Shown one piece after another: positions 1-64,000 of a DNA stretch of 64,000 nt. The position numbers were made by a program, and so were the translations under genes. The stretch is from a virus: positions 1-64,000 of IMG/VR virus record IMGVR_UViG_3300010885_061525, one strand, 5' to 3'. How positions within the stretch are numbered: position 1 is the stretch's first letter; the number at the start of each line of letters is the position of its first letter. A model generated the notes under the pieces. The model ran no database searches, was not told the origin of the DNA, and saw nothing but the letters and a program-made list of their open reading frames with translations.

Positions 1-9
1 ACGCTCACG

Positions 10-873
10 ATGGGAGGCACGAGCGGTGGCACGACTGCGCTTAGGAATGCCGAAACTAAGCTAGGTGTTACGACAGCGCAAATAACGACGAACGGCGGAA
101 CAACTAACGCTCTTCAGCTTGGTCCGTATGGTAATTTGAATTTAGTTCCAACGACTACTGCTGCCAGTGCTGGTGGTACTAATACTTCATTAATTATCAC
201 CAACGCAAACGACGGCGTTGGTACTGTCACAGTGGCAGGTGGTGATCTTGTATTAGGCACGAAGATGACTGATGAATTTACAACATCAGCCGTTAAACTA
301 ATTTTCGAAGGTGCTACAGACAATGCTTTCGATACCACGCTCACGGTAACAGATCCTACCGCCAACAGAACCATTACGCTTCCTAATCTCACAGGTACGG
401 TGGCTCTTACAACTGATCTGTCTCAATTTGCAGCCACATCATCAGCACAACTTGCTACACTAATTAGTGATGAAACTGGTTCTGGAGCATTAGTATTTGC
501 AACTTCGCCCACACTTGTCACACCGACTCTAGGAGCGGCAGCAGCCACATCCGTAACATCTGATGCATACATACTGTCTTCAAGCGGAATACAAGCAAAG
601 ACCGCTAGTTATACTTTAGTTGCAGGAGACAACGGTAAAATCATAACAATGAATGTGGCATCAGCAAACACGCTTACAGTTCCTGCGTCATTAGCCGTAG
701 GATTCAACTGCACCGTTATTCAACTTGGTGCAGGTCAAACTACTGTTACGGCATCGGGTACTACTCTAAACTCCTATCAGGGCTACTTAAAAATAAGTGG
801 GCAGCATGGATCAGCAAGCATCGTGAGTTACACATCTAATGTCTACAATGTTGCAGGAAGTCTAAGTGCATGA
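10..873 (+). CDS. Tail fibre/virion fibre protein (probably C-terminal part; frame open to window edge)
   Basis: Thr/Ser/Gly/Ala-rich; typical phage fibre modules (TLTVTDPTANRTITLPN, ISDETGSGALVFATSPTLVTP, ASYTLVAGDNGKIITMN...TVIQLGAGQ). Confidence 0.75.
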   Translation: MGGTSGGTTALRNAETKLGVTTAQITTNGGTTNALQLGPYGNLNLVPTTTAASAGGTNTSLIITNANDGVGTVTVAGGDLVLGTKMTDEFTTSAVKLIFEGATDNAFDTTLTVTDPTANRTITLPNLTGTVALTTDLSQFAATSSAQLATLISDETGSGALVFATSPTLVTPTLGAAAATSVTSDAYILSSSGIQAKTASYTLVAGDNGKIITMNVASANTLTVPASLAVGFNCTVIQLGAGQTTVTASGTTLNSYQGYLKISGQHGSASIVSYTSNVYNVAGSLSA

Positions 874-1280
874 GAATTCCTTCTTTCCATGCAAGTAGAG
901 TGCCTAGGACTTCAGGACCTGATCTAACTCCTGCCGCTGTGGATTGGACTAATATAGTGATTAACGGTACTAGATTTACGACTCAACAAATAACTTCTAT
1001 TTCCTCCTCCATAACAGTTCAAGTGACTGCATCTGGTTCGCCAGGTACTAGGTTATGGTTTAAGATAGATACAACAGTACCAAGTTATACTACAAGCACC
1101 CCTTCAATTTATGGGTTTACAAATGTAGCAGCCTTTCCAGTAAATATAACTGTTAATAATAATGAATATCTTTCATTTGGAATGGGCGCAGGAATCGACA
1201 GAGGCGGTAGTTCCACTATGACTGTAACCAACACCAGTGATTCAAATACAGTTCTTGATACTTTTTTGATGTCTTTCTAA
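870..1280 (+). CDS. Putative fibre-associated virion protein
   Basis: ATGA overlap with the fibre gene; beta-rich Thr/Ser composition. Confidence 0.55.
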   Translation: MRIPSFHASRVPRTSGPDLTPAAVDWTNIVINGTRFTTQQITSISSSITVQVTASGSPGTRLWFKIDTTVPSYTTSTPSIYGFTNVAAFPVNITVNNNEYLSFGMGAGIDRGGSSTMTVTNTSDSNTVLDTFLMSF

Positions 1281-1470
1281 TGGTGTAAATATCTCGGAGA
1301 AACAGAAGAATGAAATAGGCTAGAAGTAGTGGTTTCGGTGCTTGAGATAACTTGATCGACATTATATCAACAAAAAGCCTCATAAGCACTTAGGTAGATC
1401 TTGGCGAATATGTCATTATGTGTAATATATAATAGAAAAGATATCTATTTTGACCTTAAAAGTGGACTAT

Positions 1471-2214
1471 ATGAAACTACATAATTACATTAAATCGTTA
1501 TTTGTGTTCTCAGTGTGTCTGACTAGTATGGCTACGGCTCAAAACGACCCCACAGCTAAATTGAATCTTACGCTGGTTGCCCCACAACAAGCTGTGACAA
1601 TAGATGATATCATTGAGGTACAACTCATGGTATCGGCAGAAAGCAACCCACAGCGTTTTGTGGTGGCTGATGTCCCCTTTGGGTGGGACAACACCAAGCT
1701 CCAGCTGTTGGGAGTGTCATTGGTTGGCTCTCACGTCGGGGTGATGGCAGGATATTCCACCTTTCCTACAAACGATTATACTTTATGTAATGAAGTAGTG
1801 CCACCCCAAGACGGTAACGGAATGTTTTACTGCTATGGAGTATTGGGTTACGAATGGATTGTAACCACCGAACCCGCACAGATGTGTAGATTCATATTCA
1901 AGGTGGTTGGGTTGGGTATATCAGAGGTTGTTCTGTATGAAAATCTACCCCTTAATCCACAATACCCGGCATCGTGTGTGGTATACGGCTGCTGCGTTGG
2001 GGGCAATGTTGTCACAGGATCGCTGACCAACGCCACCGTTGGACTTGCAGAGCAAGGTGATTTCAACAATGATGGATTGGTAAATGCTCAGGATATGGGT
2101 GAGCTTCTAGCAGACTGGGGAGCTGCTAGCTTTAAATACAATCCCCATGACATTAACGGAGATGGAATCGTCAACTCACAGGATCTAGCACTGCTAGTGA
2201 ATAATTGGAGTTGA
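1471..2214 (+). CDS. Secreted cohesin-like beta-sandwich plus C-terminal dockerin-type domain protein
   Basis: Signal peptide MKLHNYIKSLFVFSVCLTSMATA-Q from ATG 1471; duplicated Ca-binding motifs GDFNNDGLVNAQD...LADWG and DINGDGIVNSQDL...NNW. Confidence 0.75.
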   Translation: MKLHNYIKSLFVFSVCLTSMATAQNDPTAKLNLTLVAPQQAVTIDDIIEVQLMVSAESNPQRFVVADVPFGWDNTKLQLLGVSLVGSHVGVMAGYSTFPTNDYTLCNEVVPPQDGNGMFYCYGVLGYEWIVTTEPAQMCRFIFKVVGLGISEVVLYENLPLNPQYPASCVVYGCCVGGNVVTGSLTNATVGLAEQGDFNNDGLVNAQDMGELLADWGAASFKYNPHDINGDGIVNSQDLALLVNNWS

Positions 2215-2232
2215 TATTTATTGAACAGGTGC

Positions 2233-2400
2233 ATGAAAAAATCAATCAAAATGGCGGGACCTAACTTGTTATTTACTCTCATTACTCTAAACTTAATCGC
2301 TACAAATTTATTGCTTGAATTGCCAAGGATCTATTTCACATATGGAAAACAGGCACTCAAAAACCTAGCCAAACTCAATAGAGCCAATAAAAAAATATAG
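2233..2400 (+). CDS. Possible small hydrophobic protein (55 aa)
   Basis: ATG 2233 to TAG 2400 with a hydrophobic stretch; below the ORF-track cutoff. Confidence 0.3.
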   Translation: MKKSIKMAGPNLLFTLITLNLIATNLLLELPRIYFTYGKQALKNLAKLNRANKKI

Positions 2401-2516
2401 CGATTATGATCCATTTTTCCAAGAATGTTGATCTTTGGTCTTAGTCTATCCGTATAATATAATGGAACAATCGAAGATAAGCAAAAACAATGCTTCGATT
2501 AAGTATAGGAATAAAA

Positions 2517-2726
2517 ATGTACGTTAACGTAGAAATTAAAACAACCTCTTTTGAAACTCTTGAAAAAATAACATATGCGGCAAGCTGCGAGCCGGTGCCT
2601 CATCAGGCCATCAATTGTGGATACGGTAATATTAATGTAGTTTACTGTTGTTCAAAAAATGATGTCTCAGCAATTAAAAGGCATTGGAAGTCAAACATTT
2701 CCGAGTGCTTTATAGTCTCTATTTAA
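2517..2726 (+). CDS. Hypothetical protein
   Basis: ORF with AGGA upstream of ATG 2517; TATAAT at 2453-2458. Confidence 0.45.
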   Translation: MYVNVEIKTTSFETLEKITYAASCEPVPHQAINCGYGNINVVYCCSKNDVSAIKRHWKSNISECFIVSI

Positions 2727-2731
2727 AATTT

Positions 2732-2805
2732 GCTCTCGTAGCTCAGTTGGATAGAGTAACGGATTTCTAATCCGTATGTCGGAGGTTCGAGTCCTCCCGA
2801 GAGCG
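2732..2805 (+). tRNA. tRNA-Arg (anticodon TCT), CCA not encoded
   Basis: Acceptor stem GCTCTCG/CGAGAGC, D-arm TAGCTCAGTTGGATAGAG, anticodon arm ACGGA-TTTCTAA-TCCGT, T-arm GGAGG-TTCGAGT-CCTCC. Confidence 0.95.
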
Positions 2806-2807
2806 TT

Positions 2808-3332
2808 ATGGCAAAACCAAATTTCAAAATCTTGCCCGAAGACGAAGCTAAAAAGTTTATCTTTGAGCATATCAAAAAACGATTTACAAAAAACGGTCCT
2901 ATTATTGGTAAGCTTCCAAGGGACTATCGAGAAGATGCTTTGAATGAAATTTATATAGATCTATGGAATAATAGATTTAATTACAATCCAAGCTTAGCTG
3001 ATTTTACCACCTATGCCTATAATAGAGGTAGAGGAGTTATCAAGGCGATGCTCCAATCTTCTGGAAGAATAACAAGGATTAGAAAGAAGATATCAAAAGA
3101 AAATAGATGTAACTCCTTGGAAAAGACTGACACCTTTGAGGGCAAGGAGTTTTGTGATAGACTTCTTGGAGTTCTTACTGAAGAAGAGCGTAAAATAATG
3201 ACAATGAGATTTGTAGAGTCTGTCCATATTGAGGACATAGCTGAAAACCTAAACTTAAACCCTCAAAAGATATATTCTATAATTAGGGACGCTAAAATGA
3301 AGTGTATTAGAAGTAAATGGAATCAAAAATAA
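2808..3332 (+). CDS. Sigma-70 family (ECF-like) RNA polymerase sigma factor
   Basis: Region 2 (EDALNEIYIDLW...YNPSLADFTTYAY) and region 4 HTH (LTEEERKIMTMRF...IEDIAENLNLNPQKI). Confidence 0.85.
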   Translation: MAKPNFKILPEDEAKKFIFEHIKKRFTKNGPIIGKLPRDYREDALNEIYIDLWNNRFNYNPSLADFTTYAYNRGRGVIKAMLQSSGRITRIRKKISKENRCNSLEKTDTFEGKEFCDRLLGVLTEEERKIMTMRFVESVHIEDIAENLNLNPQKIYSIIRDAKMKCIRSKWNQK

Positions 3333-3721
3333 AAGCTAGAAGCGTTTTAAACGCAAATTACAAGCAGATAATGTCTGCTTTTAGTTCCATATATACTCAG
3401 CTTGAATTTGGAGATACCACTGACGACAATAAAGCGCTTCGACTTGCTGCGTTTTACACTGTCGTTTTTTTCCGAGCGGTCGGAGTTGCTCCTATAGTAA
3501 GTCATATAGATCTATACATGAGCAAAAATCCAAAAGTGCTCTTAACAAGTGATGATCTAAATTTGGCTGCAGAGATATTGGTGGAAAATCACATTCATGA
3601 ACTCAAGGTTGGAGGAATGATTAATGTGAGCCATTTCGAAGATGGCAGTTGCGAAATAACCCTGACAGAAAAAGGTCAAGCTGAATCTAAACTTGCCGGT
3701 AAGGATATAAGACTTCTATGA
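3317..3721 (+). CDS. Hypothetical protein (possible winged helix)
   Basis: Coupled ORF; C-terminal ITLTEKG wing-like motif. Confidence 0.5.
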   Translation: MESKIKARSVLNANYKQIMSAFSSIYTQLEFGDTTDDNKALRLAAFYTVVFFRAVGVAPIVSHIDLYMSKNPKVLLTSDDLNLAAEILVENHIHELKVGGMINVSHFEDGSCEITLTEKGQAESKLAGKDIRLL

Positions 3722-4128
3722 ACACGTCAATCATGTCATCGTTCTTCTTTATTCCGATGGTAGACAACTACAACATTATTCAGGCTAAGCTTACTAAGCC
3801 TCTATATTCCAAGGACTTTTTAAACCATAAATCGGATATCATGTCGTTGTTCTCTAGATTATATACTGTGATGGAGACGCAGGCTATAGGTCTTCCTATT
3901 AGTGAGCAGGACCTAGACATAAGTTCTGCATTAGTGTGCGCGTTTTCATGGATTTGGATGCATGGAAACGAAGACCCGTATTTAGTGACCGAACTTATGT
4001 GGCAAGGATATATGGAGGGGGACTTGGCTCTTAAAAGCAAGCACTACACCTCCCTTCACTCTCTTGCTTATAACATCTTGAAGGAAGATAAAAAGCATAG
4101 ATCTTCAAATGCATCAAAGCCAAAGTAA
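3718..4128 (+). CDS. Hypothetical protein
   Basis: ATGA-coupled ORF. Confidence 0.5.
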   Translation: MNTSIMSSFFFIPMVDNYNIIQAKLTKPLYSKDFLNHKSDIMSLFSRLYTVMETQAIGLPISEQDLDISSALVCAFSWIWMHGNEDPYLVTELMWQGYMEGDLALKSKHYTSLHSLAYNILKEDKKHRSSNASKPK

Positions 4129-4504
4129 GGGAAAAGCTGCAGAAATACTATTTGAGCTTCTTTGTATGAAGAAGCAATGGCACTGTTGCAAGCCTATAGC
4201 TGACTTCATGCATTACGACTATATAGTTGACTTTGGCGATGGGGTATTTAAAAAGATACAAGTGAAGACCGTGTTCTACGATAAAAAGACAAAGCAACAC
4301 AGATGCGATTTACGTAAGAACAAGAACGGAACTAAGAACAAAGAGAAATACAACCAAGGTGACTTCGATATAGTTGCCATAAGTGTAGAGATTAACTCCT
4401 GGCTTTTAATTCCTTGGGATTCAATAAAGTCAAACACAGAAATAAAACTCTCAGATAAAAGAATAAAAAATGAGCCAATTTGGAATGTATCCTTCGATCT
4501 ATAA
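4109..4504 (+). CDS. PD-(D/E)XK endonuclease (free-standing, homing-endonuclease-like)
   Basis: GKAAE...YDYIVD...KIQVKT...Y..GDFDIVAI...WLLIP pattern. Confidence 0.8.
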   Translation: MHQSQSKGKAAEILFELLCMKKQWHCCKPIADFMHYDYIVDFGDGVFKKIQVKTVFYDKKTKQHRCDLRKNKNGTKNKEKYNQGDFDIVAISVEINSWLLIPWDSIKSNTEIKLSDKRIKNEPIWNVSFDL

Positions 4505-5018
4505 GTATAAGACTTACGAAGAAGCAATACTAGCTCTTGAGAATCGTAAAAACGAAAACATAAAAAACCTTGACACAATAACGAACTATAGTTCGCTTAT
4601 AATCAAAGGCGTTACAAAATGCCTTGTTCTCTACGGAGAAGATGGTGAAATAAAATCTTGTCTTTGTACAAAATGCCTCAACAAAATAAATCGATCTCCC
4701 GTATATAATGGTGCATACGTTTATCCATTATGTATTGATTGTCTTAGTGATGTAGAACACATTGAAAATATACAGAAAAAGGATGCTAAAATGAAGACCA
4801 ATAGTAAGAAGAATGATATCGCAAAAATCAATTTTGACTGGGTGGCTTTTGAGAAAATGATAGTAGATGGTACTGCAAAATTAGTTAAGCTTTCAGAAGA
4901 ACACAATGTTTATCCAACTCAATTGAAAGAAGCCATCATTTCCAAATATGGAAGTCAGATATCTTTCAAAAAGGGACGTAACGGCGGAATCATGTGGACT
5001 GTAAAAGCGGTTGGGTAA
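4470..5018 (+). CDS. Hypothetical protein with CxxC motifs
   Basis: CTKC and CIDC; C-terminal KKGRNGGI. Confidence 0.5.
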   Translation: MSQFGMYPSIYKYKTYEEAILALENRKNENIKNLDTITNYSSLIIKGVTKCLVLYGEDGEIKSCLCTKCLNKINRSPVYNGAYVYPLCIDCLSDVEHIENIQKKDAKMKTNSKKNDIAKINFDWVAFEKMIVDGTAKLVKLSEEHNVYPTQLKEAIISKYGSQISFKKGRNGGIMWTVKAVG

Positions 5019-5022
5019 TAAA

Positions 5023-5634
5023 ATGTTTAATTGGACTGACTGTAAAGTTGTAGCTGTTGTAGGACATACGGGCAGCGGAAAAACTGCTTCTTGTTTTAAT
5101 ATAATGGATTCGATTAAGGGCAAGTCAAAATACATCATTGACCACCCATTTCCAGAAGCTCTTTCTGGAACCGGCATTACTAATATCCCTAGCATAGATT
5201 TTGAGAATCTATCCGATAGCGCCATATGGATAGATGAGCCTCAGCTTGTTTTTCCAAAAGGAGAGAAGAGGGGAAATGAAGCTCTTATGATGATGTGCTC
5301 ACTTGCTCGTCAACGAGATATAACTTTGGTTTTTTCAACAAGTGACACTCGTTGGATAAATAGAGGCATGGAATCCTATGTTGATACGTGGCTAATTAAA
5401 CACTTAGACTTTAACTTGGTTAAACAGGGTAGTATTACTCAGAAAATCATCAAGCAAAAATACTACAACATTATGCCGTCTTCGTTTAGACTTGGAGTTG
5501 ACGAAGGTATTTTATATTGCCCATCTCAGATTGAACGTCCAATTAAAGTTAATATTCCTCTTCCATCGTATTGGTCAGAGAGGCTAAGTAAGCCATATAA
5601 GTTTTCAGCAGACAAAGTAAACAAGGTATTCTAA
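5023..5634 (+). CDS. P-loop ATPase
   Basis: Walker A GHTGSGKT, Walker B IWIDE, LARQRDITLVFST. Confidence 0.8.
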   Translation: MFNWTDCKVVAVVGHTGSGKTASCFNIMDSIKGKSKYIIDHPFPEALSGTGITNIPSIDFENLSDSAIWIDEPQLVFPKGEKRGNEALMMMCSLARQRDITLVFSTSDTRWINRGMESYVDTWLIKHLDFNLVKQGSITQKIIKQKYYNIMPSSFRLGVDEGILYCPSQIERPIKVNIPLPSYWSERLSKPYKFSADKVNKVF

Positions 5635-5867
5635 TGTTCATAAAGATTCTATCAAAAATAAATGACTCGGGCAATTTTTACTATGTAAGTTTAGTATCTC
5701 CAGCTAGCGATGTTATTCATATTGCAAGCTCAGAATTCTCTATTATTGAGGGGCAGACCTATAGAGCCATCCCTTCTGTCCATTGGGTTCGAGACTCTGA
5801 AGACGGTGCGCCTTTAGCTCATTTTAAGATTCAAGGAAAACAAAAATCTATGGAGCAATCTATATGA
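5634..5867 (+). CDS. Hypothetical protein
   Basis: Coupled ORF. Confidence 0.45.
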   Translation: MFIKILSKINDSGNFYYVSLVSPASDVIHIASSEFSIIEGQTYRAIPSVHWVRDSEDGAPLAHFKIQGKQKSMEQSI

Positions 5868-6169
5868 TAAACATGTGCTTTTCAATTTCTAGCGACGAGA
5901 TTATCGCGAAGATAGAGCTTCCCGAAGAACCTCCAGCTTTAGAATTGATCATAAAAGCAACAATGGCATGTCAGTTCGATTCTACCGCTACGAACCTTAT
6001 ATCAGAACAAATCCGTAGCAAATATGGAGATGACTATTATAATAAAACTGTACAAGCGATGTCTGCAGTCATTAAAAGCTTTAGGGAAATAATTCAGAAC
6101 TCATTAGCTCTAGACCCGGAAGCTCCTGCGGTTCCCGTTATTTACATGGCTCCTAGAGGTCAAAAATGA
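5864..6169 (+). CDS. Hypothetical protein
   Basis: ATGA-coupled ORF. Confidence 0.5.
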   Translation: MINMCFSISSDEIIAKIELPEEPPALELIIKATMACQFDSTATNLISEQIRSKYGDDYYNKTVQAMSAVIKSFREIIQNSLALDPEAPAVPVIYMAPRGQK

Positions 6170-6594
6170 AAAACGTTGACTGGTCAAAAGAGCCTGAGAT
6201 TAGATGGGAGAAGAGGATATGCCCAATATGCCACGAACCAACTGGCGAGAATAGCCAGTGTTTTAGCATAGAAAATCCTGCTGAAATAATGAGTTCAGCA
6301 GACTACGAAGGCTCAGCAAAGACAATAGAAATAAATGGCGAGCTGTTTCCGGTGTTTGCTAAGCAGTGCTATTACCGAAAAAACAATGAGTATTGGTTGT
6401 ACACTAACTATCCAATATCTATTCCTTTAGCTAACATGATAGAATCTATTGAAGGAATAGAAATTGTAGTAATAAGAACCGCATATAAATGCTCTGTTGT
6501 AATTGCTGATCAGTTTGATGATGCTGTTGTGAAAAATTTAACAAACAAGAAGTATAGGGATTTTATAAATGGATTTAGAAAAGACAAGAATTGA
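6166..6594 (+). CDS. Hypothetical protein
   Basis: ATGA-coupled ORF, CPIC motif. Confidence 0.5.
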   Translation: MKNVDWSKEPEIRWEKRICPICHEPTGENSQCFSIENPAEIMSSADYEGSAKTIEINGELFPVFAKQCYYRKNNEYWLYTNYPISIPLANMIESIEGIEIVVIRTAYKCSVVIADQFDDAVVKNLTNKKYRDFINGFRKDKN

Positions 6595-7270
6595 TGTCTT
6601 GGATTCCGGGTTCGTTCGGTATATAGACCACATGGGTAGCGATCTAACGGTTGTCAATGCGGCAAGGGTTTCCTTCAATAAGGAAAGCTCATGGGAATGT
6701 TCTGATTCCGAGTTTGCCCAAAAAAGCATTTCTGACAAAGACGAAAAACTGATTGGATATCTAGCGAAGCATGATCATTGGACCCCGTTTGCTCATCCTC
6801 AAATATCTCTTCACATAAAGGCTCCAATATTTGTTAGAACCCAATTCTTTAAACACAAGGTTGGCTTTGTTGAAAATGAAATATCAAGACGATACATAAA
6901 AGAAGATGTCGAATATTATGTTCCACTGTGGAGATCGGCTCCTACTAATGGAGCTAAGCAAGGAAGCGGAGATGCATTGCCCTACACTACAGGTATAACT
7001 GATATGTTTCAAAACATCTGCGAAGATGCCATAAATCATTATAAGTTTCTAATAGAAGAAGGAGTTGCTCCTGAACAAGCAAGAGCTGTTCTTCCTCAAA
7101 GTGCTTATACCGAATGGTGGTGGACTGGCAGTTTGTCAGCATACGCTAGGTTCTACAATCAAAGAAGTGATAAACATGCACAATGGGAAATACAGCAATA
7201 TGCAAAAGCCATCAGCCTTTTAATAGAGCCTCTTTTCCCAAAGGCTTGGAAGGTTTTAATTGAGCATTGA
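6569..7270 (+). CDS. thyX: FAD-dependent thymidylate synthase
   Basis: MGSDLTVVNAARVS, HWTPF, KHKVGFVENEISRRY, PEQARAVLP, HAQWEI. Confidence 0.95.
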   Translation: MDLEKTRIDVLDSGFVRYIDHMGSDLTVVNAARVSFNKESSWECSDSEFAQKSISDKDEKLIGYLAKHDHWTPFAHPQISLHIKAPIFVRTQFFKHKVGFVENEISRRYIKEDVEYYVPLWRSAPTNGAKQGSGDALPYTTGITDMFQNICEDAINHYKFLIEEGVAPEQARAVLPQSAYTEWWWTGSLSAYARFYNQRSDKHAQWEIQQYAKAISLLIEPLFPKAWKVLIEH

Positions 7271-7913
7271 TATTAGAGACAGAATAATATGCACCAGTTT
7301 TTCATCTGTCTCCACAGACAAGGAGATAAGGGCTAGTTTGGCCTTGGCTTCTGAGCAGAGTTTCAAAGGGTCTTTAATAGACTTAAACTCATATGATGAA
7401 TTGATAGAAGACGTGGCTTTTCATAAAAATGTCAACGTGGCTATAAATTTCCCATATCAAGGACTTTCAAACTCTGTAGTTTTAGCAACAGCAGGGGCTT
7501 TAGGTGATTCTTATTACATCAATGATTTTTATATAACGCTAAATAAGTTCGATGTATCTAAATCTAGGACATCTGATATAAGGGCTTATATAAAAGACCT
7601 CAATAACTCTTGCAATAAAAATATCAATTTTACGCTTGAGCTAAGCTGGTTAAAGTCACTAGAGTCTATTGATAAAATATGCTCAATTCTAGAACCTTAT
7701 GAAAGACACAGTTTATCTATAAGCACTTACTGCAAAAAACCCGACAAATTAAGTGATATATTGGCGATAGGAAAGCATCTTAGCTCTAATGGCTCATGTA
7801 AGTATTCTTATTTTGGAGCGCTGCCTGCTAAAAAGGAGGGTATTATTGAACTTTTGGGGGGAGGCTTTTTGTATTGCGGTGTGCCGAAACAATTTTTGGG
7901 GTCCGTAATTTAG
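7260..7913 (+). CDS. Degenerate deoxyribose-phosphate aldolase (DeoC)-like TIM-barrel protein
   Basis: VAINFPYQG resembles DeoC VIGFPLG; NFTLELSWL resembles KVILET..L; the KTSTG motif is not conserved. Confidence 0.4.
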   Translation: MSIDIRDRIICTSFSSVSTDKEIRASLALASEQSFKGSLIDLNSYDELIEDVAFHKNVNVAINFPYQGLSNSVVLATAGALGDSYYINDFYITLNKFDVSKSRTSDIRAYIKDLNNSCNKNINFTLELSWLKSLESIDKICSILEPYERHSLSISTYCKKPDKLSDILAIGKHLSSNGSCKYSYFGALPAKKEGIIELLGGGFLYCGVPKQFLGSVI

Positions 7914-7928
7914 AGCCTTTTAACAATT

Positions 7929-7934
7929 GTGTAT
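7929..7934 (+). promoter_or_regulatory. GTGTAT motif, candidate phage late promoter
   Basis: 19 nt before ATG 7954; recurs before other operon heads. Confidence 0.55.
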
Positions 7935-7953
7935 TACTCAGAGAGATAATAAC

Positions 7954-8454
7954 ATGGCTACTTCAGGAACAATAAACAATAAACCCGCAGTGCTTAGAAG
8001 AGTAACATCATCTAACGATAAAAGCTTAATTACGTTCGCCAATGTGACCCAAGGTCAATTGGACACTATTAATCCTAGATCTTTAACCACCACAAGCAGC
8101 AGTCTTTCTAGAATAAACATTGCTCTTGGAGGACTAGTTCAATTTTCAAAGGTCGGAGGAAATGTATATCATAGCTCAATTACCACCGTTAAAGATTATA
8201 ATTTAACTGGAGCTGCAACTACTAAGGTTTTGGATATATACGGAAGAGTTGTTAAAGTAACTGGATCTAACATAATAGTTGATAAAGCAACTAGTGGTAG
8301 CCCAAAGTTCGGCGTTACCGCTACTACTTTTGACGCAGATAACGCTCCAGGAAATCTCACTAAGGCCGGAAACGATGGTCTTACTTACTATGTGAAGATG
8401 ACAGGAAGCTTCGGTCCAACAACACAAACCGTAGGAGATTCTTTAGCTAGCTAA
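7954..8454 (+). CDS. Putative virion structural protein
   Basis: Thr/Gly/Ser-rich, acid-poor; downstream of GTGTAT. Confidence 0.5.
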   Translation: MATSGTINNKPAVLRRVTSSNDKSLITFANVTQGQLDTINPRSLTTTSSSLSRINIALGGLVQFSKVGGNVYHSSITTVKDYNLTGAATTKVLDIYGRVVKVTGSNIIVDKATSGSPKFGVTATTFDADNAPGNLTKAGNDGLTYYVKMTGSFGPTTQTVGDSLAS

Positions 8455-8467
8455 GGAGAAAAATAAT

Positions 8468-9070
8468 ATGTCAATACAAGGAACAATAACATCGTCGTTT
8501 TCATTCCAAAAAGGTAGCGGTCTTCAAGTCGCTCAAGGTAATCCTATTGAGTCAAGAAGGAATCTTCCTGTGCAGAACTTGGCTAACGGGGCTTTTGCCC
8601 CAAGAATACCCGAACTAATAACTCCAACTGCTGGGACGAGTGAAACTTTTTCTGCGCGCTCATCTCTATATGAGAATGATAATGAAGTATATACATTCTT
8701 CTTTCCGGCGATTGCAGACGCCGTCAATACTCATCTCATGATAGCCAACTTTAGTTACGCCATTGATTCTATCAAGGCTAAGTTTGTCACTGCTTCTTCT
8801 GCCGGAACAGTGGATGTAAAAATTTGCGACAATGGAGAGGCTATCAGCGCAGGAACTAGCGTTTTAGCATCTACTATGTCAATAGCAGGATCTGCTGACA
8901 CGAATGTTGTTGGAAGTCTTACAACAGTTCAAGCTGATAGAAAACTAGCTCGTGGTCAGTCATTGGCTATCGCATTCGGAGGATCTTTAACTAGTATAGC
9001 TGGACTTACAGTTACAGTAGTTCTAAGAAGAATGGTCGCTCCTGCTAGAAACGGGAACTACTTTGAATAA
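8468..9070 (+). CDS. Putative virion structural/decoration protein
   Basis: SD AAGGAG; C-terminal beta-sandwich pattern (GTSVLASTMSI...LARGQSLAI...GLTVTVVL). Confidence 0.6.
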   Translation: MSIQGTITSSFSFQKGSGLQVAQGNPIESRRNLPVQNLANGAFAPRIPELITPTAGTSETFSARSSLYENDNEVYTFFFPAIADAVNTHLMIANFSYAIDSIKAKFVTASSAGTVDVKICDNGEAISAGTSVLASTMSIAGSADTNVVGSLTTVQADRKLARGQSLAIAFGGSLTSIAGLTVTVVLRRMVAPARNGNYFE

Positions 9071-9089
9071 TGAAAATCTATGAGAAAAG

Positions 9090-9106
9090 CATGCTATAAT
9101 AGCATG
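9090..9106 (+). promoter_or_regulatory. Extended -10 (TGCTATAAT) inside an inverted repeat
   Basis: CATGCTAT-A-ATAGCATG directly before GTG start 9106. Confidence 0.5.
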
Positions 9107-10017
9107 TGAAAAAAGCAATAATCTACACAATCATTAATCCAAAACAGCCCGGCAGTCATCTGTCGGGCGGTTTTGCTGCTACAGACTCTCTTATTGAGGC
9201 TATTGAGTCCAATGGATTTACTGTCGATATAATAACACCAGTTGATAAATGGGTTGATCCAACCACTGCTGATCTTTGTATATATGTTGATATATTCAAC
9301 GACCCTGAAGGCAGTAATGGGTGGTTTGAAAAAGAGCATTACGGCAGCTTCTTGAAGGCAAAAAAATACATTGTTCTTGAGTGCGCTTATACTGGATGCA
9401 CTCCAACGCCCTACGGCCTAGGAGGTAGAGTTGATGGTGGCTCTTATGAACAAACGCAGCTATCTGAATATATGGCTCACCTGACTAAAGGATCTTCATT
9501 GAATATCTTTTTAAGCCCATTACATCGCTATGAATTTCAAAAATTCCTTGGGTGTACGATAGATAGAGTTTATGATTTCTTTCAGCCAATTGATATTGAG
9601 GTTTTTAACAATCAGAATAAAGAAAGAGATATTCCGTTTTTGTTTGTTGGAGCTTTAAATTGGTTTAAGGGCTTAGACAATGTGTTGGAAATTTTTGGTA
9701 ATAAGGGACTTCACGTGGTTGGTAGAAGAACTGACGTAGTGTCTGCTCTTCCTAACTCAGTAACCTATCTTGGAGAAAAAACTCCTAAAGAGTTGGCTGA
9801 AGTATACAATAGAACTAAAAGATTCATACATCTTCCAAGATGGCAAGAGCCTTCTGCAAGAACTGTAGTAGAGGCCGCTTTATGTGGATGCGATTTGATA
9901 GTTAACGAAAACGTTGGAGTTTTAAGCTTTGGATATGATATAAGAGATCCAAATCTTAGCGCTCTATCTAAGAGTCACATAAATAAAGTCTTAGGAGAAG
10001 TATTAAATGCTAACTAA
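9106..10017 (+). CDS. GT4-type glycosyltransferase
   Basis: FLFVGALNWFKG, HLPRWQEPSARTVVEAALCG (EX7E). Confidence 0.85.
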   Translation: MKKAIIYTIINPKQPGSHLSGGFAATDSLIEAIESNGFTVDIITPVDKWVDPTTADLCIYVDIFNDPEGSNGWFEKEHYGSFLKAKKYIVLECAYTGCTPTPYGLGGRVDGGSYEQTQLSEYMAHLTKGSSLNIFLSPLHRYEFQKFLGCTIDRVYDFFQPIDIEVFNNQNKERDIPFLFVGALNWFKGLDNVLEIFGNKGLHVVGRRTDVVSALPNSVTYLGEKTPKELAEVYNRTKRFIHLPRWQEPSARTVVEAALCGCDLIVNENVGVLSFGYDIRDPNLSALSKSHINKVLGEVLNAN

Positions 10018-10597
10018 AGTCACTGATTTTATGGGTAAAAGTTTTGGAGAAAACGAAGTTGTAAAAATAGATGTAGCTCATGGTCTTTATGTGCTAGGAC
10101 TTGTTACTGCTTCAAAACCGAAAACCATACTAGAGCTTGGTATTGGATCAGGTTACACTACTGACTTAATAATAAAGGCAGCATCAATTAATCAAAATAA
10201 TCCAAAGATAGACGTAGTAGATAATTGGTCTGATTTTAATTTTCAAGCTCCTATCGATGCTATACAAAAATATTCAAAACTAGTAAACTTAATTAATATG
10301 AGTGAGTTAGAATATGTATTCTCGACTGAAAATCGTTATGATTTCATATTTAGCGATGCGGACCATAATAACACGGATAAATGGTTTTCATATGTATACC
10401 AAAATCTACTTAACCCAGGAGGCTACTTAATGTATCACGATGTAACAAACGCGAGCTTTCCTAATTTGAAAAACATTCTTGCTTTATGCCACATGTCAAA
10501 GCTAAACTATAGACTTTTTTACAAAAATTCTAATAATTCAGAAAGATGCGATAGGGGTCTTCTATGCATTCATAAAGACGAGGTAGTCGCCAAATGA
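10007..10597 (+). CDS. Class I SAM-dependent methyltransferase
   Basis: ILELGIGSG, YDFIFSDADH, LNPGGYLMYHD. Confidence 0.85.
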   Translation: MLTKVTDFMGKSFGENEVVKIDVAHGLYVLGLVTASKPKTILELGIGSGYTTDLIIKAASINQNNPKIDVVDNWSDFNFQAPIDAIQKYSKLVNLINMSELEYVFSTENRYDFIFSDADHNNTDKWFSYVYQNLLNPGGYLMYHDVTNASFPNLKNILALCHMSKLNYRLFYKNSNNSERCDRGLLCIHKDEVVAK

Positions 10598-11214
10598 ACA
10601 CACCATTAGAAACAGACAGTCTTGATTATGACGTTCTTTTTGAAGCGTCAAAAATGATAAAAAATGTAGATGGCGCTATATGTGAAATAGGAACACGGAG
10701 AGGAGGAAGCGTTCAACACATAGTCAAAGGCTTGTTTTCAAACAGCGATTTTGGCAGAAACATTGTATTAATAGATCCATATGGAAATATAGATTACGAC
10801 GCAGGAGAAGTTAGTAAGAACATAAAATTGGATTATACAAATACAATGCGTTATCAAGCGACATCTGATATATGTGAAATGGTTAAGCATTTAAATGTAA
10901 ATATAATATTCATGACTTTAGAGGATTCAGAGTTCATGAAAAGATTCAGCGACGGAGTTCCGTTTTATCTAGATAATAAAAAATTAGAGGATAAATACGC
11001 CTTAGTCTTCTTTGATGGACCTCACTCTAATCTTAAAGTTTTAGAAGAAGCCAAGTTTTTTGTAGAACGTTCTTCACCGGGATCTGTCTTTGTTTTTGAC
11101 GATCTGCCCGCTTACGACCACTCAATCACAGAAGATTACCTTTATAGTAACGGATTCACCTTAATAAGGTATGGTTTACATAAAAACAAAGCGAGCTATG
11201 TAAGACTGAAATGA
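10594..11214 (+). CDS. TylF/MycF-like SAM-dependent O-methyltransferase
   Basis: GAICEIGTRRGGS, ALVFFDGPH, PGSVFVFDD. Confidence 0.8.
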   Translation: MNTPLETDSLDYDVLFEASKMIKNVDGAICEIGTRRGGSVQHIVKGLFSNSDFGRNIVLIDPYGNIDYDAGEVSKNIKLDYTNTMRYQATSDICEMVKHLNVNIIFMTLEDSEFMKRFSDGVPFYLDNKKLEDKYALVFFDGPHSNLKVLEEAKFFVERSSPGSVFVFDDLPAYDHSITEDYLYSNGFTLIRYGLHKNKASYVRLK

Positions 11215-11353
11215 TAGTAAAACTATTCAAATCTATGCGTTATTAATTGTAATTTTCAATAAAACTTTAATGATTAATTAATCCACTTCAAATTTATTGA
11301 AGAATGGGGTTTTCTATACTTTTTGTGGCTTTAAATTTATTTTATAAATATAT

Positions 11354-11854
11354 ATGAAACCTATATCACTTTCAGAATCAGAGATCAAGATTTGCTCGTG
11401 GCTGGCAAGCCATAGATATACTAACAATAGAGCGGGTTCTATAACCGATAGAAAAATAGGGCCTCAGAGCGTGGAATCAACAGACCTTGAAGGAATCTGT
11501 GGAGAGTTTGCTGTTTGTAAATATTTAAATATATATCCAGACCTTTCTATTCACGTTAGAAAAGGCGGGGAAGATGGATTACTAAAGAAGCTCTCCTTTG
11601 ACGTAAAGACGACAAAATATAAAACTGGTAAGCTGATCGCCTCAATAACAAAGAACACCTCTGAGACTAACATCTATATACTTGCGATTGGATTCAAAGG
11701 AGAGTATACAATAGCGGGATGGTGCTTTGCTGTAGATTTATTTAAAGATGAAAACATAACCGATCTTGGTTACGGACCAGTGTATGGTCTTTCCCAAGAT
11801 CGGCTAAATGTTTCTATCGAAGGTCTTAAATTCATTAACGTGATTAATACATGA
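11354..11854 (+). CDS. Conserved phage protein, PD-(D/E)XK-like fold
   Basis: GICGEFAVCKYL...D...DVKTT...IAGW. Confidence 0.6.
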   Translation: MKPISLSESEIKICSWLASHRYTNNRAGSITDRKIGPQSVESTDLEGICGEFAVCKYLNIYPDLSIHVRKGGEDGLLKKLSFDVKTTKYKTGKLIASITKNTSETNIYILAIGFKGEYTIAGWCFAVDLFKDENITDLGYGPVYGLSQDRLNVSIEGLKFINVINT

Positions 11855-11875
11855 TACTCTTACTTAATATTCTTA

Positions 11876-12103
11876 TCAAAAATTTTTCTCGAAGAACACA
11901 GATGGGCATTTACACACGTTATGTCTTAGAGTAATGTCACCCCAGTGAAAAATGTGATGTCCTTTTCTATATAAACAAACGGTTTTTTGATTTTGACATT
12001 CCTTGTAGTCCTTGCAGAATTTAGAGCATGGAGGATCTGGTGACGTATCATAAGAGATCACCTTTATCAATTTACTTAATTCGTTTTTTAATGAATTTTT
12101 CAT
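11876..12103 (-). CDS. Small Cys-rich protein (75 aa) with shared N-terminal leader
   Basis: Likely start ATG 12103 (MKNSLKNELSKLIK); six Cys; follows the 12120 gene on the same strand. Confidence 0.65.
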   Translation of the reverse strand: MKNSLKNELSKLIKVISYDTSPDPPCSKFCKDYKECQNQKTVCLYRKGHHIFHWGDITLRHNVCKCPSVFFEKNF

Positions 12104-12119
12104 AACATTTTTACTTTTA

Positions 12120-13235
12120 TTATCTTCGTCTTGAAGCGTTAGAGTTGGTGGTAGGGGTGGTTGAATTAGGCTTATAGTTGGCAGGAGGCATTCCTCCTGC
12201 AGGAAGAGTTCCGCCTCCGGGAGGGGTTCCTCCTCCGGGAGGGGTTCCTCCTCCGGGAGGATTTCCGTCCGGAGGAGTAGTGTCCTCGTCAGTAGAATTT
12301 CCTTCGTCAGTAGCATCACCGGTCGGAGTTCCGCATTGTAAATCTTTAACTTCACCTAGCAAAGTATCAATATAGCGGTCAGCGTCAATTCCTGCAGGCA
12401 ATATGCCTGCGGCGGTAATAACCCCTGCTAGAGCAGCGCGAGCAGCCGCTAAATCTACCAGTAGCGCTGCTCCTATAGTACCCCCACTAGCCGTATTAAT
12501 TGCTATGGCAGCTATTAGTGCGACTATCAATACTAAATAAGTAGAAATCTGATCAATAGTTTGCCAAGGCACGTTTGAAAATTTATTTCTTAAGTACAAG
12601 GTATATACAGCGGCGGAACTACAGAATTCTGCGCATGTCTTGGCTCCATTGTATAATCCATCTATTATTAGAGCTAGCGCTGCCATTGCAGCGCCAACTC
12701 CCTCTAAGCTCAGCTTCTGTCCTAGTGTAGCCCATTCGTCTTCAGTCAATAAATCCTCACCCACGTTAATCTTTAGAAGTTCAAGTATTTTCTCAGGATC
12801 ACAGCCCTGTCTATTCATCTCTGATAATATCTTCAATAACGAATTCAAAGCCTCGTCTATTCGTATCTTTTCATGTTTCCATAAAATATCTTTAAAATAT
12901 TGACGCATCCCGGGAATTTTTTCGCAACTTATGTTGATTATATGTTTTAAAGCCCCAGCAAGGTCTCCCGGACGCATAGGGATGTTACGACCGCTTTCAT
13001 AATCATGTATCAGCATGCGCTTCTCTTTCAATAAGCTCTCAAACAGATCAGCGCAACGTTTATTTGCTTTCCTCCATAGCACATAAAATAAAACAACTGC
13101 CGCACCGCCGTACCCCGCAATTAGCTGGACCCAAGGACTAGCCCACCAACTAGTGTCCTCTTGAATAACAATAGCGTTAATACTATTTATGAATCTTTGA
13201 GAAGCCAAGGAACGATTACTGTTATTAAATGCCAT
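12120..13235 (-). CDS. Leader-bearing helical membrane protein, paralog A
   Basis: Leader MAFNNSNRSLASQRFINSINAIVIQ; several hydrophobic helices; Pro/Gly tail. Confidence 0.8.
   Translation of the reverse strand: MAFNNSNRSLASQRFINSINAIVIQEDTSWWASPWVQLIAGYGGAAVVLFYVLWRKANKRCADLFESLLKEKRMLIHDYESGRNIPMRPGDLAGALKHIINISCEKIPGMRQYFKDILWKHEKIRIDEALNSLLKILSEMNRQGCDPEKILELLKINVGEDLLTEDEWATLGQKLSLEGVGAAMAALALIIDGLYNGAKTCAEFCSSAAVYTLYLRNKFSNVPWQTIDQISTYLVLIVALIAAIAINTASGGTIGAALLVDLAAARAALAGVITAAGILPAGIDADRYIDTLLGEVKDLQCGTPTGDATDEGNSTDEDTTPPDGNPPGGGTPPGGGTPPGGGTLPAGGMPPANYKPNSTTPTTNSNASRRR
12181..12276 (-). repeat. 18-nt tandem repeat encoding PPGGGT-like units
   Basis: Repeated ggaggggttcctcctccg and degenerate copies. 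Confidence 0.8.
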
Positions 13236-13240
13236 AAATA

Positions 13241-14314
13241 TTAACTCAACTTTCTATTAAAAATTTGTCTTGAAGCGTTAGAGTTGGTGGCAGGAGGGGC
13301 TTTCGGAGGAGGCATTCCTCCTCCAGGAGGAGTGTCATCTTCCTCTTCATCGGTGAAAATTGGCGCGCCTGCAGGAGGAGTGCCATCGTCACTAGTATCT
13401 ACGGCTCGACTTTCGCAACCTATATTGGCAGTTTGATCAAGCAAACTTTGAATAAATTCATCAGTGCTCATTCCATCAGGAACCATCTTGGCCGCCTCAA
13501 CCGCTGCAGAAAGTTGTCCTGTGGCCACAACTAAAAGTGCGGCTGCGCCTCCTACGGTGCCTATTACAGCGCCGGCTCTAACAAGTATATATAGCGCTGC
13601 GACTAATACAATAAGACCGGCAATAACCGATAGAATATCTATCGCAATATCTGGAAATATATTTTTCAAATAATTTGAGACCGCAGCTGCTCTGGAGCAT
13701 GCTCCAGAGCAGGTTTTTTGAAAGTCAAACCAGGCCTTGACCATCCAAGCGGCCAAACCAGCCACAGCAGCAGCTTCAGTCAAATTTTGTAACTTGTCAA
13801 GCTCCTTCCAATGCCCGGCGGGAACTCTATCCTTTGTCATGCTTTTAAGTCTATCAAGGATTTCCTTCATTGTACAACCTGCGTCCAAAGCTTGTTGTAT
13901 TACGTTTCCTACTCTGTTTACGAGGGACGCTCCCAGTTCCGGATTGGAGTAATTGCCAAACTCATCCAGTGGTCCCCTCAATTTATCCATATACTCACCA
14001 AGTCCCGTCCATGAAGTACATTTAATTAGTCGCATTTGCCCCGCCACAAAATTCAAAGCTTTGACCAATTTGTCAAGGGCTTTATCAGCATCTCCCTTCT
14101 TCGCCAAAATCTTGTTCAAAGCTTTGAGGCAGGGATCTTCCTGTCTCTGCCACAGCCGCCATGCAGCGCCTAATAATACAATTCCGGTCGTTAAGTTGGC
14201 TAGGCCCCACTCCCAACCATCCCAATCACCCCAATCCGGTTGAATAACAATAGCATTGATACTATTTATGAATCTTTGAGAAGCAAAGGAGCGATTGCTG
14301 TTATTAAATGCCAT
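13241..14314 (-). CDS. Leader-bearing helical membrane protein, paralog B
   Basis: Leader 24/25 identical to paralog A; shared KTCxxxCS and NSNASR. Confidence 0.8.
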   Translation of the reverse strand: MAFNNSNRSFASQRFINSINAIVIQPDWGDWDGWEWGLANLTTGIVLLGAAWRLWQRQEDPCLKALNKILAKKGDADKALDKLVKALNFVAGQMRLIKCTSWTGLGEYMDKLRGPLDEFGNYSNPELGASLVNRVGNVIQQALDAGCTMKEILDRLKSMTKDRVPAGHWKELDKLQNLTEAAAVAGLAAWMVKAWFDFQKTCSGACSRAAAVSNYLKNIFPDIAIDILSVIAGLIVLVAALYILVRAGAVIGTVGGAAALLVVATGQLSAAVEAAKMVPDGMSTDEFIQSLLDQTANIGCESRAVDTSDDGTPPAGAPIFTDEEEDDTPPGGGMPPPKAPPATNSNASRQIFNRKLS

Positions 14315-14322
14315 AAATATAA

Positions 14323-14328
14323 ATACAC
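14323..14328 (-). promoter_or_regulatory. GTGTAT motif
   Basis: GGTGTATTTATATTTATG before ATG 14314. Confidence 0.55.
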
Positions 14329-14478
14329 CTCAATGGGAGTATTAAGTAAAACCCTCCCGTGCGATTTTAATTAAAGATCTCTTTTTGCCGTTCAATAGTC
14401 CTTTGACATCAAATTGAGATCGATTCTTATCAAAATCCTTAAATAGATCCTTGAAATAGGCCACAATATACACCCACC

Positions 14479-15513
14479 ATGAAAATAGCCTTTATTAATA
14501 ACTTCTACAATTCGGGCGGTTCAACGCAAACTGCTTATGCTTTAGCTGCCGAACTTTGTTCAAATAATCAAATGAGTTTCTACGGGTTTTGGGATGGTCC
14601 ATACAGAGATAAATTCCAAAAATTGGGCAAGGCAAATCTTTTAAAGACTTCTAAAATTTGTGATGGCACATTGGAATTTGAGTACGGTGACGATTTAATC
14701 GAAATGCTAGAAAAAGAAGATCCTGATATTATCCATATATTTTTACCGGGTTTCCAAAACCCAAAATACCTCCCAAAACTTCCGCAGAAAGCAAAAAAGT
14801 TTGTAACTGTATTATGCGAACAGGAGATAATATTTGATCCAAATTTCTTTGATAAGGTCTTTTTTCAATCAAAACACCAAATTAAATTTTGTAAAAATCC
14901 AGAGAATTCTATATGTGTTAGGCCCAGCATAGAACTTGACTTTTCGGAAAAACCTCAAAGTAAAAACCCCGTATTAGCGAGGGTTTCAGCGTTCTGCTCA
15001 TCAAAATTAGTAGATCATACAATGCAATGCGCTTTTAACTCCATGAGTAGCAAATGGATAATAGCAGGGGAGATACAAAGCGTGGAGACGTATGACCAAA
15101 TAATGCGTATTAAAGAAAGCAATAAATTAACCAATGTTGGAATTGTGGCTAATATAAACGAAAGTTTAAAACGCAAAATTATAAGTAATTGTGATATATG
15201 GCATTATCCAACTTCAGGAGAGGTTTTCTGTTTTTCCATTCTTGAAGCTTTTGCGGCCAGAAAGCCTGTCTTATCGTATAAGAACGCAGCCATTCCTGAG
15301 TTGTTTGACTCCGATGAATGGTTGGCAGACGATATTGATGACCTAATAGAAAAAACGGGCCGCTTAATAAGAACTCATCCGTCTGAAAGAGATCTTATAG
15401 GAAAAAATAACTATGGGCTGTATCTTAAGAACTCCCAGCAAATATTCGCTAATAATATCCTTAGTGAATATAAAAAGGCCATGTCTCGAACCCAATCGGC
15501 TCAGTTGCTATAA
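14479..15513 (+). CDS. GT4-type glycosyltransferase
   Basis: MKIAFINNFYNSGG; YPTSGEVFCFSILEAFAARKPV. Confidence 0.85.
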   Translation: MKIAFINNFYNSGGSTQTAYALAAELCSNNQMSFYGFWDGPYRDKFQKLGKANLLKTSKICDGTLEFEYGDDLIEMLEKEDPDIIHIFLPGFQNPKYLPKLPQKAKKFVTVLCEQEIIFDPNFFDKVFFQSKHQIKFCKNPENSICVRPSIELDFSEKPQSKNPVLARVSAFCSSKLVDHTMQCAFNSMSSKWIIAGEIQSVETYDQIMRIKESNKLTNVGIVANINESLKRKIISNCDIWHYPTSGEVFCFSILEAFAARKPVLSYKNAAIPELFDSDEWLADDIDDLIEKTGRLIRTHPSERDLIGKNNYGLYLKNSQQIFANNILSEYKKAMSRTQSAQLL

Positions 15514-15523
15514 TAGGTTCTAA

Positions 15524-17455
15524 ATGTATAAGAATAAAACGCTACCAACTCCGTATCAGCAGTTCATACATCTAAGTAGATATTCTAGATGGCTCTCAGA
15601 TGAAAAGCGAAGAGAAACATGGGAAGAGACTGTCGATAGATACTTTAACTTTTTTAAAGATCATCTCAAGTCTAATCATAGTTATAATTTAGATTCTAAA
15701 CTTGAAAATGAATTGCGTAACGCTATTCTCAATTTAGATATAATGCCAAGCATGCGGGCTTTAATGACAGCTGGTGAAGCTCTTAAAAGAGACAACACCG
15801 CTGGATATAACTGCTCATACGTCGCTGTAAATAATGTGCGCTCATTTGATGAGATCTTATACATACTGATGTGTGGAACCGGAGTTGGATTTAGTGTAGA
15901 AAGACAGTATGTTGAAAAGCTTCCAACAATTGCTGAAACGTTCTACATCTCTGATACGACTATCATTGTACAAGATAGTAAAGCTGGTTGGGCTAAATCG
16001 TTCAAGGAACTTGTCGCCCTACTTATTGGTGGGCAAATACCGAAGTGGGATCTCAGTAAGGTTCGTCTTGCTGGAGCGCGACTTAAAACTTTTGGTGGAA
16101 GAGCCTCGGGACCTGCTCCTCTTGATGACCTCTTCCGATTTACAATTGATGCTTTTAAAAAGGCTGCTGGAAGAAAACTCACTTCCATCGAATGTCATGA
16201 CATCGTTTGTAAGATTGCGGAAGTTGTCGTTGTTGGAGGTGTCAGAAGATCCGCTCTTATCTCTCTTAGTAATCTCACTGACGAAAGAATGCGAGACGCA
16301 AAAAGCGGAGCATGGTGGCACGAAAATCCACAACGCGCGCTTGCTAACAATTCAGTCGCCTATAAAGAAAAGCCTGAAATAGGAACGTTTATGGAGGAGT
16401 GGATCTCCTTATATAAAAGTAAAAGCGGAGAGCGAGGCATTTTCAATAGAGAGGCTTGCAAAAAAACCGTTGCTAAATTAGGCGACAGAAGAGATCCTAA
16501 TTTTGAATTTGGCACTAATCCATGTAGTGAGATTATTCTCAGAGACAAGGAGTTTTGCAACCTGTCAGAAGTCATAGTGAGAGCAAATGATACAGTTGAG
16601 ACACTAGCAAACAAAGTAAGATTGGCAACGATTCTTGGAACATTTCAGGCTTCGCTAACGTATTTTCCATATCTTTCAACCTCTTGGAAGAAAAACTGCG
16701 AAGAAGAGGCCTTGTTGGGAGTCTCACTTACAGGAATAACCGACAATGTCATGATGAGAGATTTAGAAACCATACCAAAAACATTGGATGATCTAAAAAA
16801 CATAGCCATATCGACCAATAAGTTCTTCTCAAAGGAGATTGGAATAAAGCAAGCCGCAGCTATTACCTGCGTAAAACCATCTGGAACAGTATCCCAACTT
16901 GTCGATGCTGCTTCTGGAATCCACGCTAGGCACAATAACTTCTATATAAGAACAGTTAGAGCCGACAAAAAAGACCCTCTGTGTAAAATGATGGTCGATG
17001 CAGGATTTCCATACGAGCCTTGTGTTTCTAAACCCGAGAACACTATGGTCTTTGCGTTCCCTACAAAATCGCCAGAAAAATGCATTACTAGAAATGACAT
17101 GACGGCTTTAGATCAATTAAAGCTTTGGGTTGCTTATCAAAGATATTGGTGCGAACATAAGCCTTCAGTTACTATAACTGTTAAAGAGCATGAATGGATG
17201 GAAGTAGGAGCATGGGTATACAGTCATTTTGATGAGATATCTGGAATATCATTCCTTCCTCACTCAGATCATTCATACAAGCAGGCTCCATATCAGGATT
17301 GCACGAAAGAGCAGTACGAAACAGCGCTTGCCAAAATGCCTAGCGGAATTGATTGGTCTAAACTTTCAGATTACGAATCTGAAGATAATACTAAGGGAAC
17401 TCAGACATACGCTTGCTCTGGTGATTCTTGTGAAGTTGTCGATTTATCAAACTAA
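15524..17455 (+). CDS. nrdJ: Class II (B12-dependent) ribonucleotide reductase
   Basis: YNCS, GTGVGFSVE, VVVGGVRRSALISLS, TNPCSEI, FCNL, VKPSGTVSQL, C-terminal ACSGDSCE. Confidence 0.95.
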   Translation: MYKNKTLPTPYQQFIHLSRYSRWLSDEKRRETWEETVDRYFNFFKDHLKSNHSYNLDSKLENELRNAILNLDIMPSMRALMTAGEALKRDNTAGYNCSYVAVNNVRSFDEILYILMCGTGVGFSVERQYVEKLPTIAETFYISDTTIIVQDSKAGWAKSFKELVALLIGGQIPKWDLSKVRLAGARLKTFGGRASGPAPLDDLFRFTIDAFKKAAGRKLTSIECHDIVCKIAEVVVVGGVRRSALISLSNLTDERMRDAKSGAWWHENPQRALANNSVAYKEKPEIGTFMEEWISLYKSKSGERGIFNREACKKTVAKLGDRRDPNFEFGTNPCSEIILRDKEFCNLSEVIVRANDTVETLANKVRLATILGTFQASLTYFPYLSTSWKKNCEEEALLGVSLTGITDNVMMRDLETIPKTLDDLKNIAISTNKFFSKEIGIKQAAAITCVKPSGTVSQLVDAASGIHARHNNFYIRTVRADKKDPLCKMMVDAGFPYEPCVSKPENTMVFAFPTKSPEKCITRNDMTALDQLKLWVAYQRYWCEHKPSVTITVKEHEWMEVGAWVYSHFDEISGISFLPHSDHSYKQAPYQDCTKEQYETALAKMPSGIDWSKLSDYESEDNTKGTQTYACSGDSCEVVDLSN

Positions 17456-17464
17456 GTAATTACT

Positions 17465-17902
17465 ATGAACATCAACATCAAATTTTTAGAAAACAATCTA
17501 CTTAAACAGCTTCCACTATACGCTACTGAAGGCTCTGCAGGTATGGATTTCTTCGCATGTGGCAATTACGAGCTTCTGCCAGGAGATGTTAGACTTATTA
17601 AAACGGGAATAGCAATGGAGATTCCCGAAGGATACGAGTTACAAATTCGTTCTAGAAGCGGACTGGCTCTTAAAAATAAAATATTTGTACTTAACGCTCC
17701 CGGAACTATTGATTCGGACTATCGTGGAGAGATAGGTGTAATAATTTGCAATGTCGGTCAGTATAGTTATAGAATTAATGAAGGGGATAGGGTCGCTCAA
17801 GGAGTTATATCTAAATATGATAAAGCTGAATTCAATTTAGTGGAAGAGGTTGGTAGCACATTGCGGTCTATAGGGGGTTTCGGGTCTACAGGATTGAAAT
17901 AA
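17465..17902 (+). CDS. dut: dUTPase
   Basis: GSAGMD, RSGLA, GTIDSDYRGEI, GDRVAQ, RSIGGFGSTG. Confidence 0.97.
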   Translation: MNINIKFLENNLLKQLPLYATEGSAGMDFFACGNYELLPGDVRLIKTGIAMEIPEGYELQIRSRSGLALKNKIFVLNAPGTIDSDYRGEIGVIICNVGQYSYRINEGDRVAQGVISKYDKAEFNLVEEVGSTLRSIGGFGSTGLK

Positions 17903-17916
17903 GTGTATAATACTCT

Positions 17917-18294
17917 ATGAGTTTAAGCGCAGAAAAATATGTTATTAAATATAAGATAGAACTGTTTAAACTCTACTCCGCTTTTTATTCGGGTCTTGAG
18001 TTAGATATAGCTCTATATGAAAAAACCGTAGACCAAGAGATGCAAAAAAGAGCTTGTTACTTAGCAGTATTATCTCATAAAAATAAAGATTTTGAATTAA
18101 ACTTTTCGCTAGATAAAGAAGTTGCTAGTTCTAAATCTGATGTCATATTATCTGATGAGTTATTTTCTGTGACGCTGTGTGAGGAGCAAGTTAAAATAGG
18201 CAACCTTAAACGAGCGGGAGATTTTTACATCAGCGATTCATCGGAAAAATTTAAAACTATACCTAAGTATAAAAAATATATAAGAATTATATAA
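17917..18294 (+). CDS. Hypothetical protein
   Basis: ORF preceded by GTGTAT at 17903-17908. Confidence 0.5.
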   Translation: MSLSAEKYVIKYKIELFKLYSAFYSGLELDIALYEKTVDQEMQKRACYLAVLSHKNKDFELNFSLDKEVASSKSDVILSDELFSVTLCEEQVKIGNLKRAGDFYISDSSEKFKTIPKYKKYIRII

Positions 18295-18647
18295 TGCCAA
18301 TATATCCATTTTATTGCGAAAAGTGTGGACATAATGAAGAATTGTTCTTGAAAATGAGCGATTTGAAGCCAGACGTTTGTCCTCAAAAGAATTGTAATGG
18401 AAAGTACATTCGTGACTTTTCTGGAATCAATGCGGTTATGGACTCTAAGCAAGCAAAGACTGTTGGAGATTTGGCTGATAAAAATACTGAAAGAATGGTC
18501 AAGGATGGATCTCTGCCTAAATCAGCATTGAACTGGGATTCTAATAAAAAAGAAATAAAGAAGAAGAAAAGACACGCTGCGGATATAGCTAAAATGACGC
18601 AGACTCAGAAGACTCACTATATAATGACCGGAGAAAAAAAGATATGA
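18294..18647 (+). CDS. FmdB-family zinc-ribbon protein
   Basis: MPIYPFYCEKCGH...CPQKNC. Confidence 0.8.
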   Translation: MPIYPFYCEKCGHNEELFLKMSDLKPDVCPQKNCNGKYIRDFSGINAVMDSKQAKTVGDLADKNTERMVKDGSLPKSALNWDSNKKEIKKKKRHAADIAKMTQTQKTHYIMTGEKKI

Positions 18648-18946
18648 GTATTAAATATTCCTCTATAGAGAAGGATGGATTTAACGCTAATATAGCTACA
18701 ATATATTGTGACTTAAGTGGTCTTAAGATGTTTGAGGTTATAATACGAGAATCGGAACGGGTAAATACTGTTGAGGCTCAATGGGAGGACTCCAACGGTC
18801 AAGTTAGTGGAAAACATGAGATTATTGGTAGTCTATATTGCAGTCCTATTGAAACAGTAAGTCAAAAAACTGCTATAATCAAAATATCAACAGATAAAAA
18901 AGATAATATCTTAATCAATAGATTGGTAATAAAAAAAATCAAATGA
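18644..18946 (+). CDS. Hypothetical protein
   Basis: Coupled ORF. Confidence 0.5.
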   Translation: MSIKYSSIEKDGFNANIATIYCDLSGLKMFEVIIRESERVNTVEAQWEDSNGQVSGKHEIIGSLYCSPIETVSQKTAIIKISTDKKDNILINRLVIKKIK

Positions 18947-19281
18947 AATTTATAAGCGAAACTAGTCAAATGAGAGACGACTTTAAATCAACCAGTGTTT
19001 TTATAGGGACAGGAGGAATAGAAATAAAAGAGGAGAATTCAGCCGCAGCTAAATCCATCATTATGTCCTCGACAAATAAATTCTTTGTAAGATCCTCAAA
19101 AAGACAAAGAAGACTTTTTAATCCGCTTATCGACAAGATAGACCAAAAAAGCGTTTTAAGAACCGAGTTGGAGTTTGAGTTTAGAGAAGTTCCTAAAGAA
19201 TGCTACGATTCTTACGTTGAATTCTTAAAGACAAAACACAGTCTTATGCTAACAAGATCCGAATTATTTTCAAAGAGATAA
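18943..19281 (+). CDS. Hypothetical phage protein
   Basis: Coupled ORF. Confidence 0.55.
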   Translation: MKFISETSQMRDDFKSTSVFIGTGGIEIKEENSAAAKSIIMSSTNKFFVRSSKRQRRLFNPLIDKIDQKSVLRTELEFEFREVPKECYDSYVEFLKTKHSLMLTRSELFSKR

Positions 19282-19282
19282 C

Positions 19283-19540
19283 ATGAATAAAAATAAATTA
19301 TTAAAGCTAAAGAGATCTATTTTTTCAATAGTTAATGAGCAATGCACCGATGAAGATTCTCAGCTTTTGTCCTCCCATTTGGACAAGGCTATTAATGATT
19401 ACTTTAATCCAATTAAAACTATTCAAAAGACAAAAGGGTATCTAGCTCCAACTGGAGAAGAAAATATCAAAATTGAGTCTCTTGTAAGAACAAAGGGACA
19501 ATCCGAAAAAGCCGACAGTCTTATTGGAAAAGGTCCTTGA
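19283..19540 (+). CDS. Hypothetical protein
   Basis: Coupled ORF. Confidence 0.5.
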   Translation: MNKNKLLKLKRSIFSIVNEQCTDEDSQLLSSHLDKAINDYFNPIKTIQKTKGYLAPTGEENIKIESLVRTKGQSEKADSLIGKGP

Positions 19541-19974
19541 ATCTAACAATAGATACATCGATTAGAATATCTTGGTTTCTTAAATTAAATAATGAGACTC
19601 TCATTTATAATAAGGCCACTGAAACTAATGATATTGCTGAATGGTCTAAAGTACAAAACGAATTGGGAGATGAGCATTTTCCAATAGCGATTGGGCTTGT
19701 ACTACTATCAATCAGTGGAGAAGTATTAAAATCAATAACCATTGGAGAAGGATCAAATAAATTCTTTTTCTCCAACAGAGTATCTTATTGTCTTGGAGAC
19801 AACTCTTCAAAAGAAGACTATGGAATAGGCTATTATGATAGCAGTACTGGTCTTGTTCAAATATCATGGTACGACCATGATTTAAATCCAATTCAGCTTG
19901 AAAGCAGAGATTTCGAAAAATGTCAGCATATGATGATACCAAAGACTATGATAGTATCTTCGTTCCAAAATTAA
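19537..19974 (+). CDS. Hypothetical protein
   Basis: TTG start overlapping the upstream stop. Confidence 0.5.
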   Translation: MNLTIDTSIRISWFLKLNNETLIYNKATETNDIAEWSKVQNELGDEHFPIAIGLVLLSISGEVLKSITIGEGSNKFFFSNRVSYCLGDNSSKEDYGIGYYDSSTGLVQISWYDHDLNPIQLESRDFEKCQHMMIPKTMIVSSFQN

Positions 19975-20378
19975 AAATCCCAATTGACGCTCTTATCACA
20001 GAGAGCATAATAGACAACAAAATAAAATGGAAGGCTAAGGCGGGGGCTGAAATGACACGGCCCCTCGTTCCTTTTTGGCGAAAATCCATATGCAAAGATT
20101 ATCCTGAGCTTAAACAGCTTTCTGAAGAATACTCATTGGAGATATCTTATGTTAAAAATCTTCTTAAAATATTTAGCGCCACTACAGTGCTAGAATACGT
20201 TAAGGATAGAGGGATAATTACATTTAGATTTCTTCCTTTAGACAAACAGAAAACAGTTCTCTACAATCTATACCAAAAAGAATTAGACTTAATCGCAGGA
20301 CGCAAAGACAGAAAAGAAGTCGTTATTCCTAAAGAAAAAACGTTCTTTCGTCAGAGTAAAGGTTCTTCAATAATATGA
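19920..20378 (+). CDS. Hypothetical protein
   Basis: Coupled to recA. Confidence 0.5.
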   Translation: MSAYDDTKDYDSIFVPKLKIPIDALITESIIDNKIKWKAKAGAEMTRPLVPFWRKSICKDYPELKQLSEEYSLEISYVKNLLKIFSATTVLEYVKDRGIITFRFLPLDKQKTVLYNLYQKELDLIAGRKDRKEVVIPKEKTFFRQSKGSSII

Positions 20379-21355
20379 GCAAAACAGACTTAACTTTAGA
20401 AAACTTCCTAATCCCTATTTCCTCTCTAAAAGAAGAGCAGGGCAGAACTTTCAGGACTACTCTTTCACTAGACATTGCCTTATCAGGAGGAATTCCTGAA
20501 GGGTCAAGCGTGTTGATGAGCGGAAAACCAAAAGTTGGAAAGACAACTCTAGCACTGCATTACGTTCAACAATGTCATAGAGCAGATCCTACAAAAAAAG
20601 CATTTTTCTTTGATGTCGAAGGACGGTTAAGAACGGAGTTATTAGATTGCTTTCCAGACTTAAATAAAGAGAATATATCTATAGTCAGATCAAATGAGAA
20701 CAAGATATTAAGCGCTGAAGATTTCCTTAACTTATTATATCAAACTCTAAAGGATTTCCCTAAATGCATTTGTATATTGGATTCAATTGCGGCCTTATGT
20801 CCTGAAGCTGAATTGTCATCTAATATTGGTGACGGGGTAAAGATGGCGGGAACGGCAAGCTTGATGTATAAAATGTTTAGACGGGTAAGTCAGATATTGC
20901 CTGTTACACAAAGTACATTTGTTGCGCTAACTCATATGATCGCCAATCCAAATCCAGGCCCTGGTAAGAAGAGTTATGGCGTAGGAGGCAACGCTCCTCA
21001 ATATGGAGCTTCTGTATGGTTAGAGGGTGGTTGGAAGCAAGATATTGAAGACTCTAATAATAAAACGATTGGTCAGAATGCAAATTTTTATATTGTATCT
21101 TCCGCATTAGGCGCACCTGGAGCCAAAGTGGCCATTCCAATAATCTATGGAAAGGGCGTAGATGAAGTCATGGACGTCTTTAACTTGGCCTGTGAGTTTG
21201 GAATTATTAATAAATCGGGAGCTTGGTATGCAGTGCCCGGCAATAAAGACAAAATACAGGGACAGGCTGCCGTTATCGATTTTATTCGGAAGAATAAGGA
21301 TTTATACAACTCAATTTATGATCAAATTAGAGAAATGGCAATACCTAAAAAATGA
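20375..21355 (+). CDS. recA: RecA/UvsX-like recombinase
   Basis: LSLDIALSGGIPEG, GKPKVGKTT, ILDSIAAL, GGNA, GIINKSGAWY. Confidence 0.9.
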   Translation: MSKTDLTLENFLIPISSLKEEQGRTFRTTLSLDIALSGGIPEGSSVLMSGKPKVGKTTLALHYVQQCHRADPTKKAFFFDVEGRLRTELLDCFPDLNKENISIVRSNENKILSAEDFLNLLYQTLKDFPKCICILDSIAALCPEAELSSNIGDGVKMAGTASLMYKMFRRVSQILPVTQSTFVALTHMIANPNPGPGKKSYGVGGNAPQYGASVWLEGGWKQDIEDSNNKTIGQNANFYIVSSALGAPGAKVAIPIIYGKGVDEVMDVFNLACEFGIINKSGAWYAVPGNKDKIQGQAAVIDFIRKNKDLYNSIYDQIREMAIPKK

Positions 21356-21750
21356 GAGTAAAATCAGTTAACAACCCAGATCAAATCATCACTTGGAATA
21401 CAAGAGAAAGCAATTGGCCTCAGAAAACAGAGTCTAGTTGCCGATCAAAGATACAGTTTCAAATTGGACAAATAATTAAAAAGAGATATCCGCTAGATCC
21501 TGTTCTAGAAGATATAACTATTCCCGACACAAGACTATCTTTAGACTTTTTTATACCGCATAGAAAGCTAGCTGTAGAAGTGCAGGGAGAACAGCACGAT
21601 CAAATGAATCCGTACTTTCATAAATCTAATGCGGAGTTTGAAGAACAAAAAGAAAGAGATGAGATGAAGCGATTCTTTTGCGAATTAAATAGCATAAAGC
21701 TATTAGAGATACGAACAGTAAAGGATGCAAACAAATATTTCTATGTCTGA
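21352..21750 (+). CDS. DUF559/Vsr-like endonuclease
   Basis: LDFFIPHRKLAVEVQGEQH...QKERDEMKRFFC. Confidence 0.75.
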   Translation: MRVKSVNNPDQIITWNTRESNWPQKTESSCRSKIQFQIGQIIKKRYPLDPVLEDITIPDTRLSLDFFIPHRKLAVEVQGEQHDQMNPYFHKSNAEFEEQKERDEMKRFFCELNSIKLLEIRTVKDANKYFYV

Positions 21751-22222
21751 AGATCAACACGCTATTAAAACAAAGATAATAGATAAAATCCATGACATGC
21801 AAGGGTCAGTAAAGCTTAATTTTACAGTCCCTGAAGAAATAGATAATATCATAAATCTTAATAGATCCCAATTAAAAGCATTGGCAAGCGAAGAGCTTTC
21901 TATCAATTGCATACGTTTAGCTCAATATGCCCTTTTTATTAAAACAGAAATAAATAAGATAAGATCGGCAGAAGAGTGGTGTCAAGCTAATATAGACAGT
22001 ATATTAGGAAGAGAAGTTAGCAATACAAACGGGTATGGCTTGGCTGAAAAAAGCCTAATCATTAAAAGAAACGATCCTGTAGCTAAGGAATTGGAGCAAG
22101 CAAGGCTTCAATTCTCTACGAAGCTCAGGATGCTTGAGGATATAGATAGAAAGATAGAATTCTTAGCAAACTCACACAAGTCTTTATCAATAGAAAAAAG
22201 AGGATCATTCCATGATAGATAG
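21743..22222 (+). CDS. Helical protein, possible UvsY-like recombination mediator
   Basis: Coiled-coil character and position after recA. Confidence 0.4.
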   Translation: MSEDQHAIKTKIIDKIHDMQGSVKLNFTVPEEIDNIINLNRSQLKALASEELSINCIRLAQYALFIKTEINKIRSAEEWCQANIDSILGREVSNTNGYGLAEKSLIIKRNDPVAKELEQARLQFSTKLRMLEDIDRKIEFLANSHKSLSIEKRGSFHDR

Positions 22223-22730
22223 AAAAGAACAACTACAAAAAGCGATCATCACAAACGACATGAATTTAGTAGTGCAATTTTACGAATTTGTTTTTAGCGA
22301 AAAAGCCCCTAAGACAATAATCGAAAAGAAAGATAATTCAGTGGAGGTAATGAAGGATATAAGACGAGTTGTTGATCTTCTGTCTGGATATATAGTAGAG
22401 GGCGCGGCCCCTGCTAAAACAGAGGCTAAAAAGGCTGTAGCTAAATCTTCTCCAAAACCCAAAAAACAAGAAGTTTTAGCCTCGTCTGGCGATACGATAT
22501 TTATATCAAGCAAGGAGTTTGAACTTCCTGAAGACGGGATTCCCGAGTATGCCGAAATGATGAAAAAGCTTTCTAAAAGAAAGAAAACTACTAGAGAGCC
22601 GTATAGGCCAAAAATGATTCATTGCGATTCATGTAATAAAGAGTTCGACTACCATAAAGAGTATCCAGCTGGACAGCTAGAATCAGGACCAAATGCCAAA
22701 CCCAAATGCAACAACTGCAGGTCAAAGTAA
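22212..22730 (+). CDS. Hypothetical Zn-finger protein
   Basis: CDSC...CNNC. Confidence 0.55.
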   Translation: MIDRKEQLQKAIITNDMNLVVQFYEFVFSEKAPKTIIEKKDNSVEVMKDIRRVVDLLSGYIVEGAAPAKTEAKKAVAKSSPKPKKQEVLASSGDTIFISSKEFELPEDGIPEYAEMMKKLSKRKKTTREPYRPKMIHCDSCNKEFDYHKEYPAGQLESGPNAKPKCNNCRSK

Positions 22731-24156
22731 ATTTGATTTAGAATCAGAATACTCTGTCATTAAGTACGCTATAGGCTCTGGATCTCAGAGCTTTTATAGT
22801 ATTCTTTCTGATATATCTGACGAGCATTTCTATGATGAAACTACCGGCTTCATTTTTAAAATGATAGCTAATCTGTATGAGAAAGAGAATGTAGAAAGAT
22901 TATCTCCCGATAGCGTTGCTAGTCAAGCTAGGAATTCAGGTTATTGGGAAGCTCTTGATAAAGATAAATTTATTAAGATCCTTAAGGCCTGTTCTGACAA
23001 TGATGTAACATCTAATGATGCTCAGCTAGCCTGTAAGAGAGTTAAGTATTGGTTTGTCATTAGAAAACTGATGAAGAAGGTAAAAGATGCGCATCTAATA
23101 GTCTCAAAAACTAAGGGTGACGAGGAGATAATTGATATAATCTCTAGTGTTGAAGAGTCCATCTTTAACTTCATACCAGAGATAAAAAGAGAAAATGACT
23201 ATACTAATATATCGGAATTTTCTGTAGGCCACATAGATTATATAGCAAAGAATCCCGTGACCATGGTTGGAATCCCAACGGGCTTTCCAAGATATGATCA
23301 GTGCATAGGTGGAGGCTTCAGAAGAGGAACCGTGAATGTTGTTGGAGCAAGACCAAAGATTGGAAAGAGTACTTTCTGTCTAAATGTTGCCAAAAATATT
23401 TCATTTGCAGGAATACCTGTACTGTATTTAGATACAGAAATGAAAAAAGAAACACAGTCTATTAAATGGGCCTCCTTATGTTCTGGAATCCCCCAAAACG
23501 AGATAGAGACTGGAGCCTTCGCTGCTAATGAAAGATCTGTCCTTCGTATGAAGGAGGCTATGGACGAGTTTAAAACGAAGCCGTTCTATCACATAAGCGT
23601 AGCTGGAATGAAACCTCAGGAAATATTCTCAGTATGCAGAAGGTGGCTAGCCACCGTTGTTGGTAAAAATAAAGACGGATCTATAAAAGACTGTCTTATC
23701 ATATTAGACTACTTAAAGACCATGGATTTAGGGGATTTGGGAGATTTTCAAGAGTATCAATATCTAGGTGACTTAATCACAAAGCTTCATAACTTTTCAG
23801 TTAAAAACGACCTACCTATCTTAGCTACAGTACAGCTGAACAGAGATGGAATAAATAAAGAAGACGGTAGCGTGGTATCTGGAAGCGATAGAATTTTATG
23901 GCTTTGTTCCAGTTTAACATATCTAAAGAAGAAGACAGACGAAGATATAGCAGCCGGCGATAATAGGGCTAATGGAGATCGAAAAATGGTTGTTGTAGAA
24001 ACTAGATATGGTAAAGGAATGGACTCTTCATCGGAATATATCAATGTAGTATCAAATATGGAGAAATCTCAATTCACTGAAGGAAAGTTCAATTTTGAAG
24101 TGTTAGATACTAATAACAACTTAAATCCAAATGATAACGAAGAATTCGACTTCTGA
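22693..24156 (+). CDS. dnaB: Replicative DNA helicase
   Basis: GIPTGF, GARPKIGKS, LYLDTEM, ILDYL, VQLNR. Confidence 0.93.
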   Translation: MPNPNATTAGQSKFDLESEYSVIKYAIGSGSQSFYSILSDISDEHFYDETTGFIFKMIANLYEKENVERLSPDSVASQARNSGYWEALDKDKFIKILKACSDNDVTSNDAQLACKRVKYWFVIRKLMKKVKDAHLIVSKTKGDEEIIDIISSVEESIFNFIPEIKRENDYTNISEFSVGHIDYIAKNPVTMVGIPTGFPRYDQCIGGGFRRGTVNVVGARPKIGKSTFCLNVAKNISFAGIPVLYLDTEMKKETQSIKWASLCSGIPQNEIETGAFAANERSVLRMKEAMDEFKTKPFYHISVAGMKPQEIFSVCRRWLATVVGKNKDGSIKDCLIILDYLKTMDLGDLGDFQEYQYLGDLITKLHNFSVKNDLPILATVQLNRDGINKEDGSVVSGSDRILWLCSSLTYLKKKTDEDIAAGDNRANGDRKMVVVETRYGKGMDSSSEYINVVSNMEKSQFTEGKFNFEVLDTNNNLNPNDNEEFDF

Positions 24157-25198
24157 GTTTAAAAAATTAGCCTGCTCTTATGACGGGTTAATACTAGAAA
24201 AACTTGGCTTTACTAGCATAACTCCTAGAGGGGTTCAGCAGTCTTGTCCCGTTCACGGAGGCAATAATCCGGCTGGATTTTCATACGACAGAACCAGGTG
24301 CTGCTGGTCATGCTTTACTCATGGTTGTCATCAAAAATTTGGAAACGACATAATAGGACTTGTAAGAGCGTTAAAAAACTGTTCATTCACTGAGGCCGTT
24401 CAATGGATGGAACTAATTATAAACGACCCTGAAATATCAGCTGGATATATAGCCAACGATATAGTTGAGGCCAAGCCTAGAGAGAACAATTCTATAGATG
24501 AGAGTTTCATCGATAGGCTTTATCCTGATTTCAGCTCAATATTAGACAGGGGTTTTAATCAGTCAACTTTAAAACATTTTCAGTGCGGTGTTTCATCAGA
24601 AAAATCAAAGATTCAACACCGTAGACTAATGATCCCAATTAGGGATATAGATGGAAAACTGATAGGATTTACAGGAAGAAGCATTTATAATAAATGTGAT
24701 AGAACAGGCTCCTATCATCCTGAATGGAGCAATGATGACGGAGCTTATTCTTCCGTATTTTCTAAATGGAGGCACTATCCAAAAGGCCTCAACAAAAGCG
24801 TTGAGCTTTATAATCTTAACGAAGCCAAAAAATATATAGATAGAATCGGATTTGTGGTAGTCGTTGAAGGACCTTTCGATCTTTGGAGGCTGTGGGAGCT
24901 TGGCGTTAAAAATTGCGTTGCTTCATTTGGCTGTTCCCTCTCCAGAGAGCAAATAAACAAACTCAAGCCAATAGCCTCCTGCATAGCTGTATGCTTTGAC
25001 GACGATAAACCAGGCTCAAACGGATTCGAAAAGGCAAAAATTCTATATGACAAGGATATTAAAATAGAAAAATTAACGTTGCCTAGAGACAAAGACCCAG
25101 GAGCTATTTCTCTAGAAGACTATAATTACATAATCAAACCGCAGCTTTCTGTACTGAGAAGTCGATATGAGAACAAAAATCATAATAATAACTGGTAA
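24131..25198 (+). CDS. dnaG: DNA primase
   Basis: CPVH...CFTHGC zinc finger, IPIRD..GKLIGFTGR, TOPRIM VEGPFD and FDDDKPG. Confidence 0.92.
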   Translation: MITKNSTSEFKKLACSYDGLILEKLGFTSITPRGVQQSCPVHGGNNPAGFSYDRTRCCWSCFTHGCHQKFGNDIIGLVRALKNCSFTEAVQWMELIINDPEISAGYIANDIVEAKPRENNSIDESFIDRLYPDFSSILDRGFNQSTLKHFQCGVSSEKSKIQHRRLMIPIRDIDGKLIGFTGRSIYNKCDRTGSYHPEWSNDDGAYSSVFSKWRHYPKGLNKSVELYNLNEAKKYIDRIGFVVVVEGPFDLWRLWELGVKNCVASFGCSLSREQINKLKPIASCIAVCFDDDKPGSNGFEKAKILYDKDIKIEKLTLPRDKDPGAISLEDYNYIIKPQLSVLRSRYENKNHNNNW

Positions 25199-25805
25199 AG
25201 CTCAAAGTGGAAAAGATACGGCTGCTAATCACATTAGAAATATTTTAAAGATCAACGGTCGATCATCTTCAATCTATCCATTTGCCGAGGAATTAAAGCA
25301 AATATGCCATAATATGTTTGGGTTATCTCACATCCAATGCTGGGGTGAAAATAAGGATAAGAATACTACTGTTGATTTTAAATGGTCAGACCTTCCTCTT
25401 AACTCAAATGATTTGGCCAAGCTGATGTTGAACTCAAGTCTTAAGAAAACTAGCGACCAATTGACTGCAAGAGAAGTGATGCAGATTTGGGGTACAGAAA
25501 TCTTCAGAAAATTTGATCCAAACTGTTGGGTAAGATCCACAATAAATAAAATCAAAAAAGACTCTCTAGACTTTGCTATCATATCTGATGCAAGATTTCC
25601 AAATGAAATAGATTTTGCCAAGGAATATGACCCGATAATTATTAGATTGACAAGAGATGTATTGGAAGATAAACATCAGAGTGAGATATCTTTAGATGAC
25701 TATAATTTTGACACTTTGAAAGACAGCTATATTATTAATAATACCATGATCTCACTTGATCAAAAAAATGAGAAAATAGAAAAAATAATAAAGAAATATT
25801 TATGA
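25167..25805 (+). CDS. Deoxynucleoside monophosphate kinase
   Basis: GKAQSGKDT, FAEELK, REVMQIWGTE, ISDARFPNE, HQSE. Confidence 0.9.
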   Translation: MRTKIIIITGKAQSGKDTAANHIRNILKINGRSSSIYPFAEELKQICHNMFGLSHIQCWGENKDKNTTVDFKWSDLPLNSNDLAKLMLNSSLKKTSDQLTAREVMQIWGTEIFRKFDPNCWVRSTINKIKKDSLDFAIISDARFPNEIDFAKEYDPIIIRLTRDVLEDKHQSEISLDDYNFDTLKDSYIINNTMISLDQKNEKIEKIIKKYL

Positions 25806-26260
25806 TAGTCGGCCTTGGTAGTGATTCTTTTACTATAGATATATATGATGAAGACAATCATATACGTAAATCTATCTATTCAAAACTAGAAAAGGTCCTG
25901 CTTAATTTTCCAAAAGGTCAAGTTAAATGCATAGGAAAATACAAGAACGGAATATCGATGGACTTTTGCGGAATATGCGCGAAAATGAATTCATTACAAG
26001 AAGTTTTGGTTCCATACGAAGATAATGATAATTCTTGGCCAGATCCGGTAAAAATTAAATTCAAAGAAATACTTAAGAAATCAAAACAAATAAGACTCCT
26101 AGCCACGGGAGGCTTTAATCCAAAAAAGATAAGAGAGATGGATTTGTACATAAATAAAACGGCTGACTTAGTGATTGACATTCGTATAAGTAATAATCAA
26201 ATTCACTTAAGTATCGCGAGGAAAAATGAACATAAAATTTTTGAGAGCCTCATCCATTAA
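25802..26260 (+). CDS. SLOG/YspA-like protein (degenerate)
   Basis: VPYEDNDNSWP...FKEILKKS...YINKTADLVI resembles YspA/DUF1273. Confidence 0.5.
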   Translation: MIVGLGSDSFTIDIYDEDNHIRKSIYSKLEKVLLNFPKGQVKCIGKYKNGISMDFCGICAKMNSLQEVLVPYEDNDNSWPDPVKIKFKEILKKSKQIRLLATGGFNPKKIREMDLYINKTADLVIDIRISNNQIHLSIARKNEHKIFESLIH

Positions 26261-27212
26261 CACCTATAGAGGCTGTGAATTTCAATTCTTCATGGAGCAA
26301 ATACTAGAGCTTCCATCAAAAAGTGGAAAAAAGGCTCTTCTCGGAACAATAGTTCACCATGTTCTTGAGCTTATGGCTAAAGGAAGCAAGACCAATAGAG
26401 ATTTTGGATTAATAGTAGATCATAATAAATTATTGGACATATGTTGGAATAGATACATAAAAGAAAATCCCGACATGGTAATGAAGCCTGCGGACAAGAA
26501 ATTTTGCCTTAAAACAATAGAAAAAGTCTTGGGAACTCAATATGACCCTAGAAAAATGAAAATACTGTTTACAGAAAAACAGTTCAAAATACCTCTATTG
26601 ATGGATGGTTTTAAATATGAGTATTATGATTTGGTTAAAGGCTCTATAGACAAAGGAAACTATGAGATACGAGGGACTATTGACTTAATTACAGAAGTCG
26701 ATAAAGATACTATAGAAATAGTTGATTGGAAAACAGGGTCTAGAAAATGTTGGAACAGCGGTGAAGTTAAAGAATATGAGTATCTCCAATCAAAAGATAT
26801 ACAGTTGAGAATGTATGATTTGGCATGCTCAATGATTTTTCCACAGTACAAAAATATTATACTGACCATTCATTTTATAAATGACGGAGGTCCATTTACT
26901 GTGAGCTTCGATAATAGTCAAAGAAAAGAAACCATAGATATAATTAAAAACTCGTTCAACGCCATCAAATGGAATCAGCTTCCTTCTAGAATCAAGGATA
27001 CCAAAGCTTCTGATAGATGGAAGTGCAAGAGTGTTTGCCATTTTGGTAAGACCCTTACTAATGCCGGCTGTAGTATCTGTGATACGATACATTCTTACGC
27101 TGTTGGAAACGGTATAGATAAAACCGTGTCGCAAATAAACGCTTTAAGAGCAGCTAAGGCTACAGAAAAAGCCAAATTGACCAGCAATCGTAGAAATACA
27201 TTTGAGGAATGA
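26226..27212 (+). CDS. RecB/Cas4-like PD-(D/E)XK exonuclease
   Basis: RASSINTY.GC, GTIVHHVLE, RGTIDLI, IVDWKTG, QLRMY, C-terminal Cys cluster. Confidence 0.88.
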   Translation: MNIKFLRASSINTYRGCEFQFFMEQILELPSKSGKKALLGTIVHHVLELMAKGSKTNRDFGLIVDHNKLLDICWNRYIKENPDMVMKPADKKFCLKTIEKVLGTQYDPRKMKILFTEKQFKIPLLMDGFKYEYYDLVKGSIDKGNYEIRGTIDLITEVDKDTIEIVDWKTGSRKCWNSGEVKEYEYLQSKDIQLRMYDLACSMIFPQYKNIILTIHFINDGGPFTVSFDNSQRKETIDIIKNSFNAIKWNQLPSRIKDTKASDRWKCKSVCHFGKTLTNAGCSICDTIHSYAVGNGIDKTVSQINALRAAKATEKAKLTSNRRNTFEE

Positions 27213-27213
27213 A

Positions 27214-29070
27214 ATGAACTATATACCGCTGCATGTACATACCGGATGGTCTCTATTAGATAGCACTCTCGATGTTGTCGAGTATGTAAATTTTATTAGT
27301 GAAAATGGCGGAAAAGCCTGCTCTATTACAGATCATAATAATATAAAGGCCCTAGTACCTTTTGCAAAAGCCTGCAAAAATAAAGGAATAAAGCCGATAA
27401 TTGGATGTGAACTAGACGTCTGGAATAATGACAGTTTTTTAGGTAGAATTACTCTAATAGCCAAAAACAAAACAGGATATAAAAATCTTGTTTCTATTGT
27501 TTCCATAGCAAGAAGTAAGAACCGAGTAGAATCTGACGGATATCCAAAGTCATTTTTAAATGAACTTCATCAGTATTCGGCTGGTCTTATTTGCCTTATT
27601 GGAGACTTGAGAAGTGAGATTTTCACTGAGTCATTCGTCAATCCCGAAATGGCATATAATTCAGACAGCGAAGAAGAGTGTAAGAAGCTACTACGGCATG
27701 ATTTTAAATCGTCTATAGACTTAGTCATCAAAAAGTATCGTAAGATTTTCAATGATGTATTTATATACTTTGACTATTCTAAACTCCCCTGTCTTAAGAT
27801 ACTAGGGTTGGCAATTAGGGATAATTTTCCGGAAGCTCTTCCGTCAAATAATATTCATTATCTTTCAAAATCAGACTACATCATTCATAAGTTAATTGTC
27901 AATGATGAAGACAGGCTGTCAAATCCAATAGATGATAAACGAATTTTTAATGAGGAATATACCTTTTCTCACATTTTAAAATCTCTTCCTGACGGGGAAA
28001 GGACTTTTAAACTGCTCGATTTAATTGAGAATTTTTCAATTGAAGAGAGGCCCATGATTCCAGATTTCAAGATTAAAGATCATATAATTTCAGATCAAGA
28101 TGAATATCTAAGGAATATCTGTAGAAAGGGATTCTCAGAAAAAATACTTCCAAGGATAGGGGAGTCTTCAGAGATTAAAGCGGTATATCTAGAAAGAATT
28201 AAACACGAGCTTTTTGTATTTAAACAAGCGAAAATATCAGGATATTTTTTGATTGTTAAAGACATAGTGGACTTCATTAAGTCTTTTGGTTATCCTGCAG
28301 ACAGCAGAGGATCTTCATCTGGATCGATTATCTCTTACTTAATTGGAGTGTCGTCTATTGATCCGATTCTTCCAGACCCTACTCTAACCTACTCTAAGGA
28401 AAGAGAGCTTTCGTTTGAAAGATTCTATAACGAAGGAAGAAACACAGCCAGTAATGTTTCATTGCCAGATATAGATATGGATCTACCACCTTCTATAAGA
28501 ACGGATGTTATTGATCACATTAGAAATAAGTATGGAAACGATTGCGTTGCCCATATTATAACCCATTCTAGATTTAAAGGAAAGGGCGCTATTAAAGAGG
28601 CCTTTAGAATACTTAAGCCTATTAGCAACTACTTTGACGTAGCTAACGAAATAACAAAATTATTTGCAGAAGAGTCTAAGATTTCTGATGAACTTAGCGA
28701 GATCCAAGAAGAAGATCCGTCATATGGAATTATCCGCTGGAACATTGATAATATTTCGGATGTAGCCAAACACTATGAAAAGTACAAAGAGGCTTTTGAC
28801 TTTGCTATTAGAATAGAAAAACTCCCTAAAAATGAAAGCGTTCATGCCGCAGGCATTATCATAAGCGATAAAATGCTTTCTAACCATTTTCCGATGACTT
28901 ATTCTCAAAAGCTAGACCAAATGATAATCGATGTAGAAGGGGCTGATATAGAAATGCTGGGAGGGGTAAAGTTTGACATTCTTGGGGTTTCAGCCCTAGA
29001 AAAAATATATCAAATAGAAAAAATGATAAATCGTAAATTAAATGAAGTTCAATTTGGAATCTTGACTTGA
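27214..29070 (+). CDS. dnaE: DNA polymerase III alpha, N-terminal half (PHP, palm, thumb)
   Basis: LHVHTGWSLLD, ITDH, RGSSSGS, FERF, PDIDMD, HAAGIII, KFDILG. Confidence 0.92.
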   Translation: MNYIPLHVHTGWSLLDSTLDVVEYVNFISENGGKACSITDHNNIKALVPFAKACKNKGIKPIIGCELDVWNNDSFLGRITLIAKNKTGYKNLVSIVSIARSKNRVESDGYPKSFLNELHQYSAGLICLIGDLRSEIFTESFVNPEMAYNSDSEEECKKLLRHDFKSSIDLVIKKYRKIFNDVFIYFDYSKLPCLKILGLAIRDNFPEALPSNNIHYLSKSDYIIHKLIVNDEDRLSNPIDDKRIFNEEYTFSHILKSLPDGERTFKLLDLIENFSIEERPMIPDFKIKDHIISDQDEYLRNICRKGFSEKILPRIGESSEIKAVYLERIKHELFVFKQAKISGYFLIVKDIVDFIKSFGYPADSRGSSSGSIISYLIGVSSIDPILPDPTLTYSKERELSFERFYNEGRNTASNVSLPDIDMDLPPSIRTDVIDHIRNKYGNDCVAHIITHSRFKGKGAIKEAFRILKPISNYFDVANEITKLFAEESKISDELSEIQEEDPSYGIIRWNIDNISDVAKHYEKYKEAFDFAIRIEKLPKNESVHAAGIIISDKMLSNHFPMTYSQKLDQMIIDVEGADIEMLGGVKFDILGVSALEKIYQIEKMINRKLNEVQFGILT

Positions 29071-29144
29071 GAGAATAAGAGGACTTAATTGACTCTAGAA
29101 TAATTGAAGCCATATAAGAATAGAAATGTGTATGTCTATACAAG

Positions 29145-30113
29145 ATGAAAGATAAAGACCTTTTTATTTTATTAAACGATATAGCCAATACTTCTAAGGC
29201 CTTTAAGCCGTTTGAAGGAAATCCGCCCCCAAATGTTGACCTGCCGGCAGATCATGGGATAGAAGATTTAATTCCTGCAGATGCAGATATAACCCCTGGA
29301 TGGTTACTACGATATGGTATAACTTTTTCTGGTGGGCCTCTATTAATTGTGCTGTTAATAAAAGGAATGAGAGCCAAAAAATGGACTAGTAAGATGATAC
29401 TAGATTGGCTTAAGAGGTACTTTTCTAATGATCCAACAAACCCAGGACAGTCTGATGAGTGTATGAGAAATCTTAAAGAATTAAACGATTACTTAAAAAA
29501 ACAGTCAACTGTTAATATGGGGGGAAATATACAGTTAGTTCTTGACTTTCTTAAAGCCGCACAATTACTTATTTCCCTTGTAATGAGTCAGTGCAACTTC
29601 ACGGATGATATGATAGAGCTGTTACTCCTTGGGTTTCTTTTAGAAAGACTCTTAGCCGCAGGTCTCACGGAAGCCCAAGCGAGAGCTTATATCAAATTAT
29701 ACGTAGAGTGGATTAGAAATGGTGCCAATGGACCTATGCCTACTCCGACAGGATCTTCTTCTGATCCTGAATGCGCCCCTGACGAAGAGAAAATAAAAGA
29801 GAAACTAAAAGATCGAGGGCTTATGGACGATATAGGAGAGGTGGCATGGAAAGCAGCCGTTCTTGCCGCAATAATAGCGTTAATCGCGTTAGTAGCTGGT
29901 ATTATTAGTGGATCTGGTGGAATTGGAACTCCTGCGACTATTCCTATAATTGCTCAAATTATCGCCTTGGCCGCTTTGATTGGGATTACTCTTTCAGAAG
30001 ATGACGTTCGTGCTATTTCTAGAGATGCCTCTGCTAACTGTCAACAGACAGGAGTAGATACTGGTGGCCCTGTTGAAGCTTTGGTCAAAAGACTAAAAAA
30101 TAGAAATAAATGA
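29145..30113 (+). CDS. Leader-bearing helical membrane protein, distant relative of 12120/13241
   Basis: Leader MKDKDLFILLNDIA; N-terminal TM, similar Cys spacing, C-terminal hydrophobic hairpin; GTGTAT at 29128-29133. Confidence 0.7.
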   Translation: MKDKDLFILLNDIANTSKAFKPFEGNPPPNVDLPADHGIEDLIPADADITPGWLLRYGITFSGGPLLIVLLIKGMRAKKWTSKMILDWLKRYFSNDPTNPGQSDECMRNLKELNDYLKKQSTVNMGGNIQLVLDFLKAAQLLISLVMSQCNFTDDMIELLLLGFLLERLLAAGLTEAQARAYIKLYVEWIRNGANGPMPTPTGSSSDPECAPDEEKIKEKLKDRGLMDDIGEVAWKAAVLAAIIALIALVAGIISGSGGIGTPATIPIIAQIIALAALIGITLSEDDVRAISRDASANCQQTGVDTGGPVEALVKRLKNRNK

Positions 30114-30125
30114 ATGACGAGATTT

Positions 30126-30160
30126 AATAAAGCGCACCCATTCTCGGGTGCGCTTTATTT
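30126..30160. terminator. Bidirectional intrinsic terminator
   Basis: AATAAAGCGCACCC-ATTCTC-GGGTGCGCTTTATT. Confidence 0.85.
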
Positions 30161-30181
30161 ATAAGTGTATTTATTCGTAAG

Positions 30182-31246
30182 ATGCCTAATCATCAAAACG
30201 ATAAAATTTTATTTGTTGTAAAAGAAAGACAAGTGTACGGAGGGACCGCTAAAGCATATGGTCTACTTAACTCTTGTAAATTTGTCGCTGAGACGCTCTC
30301 AAGAAAAGGCATTCCTTCTGAAGTAGTGTCAGTTTTAGACAACAATTTCATCGATGCCGAGGTTGCTAGATTTAAGCCTAAGTTCTGCTTTATAGAAGCT
30401 GTATGGGTGGTCCCTTCTAAATTTGAAGTTTTGGCCGAATTGCATCCAAATGTAAATTGGATAGTTAGAATACATTCAATGATCCCATTCTTAGCTGCTG
30501 AAAGTTTCGCTTTTGAATGGCTAAATGACTACATAGAGTTACGTAAAAAAGGTATAAAAATATCTTTAAGCTGTAATAACAAAAGACTTTATAATGACAT
30601 TCAGCCGATTTTTAACTATGTCTCATATACTCCAAATATATATATCGAAGACACGGAACCATCAAATCTAACATTTGATTTTAGTGCTAAAGACACTATT
30701 AACATAGGTTGTTTTGGAGCATTAAGACCGTTGAAAAATACGGTAAAACAAGCTATTTTAGCGATTAAATTTGCAAATGAAATAAATAAGCATCTTAAAT
30801 TTCACATAAACATATCTGAATACGAGCAAGCCTTAGCTGGACCCACCTTAAAAAACTTGAGAGAAGTGTTTTCAAACATATCCGCAGAGCTTGTAGAGCA
30901 CCCTTGGTACGATCACAATGATTTTCTTAAACTAGTTGGGGCTATGGATATAGGCATGCAGTTATCACTAAGTGAAACATTTAATATAACTGCGGCAGAC
31001 TTTGTTAGTCAAGGAATTCCTATCGTAGTTTCCAAGGAAATTGAATTTATTGATGATCGTTGTAGAGTTGACGTTCATAGTGATAAAGAAGCAATTAAGG
31101 CTCTTCGCTACGCCTACTATAAATCATTCGACGATGGAAGAGTTTATCATCAAAGAAGAAATATAGCTGAAGATAATAGAGAAAAACTGCAATACCATAA
31201 CCATGAAGCAACTCATGCCTGGATCACTTTTATGCAAAATTCTTAA
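30182..31246 (+). CDS. GT-B (GT4-like) glycosyltransferase
   Basis: IGCFGALRPLKN, QLSLSETFNITAAD...GIPIVVS; GTGTAT at 30165-30170. Confidence 0.75.
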   Translation: MPNHQNDKILFVVKERQVYGGTAKAYGLLNSCKFVAETLSRKGIPSEVVSVLDNNFIDAEVARFKPKFCFIEAVWVVPSKFEVLAELHPNVNWIVRIHSMIPFLAAESFAFEWLNDYIELRKKGIKISLSCNNKRLYNDIQPIFNYVSYTPNIYIEDTEPSNLTFDFSAKDTINIGCFGALRPLKNTVKQAILAIKFANEINKHLKFHINISEYEQALAGPTLKNLREVFSNISAELVEHPWYDHNDFLKLVGAMDIGMQLSLSETFNITAADFVSQGIPIVVSKEIEFIDDRCRVDVHSDKEAIKALRYAYYKSFDDGRVYHQRRNIAEDNREKLQYHNHEATHAWITFMQNS

Positions 31247-31600
31247 TTATTTCAGTTTTTGAAGTAAATCTATATCAAACTGTTTATTTCTAAATTTTCC
31301 ATTAACAATGGCGTAAATAAAGCTCTCTACTCGATGATATCCCCACTCATCAGGAGCGTCTTCAGATGCAGCTCTTGAGGATGAATTAGTTTTATGAGCG
31401 GCTACTCCTCTTCTAAAAACTTTCATTAATATTTTATATGTTATTTTTTTTGAAGACTCAAGTCCAAAAGTTGAATTATGCGCTTCGGCAATAGCCTTCA
31501 AGTTCTCAATTGCGTCAGCTGATATTTTTTCTGCCGATGCGAAAAAGACTATATCTAAAAAACTCAAGTTTAATTCAGCTTCCGGTATCAACTTTTTCAT
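31247..31600 (-). CDS. Conserved small viral domain protein (VFRRGxAA...WxxxRVxSF)
   Basis: Motif recalled from phage/NCLDV proteins of unknown function. Confidence 0.6.
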   Translation of the reverse strand: MKKLIPEAELNLSFLDIVFFASAEKISADAIENLKAIAEAHNSTFGLESSKKITYKILMKVFRRGVAAHKTNSSSRAASEDAPDEWGYHRVESFIYAIVNGKFRNKQFDIDLLQKLK

Positions 31601-31844
31601 TTGAGCTATCCATTTTTTTTAAACTGTCACTATTATCTTTTTTAATAAACTCGCTATACGACCACATCATCCCAATAAAAGCTATCGGAACATACCAAAA
31701 TAACCAACCCCAGCCCGCTTCTTTTATGACCAAGTTAGATGAAGCATACACACCAGGCTGTTCAATTGGTTTTTTATATATGATCTCAGGAGTTCCTGAG
31801 CATCCAAATAACATTAACATTAAACATATTCTTATTTTTTTCAT
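31575..31844 (-). CDS. Lipoprotein with C-terminal TM helix (spanin-like topology)
   Basis: Lipobox LFGC; TM WGWLFWYVPIAFIGMMW. Confidence 0.55.
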   Translation of the reverse strand: MKKIRICLMLMLFGCSGTPEIIYKKPIEQPGVYASSNLVIKEAGWGWLFWYVPIAFIGMMWSYSEFIKKDNSDSLKKMDSSNEKVDTGS

Positions 31845-32272
31845 GACTTATTGGCCGCAGCGGCGCTCCCAAAGTAAAAGCCCACAATGCTCAATAAAAC
31901 CTGTCTATATTCAGCTGCGTATAGGTATCCGCTAACTTCAACAAAAAACGTCTTACTCACTGATGGTATAATACCCATGTCAGGAGTTTGAGTTTGAACC
32001 TCTACGAACGTTGAAATTCCAAAAAATGGAAGTATAAAAGGGGCAGCTAGTGTAGAGAATAAGACTACTATTACGATAAGCCTTCTAACGCCTTTTCCTA
32101 TATCAATAGGAACTCTTTTAGCGGCACTGTCTAAAGCCTTCTCTTTTTGCTCATTTAAGGCGACGAGCCGTTCAAACATGACTTTATCGTTATCTCTTTT
32201 TTCGGCTAAGTATCTGAATATAAATCCAGTAATACTTCCGCCTAACATAGAGAGTAGTTCTAACGGTATCAT
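31841..32272 (-). CDS. Holin-like membrane protein
   Basis: Three hydrophobic segments; terminal IVGFYFGS. Confidence 0.55.
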   Translation of the reverse strand: MIPLELLSMLGGSITGFIFRYLAEKRDNDKVMFERLVALNEQKEKALDSAAKRVPIDIGKGVRRLIVIVVLFSTLAAPFILPFFGISTFVEVQTQTPDMGIIPSVSKTFFVEVSGYLYAAEYRQVLLSIVGFYFGSAAAANKS

Positions 32273-32601
32273 GTTTGATTATTTATATATTCTATAAATT
32301 TCCTGTGAATTGTTGATGATGTGTAATCGGTTACACTCTTACCGCCCTCCCACATCTTACAAGACCAATATCTAGCCTTCCATTTTGGCCCAACGTTATC
32401 ATCGCAACTATGTCTAGCTCTGAAATTCTTTCTTCTAGCGGGGTTGTCTCTTTTGATCTCCATATTAGGATCTCCAAAAGTAACGCGAACAACGTTTCCT
32501 CTATCGTTTTTAACGTATACAGCAAATTTCTTTTTGCCGTAACCCGGCTCGCCTTTACCGATTCTTCTTGGCTTATTTAATGTTACATTCTTCTTATCCA
32601 T
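32269..32601 (-). CDS. Conserved basic phage protein (KKFAVYV...FGDPNM...FRARHSC...ARYWSC)
   Basis: Recognisable widespread viral domain; likely start ATG 32601. Confidence 0.7.
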   Translation of the reverse strand: MDKKNVTLNKPRRIGKGEPGYGKKKFAVYVKNDRGNVVRVTFGDPNMEIKRDNPARRKNFRARHSCDDNVGPKWKARYWSCKMWEGGKSVTDYTSSTIHRKFIEYINNQT

Positions 32602-32632
32602 TTTATTTACCCTTTGCGCTCCGTTATACCAA

Positions 32633-33187
32633 CTATAAAGTACGCCGCACAACTTCCCAAGCTACTCGGGGAAAAGCTCCTAAAGGATCGAAAATATTCG
32701 CGGCAGGTGGATTTATTAAAGGAGGTTTGGGTGCTAGCGTAACACATTTACCGATACAATCCATCATTTTTTGGGTGCCGCTTTGGTATCCTAGATTAGA
32801 ACAGTGAATCCAGCATTCCGCATAATTTGCAGATGCCCAAAAATTTGGACAATTGAGTGCCGCAGTTGCCACTGTATCTATCCCGCTAACATCCGAGCCT
32901 CTACTTAATCCCAAGTGGCGAAAACAGTAAGTTGTTATCCACTTGAGATGTGCATCCCACCCATCCCTACTAGTTACCAAATCAGTAGCCTGATCCAAAA
33001 GATCGTGAATACAGTTACAATATTTTCGAGTCCTTTCTTGTCGAGTTGTCCCTGAGGGAGTTATTTGGAAGTCCATGTCATCATTTATTTCATAATTCGG
33101 GTGGGTGGGCGGTGTTTTTTGTTGGACCGAAGCTCGATCAGCTCCGCTAATTTTATTAAGTACTCTTTTTAAATTATCATTATTCAT
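32633..33187 (-). CDS. Leader-bearing 8-Cys protein, copy 1
   Basis: MNNDNLKRVLNKISGADRASVQQKTPP; start ATG 33187. Confidence 0.8.
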   Translation of the reverse strand: MNNDNLKRVLNKISGADRASVQQKTPPTHPNYEINDDMDFQITPSGTTRQERTRKYCNCIHDLLDQATDLVTSRDGWDAHLKWITTYCFRHLGLSRGSDVSGIDTVATAALNCPNFWASANYAECWIHCSNLGYQSGTQKMMDCIGKCVTLAPKPPLINPPAANIFDPLGAFPRVAWEVVRRTL

Positions 33188-33218
33188 TTTATTTACCATT
33201 TGTACTCTGTTTCCCTAA

Positions 33219-33758
33219 CTATAAAAAACGCCGTTGAAGATGCCAAAGTATTCGGGGATAATCGCTTAAAGGATCGAAACCATTCGTGGGGGGTACATAG
33301 TATGGAGGTAAGGGTCCTAGCTCAACACATTTACCGACACATTTTGTAAATTTTGAGCTTGATCTTATGTATCCTAGATTTTCACAGTGAATCTCGCATT
33401 CCACATAAGTTTCCATCGACCGAAACCATGAACAAACGTGTCTCGCAGCTGCCACTGTATCTATCCCGTTGTATACAACATCATATCCGGGACGAAATAG
33501 GTGGGGAATACAGGAAGTTGTTATCGACTTTAGCTGTGCATCCCACCCCTCTGTCGTAGCAGTAGCATTATTCATAAGACCGTAAAGACAGTCACAAAAT
33601 TTTTCAATTCTTTGTTTTTCAGTTGGAATCTCTGTGGGAGTTATTTGGAAGTCCATGTCATCATTTTGTTCATATCCAGGTGGTGTTTTTTGTTGGACCG
33701 AAGCTCGATCAGCTCCGCTAATTTTATTGAGAACTCTTTTTAAATTATCATTATTCAT
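33219..33758 (-). CDS. Leader-bearing 8-Cys protein, copy 2
   Basis: Identical 27-aa leader; same Cys frame. Confidence 0.8.
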   Translation of the reverse strand: MNNDNLKRVLNKISGADRASVQQKTPPGYEQNDDMDFQITPTEIPTEKQRIEKFCDCLYGLMNNATATTEGWDAQLKSITTSCIPHLFRPGYDVVYNGIDTVAAARHVCSWFRSMETYVECEIHCENLGYIRSSSKFTKCVGKCVELGPLPPYYVPPTNGFDPLSDYPRILWHLQRRFL

Positions 33759-33795
33759 TTAGCGTTCCTTTACGCCATCTCTGATAGTACCATTA

Positions 33796-34176
33796 TCAAG
33801 CATGGTAGGGCAATGGGTGTTCAAGACATCCTCTAACACATGTGTTGAGGTCCGGATTGGTTGTGAATCCTCTGTTAATACATCTAAGCCTGCACTGTGC
33901 CAAACGAAGCGTATAATCAAGATTTGGGCATTTTAATTTAGCAAAAGCTAAGGAGTCTACAGTTTCTGGCGCGGAATAGTTATTGGTTTTTAAACATTCA
34001 CTTGTTATCTGCCTGACAACTTTTTCGTCTCTCAGAGTTTCCAAATCTTGACTTAGGAAATTTTTACGTATCTTACTTATACCCACGTACACACAGTCGC
34101 AATAGTTTGAAATTTGAAAAGTTGACTGATCGATGCCGCTAATTTTATTGAGTATTCTTTTTAAATTATTATTCAT
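33796..34176 (-). CDS. Leader-bearing 8-Cys protein, copy 3 (divergent)
   Basis: MNNNLKRILNKISGID; same Cys frame; start ATG 34176. Confidence 0.75.
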   Translation of the reverse strand: MNNNLKRILNKISGIDQSTFQISNYCDCVYVGISKIRKNFLSQDLETLRDEKVVRQITSECLKTNNYSAPETVDSLAFAKLKCPNLDYTLRLAQCRLRCINRGFTTNPDLNTCVRGCLEHPLPYHA

Positions 34177-34435
34177 TTTTAGATCCAAGTGAAAGTTGAT
34201 CTTCTGTCTTGCTTAGGACGTCTCCAGGACTAAACGTAGCCCCATTGTTTGCGACCTTATAATGTATTACGTATCCAGAGTTATTACCTAACTCCTCAAT
34301 CCTCACCACCTCTCCCATACTTCCGTAATGTATACATTTTTTATTAGTGTTAACCACTATATCCCCAATCCTAAAGCCCTTATAGCTAGAGATTGTGTAT
34401 CTGAGGAGTTTATTTATCGCTTCTTTTAAGGACAT
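34169..34435 (-). CDS. Leader-bearing SH3/KOW-like small phage protein
   Basis: Start ATG 34435 MSLKEAINKLL; FRIGDIVVNTNKKCIHYGSMGEV. Confidence 0.65.
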   Translation of the reverse strand: MSLKEAINKLLRYTISSYKGFRIGDIVVNTNKKCIHYGSMGEVVRIEELGNNSGYVIHYKVANNGATFSPGDVLSKTEDQLSLGSKNE

Positions 34436-34450
34436 TTTACAAATCCACAA

Positions 34451-34460
34451 GTGTATACAC
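34451..34460. promoter_or_regulatory. Palindromic GTGTATACAC between divergent genes
   Basis: Reads GTGTAT on both strands between ATG 34435(-) and ATG 34465(+). Confidence 0.6.
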
Positions 34461-34464
34461 ATAT

Positions 34465-35076
34465 ATGTTGAGTTCAAGGAGCGCCAAACGTTTTTTGAAG
34501 CACGTAAGACAGACATGCAAAAAACATGGAGTCAGTTTTAAAATCGGTAGAGGAAAACTCATACGAATGCGTCCGTATGGTTTTATGGTGGCAGGATATT
34601 TTGATGAAGATGAAAAAGTTCTAGTCTGCTCAAAAGGAACTTCCCAAGAAAGCTTTCTTTCCATCTTGGTCCATGAATTTGCCCACCTTCTTCAGTGGAT
34701 AGAAAATGAAAAAACTTACTGCTTGTGCAGCCATGTGAAATATGGTAATGTTCAAAACGCTATATGTATGTGGATAAGTAATGAACTTACCATAAAGGAT
34801 AGCTTAGTAAGATCTTACACTAAGAAAATGATAGCCTGCGAACTGAACGCGGAAAGAAGAGCTGTCAAGCTTATAAAGCAGTTCAACCTTCCCATAAATC
34901 TAGATGAATACTCGTCCTCAGCCTCCGCTGGCTTATTTACTCATTTAATGACGGCTAAGACTAAGCAGTGGGATTTTAAAATAGGAATAAAGCAAAAAAT
35001 GGCGAGTGGTACATCCTTGAGAAGATCATTTAAAACTTTGCCAAAGAGTGTAGAAACAACATTCTCCGAAGCCTAA
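34465..35076 (+). CDS. HEXXH zinc metallopeptidase-like protein
   Basis: AGYF...ILVHEFAHLLQW...ELNAERRA. Confidence 0.75.
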   Translation: MLSSRSAKRFLKHVRQTCKKHGVSFKIGRGKLIRMRPYGFMVAGYFDEDEKVLVCSKGTSQESFLSILVHEFAHLLQWIENEKTYCLCSHVKYGNVQNAICMWISNELTIKDSLVRSYTKKMIACELNAERRAVKLIKQFNLPINLDEYSSSASAGLFTHLMTAKTKQWDFKIGIKQKMASGTSLRRSFKTLPKSVETTFSEA

Positions 35077-35084
35077 AATAACCC

Positions 35085-35741
35085 GTGCCAAACAATAGAA
35101 ATTTCGTTGTATTCGATATAGAAACATCGGGTTTAGATCCAAATAAAGGTGCTGAAATTGTTCAAATAGCAGCGGTGGCGTTAAGATACTCAGATTATTC
35201 TGAAATCGAAGGAAGTGAATTCAATTTACTTCTAAAGCCTCAAAAACCCGAATTGGCCAGCAAAGAAGCTTTGACTGTAATAGGCGATAGTCTTTGGAAA
35301 GACTCTTGTGAAAAAGGACTTCATCCAAAAGTTGGAATAAGAAAATTCAAAGAGTATTTAGAGTCATTCAATCCCACAAAGAAATTTTGGACGGCCCCTA
35401 TTCTTGTAGGCTTTAACATTGTTAATTTTGACACACCTTTTATTAAGCACCAAATGGCCGCTTATAAAATAAGCTCTGGCGACGACGATTTTCCTTGGTC
35501 CAATATGCAGATAGATATGCTTCCATTGATGTTTTCCATCTTTGGAAGAGATGGACTTAAGAACAATAAAATGGATACATATGCGGGACTGTTAGGGCTG
35601 GCAAGAGCCTCAGAAAATCATGACGCTAAAGAGGATATAGATATAACAAAACAGATGTTCCAAAGATATATGAACTTTATGAATTTTAAGATCAGACCAA
35701 AGATAAAGACGAAAGAGAAAAATGAACAAGTTGCCGTTTAA
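35085..35741 (+). CDS. dnaQ: DEDDh 3'-5' exonuclease (Pol III epsilon-like)
   Basis: VFDIETSG, GFNIVNFD, HDAKED. Confidence 0.88.
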   Translation: MPNNRNFVVFDIETSGLDPNKGAEIVQIAAVALRYSDYSEIEGSEFNLLLKPQKPELASKEALTVIGDSLWKDSCEKGLHPKVGIRKFKEYLESFNPTKKFWTAPILVGFNIVNFDTPFIKHQMAAYKISSGDDDFPWSNMQIDMLPLMFSIFGRDGLKNNKMDTYAGLLGLARASENHDAKEDIDITKQMFQRYMNFMNFKIRPKIKTKEKNEQVAV

Positions 35742-35815
35742 AACCAATCCCCAATGCTTGAATGATTTATTAGACGAGTTTGGATTAACAATGAATTATG
35801 AAGCTGGAAAAATAA

Positions 35816-36355
35816 ATGAATAATTTTAAATATGCTTACGAAAGAATAGTAAACAAAACAGAGGCTTTCGATAACACTGATAGAGATTTAATATTTTCTA
35901 AAGTTTTATCGTTATTTAACGGAGGTTCTGTAGATATTTTTCAGGTTGGAGCGATAGAAACCTTTGATGAGAGATGGAGATATGGATCAGGATGGTCCGA
36001 TATAATCTTTGGCAATTATATAAAAAATAATGGAGGATCTCTAACCATTTGCGACATTCATTTAGATAATATAGCAAATAGTTATTTCGCGGCATCTCAT
36101 ATGGGTTATAAAATTAACTTTGAGTTAGCAGACGCAGGAGAAATAATCTCAGGAAAAGACTACGATATCTACTACCTAGACGGTGGTAACGATCCTAATG
36201 AAACCGAAAAGCAATTTAATAGTATTACAGCAAAAAAATGCGCGGTAATTATTGACGATCTTTTAATCAAAGGAGTTACTCTGATGGATAACATTGATTT
36301 TAATCATAAATACAAAGTAGCCAATGGAGTAGGCTTAATTCTTAAGGGTTTTTAA
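35816..36355 (+). CDS. SAM-dependent methyltransferase-like protein
   Basis: IFQVGA, YDIYYLDGG, VIIDD. Confidence 0.6.
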   Translation: MNNFKYAYERIVNKTEAFDNTDRDLIFSKVLSLFNGGSVDIFQVGAIETFDERWRYGSGWSDIIFGNYIKNNGGSLTICDIHLDNIANSYFAASHMGYKINFELADAGEIISGKDYDIYYLDGGNDPNETEKQFNSITAKKCAVIIDDLLIKGVTLMDNIDFNHKYKVANGVGLILKGF

Positions 36356-36379
36356 AATATTTTTTAAGAAACACAAAAT

Positions 36380-37900
36380 ATGAAGTTTGACGCATCAGAT
36401 ATATCCCTTAAAAATGATAAGACTTGGCGCTTAATCCAAAACGGCTATACTGTTGGAGTGTTCCAGCTCGAAAGCGATCTAGGTAAAAAATGGGCTGCAA
36501 CAATAAAGCCTACTAATATAAATGAACTTAGCGCCGTAATATCTCTTATTAGGCCAGCCTGTCTTGAAGCAGGTATGACTGAGATATACTCTAAAGTTAA
36601 AAACGGATTAGCTGAAAAGCCAGATTATAATGATGAGGCTGTTAATAACATATTATCTCCCACAATGGGGGTTTTGATATATCAAGAACAGTTGATGAAA
36701 TTTGGTGGGGAAATAGCATGGGGAGATATGCCGTATTTAGATAGACTTGTTATTGTTGATAAGTTAAGAAAAGGCATTGGTAAAAAAGATCAGAAAATAA
36801 TTATTGATCTTAAAGATAAATTCATTAATGGGTGTCTCAGAAATGGTCGATCTAAGGAAATAGCCGAACGGTTATTTGCCCTAATTGAAGGAGCTGGAAG
36901 ATACGCCTTTAATGACGCTCACGCTAAAAAATACGCTCTTTGGTCATACAAGACGGCGTATTTAAAAGCCAATTTCCCACTCGAGTTTTATTGCGTATAT
37001 CTTACATATAGCAAGGGTAAGCAAAAGCCTCGTGAAGAGATACAAGATCTCATCAACGAAGGAAGAATGCTTGAAATAGATATCCTTGCCCCTTCTATCG
37101 AAAAGTCACAGTCCGACTTTAGCATACAAAATAATAAAATCGTGTTTGGTCTATCGCATATAAAGCAAGTTGGAGATTCCGATTCTGCCGTAATTATGAA
37201 GTACCGACCGAGTAAGTTCACTGATTTTATCAGACTTCATTTTAATACAGAGGGGGAAAAGCTAAGATCTCTTGCGGTAGAAAGCCTAATAGGCTGCGGG
37301 GCTTGTGATGCTTATGGATTGTCTAGAGCCGCAATGATGAGCGTTTATCTAATGCTCAAAGAATTGACCCCTAAAGAAATAGAATTTATATTTGCAAACA
37401 CTCCAAGCGGAGCAGACACAAAAGAATTGATAGATGTCGTTTATAGGTGCGCTAATGAAAAGTCAATCAAAAAACGCAAAGATATAGTATCTTCCGAAGC
37501 TTCTTCAATAAATCTTTTGATAGACGATTCAATAATAATCAAAAGCTCATCAGAAAAAGATCTTATGGGTTTCTCCTTTAGCTACGATCATAACGTAAAT
37601 ACTGAAGACAATTGGTCTTGCAAAGAATGTTTTAACAGAGCAAAAAACAACAGAAATTTAACCGCTGTGTTTACAGCCAAAATAGATAAGATTAAAAAAA
37701 CAATCACTAAGAAAGGAAAAAACCCAGGTCAGGAAATGTGTCAAATTTCAATATCAGATAACACTGGATCTATAAGTGTTGTTTGTTTTCCTGAACAGTA
37801 TGGCAAGCATAAAAAGGAATTATACGAAGGATCTTATTGTACACTCAAGCTAAAAGGAGCCGGTTTCGGTTGGTCGATAGAAACGATCAAAATCAATTAA
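36380..37900 (+). CDS. dnaE: DNA polymerase III alpha, C-terminal half (fingers, HhH, OB)
   Basis: GVFQLES, SLIRP, GVLIYQEQ, LRKGIGKK, YAFNDAHA, AYLKANFP, FGLSHIKQVG, ISDNTG. Confidence 0.92.
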   Translation: MKFDASDISLKNDKTWRLIQNGYTVGVFQLESDLGKKWAATIKPTNINELSAVISLIRPACLEAGMTEIYSKVKNGLAEKPDYNDEAVNNILSPTMGVLIYQEQLMKFGGEIAWGDMPYLDRLVIVDKLRKGIGKKDQKIIIDLKDKFINGCLRNGRSKEIAERLFALIEGAGRYAFNDAHAKKYALWSYKTAYLKANFPLEFYCVYLTYSKGKQKPREEIQDLINEGRMLEIDILAPSIEKSQSDFSIQNNKIVFGLSHIKQVGDSDSAVIMKYRPSKFTDFIRLHFNTEGEKLRSLAVESLIGCGACDAYGLSRAAMMSVYLMLKELTPKEIEFIFANTPSGADTKELIDVVYRCANEKSIKKRKDIVSSEASSINLLIDDSIIIKSSSEKDLMGFSFSYDHNVNTEDNWSCKECFNRAKNNRNLTAVFTAKIDKIKKTITKKGKNPGQEMCQISISDNTGSISVVCFPEQYGKHKKELYEGSYCTLKLKGAGFGWSIETIKIN

Positions 37901-37941
37901 AACCAAACGGGCGAAAGACTATAATTAATCACGAGATAAAC

Positions 37942-38361
37942 ATGGCAAATTTTAATAAAGTTATCGTTGCAGGAAATCTAGTTTCAGATCCAGAAGTTAA
38001 AACTATTGGAGACTCAAGCGTTGTGCGTTTTAGGATTGCTATCAATCGTAAATTCACAACAAAATCTGGAGAGAAGAAGGAGGAGAGTACTTATATTGAC
38101 GCTGAAATGTGGGGACCACGAGCGGATGTAATATCTAAGTATGTCAAAAAGGGAGATCCTATCCTAATGGAGGGTCGTCTCAAACAAGAAAATTGGGAAA
38201 CTAAAGACGGTGAAAAGCGTAGTAAAATTCTTGTAGCAATTGATGATTTTGAATTTATGAATGGAAAAAAGGATAGTGATGAAAAAGCCTCTGCTGATTC
38301 AAAGCCTTACGTTAAAACGAAGCCTAAACAAGAAGTGTCATTACAAGATATTCCATTCTAA
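37942..38361 (+). CDS. ssb: Single-stranded DNA-binding protein
   Basis: NKVIVAGNLVSDPE, EGRLKQENW, C-terminal DIPF; start ATG 37942. Confidence 0.95.
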   Translation: MANFNKVIVAGNLVSDPEVKTIGDSSVVRFRIAINRKFTTKSGEKKEESTYIDAEMWGPRADVISKYVKKGDPILMEGRLKQENWETKDGEKRSKILVAIDDFEFMNGKKDSDEKASADSKPYVKTKPKQEVSLQDIPF

Positions 38362-38555
38362 TGTCTAATAAATACTTAACAGAATTTCTCTCATTCTTAG
38401 ATAAGGAGGGGCTTTTAAAAAGGCCCCTCTCTTTTAATGAGATAATCGATAAATTTCAAAACAAAGCTACTGCTAGCACAAACATAAAGGCGCCAACAGG
38501 ATATGCAGGATTCACAACAGGAAAATCGGAAAAAAAGAGTACTTCTGGTAACTGA
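38361..38555 (+). CDS. Small hypothetical protein
   Basis: TAATG-coupled to ssb. Confidence 0.45.
   Translation: MSNKYLTEFLSFLDKEGLLKRPLSFNEIIDKFQNKATASTNIKAPTGYAGFTTGKSEKKSTSGN
38406..38435 (+). terminator. Probable intragenic terminator after ssb
   Basis: GAGGGGC...GCCCCTC hairpin followed by TCTTTT. Confidence 0.5.
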
Positions 38556-40185
38556 ATTTAGTCAATTAAATACCGGGTTCTCAGTAATGGCTAATGATAT
38601 TCTCATCGCCATGCATAATAGCGGTAAGTACGAAGTAGCGGAATTGGCTTCCTACTTAGAGGACGGTTCCCCAAGGATCAATTCTGTTCCTTGGAAGGTC
38701 TATCCTGTAATACCGTCAGACCCAAAAGAGAATCAAGAATACCAGCAAAACTATAGAACATCTCAATTTGGAAGTCACAGATTTGATAAGGCTGTTATAG
38801 ATTTCAAACCTGATGTCGTATTTTCATACCGAGATTTTTGGCATGATGAATGGATAACAAAATCGGCATCAAGATATCTTTTTAATTACGTCTGGTCTGC
38901 TTGTATAGATTCTGAACCTCCAAAAGTTGATTGGATGGGAATATATTCAACAGTAGATAGAATGACCTCATACACAGATTGGGGAATGTCCGTTCTAAAG
39001 AAATACTCTGGACGGCAGCTCAAAATGGCCGACACCAACACTATGCCAGGTGTAGATCAAAATGTCTTCAAGCCAATTAAAAAGAGTGATGCTAGACATT
39101 CATTAGGAATCAAAGATGACATCAATGTAGTATTAACAGTGATGAGAAATCAACCAAGAAAGCTTTTTCCTGATCTTATGTTTGCGTTTTCTAAAACATT
39201 AGAAACGTGGAACGACCTTGGTCGAACTGATCTAGTAGATAATACATATCTGTACTTACATACCAGTTATCCAGATGTTGGTTTTGATATTGGAAAAGAC
39301 ATATTAAAGTATAAGCTGTCTTCAAAGGTTTTGATGACGTATTGTTGTAATCATTGCCATGCGTATTTTGCCTCGTTTTTCAACGGGGAAATTTGCGCAT
39401 GCAATAATTGCGGAAACTTCACCGCCCATCCCCCAAACACAGCCATGGGTCTTACAAGAGAGCAGTTGGCTGTAGTATATAATACCGCCGATCTTTACGC
39501 TCAACTAAGCATTGCCGGCGCTCTAGAGATTCCATTGATAGAAGCTAAGGCTTGCGGAATTCCTACAATAGCCACCGACTACGCTGCTATGCATGAAATA
39601 AACTCTCTTGGAGGATCGTATGGAAGCATCAAAGTTTCAGCGTGGAGAGAGGAGTCAGATAAGGAGACAGGTCAAATCAGAGCAATGCCTGATCCAATTG
39701 ACTGCTCTAAAAAGATCGCTGATTTCTTCATGGAGTCAAAATCCTTTAAAGAACAACTTTCAATTGATGCATTAAATACAGTCAAGCGACATCATTCTAA
39801 CGAAGAGACGTATAATAAATGGGACAAAATATTCGATTCAATGCCCTTTCTACCTGATGATAGATGGTATAAAAAACCAAATGTGATCGATACGAGCAAG
39901 ATAGACTTGAACATCGCTTATAATGATGAAGATTTTATCAATTATTTAGTTTTTAATTTTACCCCTCCAAAGGCTGCGCTAAGAGCTTTTGCTGCAAGAA
40001 AAGAGTTGTCTGCAGCCCTAAAGACTAAGATTAAAACGGAAAATAATGCAGCTAGAAAATTGAATAGGTCTGATATAGTAACAGCTGTAGTACAAACTGC
40101 TCATCAGTTTAATGCTTTTGAGCAATTCAGATACGGCGTGGTTAACAAGATTAAAAACAAAATTGATATGGTGGAGGTGGTATGA
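38503..40185 (+). CDS. GT4 glycosyltransferase with Zn-ribbon insertion
   Basis: TGFS, VMRNQPRK, CNHC...CNNC, LEIPLIEAKACGIPTIATDY. Confidence 0.85.
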   Translation: MQDSQQENRKKRVLLVTEFSQLNTGFSVMANDILIAMHNSGKYEVAELASYLEDGSPRINSVPWKVYPVIPSDPKENQEYQQNYRTSQFGSHRFDKAVIDFKPDVVFSYRDFWHDEWITKSASRYLFNYVWSACIDSEPPKVDWMGIYSTVDRMTSYTDWGMSVLKKYSGRQLKMADTNTMPGVDQNVFKPIKKSDARHSLGIKDDINVVLTVMRNQPRKLFPDLMFAFSKTLETWNDLGRTDLVDNTYLYLHTSYPDVGFDIGKDILKYKLSSKVLMTYCCNHCHAYFASFFNGEICACNNCGNFTAHPPNTAMGLTREQLAVVYNTADLYAQLSIAGALEIPLIEAKACGIPTIATDYAAMHEINSLGGSYGSIKVSAWREESDKETGQIRAMPDPIDCSKKIADFFMESKSFKEQLSIDALNTVKRHHSNEETYNKWDKIFDSMPFLPDDRWYKKPNVIDTSKIDLNIAYNDEDFINYLVFNFTPPKAALRAFAARKELSAALKTKIKTENNAARKLNRSDIVTAVVQTAHQFNAFEQFRYGVVNKIKNKIDMVEVV

Positions 40186-41282
40186 AAAAAATAGCTTATA
40201 TATCAGTATATAGAGATGGAACTGGCTACGGAAATGCTGCAATATCGATGATCAAAGCTATCGATAAGGCCGGTATAGATATTGTCCCAATTTGGCTAAG
40301 CCTGAACATGTTCCCATTAAAAAATACAGAGAGAATTTCCGAGCTAGAGAAGGGGAGTTTGGATGGAGTGTCTACGGTAATCCAACAATCTCTTCCTGAC
40401 ACGTTTGTTAGGATAGAAGGGGTAAAGAATATAGGATATTTCTTTTGGGAAACTGATAGCTTCGTAGGATCTGGTTGGAAAAGCGGGTGTGAGTTAATGG
40501 ATGAGATTTGGGTTACTACTGAAGAGCAGAAGGAGGCATGCGTTGCCTCTGGAGTCGATCCATTAAAAATACGCATTGTAGATCAACCTAAAGAGCTAAC
40601 GAAATCAGAACACAAGTTTGACTTCAAAAAGTATGGATTAGAAAATACTTTCAAATTTTATACTATATCTGATTATTCAAACAAGAAAAATATTAATGGG
40701 CTGATGCATAGTTTCCTAACCGAATTTTCGATATATGACAACGTCTCTTTAACAATTAAAGCTTATATAAGTTCAAGACCTCCAATTGAAAGTAAAAATC
40801 ATATTAAATCAACTATTCAAGAACTTAAAAAACAGATAGGAAAGCCTGATCATGTATATCCAAAAATTGCTATCATAACTGATATGCTGTCTGAAAATGA
40901 TTTATCGGGATTGGAAAACTCTTGCGACTGCTTTGTTTCTTCATCTCGCGGTGAAGGGGAAGGTCTTCCTATGGTTCAATCAGCATTAAAGGGGAAGCCA
41001 GTAATAGCTTCATGCATATCTGGAATTTCCAAAAATTTTAAAAACAAGGGACTGTTAATCAAAAACCTAATTAAAAAGAAGGTTTTCGGAATGAATAGCG
41101 GAGCATACTACAACTACAACGAAAATTGGCTAGACCCATCTACTACAGATATAGCTGATAAAATGCGCTATGTCCTAGAAAATCCAAACGAAGTACAAGA
41201 GATAGTCAAAGAGAATAAAGAGTATATAGAAGAGAACTTCTCAATAGAAGCCTGCGCAAAGAAACTGGCGGAAATACTATGA
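40182..41282 (+). CDS. GT4 glycosyltransferase
   Basis: GTGYG, FFWETD, SSRGEGEGLPMVQS...GKPVI. Confidence 0.85.
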   Translation: MKKIAYISVYRDGTGYGNAAISMIKAIDKAGIDIVPIWLSLNMFPLKNTERISELEKGSLDGVSTVIQQSLPDTFVRIEGVKNIGYFFWETDSFVGSGWKSGCELMDEIWVTTEEQKEACVASGVDPLKIRIVDQPKELTKSEHKFDFKKYGLENTFKFYTISDYSNKKNINGLMHSFLTEFSIYDNVSLTIKAYISSRPPIESKNHIKSTIQELKKQIGKPDHVYPKIAIITDMLSENDLSGLENSCDCFVSSSRGEGEGLPMVQSALKGKPVIASCISGISKNFKNKGLLIKNLIKKKVFGMNSGAYYNYNENWLDPSTTDIADKMRYVLENPNEVQEIVKENKEYIEENFSIEACAKKLAEIL

Positions 41283-42298
41283 ATCCTATTAGTTATATAA
41301 GCAATAAAATAAACAGAGTTAAAAAAGATAAATATAAAATCTTGACTTTTTCTACGCATGAAGCGTATCAAGAGGCCATGGCTAAAACCGGGCATCATTT
41401 CTACCTTCTTCAGACTGAAGGCTGCAAACAATGGAATGAGGATTTTAGAAAACTCCCAAGTAATTGCACTATTATTAATAATATAGAACATATACCGTAT
41501 GATATAGATTTTCTACTATCACAAGAGAGATACTCACAGCTGCAGAAAATGAGCGGATTATCTAATCATATTAGACTTCCATTGATACATTTAGACCATG
41601 TCGAACCCGTAAAAAACGAATCGTTTCCCGCGCTAAAAGCACTCAAAGCTGACTTCAACGTCTTTATAACAGAGCATAATAAGGAAAGCTGGGAAAATAC
41701 TGATGGAGTTGTTATATCTCATGGTATTAATACTGATACATTTTCGGGTTGGATTCCTAATACGTCTAAAACAGTTGTCTATATAGTCAATTACCTCAAA
41801 GAGAGAGATTTTTTCTGCGGATGGAAGGAGTGGGAATACATTAAAAATAAAGTAAACGCAATAGATCCTACGATAAAGTTTAAGTTGATAGGAGACAATC
41901 CTGGAATAAGTAAGACTATATCTGATCCAAAAGAGCTTGCTCTTGAATTAAAAAAATGCGCCTGTTATATCAACACGTCTAAATTCTCCCCTGTTCCAAT
42001 GTCTCTTCTTGAAGCTATGTCGTGCGGTATGCCGATAGTATCTACTAAACATCAACAAGTGGCTAAGCTTTTAAATGAGTCGAATTCAATATCATCTAAT
42101 GATTTAGATCAATTAGCAGATGGGATCGTTAATGTATGCAATAACAACAAACTTTATAAGAGCATTGGTGTTAATGCTAGAAATGAAATATTGAACAAGT
42201 TTTCAATGGAATCGTTTATGAATAACTGGAACGACATTTTCGATAAAGCCTATAATAAAAGACTTGGTGAATTAAATGAAATATTTTATAACAAATAA
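41279..42298 (+). CDS. GT4 glycosyltransferase
   Basis: HGINTDTF; SPVPMSLLEAMSCGMPIVS. Confidence 0.85.
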   Translation: MNPISYISNKINRVKKDKYKILTFSTHEAYQEAMAKTGHHFYLLQTEGCKQWNEDFRKLPSNCTIINNIEHIPYDIDFLLSQERYSQLQKMSGLSNHIRLPLIHLDHVEPVKNESFPALKALKADFNVFITEHNKESWENTDGVVISHGINTDTFSGWIPNTSKTVVYIVNYLKERDFFCGWKEWEYIKNKVNAIDPTIKFKLIGDNPGISKTISDPKELALELKKCACYINTSKFSPVPMSLLEAMSCGMPIVSTKHQQVAKLLNESNSISSNDLDQLADGIVNVCNNNKLYKSIGVNARNEILNKFSMESFMNNWNDIFDKAYNKRLGELNEIFYNK

Positions 42299-42686
42299 AG
42301 AAGAAACGTATTTAGATTTTATAAAGATCACATCTGATGATTTTAAAAGTCTAAAGGAAAAAACTATTGAAGAAATTTTTGTGGCTAGCGGGACTTTTGA
42401 ATCTATCAAAGATCCAAGCTCACTAATTGAAGATATCAAAAAGGCAACAGATAATAAGTGTAAAATTGCATTAAATTTTATAAATATATATCAATTGTTT
42501 GTAGATGTAGCTTTTCATAGAACTGACATTGGTATTGGTCATTTAGTTTGCAGAAGCATGGAGAATCCATTTAATGTGAATGCTGCATCTTCCTTTGTTA
42601 AAAAGTCGGGGCTAAAAATAATTAGAACCAACCTAGAGGAAAATTCAAAATTTATCAGAATTGAGTGTGTTAATGAGTGGGAATAA
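42276..42686 (+). CDS. Hypothetical protein
   Basis: Coupled ORF within the GT cluster. Confidence 0.5.
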   Translation: MKYFITNKEETYLDFIKITSDDFKSLKEKTIEEIFVASGTFESIKDPSSLIEDIKKATDNKCKIALNFINIYQLFVDVAFHRTDIGIGHLVCRSMENPFNVNAASSFVKKSGLKIIRTNLEENSKFIRIECVNEWE

Positions 42687-43386
42687 AAAAAATATATCTG
42701 TTATAATTACAACGTATAATGAAGAAAAATTCATAGCTGAAGCTTTAATGAGCGTTGTTAATCAAACGCTGAATCCATTAAATTTTGAAATAATCGTTGT
42801 AGATGATGGAGGGACTGATAATACGGATAAAGTTCTAAACAGTCTTAAGAAAGAGCATAATCTATCCTTTCGATACATGAAAAAGAAAAATGGAGGAACC
42901 GCATCTGCTCGTAATTTCGGCGTAGCAAACTCCACAGGGGAGTTTATAGCCTTCTTAGATGGCGACGACTCATATCTTCCTAACAAGCTGGTTAGTTCAG
43001 CTAGATTCATGGCTAAAGGCGGAAATATAGGAATTGTATATTCTGATTATATAGAAAAACACAGTGATAAATCTAACTATAGACTTAAGCAAAATTTCGA
43101 TAGAGATAAACTATTTAGCGAATGTATAATTTCCACCAACTCTATGGTCAGAAGGAGTGCTTTAGAGAAAGTTGGAGGCTTAGATGAGACATTCAAATAT
43201 GTGGAAGACTATGATCTTTGGTGTAGAATTGTCATGTCTGGATATTTTGCATTGAGAGTTCCAGAGCCTCTTTTTGTCTATAATTCACACGCTGCTAGCA
43301 AAACAAACTCAACAAATTTTGATAAAATCAACCCCGAATGGGCAAGAATAAGAGAAAGAATTTCAAAAAATGAATGGCATATCTAA
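42673..43386 (+). CDS. GT2 glycosyltransferase
   Basis: ISVIITTYN, VVDDGGTD, NGGTASARNFG, FLDGDD, EDYDLW. Confidence 0.92.
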   Translation: MSGNKKNISVIITTYNEEKFIAEALMSVVNQTLNPLNFEIIVVDDGGTDNTDKVLNSLKKEHNLSFRYMKKKNGGTASARNFGVANSTGEFIAFLDGDDSYLPNKLVSSARFMAKGGNIGIVYSDYIEKHSDKSNYRLKQNFDRDKLFSECIISTNSMVRRSALEKVGGLDETFKYVEDYDLWCRIVMSGYFALRVPEPLFVYNSHAASKTNSTNFDKINPEWARIRERISKNEWHI

Positions 43387-43888
43387 CGCTAATCCTATCC
43401 AAGACACGTTTTTAATTGGATCTAGATTCCCACAGACAAAATCTATAGCTGTTCTTTTAGACTCTTGTCGATCTCAAGAGTACTATGAATTATCTCAATC
43501 TATCTTTAGTAAAGAGGCTCATCAATACGATATAGCCATATTTTCATCAGACAACAATTCTCCTATCTTGATGCCTCCTTGTGGACTTTATTACTATAAC
43601 TATCTAGAGAATTACAGCGGAAGCGTTTTAGCCGTAACTGTAAGAGGGGCTGTCAATGCAATGGATTGTGGAGCTATCTTTGATAAAAAGGTTTGGCATA
43701 TATCGGATATATCAGATTTTTCCCAATTGGGAGTTACTCTTGATAATCTTTTTGACTTTTTTGATAATATAGTTTTCGTAAATAACTTCGTGAAAAAATC
43801 ATTTTTTAGTATATATAAAAATACGAGTGATGCAAAAACTTCAATCTCCGAAATGGATATAATCTCTCTAGAAACATATTTCCTATGA
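43370..43888 (+). CDS. Hypothetical protein
   Basis: Coupled ORF. Confidence 0.5.
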   Translation: MNGISNANPIQDTFLIGSRFPQTKSIAVLLDSCRSQEYYELSQSIFSKEAHQYDIAIFSSDNNSPILMPPCGLYYYNYLENYSGSVLAVTVRGAVNAMDCGAIFDKKVWHISDISDFSQLGVTLDNLFDFFDNIVFVNNFVKKSFFSIYKNTSDAKTSISEMDIISLETYFL

Positions 43889-44685
43889 AAAAAGAAGAAC
43901 TTATTGCCTTTATAACCCAAAATGGCGGTCATACAGAAATCGATATCTCAAAACTAAAGTTAAGTGAACTAAAGGAGATCAAGAATCAAATCGAAATAAA
44001 TAAAGAGCCTCAAAGCAATCACCCAGTGTCTGAATTTGACGAAGGATGGTCTGACTTTGTAATGAGCAACTTTTCAGAAAAAGAGCTAAGAGATAGCATG
44101 CCTACCTGCGATGGTCTTAGAAGAGTGTTTAAAAAATTAATTGGGGATATAACTCAGTGTTCAATGGATGTAATTAAAGCTCCAACCACTACAGATCAAA
44201 CCGCTACAGTATCATGTCACATATCATATGTTAAACATGGCTCTTCTAAGAGTAGAAGTATCAGCGATGCTTTTGATGTTAATCAAGACAATACACCGTG
44301 GCCTTATTGTAAATCAAGTGTTGGAACAGCAGCGACAAAGGCTGAGGCTAGAGCTTTGCGAAAAGCCCTTGGTCTAGTTAAAGTTTACTCAGCTGAAGAG
44401 GTGCAAGAGGGTCTTAATTCTGATGAAATGCAGAACTCGTCTCCTGACGCTAATCGACCAATCTCAGACAGTGCCAAGATTGCTATCAACACTATGTGCA
44501 ATCGTTTGTCTGTCAAGCCTTCCAAATTATTCAAATTTATGGGGGTAGAAAAAGATGACGTTTCACATTTGAGCTACGCAGAATCACATTCGGTTTTAGC
44601 TAAATTAAACGCCTTCACAAGAGGAGAGATGAATGGCGGAGAGTCAGTTCCTGATGGAATCAAATCATCGGAGATAATATTCTAA
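43885..44685 (+). CDS. Putative ssDNA-annealing protein (Rad52/Sak-like)
   Basis: TAATKAEARALRKALGL helix after a beta meander. Confidence 0.5.
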   Translation: MKKEELIAFITQNGGHTEIDISKLKLSELKEIKNQIEINKEPQSNHPVSEFDEGWSDFVMSNFSEKELRDSMPTCDGLRRVFKKLIGDITQCSMDVIKAPTTTDQTATVSCHISYVKHGSSKSRSISDAFDVNQDNTPWPYCKSSVGTAATKAEARALRKALGLVKVYSAEEVQEGLNSDEMQNSSPDANRPISDSAKIAINTMCNRLSVKPSKLFKFMGVEKDDVSHLSYAESHSVLAKLNAFTRGEMNGGESVPDGIKSSEIIF

Positions 44686-45179
44686 TGCAAGACAAAAAAT
44701 ACAATCCTGCTTATAAGATATATAAGCCAAATCCAAAAGATACGAGCAAGGGTTCTGCTACATCTTGGGAATACAATCCCTCCACAAAGAATTTCTTCTT
44801 AACGATTGCTAAACAGAGTGAAGCAAAAGACGATTCTGGAAATGCCACATTTAAATGGAAGGATGATTCTGAGACTGTAAAACTTGATCTCGAAGAGTTG
44901 TCTGAGATAATGTTGGTTATTAGTAATAATAAATCACATCTTGGTTCTTCTGACGGTCAGACTCAAAAAGGAAAGGGTCTGTTTCATCAGACTAAGGACG
45001 GCAATACTATAGTTAAACTCTATCAAATAGATGGTGATAATGGTATTACATTTGGACTAGAAATAAGTTCTAAGAAATCAGATAAACTTTTTTGGTCAGG
45101 GCAAAGAATAACCCCAGCCGAAGCTGGGGTCATCTCGCAAATATGCTCTTTTTGCATCAAAGATATAATTTTTTACTGA
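44685..45179 (+). CDS. Putative Whirly/PC4-like ssDNA-binding protein
   Basis: YKIYK..KGSA, FLTIA, FKW....VKLDLEEL, LFH, ITPAE. Confidence 0.55.
   Translation: MQDKKYNPAYKIYKPNPKDTSKGSATSWEYNPSTKNFFLTIAKQSEAKDDSGNATFKWKDDSETVKLDLEELSEIMLVISNNKSHLGSSDGQTQKGKGLFHQTKDGNTIVKLYQIDGDNGITFGLEISSKKSDKLFWSGQRITPAEAGVISQICSFCIKDIIFY
45103..45130 (-). terminator. Intrinsic terminator for the - strand operon, inside the convergent gene
   Basis: - strand ACCCCAGC-TTCG-GCTGGGGT-TATTCTTT (cUUCGg loop), about 40 nt past stop 45173. Confidence 0.7.
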
Positions 45180-45568
45180 TCCATATAACCGGCGTCGTTT
45201 TCCATGGTAGTATCAAGATTGGACGAGTCTAAGCTCATCGGATCAACTCCTTCGACCCCCTCAACCTCTCCGGGTTCTTCCACCTCTGAATTTTCACTCT
45301 TCATATAATCTGTAGCCGACGATATATAATCAGCGGCCAGTGTTATTTTTGACTGTATCCATTCAGGAAGATCAGCTTCCTCCATGATCATGTCATGAAG
45401 TTCTTGGGCATTTCTAATAATAGATCTGAGATCTGATTTAGCCATACCCCCTTCTCCTCCAAGTTCGTCATTGTTTGACGAAGTATCTGGAGCTAACACT
45501 GGCGCCATTAGCTCAGTAGAGTCCATCGCCGCACGTAACTTATTTAGTAATTTTATTTTATTTTTCAT
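45173..45568 (-). CDS. Leader-bearing conserved phage domain protein
   Basis: MKNKIKLLNKLRAA; EGGMAKSDL...LPEWIQSKITLAADYI motif recalled from large phages. Confidence 0.7.
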   Translation of the reverse strand: MKNKIKLLNKLRAAMDSTELMAPVLAPDTSSNNDELGGEGGMAKSDLRSIIRNAQELHDMIMEEADLPEWIQSKITLAADYISSATDYMKSENSEVEEPGEVEGVEGVDPMSLDSSNLDTTMENDAGYMDQ

Positions 45569-45569
45569 A

Positions 45570-46325
45570 TTAGAATCCGCAGAATAAACTATTTGACATT
45601 TGTCTGATTGGTGACGTAATGGTAGGATGCGCAGTTTTACAAGCTCTTACAGAAGCGCTGTATTGAGAGCATAAATTCTTCAATTTAGTGTCAACGTCTG
45701 AGCAATTCATACTAGGTTGTTGAGAACAGAATTGTGTTACTATTCTTTCTAAGCCTCTCAATAATTCTCTTTCTACATTGCAATAACATGAATATGCATT
45801 TATACTTTCTGCGCTACCAGGCTCAGTAGGAGTGGTATTTGCCATAGCGCATAAACTATCGACTGCCGAGCATCTATTTCTAAGCCAATTATTTACGATT
45901 GCTTGCAATTTCTTTCTGCAACGATCTAATGGATCAGAAGCGGGCATAGGGCTTGATCCCACATTCATTGCGTTCAAACATCTTGCCCATGGAATCTTAT
46001 TAATAGTGCAACCATTTGTAGGTTCTACTGAAGTGGGTCTTTGGCCCCCACATCTGCTAGTTTCGCACGGTCCCTCACCAACCTGGGCTGTACGATTCGG
46101 AAAGTGTACAGAATCCATTTTCTGATTGCACATTTGTTGTAGTTCATTTCCCGAAATAATGGAGTCCGCAGTACTTAGATTGGTACAACTTACGTAAGAA
46201 CCATCGCGCTCTCTTATGCAGCAGTGTGATACGACGCTATAAACGTAAGGCCCTTCTATCGCTGGTTGCACGAAGGCCGCAGAAGCTCTCATCAATTTAT
46301 CAAGTATTACATTTAATTTATTCAT
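45570..46325 (-). CDS. Leader-bearing 18-Cys protein
   Basis: Start ATG 46325 (ATGA overlap), MNKLNVILDKLMRAS; 18 Cys in 251 aa. Confidence 0.7.
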   Translation of the reverse strand: MNKLNVILDKLMRASAAFVQPAIEGPYVYSVVSHCCIRERDGSYVSCTNLSTADSIISGNELQQMCNQKMDSVHFPNRTAQVGEGPCETSRCGGQRPTSVEPTNGCTINKIPWARCLNAMNVGSSPMPASDPLDRCRKKLQAIVNNWLRNRCSAVDSLCAMANTTPTEPGSAESINAYSCYCNVERELLRGLERIVTQFCSQQPSMNCSDVDTKLKNLCSQYSASVRACKTAHPTITSPIRQMSNSLFCGF

Positions 46326-46540
46326 TTGATACCTAAAAAGTGAGTTACAAAGGTAATACCTACCGAAGCGAGACACGCGACCATTGCCGATCCAAAATAC
46401 ATTTTAGTCTTTAATATAGCTATTTCTTGCTTTATATGACTTAAATCTTCTTCAATCCGACTAAGTCTTAGATTAGACCTTGTCAGCTCTGAAAGTATTA
46501 GTTTTTTGTATTCGCCCCAGCCATTATTATCTTCTTCCAT
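46322..46540 (-). CDS. Coiled-coil plus C-terminal TM protein (XhlA/holin-like)
   Basis: Heptad segment then TM; GTGTAT at 46571-46566. Confidence 0.6.
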   Translation of the reverse strand: MEEDNNGWGEYKKLILSELTRSNLRLSRIEEDLSHIKQEIAILKTKMYFGSAMVACLASVGITFVTHFLGIK

Positions 46541-46549
46541 TCAATACCT

Positions 46550-47248
46550 CTATAGATACTCTATTATACACGAAAATGGCATTAATGGAGTAGAATTTAT
46601 ATCTCTCGGCTTTATGGCTAAAGCTAAATACCAATCGTGTGTATTGGACGGAATTCCTGTACTGCCAACCTTGGAATAAAGTCCGCTAGGACCAGGATTT
46701 GCGGTTAGGCTTATTGAAGTATTAGCCAAATATAATAATGAAGACCAAGATGTTGATCCTGATCCAATCACTCCCGTGGAGTTAGATGGATGACTTATTT
46801 CAGCCACATATATATCGACAGAATCAGATCTGTTGTTTAAGGGTTTGGCGAGGACATCAACTCCACCTGAATAGTATAATACGTCTAATCCCGATGCTGT
46901 CACATAGGCGGATGTTACATTATAAGAGGTTGCTCCTGTAGCGTTTCCAAAATTTATATTTATGGTTGAAGATGAATTTGGAATACGAACAAGAGAAATT
47001 TGCGTCTCCTCTGATTCATCAAATGATATTGATCCTGAAGTTGAACCAAAGGGCTTGATGTTATTAGCTGAAATGTGTCTTTTATACGAATTAGAATTCA
47101 ATATATTAGTACGATCTTGGTACTCACCAACTTTTATTTTAAAATTGGCTCCAGTTCCAGCGAATCCAAATACGTCAGTTCCTAAATTCTCATGCAGTAT
47201 ACCGCTAGCAGCATTGAATAGAGGGATTCTGAATTTTATCGCAGGCAT
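46550..47248 (-). CDS. Virion structural protein, paralog 2
   Basis: Shares EYQDRT, GSGSTSW, THDWY, IEYL with 47248-47892. Confidence 0.7.
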   Translation of the reverse strand: MPAIKFRIPLFNAASGILHENLGTDVFGFAGTGANFKIKVGEYQDRTNILNSNSYKRHISANNIKPFGSTSGSISFDESEETQISLVRIPNSSSTININFGNATGATSYNVTSAYVTASGLDVLYYSGGVDVLAKPLNNRSDSVDIYVAEISHPSNSTGVIGSGSTSWSSLLYLANTSISLTANPGPSGLYSKVGSTGIPSNTHDWYLALAIKPRDINSTPLMPFSCIIEYL

Positions 47249-47892
47249 TACAGGTACTCAATAGAAAAGTAAAGTCCAAACGCAGTATGTGAGCCAATCC
47301 CTGTAGGAGAGGCAGATAAACAAACGTACCAATCGTGAGTTGTTGAATAAGTATTCGATCCACTGGGTCTCAATCCGCTTAAACCCGGACTGTCCGTTAG
47401 AGAAAGATACGGCGAGCTTCCGCTGCACGAAACCCATGAAGTAGAACCAGATCCAAGCACCGCTTGACTCGTCTCTGGATGCACTACTTCACATGCTTGA
47501 CAAATTACCCCAACTGGACCGGTGTTAATATCTGATCTGTTGTATACTTGTATTTTTCCGTTTTGAGTTCTAACAGAAGAGTCATTAGTAAATCTAACAT
47601 TTAAAGTAGACTTGTAATTTGGAATGTTCTTAATACCAATAGTGGCATCCGCAGTTCCTCCTCTTGATATTAAAGCGCCTGTTGCGCTGACATATTTAAC
47701 ATTGTCTATTTCCGCGCTTACCGCAGTTCCGTTTGCGTTGGAAATGAAAGTTCTATCCTGATACTCGTTTATTCTAACGCTAGAATAAGCTCCGCTATTA
47801 CCAAAAAATCCTAGTCCAGAGCCGCTCATATTCTGAACGCCAGAATTTATCGCCCCAACACCCTCATTCGCGAAAAAAGTTACAGTTGCCAT
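47248..47892 (-). CDS. Virion structural protein, paralog 1
   Basis: As above; GTGTAT at 47906-47901. Confidence 0.7.
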   Translation of the reverse strand: MATVTFFANEGVGAINSGVQNMSGSGLGFFGNSGAYSSVRINEYQDRTFISNANGTAVSAEIDNVKYVSATGALISRGGTADATIGIKNIPNYKSTLNVRFTNDSSVRTQNGKIQVYNRSDINTGPVGVICQACEVVHPETSQAVLGSGSTSWVSCSGSSPYLSLTDSPGLSGLRPSGSNTYSTTHDWYVCLSASPTGIGSHTAFGLYFSIEYL

Positions 47893-47909
47893 AGTATTAT
47901 ATACACCTT

Positions 47910-49220
47910 TTAATTAGTTCTCTTTACTGTAGTATTCTCTCCAGCTCCAGAATCATAAGTCAGATTTCTGAACGGCCAAATTCCAGTAGAACACGATCCG
48001 TCGTGAGCGTTTGGGCAACTGAAGTAATATACAGGACCATAATTTGTTACACTATTATTATCCATTCCTGTAAGTCTAGTACCCTCTACTATCGTGTTAT
48101 GAGAAATAGCCTTAATTGAGAATCCTGACGGATAAGCACTTTTTGATCCGCCAGGAATAACGACTCCAGTCCAATTCAAGTTTGGAGTAGAATTATTTAA
48201 TGCTACATCCTTTAAAACGGTTATAACTCCTGGAGATACCATTCCTCTTTGACCTACAGGATTTCCAAATTCAATTAAATTTATCGCTTGAGTATAGACT
48301 GCCGGTACATATGCTTTAAATCCACCCCAAGGACTGGCCCCAAATCCCTCATTATATGTTTTTTCAAAATAAACTACTTCAGCCTTATAGAGATATCTGT
48401 TGCAAAACCCAAGTCCAGCGGCTGTCCATTGGTCATCATCTGCTGCAAGAGGGGCTGGGTATCCTTCATTACTGTTCCATTCAATTCGTAAAAATACATT
48501 TTGCGTTGTATTATGATTAAATATATATATAGGCTTAAGAGTGAAGTCTGGATCCGAAGCTTGGTTCGGCGCCAAATAAGACTTTAATTCAATTATAGTT
48601 CCGCTAGCCACTTCTTGAAAAACGGCATCTTTTTCATTTAAAGTAAGCTCTGATAAATTAATAGCCTTTCCCTGAGCAGGTGCAGTAATAGTTCTATTAA
48701 TTGGATCTTTAGCGGTTCCGCCTATGACATCCTTCGTTATTTCAACTTCTTCCCAGCCATATATATTATAAACATTTTTATTGGCTCCAGCTTTTTCCAC
48801 GTATGTTATCTTGCCTAAAAATACAGGGTCCGCTTGCCAAACTCCGTGTCTTTGGTTATACCTTACGTCTAAAGCTCCTGCCACATATTTTTCTGCTGGA
48901 ACTTCAGCTCCGTATGGAGCAGGAGTCCCTCTTGTATCTATCGATGAGCCAGAGTTATTAGCAAACCCATATTGCGCGCTATTATCTTTAGATCCATTGT
49001 TAAGATTTGTCAAGCTAGTAGCTTGGCTTGGCGCCGGTCTTCCAAATATATCATATCCCCATCCTGCTATAATTAAAGGACCTTTGTGCGCCATTCCTCT
49101 TGCGTTATCCGCATTATACTCACCAGGAAAGGCTCCCATGGACACTCCAGGGCTTCCAGCATTTCTATTTATTCGCGCTCTAAAAGGATTAAGAGTATTT
49201 GTTCCAGTTGGATTTATCAT
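47910..49220 (-). CDS. Tail/baseplate-associated protein
   Basis: Tail-module position; GPLIIAGWGYD..G.P.P, AGALDVRY. Confidence 0.6.
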   Translation of the reverse strand: MINPTGTNTLNPFRARINRNAGSPGVSMGAFPGEYNADNARGMAHKGPLIIAGWGYDIFGRPAPSQATSLTNLNNGSKDNSAQYGFANNSGSSIDTRGTPAPYGAEVPAEKYVAGALDVRYNQRHGVWQADPVFLGKITYVEKAGANKNVYNIYGWEEVEITKDVIGGTAKDPINRTITAPAQGKAINLSELTLNEKDAVFQEVASGTIIELKSYLAPNQASDPDFTLKPIYIFNHNTTQNVFLRIEWNSNEGYPAPLAADDDQWTAAGLGFCNRYLYKAEVVYFEKTYNEGFGASPWGGFKAYVPAVYTQAINLIEFGNPVGQRGMVSPGVITVLKDVALNNSTPNLNWTGVVIPGGSKSAYPSGFSIKAISHNTIVEGTRLTGMDNNSVTNYGPVYYFSCPNAHDGSCSTGIWPFRNLTYDSGAGENTTVKRTN

Positions 49221-52177
49221 GTTATAACTCCTCCCTCTATTGTAGGAACTCGATTCTTTGCGTTTGAAGCGGGAATAGTAGTATATACAGTGAATAGTGA
49301 GCTTAACTTTGCATCTGCTGATTCTTTATAAGCGTTATTATCTAACTCGGCTCTAGTTTTCACAACGTTTGGATTTTTAACCGTTGTTTCAGACGACTGT
49401 CCTACTGAATTAATATGTCCCGTTAAAGTAGAAACTCCTGGACTGTTTTGAGACTGAGGCATATAACCACCGTAATTATTTTTCATGAATTGAGCTTCCA
49501 TGTCTTCAAATATCTTACCGAAATTTATTACTCCACTGCGATTATTAGATGCTGAAAATGAATTATATGAAATAGCCTCTAACTCTGGTCTTTTTGTGAA
49601 GCCGATGGGGCCAAAAAACGTCTTAAATTTATAAGTTGTTTTCACTCCATCTGTTCCAAAACTAAGACTTATATCGCTAATATTACCCATATTGTCTGTT
49701 CCAGATTTTATTTCATAACCAAGATCAAATTCAGGATAGCCTTCAACGGTTACTGTCGCATATGACGTTGTATGAGTTTCAGTGTTGGCTCTTTGGGCTA
49801 TTATCTTTGCGGCGTCTGTCATTCTTTGATAAGAACCATAATTTCAAGGATTTAACCTAGCATCTTCTATAACGTTAACGGGTCTGTTGTTATTACTTCC
49901 GTCTACCCAAGGACCGTATTTAATAAAATTCCATTGTAATGGAATATAAAAACCGCTCAAATTACTGTTGAAGTCAGATAGTCGATATTCAGCCAAGTTT
50001 AAATATTCTTGAAGGCCAATTGCTGAGGACTGAAGATATAAAAGATGGCTTACTCCTATAACTTTTGCTGCTAAATTCATTCGCTTTCTAATTCCAGTCG
50101 AATTCAAAAGCGTGTCGTTGTCAGAAACAACTGTAAAACCTGATATTATCCTAGAAATAAATTCAAGATAGCCCCCCGTTTTATCGAATTTAGTTATTGG
50201 AGAAGCTGCGGCCGCAAGACTCCAAGTAGTTATTACATTATTAGAATCTCTTACCACTGTTAATTTATAATAAGAGCCTATTCCACAGTTCAATGGATCG
50301 TTTAGTGTAACTACCGCAAATCTAGGGTCATACCTATAAGGCTCCACCGAAACTCCAGAATATAAAAGCGTTCCAGGTGTTAATATTCCCTCTGCCACGG
50401 TACTACTAGACCAAATGGAGTTGAAAGGACTAAATTGTTCATATCTTAAGTAATTATAATTTGGGGCTATGGTGGATATACTAAAATATGCAAAACACTT
50501 GAATAAACCATTTGGATTTCTAAATCCAGCTGAATCAGAATTTAATAACGAAATTGGGAATGTTATTGGTGTAGTATTAGTGTAATTAGCAATGTTAGGG
50601 GCCGCGTCAACTACTTCATATTCTATTGGTATTTTCTTTTGATTGTTGACATATGAAGGTCCTATCTCAGTACATATAGCTGAATCAGGAAGTCTGCACA
50701 TAAACTTTTTCCCATAATACTCTTGAGCAACTCTAAGAGTCGCTTGGTAACAAGCCTCCTTAATAGCTTCATTTAGAACGTCTGAATATTGACTGACAAC
50801 AGAAACAAAAGGGTCTCCGTTTTCAATAGAAAAAGCGGGAGAAAGTATTCCTAACTGGCCAGGATTCATTGAAAAATTAGCTGTTGTCTGCTCCGTCTCT
50901 GCACCAAAACCATATCCTATATCATAATCATTATATATATTATATCGCACATTCTTTGGCGCTCCAGAACTTATATCTCTATATTCATACCATATTGCAC
51001 TCACCCACGAATCTTTCGAATGCAAAGCTGCTCTTAAAACTGTTTCTGTAACAATATATCCCTTTCTACTTGCCGACAATTGATCTTTTACAGCAGTTGG
51101 AAAAGCTACTATACTGTTGCCGTTAACATCTACAGTGTTTGTAACAGAAGGAGCTATGGTCGTGTTTATAACCTTTAATGTTACCGTTGGAGGATTAGTC
51201 CACCCACCAATATTGGTAAAATCTAAACTTACGAATGGCATATCTATGGCTATACCATTACCTAGCTCAGAAAAAATATTAAATGTTCCACCCGGATGAG
51301 TGTTCCAAAGAGTTCTAACTCTATCTCCAACTACTATTGCGACCGAAGGCTCTTGTCTTAATTCTCTTCCGACCTCCCAAGAACTTACTCTATCAGCTCT
51401 ATCACTTATAAAAGTTTCCAAATCATTCTCCGCATTAAATACGTACTGATTTTTTCTTTTTATGCCGAAAATTTGAATAGTATTATACCCCGGATTAACT
51501 GTTAAATTAATTTTTATATACCAATCCATGCCAGCGTCTTTTGCTGCTTGATTAATAGCCTCTTCTACTGATCCGACTTGCTGTTTTAATCTATATCCTC
51601 CAATTAAATTTTGAGAGAAAGAAGAATGTAACGCTATTTTAAAATTTTTGCTATAGAAACCAAAAGTTTTTTGAGACAAAGCGGTCATCAATGTAGCAAA
51701 TCCAACACCCTGACTATGCCAATCTAATGTAACAGGATTATCAAAAATAGCAGGAGAACAAAATATATTCCAAGTAGTTGCGTTAAATGAAGTTGTATTT
51801 ATATTTAAATTTACATCATTTATAATTGGAATTTGCGACAGTAAAAATCTAGGGTCTGACATCTCAAGGTATATTAAATTTCCAGAAGTTGATTTTGTTC
51901 TTCTATAACCGGTAACAAAGCCTGTGAAATTTAGATTCTCGTCTGGCGTTGAAAACGTTGCTAAAGTTCCAGGATTTCCACTTGCTAAGGGGGTGCCTCC
52001 TGATGTTGCCGCAAGTTCATTGGCTATTGAATGATCATCAGCAAGAAAATTATCTGAATTGTCAAAATCTTCTGCCAAAGTGATAGACATAGTCGATGGA
52101 TTCGAGTTGAACCCCATCGTTGATGAAAAGCTGACAACACTACATCCTAAAAATTTAATAGTTGATATAGTTGTCAT
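49217..52177 (-). CDS. Tail/hub-like protein interrupted by one in-frame TGA (777 + 201 aa ORFs; 986 codons fused)
   Basis: 49844..52177 and 49217..49822 share a frame: RLNP-TGA-NYGSYQR-MTDAA. Confidence 0.65.
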
Positions 52178-53686
52178 TTATTTCTCCACGTATCCAATAT
52201 TCATAGAATATTTTCCGGCAATTATATCCAAATTATGTGAGAAAGATGTTTGCCAATAATCTGAGTTTGCCGTACCGGTAGGAGTCGCTCCTAATTTTCC
52301 TAGGAAAACGAAGCCGGAGGTCTTATAACCATTCATCAAATCAAATGTGGTTCCAGAAGATGATAAAATAAAATTAGCGGTAACAGATCTCTTTTTAGTC
52401 TGCCTTGTTACTATATCTTGAATTATTGGACCTTCTGCTCTGCCAGGTATGGCAATCTCCGCAATAACTCTTTCATCTATATTTTTAGACACGCTTAATT
52501 CTACGTCGTAAAAACAAGCGGGTAATTCGGCTATCTTTTTATAAAACTCATACTCATAACCTATGGTTCCAGCAAAATCATTGTGACTTACTACTGAATT
52601 CAAAGGTCCTAAAATTGACGGACTAGAAACTCCAAAAGCTGTGGCTATTCTACCCTTTAATATTGCAGTCGTTATAGTTGTAAAATAAGAAGTGGCGGCG
52701 TCATATGCGTCGTTTTTTGTATTTGAATTGCTTCCTTTGATTGATCCGCTTAATTTATAGCTAGTCTTATTTCCAATGATCGAATCGCTTTTTGATAAAG
52801 TATATTCATCTAACGAATACCTTCCTACACTCTTAACGGGTCCGTAAGTCCATGTTACGGTAACTCCATAATCGCCATTCAATCGGTCCATCTCTTCGGC
52901 AAGAACCGCTCCTACATATTCGTAGTCACCTGGAAGATCAACAATCGGAACTCCCGATATAGCTAATGTGGGAGCAGATCTAGGATCTGCAGGAAATTGT
53001 GCCTTAACCCACTCTCTTGCAAACTGCCACCCGCTTGTTGCGTTTATACCTCCTTGGATCTCATTATCAAATGACTTATAACCTTGAGCTTTGACCGATC
53101 TCGTTACCGATACTGTTTCATCTCTATCCGGCGATCTAGATATACTCATAGAGTCGTTAGCTGATCTTAAGTTGTAATCTTGAAAAGAGCCAGAGGCTGG
53201 ATTTATACTTTTGCCATTAAGTCTCACATCATTAGCGGTGAAATTAATAGTATAATTTGAAATAGTAGTAACGGTAGAAGGTTCGAACTCTATATTTCCA
53301 GCTAAATAATTAAATTCTATTCTGGTGCTTGTTTGCTGATTAATGTCTCCTCTCGTGTTAATTATCTCTACTTTTTTATTAGAACTATAGCCCGATCCTT
53401 CTAGTAAGACCAATTCCTTTATTGCTGCCTGTTTGTTTAGAAGTGATTCAAACCACTTCCTATCTGTATCTACGCTGGGTTCGAATAAATCTAAATCCTG
53501 ATCAGTACTATTAGACATTGCGCCAGCGCTCGTCGGATACCCTCTATCCGCGACCAATGATCCTGTAAGAGTGATGTTATATGTACATGACAAAATCACT
53601 CCACCTGCAGTTCTATTTATATCGTGAGATATTGCATAAAGGGGGGCTGGTACTATTCTTTTTCCGTCGATCCATACGTTAGCCAT
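52178..53686 (-). CDS. Tail protein
   Basis: Tail-module position; YNITLTGSL, IPGRAEGPIIQD. Confidence 0.65.
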   Translation of the reverse strand: MANVWIDGKRIVPAPLYAISHDINRTAGGVILSCTYNITLTGSLVADRGYPTSAGAMSNSTDQDLDLFEPSVDTDRKWFESLLNKQAAIKELVLLEGSGYSSNKKVEIINTRGDINQQTSTRIEFNYLAGNIEFEPSTVTTISNYTINFTANDVRLNGKSINPASGSFQDYNLRSANDSMSISRSPDRDETVSVTRSVKAQGYKSFDNEIQGGINATSGWQFAREWVKAQFPADPRSAPTLAISGVPIVDLPGDYEYVGAVLAEEMDRLNGDYGVTVTWTYGPVKSVGRYSLDEYTLSKSDSIIGNKTSYKLSGSIKGSNSNTKNDAYDAATSYFTTITTAILKGRIATAFGVSSPSILGPLNSVVSHNDFAGTIGYEYEFYKKIAELPACFYDVELSVSKNIDERVIAEIAIPGRAEGPIIQDIVTRQTKKRSVTANFILSSSGTTFDLMNGYKTSGFVFLGKLGATPTGTANSDYWQTSFSHNLDIIAGKYSMNIGYVEK

Positions 53687-54473
53687 TTCTTAATACTCCT
53701 GATGCTATTCTTTGTCCAATCCAATTGATTCCATGATCGTAAGAATAAAAATCAAATATATCCATTTCTCCAGAAGTTGGAGCATATCCGCTCGGTGTAA
53801 GTTTTGGATATCTATTTAATGCTGAAGTCCATTGTCCGGAAGGAAAATGTATGTTTCCATTCGCTTGCCCTGTTGCGGGCCAAGATAAATCTCTACTTCC
53901 TGAGCCATCCTGTACTACTACTAATCGAAGCCAATAAGCTCTGTCAGTAGCAGCATAATAGTCATTTAAAATAAAAGTTGGGGTTGATATGGAAACGGTA
54001 GTTGACGAAGAAGTTATCGTAGCCTTGAATACAGGGCCTGTTTCGGGGTTTATGCTTATGCTACTAACCAGCCCGAGATTATTCATTACATATCCAAATG
54101 GGCCTGCCCCAAAGTTTGAAATGGTTCCATTGGACACCCCTCCTCCGTTTGATATAAGATCTATATCTCCTCCTAAAGTAAATAATCCCCTATTACTATC
54201 TACGGTAAGGACTTTGTTTGATTGAAAAATACCATCAGAAACAGATCTATTGAGTTTATTTAAGTCATCAACTGAGGCTATTAAACTTGTCCCGGAAAGG
54301 GATATTGCCCCAGATACATCAACTCCTGAAGTAGATATGCTGATAATTGAATCAGTACCACCTCCATCCCCCACTCTTTTAAGCGTGGAGTTTAAACCAG
54401 TATTACTATTACTTATTTTAAGTAAATCTATATAAGATTCAGAAGGCGTTTGTCCAGTTAAAGGTGTTCCCAT
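53679..54473 (-). CDS. Tail fibre-like protein
   Basis: ESYIDLLKI; LVVVQDGSGSR..SWP...DIFDFYSYD.G.NW. Confidence 0.65.
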   Translation of the reverse strand: MGTPLTGQTPSESYIDLLKISNSNTGLNSTLKRVGDGGGTDSIISISTSGVDVSGAISLSGTSLIASVDDLNKLNRSVSDGIFQSNKVLTVDSNRGLFTLGGDIDLISNGGGVSNGTISNFGAGPFGYVMNNLGLVSSISINPETGPVFKATITSSSTTVSISTPTFILNDYYAATDRAYWLRLVVVQDGSGSRDLSWPATGQANGNIHFPSGQWTSALNRYPKLTPSGYAPTSGEMDIFDFYSYDHGINWIGQRIASGVLRNG

Positions 54474-54479
54474 ATTTAA

Positions 54480-55109
54480 TTATATACCCGACACGAATAG
54501 TTTTATTATTCCTGTCGAATCTCCATAAGAATCGCAAAATATAGTGATATATCCACTAGAGTCCGGATACGATCCGCTCATAACCATTTCTAAATAAGAA
54601 CTTATTGCATCGTGACCGACTGTATTCAATGTAATACTATCATATTTTATTAATTCATTGTTTTCAGCATAAACAAATAAACCAATAGATTGATCTATAA
54701 ATCCCTCTCCGCTGTTATTAACAAAAAGAGGCATTGCTCCCGAAGTTGAAACCCTGTAAGCGCCCTTCGAGAAAAGAGTCATCTCATTTTTAACACCAGA
54801 AGTTCCTGCTGAGAAATATGGTATATATTCCCAATCTTGGCAAAAATTGGGCGCTCCTGTTGAGCATGAAATATTATACGCAGACCACTGATTTCCTAAA
54901 CTTTCCCAAGAGTTTGTTTTTGATATAGCTGCAAGATATAAAGATAAAGATTCTGTTTTAGTTTCTTTTGCTTGAAGAAATAAAGGCATTGCCCCAGAAG
55001 ACACATTGCCCGTTCCAGATATAAACAATGACGCAGTTCCAGAGGCATTATCAAATGAACCTGTGAAGTATAAATACGCTGCATTGTTTATTTTAATTGG
55101 AACAGACAT
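54480..55109 (-). CDS. Virion structural protein
   Basis: Repeated SGAMPLF/LFxSG motifs; follows tape measure. Confidence 0.55.
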   Translation of the reverse strand: MSVPIKINNAAYLYFTGSFDNASGTASLFISGTGNVSSGAMPLFLQAKETKTESLSLYLAAISKTNSWESLGNQWSAYNISCSTGAPNFCQDWEYIPYFSAGTSGVKNEMTLFSKGAYRVSTSGAMPLFVNNSGEGFIDQSIGLFVYAENNELIKYDSITLNTVGHDAISSYLEMVMSGSYPDSSGYITIFCDSYGDSTGIIKLFVSGI

Positions 55110-55111
55110 TT

Positions 55112-58100
55112 TTACAATCCTGGAAGAGGTATATTGCTAGCCTGGAATACCTCTCTGAGTTTTCCAATAACATTATCAAAAACCTTATCTCCAACGGTTC
55201 TCATTGACTCCTCTACCTTAGTAAGATCAAACGTAACGCTTATATCTTTGACTCCGCTTATTACTACATTTATCTGTTTTGGTATAGCGCTAATAGCAGC
55301 TGTTAGACTGCTTACTTGATCATTCATTATGCTTAAGTTTGCAGAAGTGGATTTGTCCATTTGCATTCTAGCCGATTGTATTTCCGTAGCTATTTTTTGA
55401 GCGTCTTGTATGAGCTTGTTTGCTTGATCTACAGTTGATTTTATGTCTGTTGTTTTAACATCAATTCCTAAGGCTTGGAATTCTGGTCTGCTGGCTAAGG
55501 CCGCCTGTATAGCCGCAGCCAATTGCTCTCCACTTAAACCTGATTGTGTTAGCGTGTTAGCACCGATCTGTCTTGAAAAATCCATCAACTCAGTTAGTTG
55601 CTTTGTGCTTAGACCTGCAATTTGATTTTCTACAAGTCTAGCAACATTTTGGTTTGTTAGAATTGTATTTACGCCTTGATCCTTGGCGTTTGGAATGGCT
55701 CTTGTTATTGCCGCAGCTATATCATTGGCATTTCCTGCGGCTCTTGAAAGAGTCATTTTATTCATTGAATTATCAGCAGGAGTTCCTCCATATAACTTTC
55801 CAATAAGTGATTCTAACGTCGCCTTTTGTTCTGACAGCTTCTTGGATGTTATGTCTACTTGACTTCCGACTAATTTAAACTGAGACTCCAACACCTCTAA
55901 TGAATTTATTAAACCTCTCTCAATCGAGCTTCTTAAATTCATTAAACGGCCGCTAAGCTCGAATACGTTATCGCTTATATTAAAACTAGAATCTAAAGCA
56001 GCAAGTTGGCTCATTAGATCCTTTATGTATGGAAGCTCAAGAATGTTACTAGGAGCATTATTTGGCATTGATGGATCTGCTGTCAGCGCCCTTTGAGCTT
56101 CTATACTTGTTTGTAATTGTTTGATAATAGAAAGCTCGGAACCTGCCTTACTAGGATCCCTAGTTGATATTGCTGCTGTTAACTCTGAGAGCGGATTAGC
56201 GGTCGTTGACTCAGGCGCTCTTGGCAGCTCAACTGCTCGCGCTGCTGTCGGAGGGACTTTTGGAAGTTTCTCGTCTGCTAATAGTTTACCTTGTGCGGCG
56301 AGATTAGTATTATCACTTTCTTTAATTGCATCAGAGACATTCGGACCAAGGGAGTTATGGCCTCTACTTTTATCTTTTCTGCTCTGCTGTATCACCTTCT
56401 GCATTATTACTCTTGCTTTATCTAACCGAGACTCTCTATCTTCCGACAACCCCCGCTGTTCTGCAGTATTAGGTAGCTGAGCTTGTAAACCATAAGGCAA
56501 TCTCTCTTCTACAGCTGGAAATTTATATGTTTGGTTAGACCTGAGCACGTCCCCAGGTTGCTGTGCCGCAGTACTAGGTTCCTGAATTGATAAATCATCA
56601 GATTGACCTCTAGTTTTTGCGTCTTTCACTTCCAATATCACTCGGTCCATTTTCGCTCTTGCGTCATCTAACCGAGACTCTCTATCTTTCGACAACCCCC
56701 GCTGTTCTGCAGTATTAGGTAGCTGAAGTTCTAAATTAGGACTTAGTTTGGCGTCTAATTTTAATCTCCTATAAGTCTTAGGTGGATCATCAGATTTACC
56801 TCTATTTTTATCGTTTGATGGTGATCGTTTGTCGTTAGTAGTAGTTGCATTTGAACTATTTACTACAGCTGACCCACTTTCAGTTTCTATATTTGTTTGT
56901 AATAGTCCAGCGGCAGTGGTCTTATTACCTATTATATTAGAGTTTGGTATATTTTGACGCTGGCTTAAGGCCTGTGTCTGAATATCTAAGGAAGCTTGAG
57001 CCGCCCCTCTTTGAGTTTTTAGACCAAGGGCGCCTTGAAAACCCTCTATAGTTGAGCGGTTGTCTGCAATAGCTTTGGCTAATTCAACTTGAGATTTATA
57101 TGACTCTTGTTCAGCCGCAGCCCTTGCTTCTATTGTTTTTGCCTGTAATTCATATGCGTTATTTGCTAATGTTATTAAGGCGTTTGCTTGAGCGATTTGG
57201 GCGGAACCAGCTTCGTCAACTCCTAAAAGTTTACTAGAATTAAACCCTCCGGTATTTTTATCTTGCAATGCCTTTCCTAATGCCTCTAGACTAAATGGTA
57301 ACTTTCCTTGTGATCCTGATTTTTGAATAATATCAAATAATTTTTGTCCTGCGCTACCCAATCCCTTCAGATCGCCGAGCCTATCGTCTATGACTGCTCT
57401 CACGTCTTTTGCTGACTGAAATGTAGTTCCACTCGTAACCGATCCGCTTTTTGCTGCGGCCGCATCTTCTTCTTGAGTGGCCCTAGCTTGAAGCCCTCCA
57501 ATCGCTTTTAAGCTTTCCGGCTCTAAATTAAGAAGTAAATTATTTTGAACATTCTTATCCGCTTGGCTGAATTGAATAAAAACTTCGTTGAGTGTGTTTT
57601 TTAATGACTGTATTTCAGGACTGTTTACTCTTTGAGCTTTTTGTCCAGTGATTGCTTCGATAGCGTTAGAAGCTGCTGCTACATTTCTATCGGTAGGATC
57701 TGTATTTATCTGCTGAATTGATCCAACCTTGAATGGAGAAGACAATATACCTTTAGTTGTTTCTAATTGAGTTGATAGTCTTTGAGTTTCTGAAACAAGA
57801 ACGCCTATTAAGGATGTTTGGCTTTTTATTGATGATGAAAGAGCGTTACTGAATACGTTTAATGAACGCTCCGCAGCATCTGATATTTCCGCTAATGATT
57901 TAAATGTAAACTTAAATCTAGTTATAGACGCAGTAAATACATCAGCCCCTTCTTCTACTGCTGTAAACTCGTCACGTAAAGACTTGAATATTTTTTCCTC
58001 ATCAAATTTAACTCCCTCAACAGTAAGTTTTTCGGCTAAAACTTTAGCGGTTTTCTCAGCAGCAGCTGTTCTTGTCTCAACATTATCTTGGCTCTCAGGT

Positions 58101-61100
58101 ATCGATCTAGCATTTCTTTGGAAATTAGAAATGATTGTGTTTCTTACGAACTCAGCCGTTGCGGCAAGCCCTTTTTCCGCTTCAGCTATTTTTTCTTCAT
58201 CGCCGCCAAAGGCTTGCTTGAGTGACTCTCTTATTTCCCCTTTATTTGTTTCGCTTGCTGACTTTCCAGCCCCTCCCGATATTAAAAAGTCTTGTATGCC
58301 ACCAGTAGTTGTCGCTGCTCCTGTGCCAACTTTATATTGCTGACCCTTTTTCAAAAACCCATTCTTTAACGCTTGCTTTTGTATCTCTTGCACTTTTGCT
58401 ATAGCTTTAAGATAATCCTCAGTGTCTTTATTTGCTGAAGGTAGGTCAAAATCCGTCTTTAATTCGCCAGAAGCTATCACTTTTTCAGCGGCGTTAAATC
58501 TGGATCCTCGATTAGATTGATCTCTAATTTTTCCCAACTCTTTTTCTTGAGCGTTTGATTCTGTAAGAGCGCCATATGCAGATATTCCAGCAGAAGCAAT
58601 AGCTGTTCCAGCAATAATGTATGGATTTCCGGTTAATAACGAAGCGGTGAGTCCTCCTAGAGCGCCACCTTGGACTGAAGATGATGCAATATTTTGATTA
58701 GCATCACTCATATCCGTCATAGGAAGAATAGTATTTACTATGGCTGGAGCCGCTGTAGCCGCAGCTAGTCCATACAAAGGATTTATTCCACCCGAAAGTC
58801 TTCCAATTAAGTTTCTACCGCCACCTCTTGCTGCTCCAGCAGCAGCACCAGCAACTCCTGCAGGTATTCCTCCTCCCGCGCCTCCTGGTCTTATTGCCGC
58901 CGCCATTCCTATAGCCTGCCCTCCAGCCCCTGGAGGTCTAATTGTTTCTATAGCGGTTCTTAATCTATCGAGAGACTGAGTATTTAATCTAACACTGTTT
59001 TGCCCCGCAACATAGGCTCTTATAGATCCTCTTAAAACTGCTACTATTCCTACTGTTATAGCGCCTTGCGCTAAAGGATTCAATACATCCGCCCCTTTTA
59101 CTGGGCCAATTCTTGCCTCTGGAACTGCTGACAGTATCGAACCCAATCCTACAGGAATTCTTAGTATGGCTTTAGTTCCGGGGTTATTATAAATTCCTTC
59201 TATGAATCTAAGGTAACTAGCTCTTATCTTATCAATAGCTGGGCCTATATCATCTAAGCGTCTTCTGGCGTCGTTCACTATGGAATCGGACGCCCCCGCG
59301 CTTAATTCTAGAATTCTAGTTTCAACTTCTTTTAATCCGTCTAAAAGAGACGCAAGCCTTCCTACAGACCTTACATCAACGATTGACGCTAGCGATTGCG
59401 TTGCACCTTGACTCTTGCTAATTTTTTGGTATTCCGTAGCTAAAGATATAAGTCTTTCGTATGGATCAGATATATTATCAACGTCAACTCCCAACTTTCT
59501 CATAGCCGCTTCGGCTCTAGGAGTGTTAATTCTAACAGAAAGGCTTTTCAAAAACGTTCCGATTGCAGGAGCGGCCTCTCTAGTCTTTTCTCTTAACACA
59601 GTAACTAACTTTATATAGTCTTCAAAGTTTCCTCCTACAGCAGCAAACGATCCTCCTCCTCGTTTAATAGCTTCGAATAAATCTTGTGCTTCAACAGCAT
59701 ATGCCTTTGAATACTCATTGACCAACCCTAATATGTACGGGGTTTCTGACAATGATCTATTAAACTGATTTACTGTAGCAATCAATCCGTCAATTACTTC
59801 CGCCGAGCTTCCGAAGCTGGGACCAAGAGTAGCAAAAGATACCGCTCTAATAGTCTCATCAAATCCCGGCTTTCCTCTACTAAATCCTGCCGCAGCAAGA
59901 GTCTTGGCTGATACAGCTAAAGATTTAGCAGTCTCCCCTGTAATCTCTGAAAGATCTAGAACTTGCTTCTTAGTTTTAGCTGCTGCTAATGACGCCTCAT
60001 CAAATGATTCTGCTAATGAACCAGTGTTATTAAATCCTGAGTCAAAAATCTGCTCTATACTAGTAATTTCTTTTTCTAACAAGGCTGTTTCTACAATCGC
60101 TGCTCTTGAAGCTGATATTAATCCGTATAAACCAATCGCTCCAAAAGCGTAAGAAGCTAGTTTTTGCGTGGCCAGTCCCACTCTTGCTCCTACGCGATCA
60201 AAAGCAGACTCCCCATACTTCGCTATAATTTCAAATCCAGATTTAGATCCTTGTGAAACGGCAGCTAGGTCATCATTGAATTGTCTCAGGCCTGCGCTCT
60301 GTTCACTCATTCTTTGCTGAGATCCGGTTCTTATTACCGACAATCTTTGACTTGGAATCTGTGTTAAATCTCTTCCCGCATCATCCCCCAATACCTGTCT
60401 TGTCGCCTGCGCTCTTAGTCTTTGTTGGTCTATTTGAATTGGTTTTAGAGGATCTCCGTTAGCATCAGAACCCCCTCTTCTAGAGAAATTGTTTACCGCC
60501 CGAGCCTGCTTTTCGAGAGCTAAAGTAGTTTGATCTATGAGTTTATTTATTGCCGCTATTTCTGCGACTTGGCGTCGTCTTTCTGTAGCTTCTTCTATTA
60601 ATCTCTGACGATTTCTAGCGTTAGTAGCGGCTACACGTCTTTCGTTCTCGGCCTCAAGCGCTCCTTGCGCTTTAATAGCCTCATTCTGAGCATTTGTCGC
60701 TACGACAATTTTGTTTCTAGTAGCTACATTCTCAGCAGCATCAGAAGAAGAAAGTGTTTGTCTGGCCGATGCTAACGTTTTCACCTCTGGCCCAGAATCA
60801 GATTTTCTAACATTACTGCTTACAATTTTAGCTTCTATGTCTGCGTTAGAAGGAGCCGCGCCTCCTGTAAATGCAGCTTTTCTTCTTTCTAATTCTATTT
60901 GTTTTTCTATTAATCTACTTAGGCGTCCAATATTCTTTTCCGTTGCAACTTCTATATTAGCCCTAGCTGATATGATTTGCAACTCCTGCTGTCTTTGATC
61001 CGATACAGGCTTGGTGGCGGAGGCCAATCTATCTCTTACCGCTCTTCTGTCAGGGTTCGCTAAATCCTCTTCGGTAATACCCAATCTTCTCAGAGCAAGC

Positions 61101-64000
61101 TCTCTTGGATTTCCTGCGGGAGCCACTTGAGTAACAGGACCTAAGCCTGACGGCGTAGAAGGAGCAGCTTCGCCCGTTTGCTTATTGAATACAACACCTT
61201 GTGTCGCTAACTTATCTTGTATTCTCAATCTTAGCTTAGCCTCATCTCTCATCACCTTTTCAATAGTTTGCTCAATGAAAAGATTGTCTTTCCTGAGAGC
61301 GTTCAACGCCCTATTTTGTTCGGTGAGAGCTTTTATGTCTTCTTTTTGAAGTTTAATTGATGCATTTATTGATCTTAGCGCTTTTTCTGTCTCTGCTAAT
61401 TTGGAGGTGTCAAGAACTGAAGATTCATTTACTTTAGTAGGGTCAGTTGCACTCATGCCAAAAGCGGCAGATCTAACTGCGTTCTTATTGCTTTCCAATA
61501 ATGTTCGCGCGCCAGTTTCTCTCAGAGCTGATGTAGTAGCGGCAGGATCAATATTTGCTCGTAACACTCCAGCCTTAGCTGATAATCTATCCGAATCTTC
61601 TAATCTTTGCTTAACAACCCTTGCTCTTTCTAATTGATTTAATCTACCAAGAGTGCCAACTAACTCCTCGCTTCGTTGTGAAGCTATATTGGGCCTCGCC
61701 TCTTTTAGCCTTGTTAGAAGCTCCGGAGTTGGATTTTGCATTTGCTCCGGAGTCACATTCAATCTTTGAATAGCCTTTTCTCTTGCGTCTGAGAACTCGG
61801 GCTTTATTCCAACATTACTAAGAGATTTTCCAATTCTATTCTGAAGATTCTTTTCTTCTTGGACCGTTCTCTCTACTATTGCTAAAACTTGCCTTCTTAG
61901 TTGAACGTCCGCAGATAGATTCCCCGTCATTTTTAAAGCAGCTTCAGCCTGCCGTTTCTCAAGATCAATGCCATTAGCCTTTGCTTTGTTTATTGCGTTC
62001 TCAAGTTTTAATATTCTATCGTCGTATTCTTGAACTTTACCCGCTTGTTGATTTCTATCCGAAATGGCGGTTCTAAAATTTTTCCTACTCATCTCTACGC
62101 CGCCGCTTTCAAATGATTCTTTTTCAAGTTCCTTTCTTTTCCCAGTCGCCTCCGTCGCAATTTTCTGCGCGGAATCTCTCTTTGCACGAATTTCAGTTAA
62201 CTGCTTTTCAGCGTTCGTTATTCTGTTTATTCCTGCAACTTTATCAGCATCTGATCTCTTTTCATTTTCCGCCCTCTGTAACTCTATAGCCCGTATATTC
62301 TCTTGTGCGTTTTGTTCTTTGATAAGATTGGTTACAACTGATTTAGCCTGAGATTCTGCCTTTTTGGCTAAAGATAACTTTTCATCAATACTTGCCATTT
62401 GAAGAAGTTTCAATCTCGCCGCAGAATTTGATTTATTCGTAGTTGCTTCTTGCACGTTTGCTGCTGCAGTAGTCCCCGCCTTCCCTCCTCCTTTACTAGC
62501 GTCCTCAAGGGCAGTTACTTTAGTCTGAGCCGCTTCCCGATTCTTATCGGCAGCTTCCCAAGCTTTATTCTTAGCTTCAGCAGCTTTTGTTGACGCCGCT
62601 ATCACCGCATTATGCGCCGCCTCTGCTTTAGCAACCGCATCTACTTGAGACTTAATCTCCTTCCAAGTGTTAGCTTGAGCTTGATCAAGAGTTAATAACT
62701 TAGAGGCTTCTAGAATCGAATTCTTTCTGATCTGAAGCGTCCTTTCAGCTGAAGAGACGACAAGTTCACTTTTTGCAATGTCTGCTCGAATAGGAACAAG
62801 ATCTGCTCCTTTTTTGACTTCGTCGAAAGCTCTATTGGCCGCAGATTTTTTGTCGGAGAAAGATTTAAGACTCGCGTCTCTGGCCTTAATATCTGTTTTT
62901 CCAGGGTTCGCTTTACCATAATCTGAAGCGGCTTTGTCATAAGCCTTTTGCGCAGCATCCGATGCTTTTCTTAAACTACCTAATTGATCATTTCTAACCG
63001 TTTCGGCACTGCTCAACTTTCCTTGCAGTGTAGTCAATTCCAGTTTAGCGTATGTCAGACTCCTTGACTCGTCTTTAAGCTGCTTTTTAGCGTCTCGTGT
63101 TTTTAGCGCATCCTCTTGTTTTTTACTAAACGCTTCCTCGGCTGCACGATTTTTTTGCTTGATAGCAACGTCAAGCGCGCTTCCTGTAGCACTAGGAGTT
63201 ATCCCATTTTTTAAGTTGTCTTTGACGAGTTTGGCTTCTTCCGCAGCCCGCTTTGCTCGCATAGTTTCTATCTTTTTGGAGGTTAAGTCGTCCTGAGCTA
63301 TAGCTATAGCTTTATCAGTCGGCTTCGCAGCGTTCTGAGCTTTTTGCGCTTGCTCTAATAATAAACCCTTACTCTTTAAATCTTCTTCAGCGCCTTTAAT
63401 GATCCCAGGTCTATCTGCAGCAGTAGTTTTTGAAACATTAGAAGCGTTTATAAAAGCCTGCTTAGCCTTGTCTCTGGCACTAGTAAGCGGATTTAGCCGT
63501 TCCGCAGCCGCGCTTCTATCGGCCTTTACTTGAGCAAGATGTTCAGCTAACTTGGCAGCACGAGTTGAAGCTCCTATTATTTTACTGTCAAATTTTCTAA
63601 CAGGCTCTAATTCTGGAGCCACTTGTATTTTTACAACTTTACTGGCGGATTTCTGTACAGTCTCAACGGCATTTTTAATAAGAGCGAGTTTTCCAAGTTC
63701 CTGCTCCGCGTTTGGGACAAACGTTGAGTTGTTACGGATAGCCGCCATGACCGTCTTGATACTGGTCAGAAGTGGTGGTATTAATGCTAATTTTCCAGCG
63801 GCATTGGTAAGCTCATTAGTGTTCAACACTATTGACGGAGCTATTTTTGCTTTGCCTATAGTATTTTGAAGATCGGTTACAAGACTATTTGCCGCACTTG
63901 TTACCTGTCCTATTTTGCCTATGTCAAAATCAACCGCAACCTTTTTTCTGATTGTGCTACTGCCTACACTTTTGGATATTCCAGCCAACGCATCTGTAAC
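55112..64000 (-). CDS. Tail tape measure protein (5' end outside window)
   Basis: >2958 aa, Ala/Lys/Gln-rich helical; TP901-type core (AKTLAAAGF...AVEAQDLFEAIKRGG...IGTFLKS); frame open to 64000. Confidence 0.9.
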   Translation of the reverse strand, partial: VTDALAGISKSVGSSTIRKKVAVDFDIGKIGQVTSAANSLVTDLQNTIGKAKIAPSIVLNTNELTNAAGKLALIPPLLTSIKTVMAAIRNNSTFVPNAEQELGKLALIKNAVETVQKSASKVVKIQVAPELEPVRKFDSKIIGASTRAAKLAEHLAQVKADRSAAAERLNPLTSARDKAKQAFINASNVSKTTAADRPGIIKGAEEDLKSKGLLLEQAQKAQNAAKPTDKAIAIAQDDLTSKKIETMRAKRAAEEAKLVKDNLKNGITPSATGSALDVAIKQKNRAAEEAFSKKQEDALKTRDAKKQLKDESRSLTYAKLELTTLQGKLSSAETVRNDQLGSLRKASDAAQKAYDKAASDYGKANPGKTDIKARDASLKSFSDKKSAANRAFDEVKKGADLVPIRADIAKSELVVSSAERTLQIRKNSILEASKLLTLDQAQANTWKEIKSQVDAVAKAEAAHNAVIAASTKAAEAKNKAWEAADKNREAAQTKVTALEDASKGGGKAGTTAAANVQEATTNKSNSAARLKLLQMASIDEKLSLAKKAESQAKSVVTNLIKEQNAQENIRAIELQRAENEKRSDADKVAGINRITNAEKQLTEIRAKRDSAQKIATEATGKRKELEKESFESGGVEMSRKNFRTAISDRNQQAGKVQEYDDRILKLENAINKAKANGIDLEKRQAEAALKMTGNLSADVQLRRQVLAIVERTVQEEKNLQNRIGKSLSNVGIKPEFSDAREKAIQRLNVTPEQMQNPTPELLTRLKEARPNIASQRSEELVGTLGRLNQLERARVVKQRLEDSDRLSAKAGVLRANIDPAATTSALRETGARTLLESNKNAVRSAAFGMSATDPTKVNESSVLDTSKLAETEKALRSINASIKLQKEDIKALTEQNRALNALRKDNLFIEQTIEKVMRDEAKLRLRIQDKLATQGVVFNKQTGEAAPSTPSGLGPVTQVAPAGNPRELALRRLGITEEDLANPDRRAVRDRLASATKPVSDQRQQELQIISARANIEVATEKNIGRLSRLIEKQIELERRKAAFTGGAAPSNADIEAKIVSSNVRKSDSGPEVKTLASARQTLSSSDAAENVATRNKIVVATNAQNEAIKAQGALEAENERRVAATNARNRQRLIEEATERRRQVAEIAAINKLIDQTTLALEKQARAVNNFSRRGGSDANGDPLKPIQIDQQRLRAQATRQVLGDDAGRDLTQIPSQRLSVIRTGSQQRMSEQSAGLRQFNDDLAAVSQGSKSGFEIIAKYGESAFDRVGARVGLATQKLASYAFGAIGLYGLISASRAAIVETALLEKEITSIEQIFDSGFNNTGSLAESFDEASLAAAKTKKQVLDLSEITGETAKSLAVSAKTLAAAGFSRGKPGFDETIRAVSFATLGPSFGSSAEVIDGLIATVNQFNRSLSETPYILGLVNEYSKAYAVEAQDLFEAIKRGGGSFAAVGGNFEDYIKLVTVLREKTREAAPAIGTFLKSLSVRINTPRAEAAMRKLGVDVDNISDPYERLISLATEYQKISKSQGATQSLASIVDVRSVGRLASLLDGLKEVETRILELSAGASDSIVNDARRRLDDIGPAIDKIRASYLRFIEGIYNNPGTKAILRIPVGLGSILSAVPEARIGPVKGADVLNPLAQGAITVGIVAVLRGSIRAYVAGQNSVRLNTQSLDRLRTAIETIRPPGAGGQAIGMAAAIRPGGAGGGIPAGVAGAAAGAARGGGRNLIGRLSGGINPLYGLAAATAAPAIVNTILPMTDMSDANQNIASSSVQGGALGGLTASLLTGNPYIIAGTAIASAGISAYGALTESNAQEKELGKIRDQSNRGSRFNAAEKVIASGELKTDFDLPSANKDTEDYLKAIAKVQEIQKQALKNGFLKKGQQYKVGTGAATTTGGIQDFLISGGAGKSASETNKGEIRESLKQAFGGDEEKIAEAEKGLAATAEFVRNTIISNFQRNARSIPESQDNVETRTAAAEKTAKVLAEKLTVEGVKFDEEKIFKSLRDEFTAVEEGADVFTASITRFKFTFKSLAEISDAAERSLNVFSNALSSSIKSQTSLIGVLVSETQRLSTQLETTKGILSSPFKVGSIQQINTDPTDRNVAAASNAIEAITGQKAQRVNSPEIQSLKNTLNEVFIQFSQADKNVQNNLLLNLEPESLKAIGGLQARATQEEDAAAAKSGSVTSGTTFQSAKDVRAVIDDRLGDLKGLGSAGQKLFDIIQKSGSQGKLPFSLEALGKALQDKNTGGFNSSKLLGVDEAGSAQIAQANALITLANNAYELQAKTIEARAAAEQESYKSQVELAKAIADNRSTIEGFQGALGLKTQRGAAQASLDIQTQALSQRQNIPNSNIIGNKTTAAGLLQTNIETESGSAVVNSSNATTTNDKRSPSNDKNRGKSDDPPKTYRRLKLDAKLSPNLELQLPNTAEQRGLSKDRESRLDDARAKMDRVILEVKDAKTRGQSDDLSIQEPSTAAQQPGDVLRSNQTYKFPAVEERLPYGLQAQLPNTAEQRGLSEDRESRLDKARVIMQKVIQQSRKDKSRGHNSLGPNVSDAIKESDNTNLAAQGKLLADEKLPKVPPTAARAVELPRAPESTTANPLSELTAAISTRDPSKAGSELSIIKQLQTSIEAQRALTADPSMPNNAPSNILELPYIKDLMSQLAALDSSFNISDNVFELSGRLMNLRSSIERGLINSLEVLESQFKLVGSQVDITSKKLSEQKATLESLIGKLYGGTPADNSMNKMTLSRAAGNANDIAAAITRAIPNAKDQGVNTILTNQNVARLVENQIAGLSTKQLTELMDFSRQIGANTLTQSGLSGEQLAAAIQAALASRPEFQALGIDVKTTDIKSTVDQANKLIQDAQKIATEIQSARMQMDKSTSANLSIMNDQVSSLTAAISAIPKQINVVISGVKDISVTFDLTKVEESMRTVGDKVFDNVIGKLREVFQASNIPLPGL
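56420..56726 (-). repeat. 61-nt near-identical direct repeat in the tape measure gene
   Basis: 56420-56480 and 56666-56726, one mismatch, encoding QLPNTAEQRGLS[KE]DRESRLD. Confidence 0.85.

Follow-up and report, generated by a model that had tools for sequence, protein, structure and literature searches.

A short N-terminal leader is shared by many otherwise unrelated late proteins of a lake phage that has not been cultured, and by those of related phages. This leader is a common module that is selected at the peptide level, restricted to one clade, combined with exchanged payloads, and placed in a late-gene context, and its helix probably attaches late proteins to a shared partner, for example the virus particle. 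The window analyzed here, the whole stretch of 64,000 nucleotides, covers positions 1–64,000 of the IMG/VR record IMGVR_UViG_3300010885_061525, and the full contig has a length of 90.6 kb. No cultured relative of the phage clade was found. The gene order and a 2,878-aa ORF at the tape-measure position suggest a long-tailed phage unrelated to T4.

The original prediction grouped ten genes of the window, which are named here by their start positions, into a single set with one N-terminal helix. All ten N-terminal peptides quoted for these genes were found at their starts, and the counts of 6, 8, and 18 Cys residues were correct. The set itself was retained in part. Five genes (33187, 33758, 34176, 46325, and 45568) carry a clear leader of the pattern M-x(1-6)-hydrophobic-x-[KR]-L-x-x-A, behind which lies a linker rich in Pro, Ala, and acidic residues. 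A loose leader that fits only the minimal core, defined as [ILV]-x-[KR]-[LI] at residues 3–12, is present in 12103 and 34435. The membrane-type genes 13235 and 14314 failed the PSSM, HMM, and core tests, and the N-terminus of 29145 failed the core and PSSM tests; these three genes were rejected as leader carriers. The strict consensus proposed for the set, L-x-x-[ILVF]-[LI]-[NDS]-K-[IL], was matched by 33187, 33758, 34176, and 46325 and not by the other six of the ten genes, of which 45568 matched a slightly wider pattern. Outside the window, the contig has five further leader carriers. The strict consensus was also matched by one gene there, at genome positions 84061–84789. The features of the window are listed in Table 1.

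Table 1. Leader genes, rejected candidates, and associated elements in the window
Feature	Coordinates	Strand	Remarks
6-Cys peptide, 75 aa	11876..12103	-	Looser leader MKNSLKNELSKLIKVIS; minimal core only; PSSM score 4.9
Pair of membrane-type paralogues (371 aa, 357 aa)	12120..14314	-	Own conserved N-terminus MAFNNSNRS.ASQRFINSINAIV
GTGTAT element	14323	-	
GTGTAT element	29128	+	
Membrane-type protein, 322 aa	29145..30113	+ (replication strand)	Starts MKDKDLFILLNDIA; weak resemblance
8-Cys protein, 184 aa	32633..33187	-	Leader MNNDNLKRVLNKISGADRASV, then Pro-rich linker
8-Cys paralogue, 179 aa	33219..33758	-	First 27 residues identical with those of 33187
8-Cys paralogue, 126 aa	33796..34176	-	Leader MNNNLKRILNKISGID; 24–27% identity to 33187 and 33758
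SH3-like protein, 88 aa	34169..34435	-	Looser leader MSLKEAINKLLRY; opens unit C
GTGTAT element	34455	-	
Acidic protein, 131 aa	45173..45568	-	Leader MKNKIKLLNKLRAAMDS; PSSM rank 2 when left out
18-Cys orphan, 251 aa	45570..46325	-	Leader MNKLNVILDKLMRASAAF; in hyperplastic slot behind tail genes
Conserved 72-aa protein, C-terminal hydrophobic segment	46322..46540	-	Heads variable slot
GTGTAT element	46566..46571	-	25 nt before the 46540 start

The payload homologues of 45568 in the relatives G001 and G002 likewise have a leader-like N-terminus, and the orthologues of 34435 (in G001, G002, and L010) keep one at a payload identity of 52–58%; one relative matched SH3_13 (E=0.004). The 46325 orphan has only two close homologues among 5.8 billion clusters, and no homologue of the 12103 peptide was found in G001 or G002.

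The strict consensus gave five N-terminal matches and none at the 25,977 positions inside the 113 ORFs. When a PSSM was built with one family left out at a time, the left-out leader ranked 1, 2, 3, 3, and 5 of approximately 26,000 positions for five of the six families, and the sixth (8-Cys) family fell outside the top six. A seed HMM matched 48 of 1,363 N-termini and 29 of 8,356 internal 30-mers at a matched threshold. The minimal core occurred in 12/49 late-strand versus 2/59 other-strand ORFs of the contig (Fisher p=0.0013). The corresponding counts were 13/58 and 7/119 in G001 (p=0.002) and 7/54 and 9/129 in G002, the latter showing no significant strand bias (p=0.25). The motif is fuzzy, and internal look-alikes reach the scores of some leaders. 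In an unbiased comparison of every N-terminus with every other, the excess relative to control segments was only approximately twofold in G000 and G001 and absent in G002.

The leaders have a net charge of +2 to +4 and form an amphipathic helix with a hydrophobic moment of 0.43–0.79, compared with 0.44 ± 0.13 for other N-termini. Over residues 19–55, P, S, T, G, D, E, Q, and N together made up a fraction of 0.41–0.73 in the leader proteins and 0.46 ± 0.09 in other ORFs. By inspection, charged or polar residues break every leader at intervals of 2–3 positions, and neither a hydrophobic core nor a twin arginine is present, which agrees with the earlier view that the leader is not a Sec or Tat signal.

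The leader genes sit in a late-strand, late-promoter-like context. As noted earlier, all four units of the ten genes are headed by GTGTAT, located 8–25 nt before the first ATG, and nine of the ten noted genes lie on the structural-gene strand. Among the 35 GTGTAT sites of the contig, 17 were located within 40 nt upstream of a start, whereas the median for 59 permuted hexamers was 1. The same element lies in front of the portal gene and its successor, of the minor capsid gene, and of tail genes.

The leader is under selection at the peptide level. Its greater persistence relative to the payload, claimed for paralogues, was borne out by 33187 and 33758, in which the first 27 codons differ by four synonymous and no non-synonymous changes at an overall amino-acid identity of 56%. 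In the membrane pair 13235/14314, the first 25 codons contain four synonymous changes and one non-synonymous change, and the overall identity is 30%. Four orthologues of the 84061 protein (49–97% identical) retain M1, K2, N5, L8, K10, and L11, and gaps appear in the linker. In the ORFs around TerL, which were compared across the clade, the core was present in 57 of 378 ORFs of relatives with a TerL at least 60% identical, and in 3 of 196 ORFs of the sister clade, whose TerL is 35–38% identical.

The portability of the leader also stood up: the payload families behind it had no mutual blastp matches, and most of them have no counterpart in G001 and G002. The leader is fused to Hydrolase_2, Phage_lysozyme, and DUF5856 domains, which elsewhere occur without it. 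The slot behind the tail genes is covered by nine of ten related loci (L073 stops short), and in all nine, the first slot gene begins with a leader-like helix in front of payloads of 88–274 aa with 0–20 Cys residues; the leader thus persists at a syntenic position while the payloads differ between loci. In L076 and L077, the helix at the start of the second, acidic slot gene is looser and does not match the core. The 72-aa protein lies upstream of the slot in the same nine loci and in G002, and no ORF was called at this position in G001. Five tandem genes of G001 have a common MSLEKSIQKLTQVIQAA and mutually unmatched payloads. Three of them are each preceded by GTGTATAAT, the fourth by GTGTATAAA, and the fifth by neither element nor hairpin; two of the four element-bearing genes are also preceded by a terminator-like hairpin.

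Among the payloads, names could be given only to peptidoglycan hydrolases of two unrelated types and to a Dps-like domain (DUF5856). Among 50 leader proteins, four matched Hydrolase_2 and two Phage_lysozyme, and 29 of 30 ESM Atlas hits of the 84061 protein were Hydrolase_2. The leader payloads contained 4.3% Cys, compared with 1.5% in other ORFs, and look extracytoplasmic. A six-frame search with seven Pfam families recognized no other peptidoglycan hydrolase in G000, G001, and the complete G002. The leader-bearing hydrolases are thus the sole recognizable ones and may therefore be endolysins, which need not be packaged.

We propose that the leader is a basic amphipathic docking helix of approximately 12–18 residues with the core hydrophobic-x-[KR]-L-x-x-A, which would be tethered by a flexible Pro/Ala/acid-rich linker to interchangeable payloads. 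While the particle is assembled, it would bring fast-changing late proteins to a single shared partner; most of these proteins are disulfide-type Cys-rich orphans, and the phage peptidoglycan hydrolase and a Dps-like protein are also among them. We infer that this partner is a virion or procapsid component. Cargo recruited in this way would therefore be carried out of the cell with the virion, whether in the head, like T4 internal proteins, or attached to it. By analogy with T4 capsid targeting, we tentatively regard the leader as a portable address helix for virion incorporation, a reading that has a substantial but less than even chance of being correct. The wider proposal is possible but doubtful: that a clade of uncultured freshwater long-tailed phages uses an address code of its own, in which the tethered helix loads the particle, inside or on its surface, with a rapidly exchanged set of disulfide-rich proteins, the wall hydrolase, and a Dps-like protein, and the portal N-terminal segment may share the scaffold docking site.

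The ten residues of the T4 capsid-targeting sequence suffice to package foreign proteins (PMC9026906, PMC3012670), and the prohead protease removes this tag at a short L/I-x-E consensus with Glu as its last residue (PMC9026906). Like the leader, the T4 sequence (in IPI, IPII, IPIII, and Alt) is a short N-terminal peptide common to diverse, fast-evolving proteins of variable loci, and its proteins are expressed with the head genes, as the leader genes here lie on the structural-gene strand behind GTGTAT. However, the leader is a basic amphipathic helix that has a [KR]-L core and runs into a long flexible linker, whereas the T4 peptide is not basic, lacks the hydrophobic-x-[KR]-L-x-x-A core, and has no sequence likeness by inspection. 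In addition, the leaders have no consistent L/I-x-E site, and their payloads are Cys-rich and include wall hydrolases. The N-terminal approximately 30 residues of P1 DarB suffice to direct a reporter into the capsid (PMC9024508), and an N-terminal segment thus acts there as a packaging signal, as proposed for the leader; in P1, the signal is described for one protein in a stepwise Dar assembly, unlike a tag on at least a dozen unrelated proteins.

In multi-spike phages, interchangeable receptor-binding proteins or tailspikes share a conserved N-terminal docking peptide that attaches them to the particle. One short N-terminal module on many different heads is also found here, but the payloads are not recognizable tail fibres or depolymerases and include enzymes and small Cys-rich domains. 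Encapsulin targeting peptides are short and conserved, sit on diverse, often ferritin-like cargo by way of a flexible linker, and bind the inner face of an HK97-fold shell; they are usually C-terminal with other consensus sequences. The leaders share with them the short conserved peptide and the flexible linker on diverse cargo, one payload being Dps-like; unlike them, the tag is N-terminal and the putative shell is a DNA-filled phage head. Encapsulin targeting peptides are named in PMC10960027.

Other explanations were weighed against docking to a particle component. The leaders may be generic short amphipathic helices without a common partner, engaged for example in self-association or membrane grazing, that arose by paralogy, repeated duplication of a cassette with its promoter, and A/T-rich codon preference at gene starts. 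Between-family pairwise similarity is weak, with scores of 30–37 also obtained in control segments, look-alikes occur inside proteins, and a generic heptad regex was not enriched in G001 or G002; the upstream DNA common to tandem copies and the different leader subtypes of the lineages also fit this explanation. We nevertheless consider it rather unlikely, because the early strand of the same A/T-rich genome has the core in only 2/59 ORFs versus 12/49 on the late strand, the sister clade nearly lacks it (3/196), and the leaders show synonymous changes without replacements. Moreover, the polar positions [NDSE]-[KR]-L with Ala three residues on recur across unrelated payloads, and two unrelated hydrolase families gained the leader independently.

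Alternatively, the leader could be an export or lysis-coupling signal that passes extracytoplasmic proteins, namely wall hydrolases and disulfide-rich proteins, to a phage-encoded Sec-independent route, for which a conserved 69–72-aa membrane protein and a dedicated chaperone are candidates. Mycobacteriophage Ms6 Gp1 and LysA provide the precedent for the chaperone. The richness in Cys, the leader on the sole recognizable wall hydrolases with no further hydrolase family found, the small protein with a C-terminal hydrophobic segment that always precedes the variable slot, and the i-spanin-like and o-spanin-like genes adjoining unit C (sequence inspection only) are consistent with this signal. 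It is unlikely, however: lysis frees all proteins regardless, and to act outside the cell they thus need no export tag; no membrane-protein gene adjoins the pre-TerL island, which is the largest of the leader islands; and the Dps-like, acidic, and SH3-like payloads are not periplasmic-looking. No translocon is known to recognize such a helix. A handle for modifying enzymes, similar to RiPP leaders, through which the products of the many glycosyltransferase-like genes of the phage would act on the Ser/Thr/Pro-rich linker or the Cys-rich body, is very unlikely. Putative glycosyltransferase genes, judged from N-terminal sequences by inspection, adjoin three of the window's four islands (14479, 30182, and 38503–44685), and the convergent cluster adjoining the variable slot is kept in relatives; the pre-TerL island lacks such a neighbor, and typical RiPP cores are far smaller than the payloads of 75–330 aa.

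If the helix is a virion address, tag-directed packaging as in T4 and P1 extends to unrelated uncultured lake phages, dozens of orphan Cys-rich proteins are marked as particle cargo or decoration, and a handle is provided for finding phage-delivered or phage-displayed proteins and for loading foreign ones. Should it instead signal export or lysis, the helix would represent a new phage way of moving wall hydrolases from the cytoplasm.

The portal N-terminal segment resembles the leader in one lineage. No uniform cleavage motif was found behind the helix. By eye, many leaders of the G000 lineage show small-x-E a few residues past the helix, and those of the G001/G002 lineage pass directly into A-P-x-P. 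A 670-aa protein encoded between the portal and capsid genes is a weak lead for a prohead protease. It received no name from Pfam, PHROG, or PDB; its Peptidase_S7 match in Pfam scored 20.6 bits, just over the cut-off of 20, and its ESM Atlas hits were YonD_N in 27 of 30 cases (0.90; only 133 features in common), whereas Peptidase_S77 came at rank 23. The N-domain of this protein has 1,284 relatives, and a His and a Ser are invariant across 30 aligned relatives.

All ten N-terminal peptides of the original prediction were found at their gene starts, and the proposal that the ten genes share one leader stood for five of them (33187, 33758, and 34176, which form an 8-Cys family, and 45568 and 46325, which lie in a variable slot) and failed as a single set of ten. 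Membership of these five is solid. The strict consensus that had been proposed fits 33187, 33758, 34176, 46325, and one gene past the window and leaves the remaining window genes unmatched; among 113 ORFs, it gave 5 N-terminal matches versus 0 at 25,977 internal positions. Membership of 34435 is plausible because its orthologues in the relatives G001 (122 kb) and G002 (125 kb), both complete and bearing terminal repeats, and in the locus piece L010 retain a leader-like N-terminus, with payloads (the protein bodies behind leader and linker) that are 52–58% identical. The gene 12103 is likewise a plausible member, the sole basis being a minimal core, [ILV]-x-[KR]-[LI] at residues 3–12, whose internal frequency predicts an occurrence of about 3–4%. 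Five further carriers at genome positions 82831, 84061, 84795 (weak), 85380, and 86203 lie past the window, where they share the strand of the structural genes and are upstream of the terminase. The membrane-type paralogues 13235 and 14314 were rejected as carriers of the same leader, having a strongly conserved 25-residue N-terminus of their own, as was 29145, which is on the opposite strand and fails every model. By eye, the N-termini of these three seem to resemble those of membrane-type proteins in G002.

The leader is a real but fuzzy feature with lineage-specific subtypes. The HMM check of N-termini against controls that had been suggested for it gave an excess at N-termini, the seed HMM matching 48 of 1,363 N-termini versus 29 of 8,356 internal 30-mers. 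In leave-one-family-out scoring over about 26,000 positions, the left-out leader ranked 1, 2, 3, 3, and 5 for five families; the scoring failed for the 8-Cys family, and a few internal segments scored equally high. As to whether the motif is equally frequent on other genes, the minimal core was in excess on the late strand, which carries the structural genes, in this contig (12 of 49 ORFs versus 2 of 59 on the other strand, p=0.0013) and in G001 (13 of 58 versus 7 of 119, p=0.002), and the excess did not hold up in G002 (7 of 54 versus 9 of 129, p=0.25). Around the terminase, the core was present in 57 of 378 unique ORFs of relatives with a large terminase (TerL) at least 60% identical and in 3 of 196 ORFs of a sister clade with a TerL 35–38% identical. 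When N-termini were compared all against all without bias, similarity exceeded that of three control segments only about twofold in this contig and G001 and not at all in G002, and enrichment of a generic heptad regular expression was absent in both relatives. The result of an iterated leader HMM (32 of 1,363 versus 1 of 8,356) was not clean, since the model had shifted towards some 14 redundant N-termini of portal proteins and failed to detect the MSLEKSIQKL subtype.

Alignment of the strong members on their core gives the pattern hydrophobic-L-[NDSE]-[KR]-[LI]-x-x-A-[ML], with hydrophobic positions at i, i+3, i+4, i+7, i+10, and i+11, a net charge of +2 to +4, and a mostly high helical hydrophobic moment. 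The leader is followed by a Pro/Ala/Gln/acidic-rich stretch and then usually by a Cys-rich body, the Cys content being 4.3% in leader proteins versus 1.5% elsewhere. Consistent with the earlier statement that the leader is not a Sec or Tat signal, neither signal was found on these proteins. A double-glycine bacteriocin leader (S-G-A is present only in 33187 and 33758), a SAR endolysin anchor (the leader is not hydrophobic), and an mRNA-level element (codons differ between families) were also rejected. The subtype MSLEKSIQKLTQVIQAA occurred in the G001/G002 lineage and nowhere else by a DNA-pattern scan. Scanning with a degenerate DNA version of the MSLEKSIQKLT leader gave only 7 loci, every one of the same lineage, and this tag is therefore not widespread.

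Judging from sequence comparison, the leader peptide itself is selected and portable. Paralogues had been said to conserve the leader over the payload, and their leader codon changes were indeed nearly all synonymous: 33187 and 33758 differ by 4 synonymous and 0 non-synonymous changes in 27 leader codons, and 13235 and 14314 by 4 and 1, respectively, in 25 N-terminal codons, with bodies that are 56% and 30% identical, respectively. In four orthologues of the 84061 protein (49–97% identical), M1, K2, N5, L8, K10, and L11 were kept, and the gaps fell in the linker. The payloads are diverse, as had been claimed, in that their families have no matches to one another; counterparts in G001 or G002 were found for only 3 of 16 queries, and a word-based search of 5.8 billion clusters returned only 2 and 3 close homologues of two payloads. 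The variable slot, flanked on one side by a conserved 69–72-aa protein whose C-terminal part is hydrophobic and on the other by a convergent conserved gene cluster, was reached in nine of ten related loci (L073 stops short), and its contents differ widely, also among this contig, G001, and G002. Across these nine loci and three genomes, the slot genes encode 88 to 274 aa with 0 to 20 Cys, and the first slot gene starts with a leader-like helix in every case; the second slot gene of two loci, L076 and L077, is acidic, has a looser N-terminal helix, and failed the core test. G001 contains five tandem genes with one common leader and bodies unmatched to one another. The upstream element is GTGTATAAT for three of them and GTGTATAAA for a fourth; two of these four also have an upstream terminator-like hairpin, and the fifth gene has neither. 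At L066:7030–7100 and 7570–7640 (G001), a G+C-rich hairpin that has a T run, followed by GTGTATAAT, lies upstream of two of the tandem leader genes, which are therefore self-contained, moron-like cassettes.

Pfam and PHROG returned no match above noise for the ten payloads of the window. For the five carriers past it, as well as for ten candidates from G002 and ten proteins from G001, the only matches were DUF5856 and one to lysozyme below the threshold. Behind a 68–85-residue leader and acidic linker, the 84795 protein contains DUF5856 (E=1e-14) and weakly matches Dps. Among 50 leader proteins from relatives, picked by eye for an Ala/Pro continuation or late-strand position from 100 minimal-core ORFs, the other 50 being left out, Pfam matched Hydrolase_2 in 4, Phage_lysozyme in 2, and an SH3 domain in 1, with no match in 43; thus, the leader is found on two unrelated wall-hydrolase folds in different lineages. 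The 84061 protein is a predicted remote Hydrolase_2. It was undetected in a six-frame PF07486 search, and its assignment therefore relies on ESM Atlas features (Hydrolase_2 in 29 of 30 matches at 0.93) and weak matches to TIGR02869 (E=0.048) and 4f55 (E=1.2). A six-frame search with seven hydrolase families found no other peptidoglycan hydrolases in this contig, G001, or G002. Four G001 leader proteins (78999–82557; L069:18999–19952, L070:942–1703, and neighbours) lie where the window has its island of membrane paralogues, and they end in a common Cys-rich module (GACC.P.GEFGGF.C ... GG.NCG) with no family match.

GTGTAT, said to head the leader units, was found in front of them. Of its 35 sites in this contig, 17 lie no more than 40 nt before a start; in G001, this holds for 29 of 65 sites and in G002 for 28 of 47, whereas 59 permuted hexamers have a median of 1–2 such sites. 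It is also found ahead of the portal gene and the one that follows it, the minor capsid gene, and tail genes, and likewise of a few genes on the other strand. At many genes, GTGTAT (often as GTGTATAAT) lies 7–26 nt before the gene start, and it resembles a promoter, common to head, tail, and leader genes, from which transcripts would begin with a very short 5′ leader or none. Because it stands before both leader and particle genes, these look co-regulated despite some other-strand genes. In one library of a lake-water metatranscriptome, five short contigs (153–331 nt, 100% identical) covered parts of 31395–34834 in unit C, the genes headed by 34435, and are too sparse to demonstrate its transcription.

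The leader proteins look built for life outside the cytoplasm. We tentatively propose, as a possible rather than probable reading, that the leader docks them to a common partner for incorporation into the particle: the conserved helix on its tether would be the docking piece, and the proteins bearing it would be taken into or onto the phage particle. It is quite doubtful that the leader is instead an export or lysis-coupling signal, for which it speaks that the leader-bearing hydrolases are possibly the endolysins and that the slot adjoins a membrane-protein gene; docking is preferred because of the missing Sec or Tat signal and the extracytoplasmic look, and because lysis would free the proteins untagged anyway. 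Leaders without any common partner, to which the fuzziness of the motif would point, are unlikely, and use of the leader as a handle for a modifying enzyme, for example one encoded by the neighbouring glycosyltransferase-like genes, is highly improbable.

Incorporation into the particle is favoured by the late context and published precedents. In T4, a tag of 10 residues suffices, and the internal proteins that carry it are otherwise diverse (PMC9026906, PMC3012670); in P1, the first 30 residues of DarB are enough (PMC9024508). The T4 capsid-targeting sequence with its variable internal-protein loci is closest in logic, and the leader system may by analogy work like it; it is not filed as a member because the leader has no sequence likeness to the T4 tag. 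Searches of an open-access library yielded only T4, giant-phage, P1, P22, and encapsulin work and no description of the clade or the motif, which does not show that they are unpublished.

The source is a single viral contig of 90,574 bp, classed as linear and about 58% complete, with the window as its first 64 kb, and IMG/VR holds 56 terminase-related loci. A long minus-strand structural block comes after TerL and includes an XM1-gp53-like minor capsid protein and a tail-fibre-like protein; a 2,878-aa ORF in the tape-measure position had no family match. The capsid gene lies at genome 71519–72580 and the minor capsid gene at 72606–73124. Megablast with 30000–36000 against a phage collection and tblastn with the capsid protein gave zero matches, and tblastn with TerL gave remote matches only (24–28% identity); there is thus no close or moderately close cultured relative among them.

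Coordinates of genes and sequence elements in the contig and its relatives
Feature	Coordinates	Strand	Remark
B12-dependent ribonucleotide reductase	15524–17455		
Large terminase	genome 77257–79281		
670-aa protein	genome 73171–75183 (L001:9171–11183)		between portal and capsid genes
Portal with GLNKLG[RK]AMA segment	L061 (G002 49781–51418), L066 (G001 15662–17296), about 14 other loci		
143-aa protein, N-terminal hydrophobic segment	window 31841–32272	minus	i-spanin-like
89-aa protein, lipoprotein-like start MKKIRICLMLMLFGCSG	window 31575–31844	minus	o-spanin-like; comes after 143-aa protein
GTGTAT sites	window 14323, 29128, 34455, 46566, 47901 and others		
GTGTAT sites	genome 67746, 73144, 75199, 77245, 85367, 87009 (L001/L002)		

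The protein after the terminase (genome 75249–77219 in the locus piece L001) is presumably the portal. An N-terminal segment of this protein was picked up by the leader HMM (E 0.007–0.2) in the G001/G002 lineage; this segment is weaker in this contig and missing from the L010 lineage. The 670-aa protein may be a fusion of a prohead protease and a scaffold. A widespread domain with 1,284 relatives makes up its first 275 residues, an alignment of 30 relatives shows invariant His and Ser, and protease-like signals are weak; the profile of this N-domain had no match in PDB, Pfam, or PHROGs. Genes that appear glycosyltransferase-like from their N-terminal sequences adjoin leader islands at window 14479–15513, 30182–31246, and 38503–44685. 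The 143-aa and 89-aa proteins look like an i-spanin/o-spanin pair and so hint at a Gram-negative host; the spanin-like pair has a different place in G002, after the portal gene.
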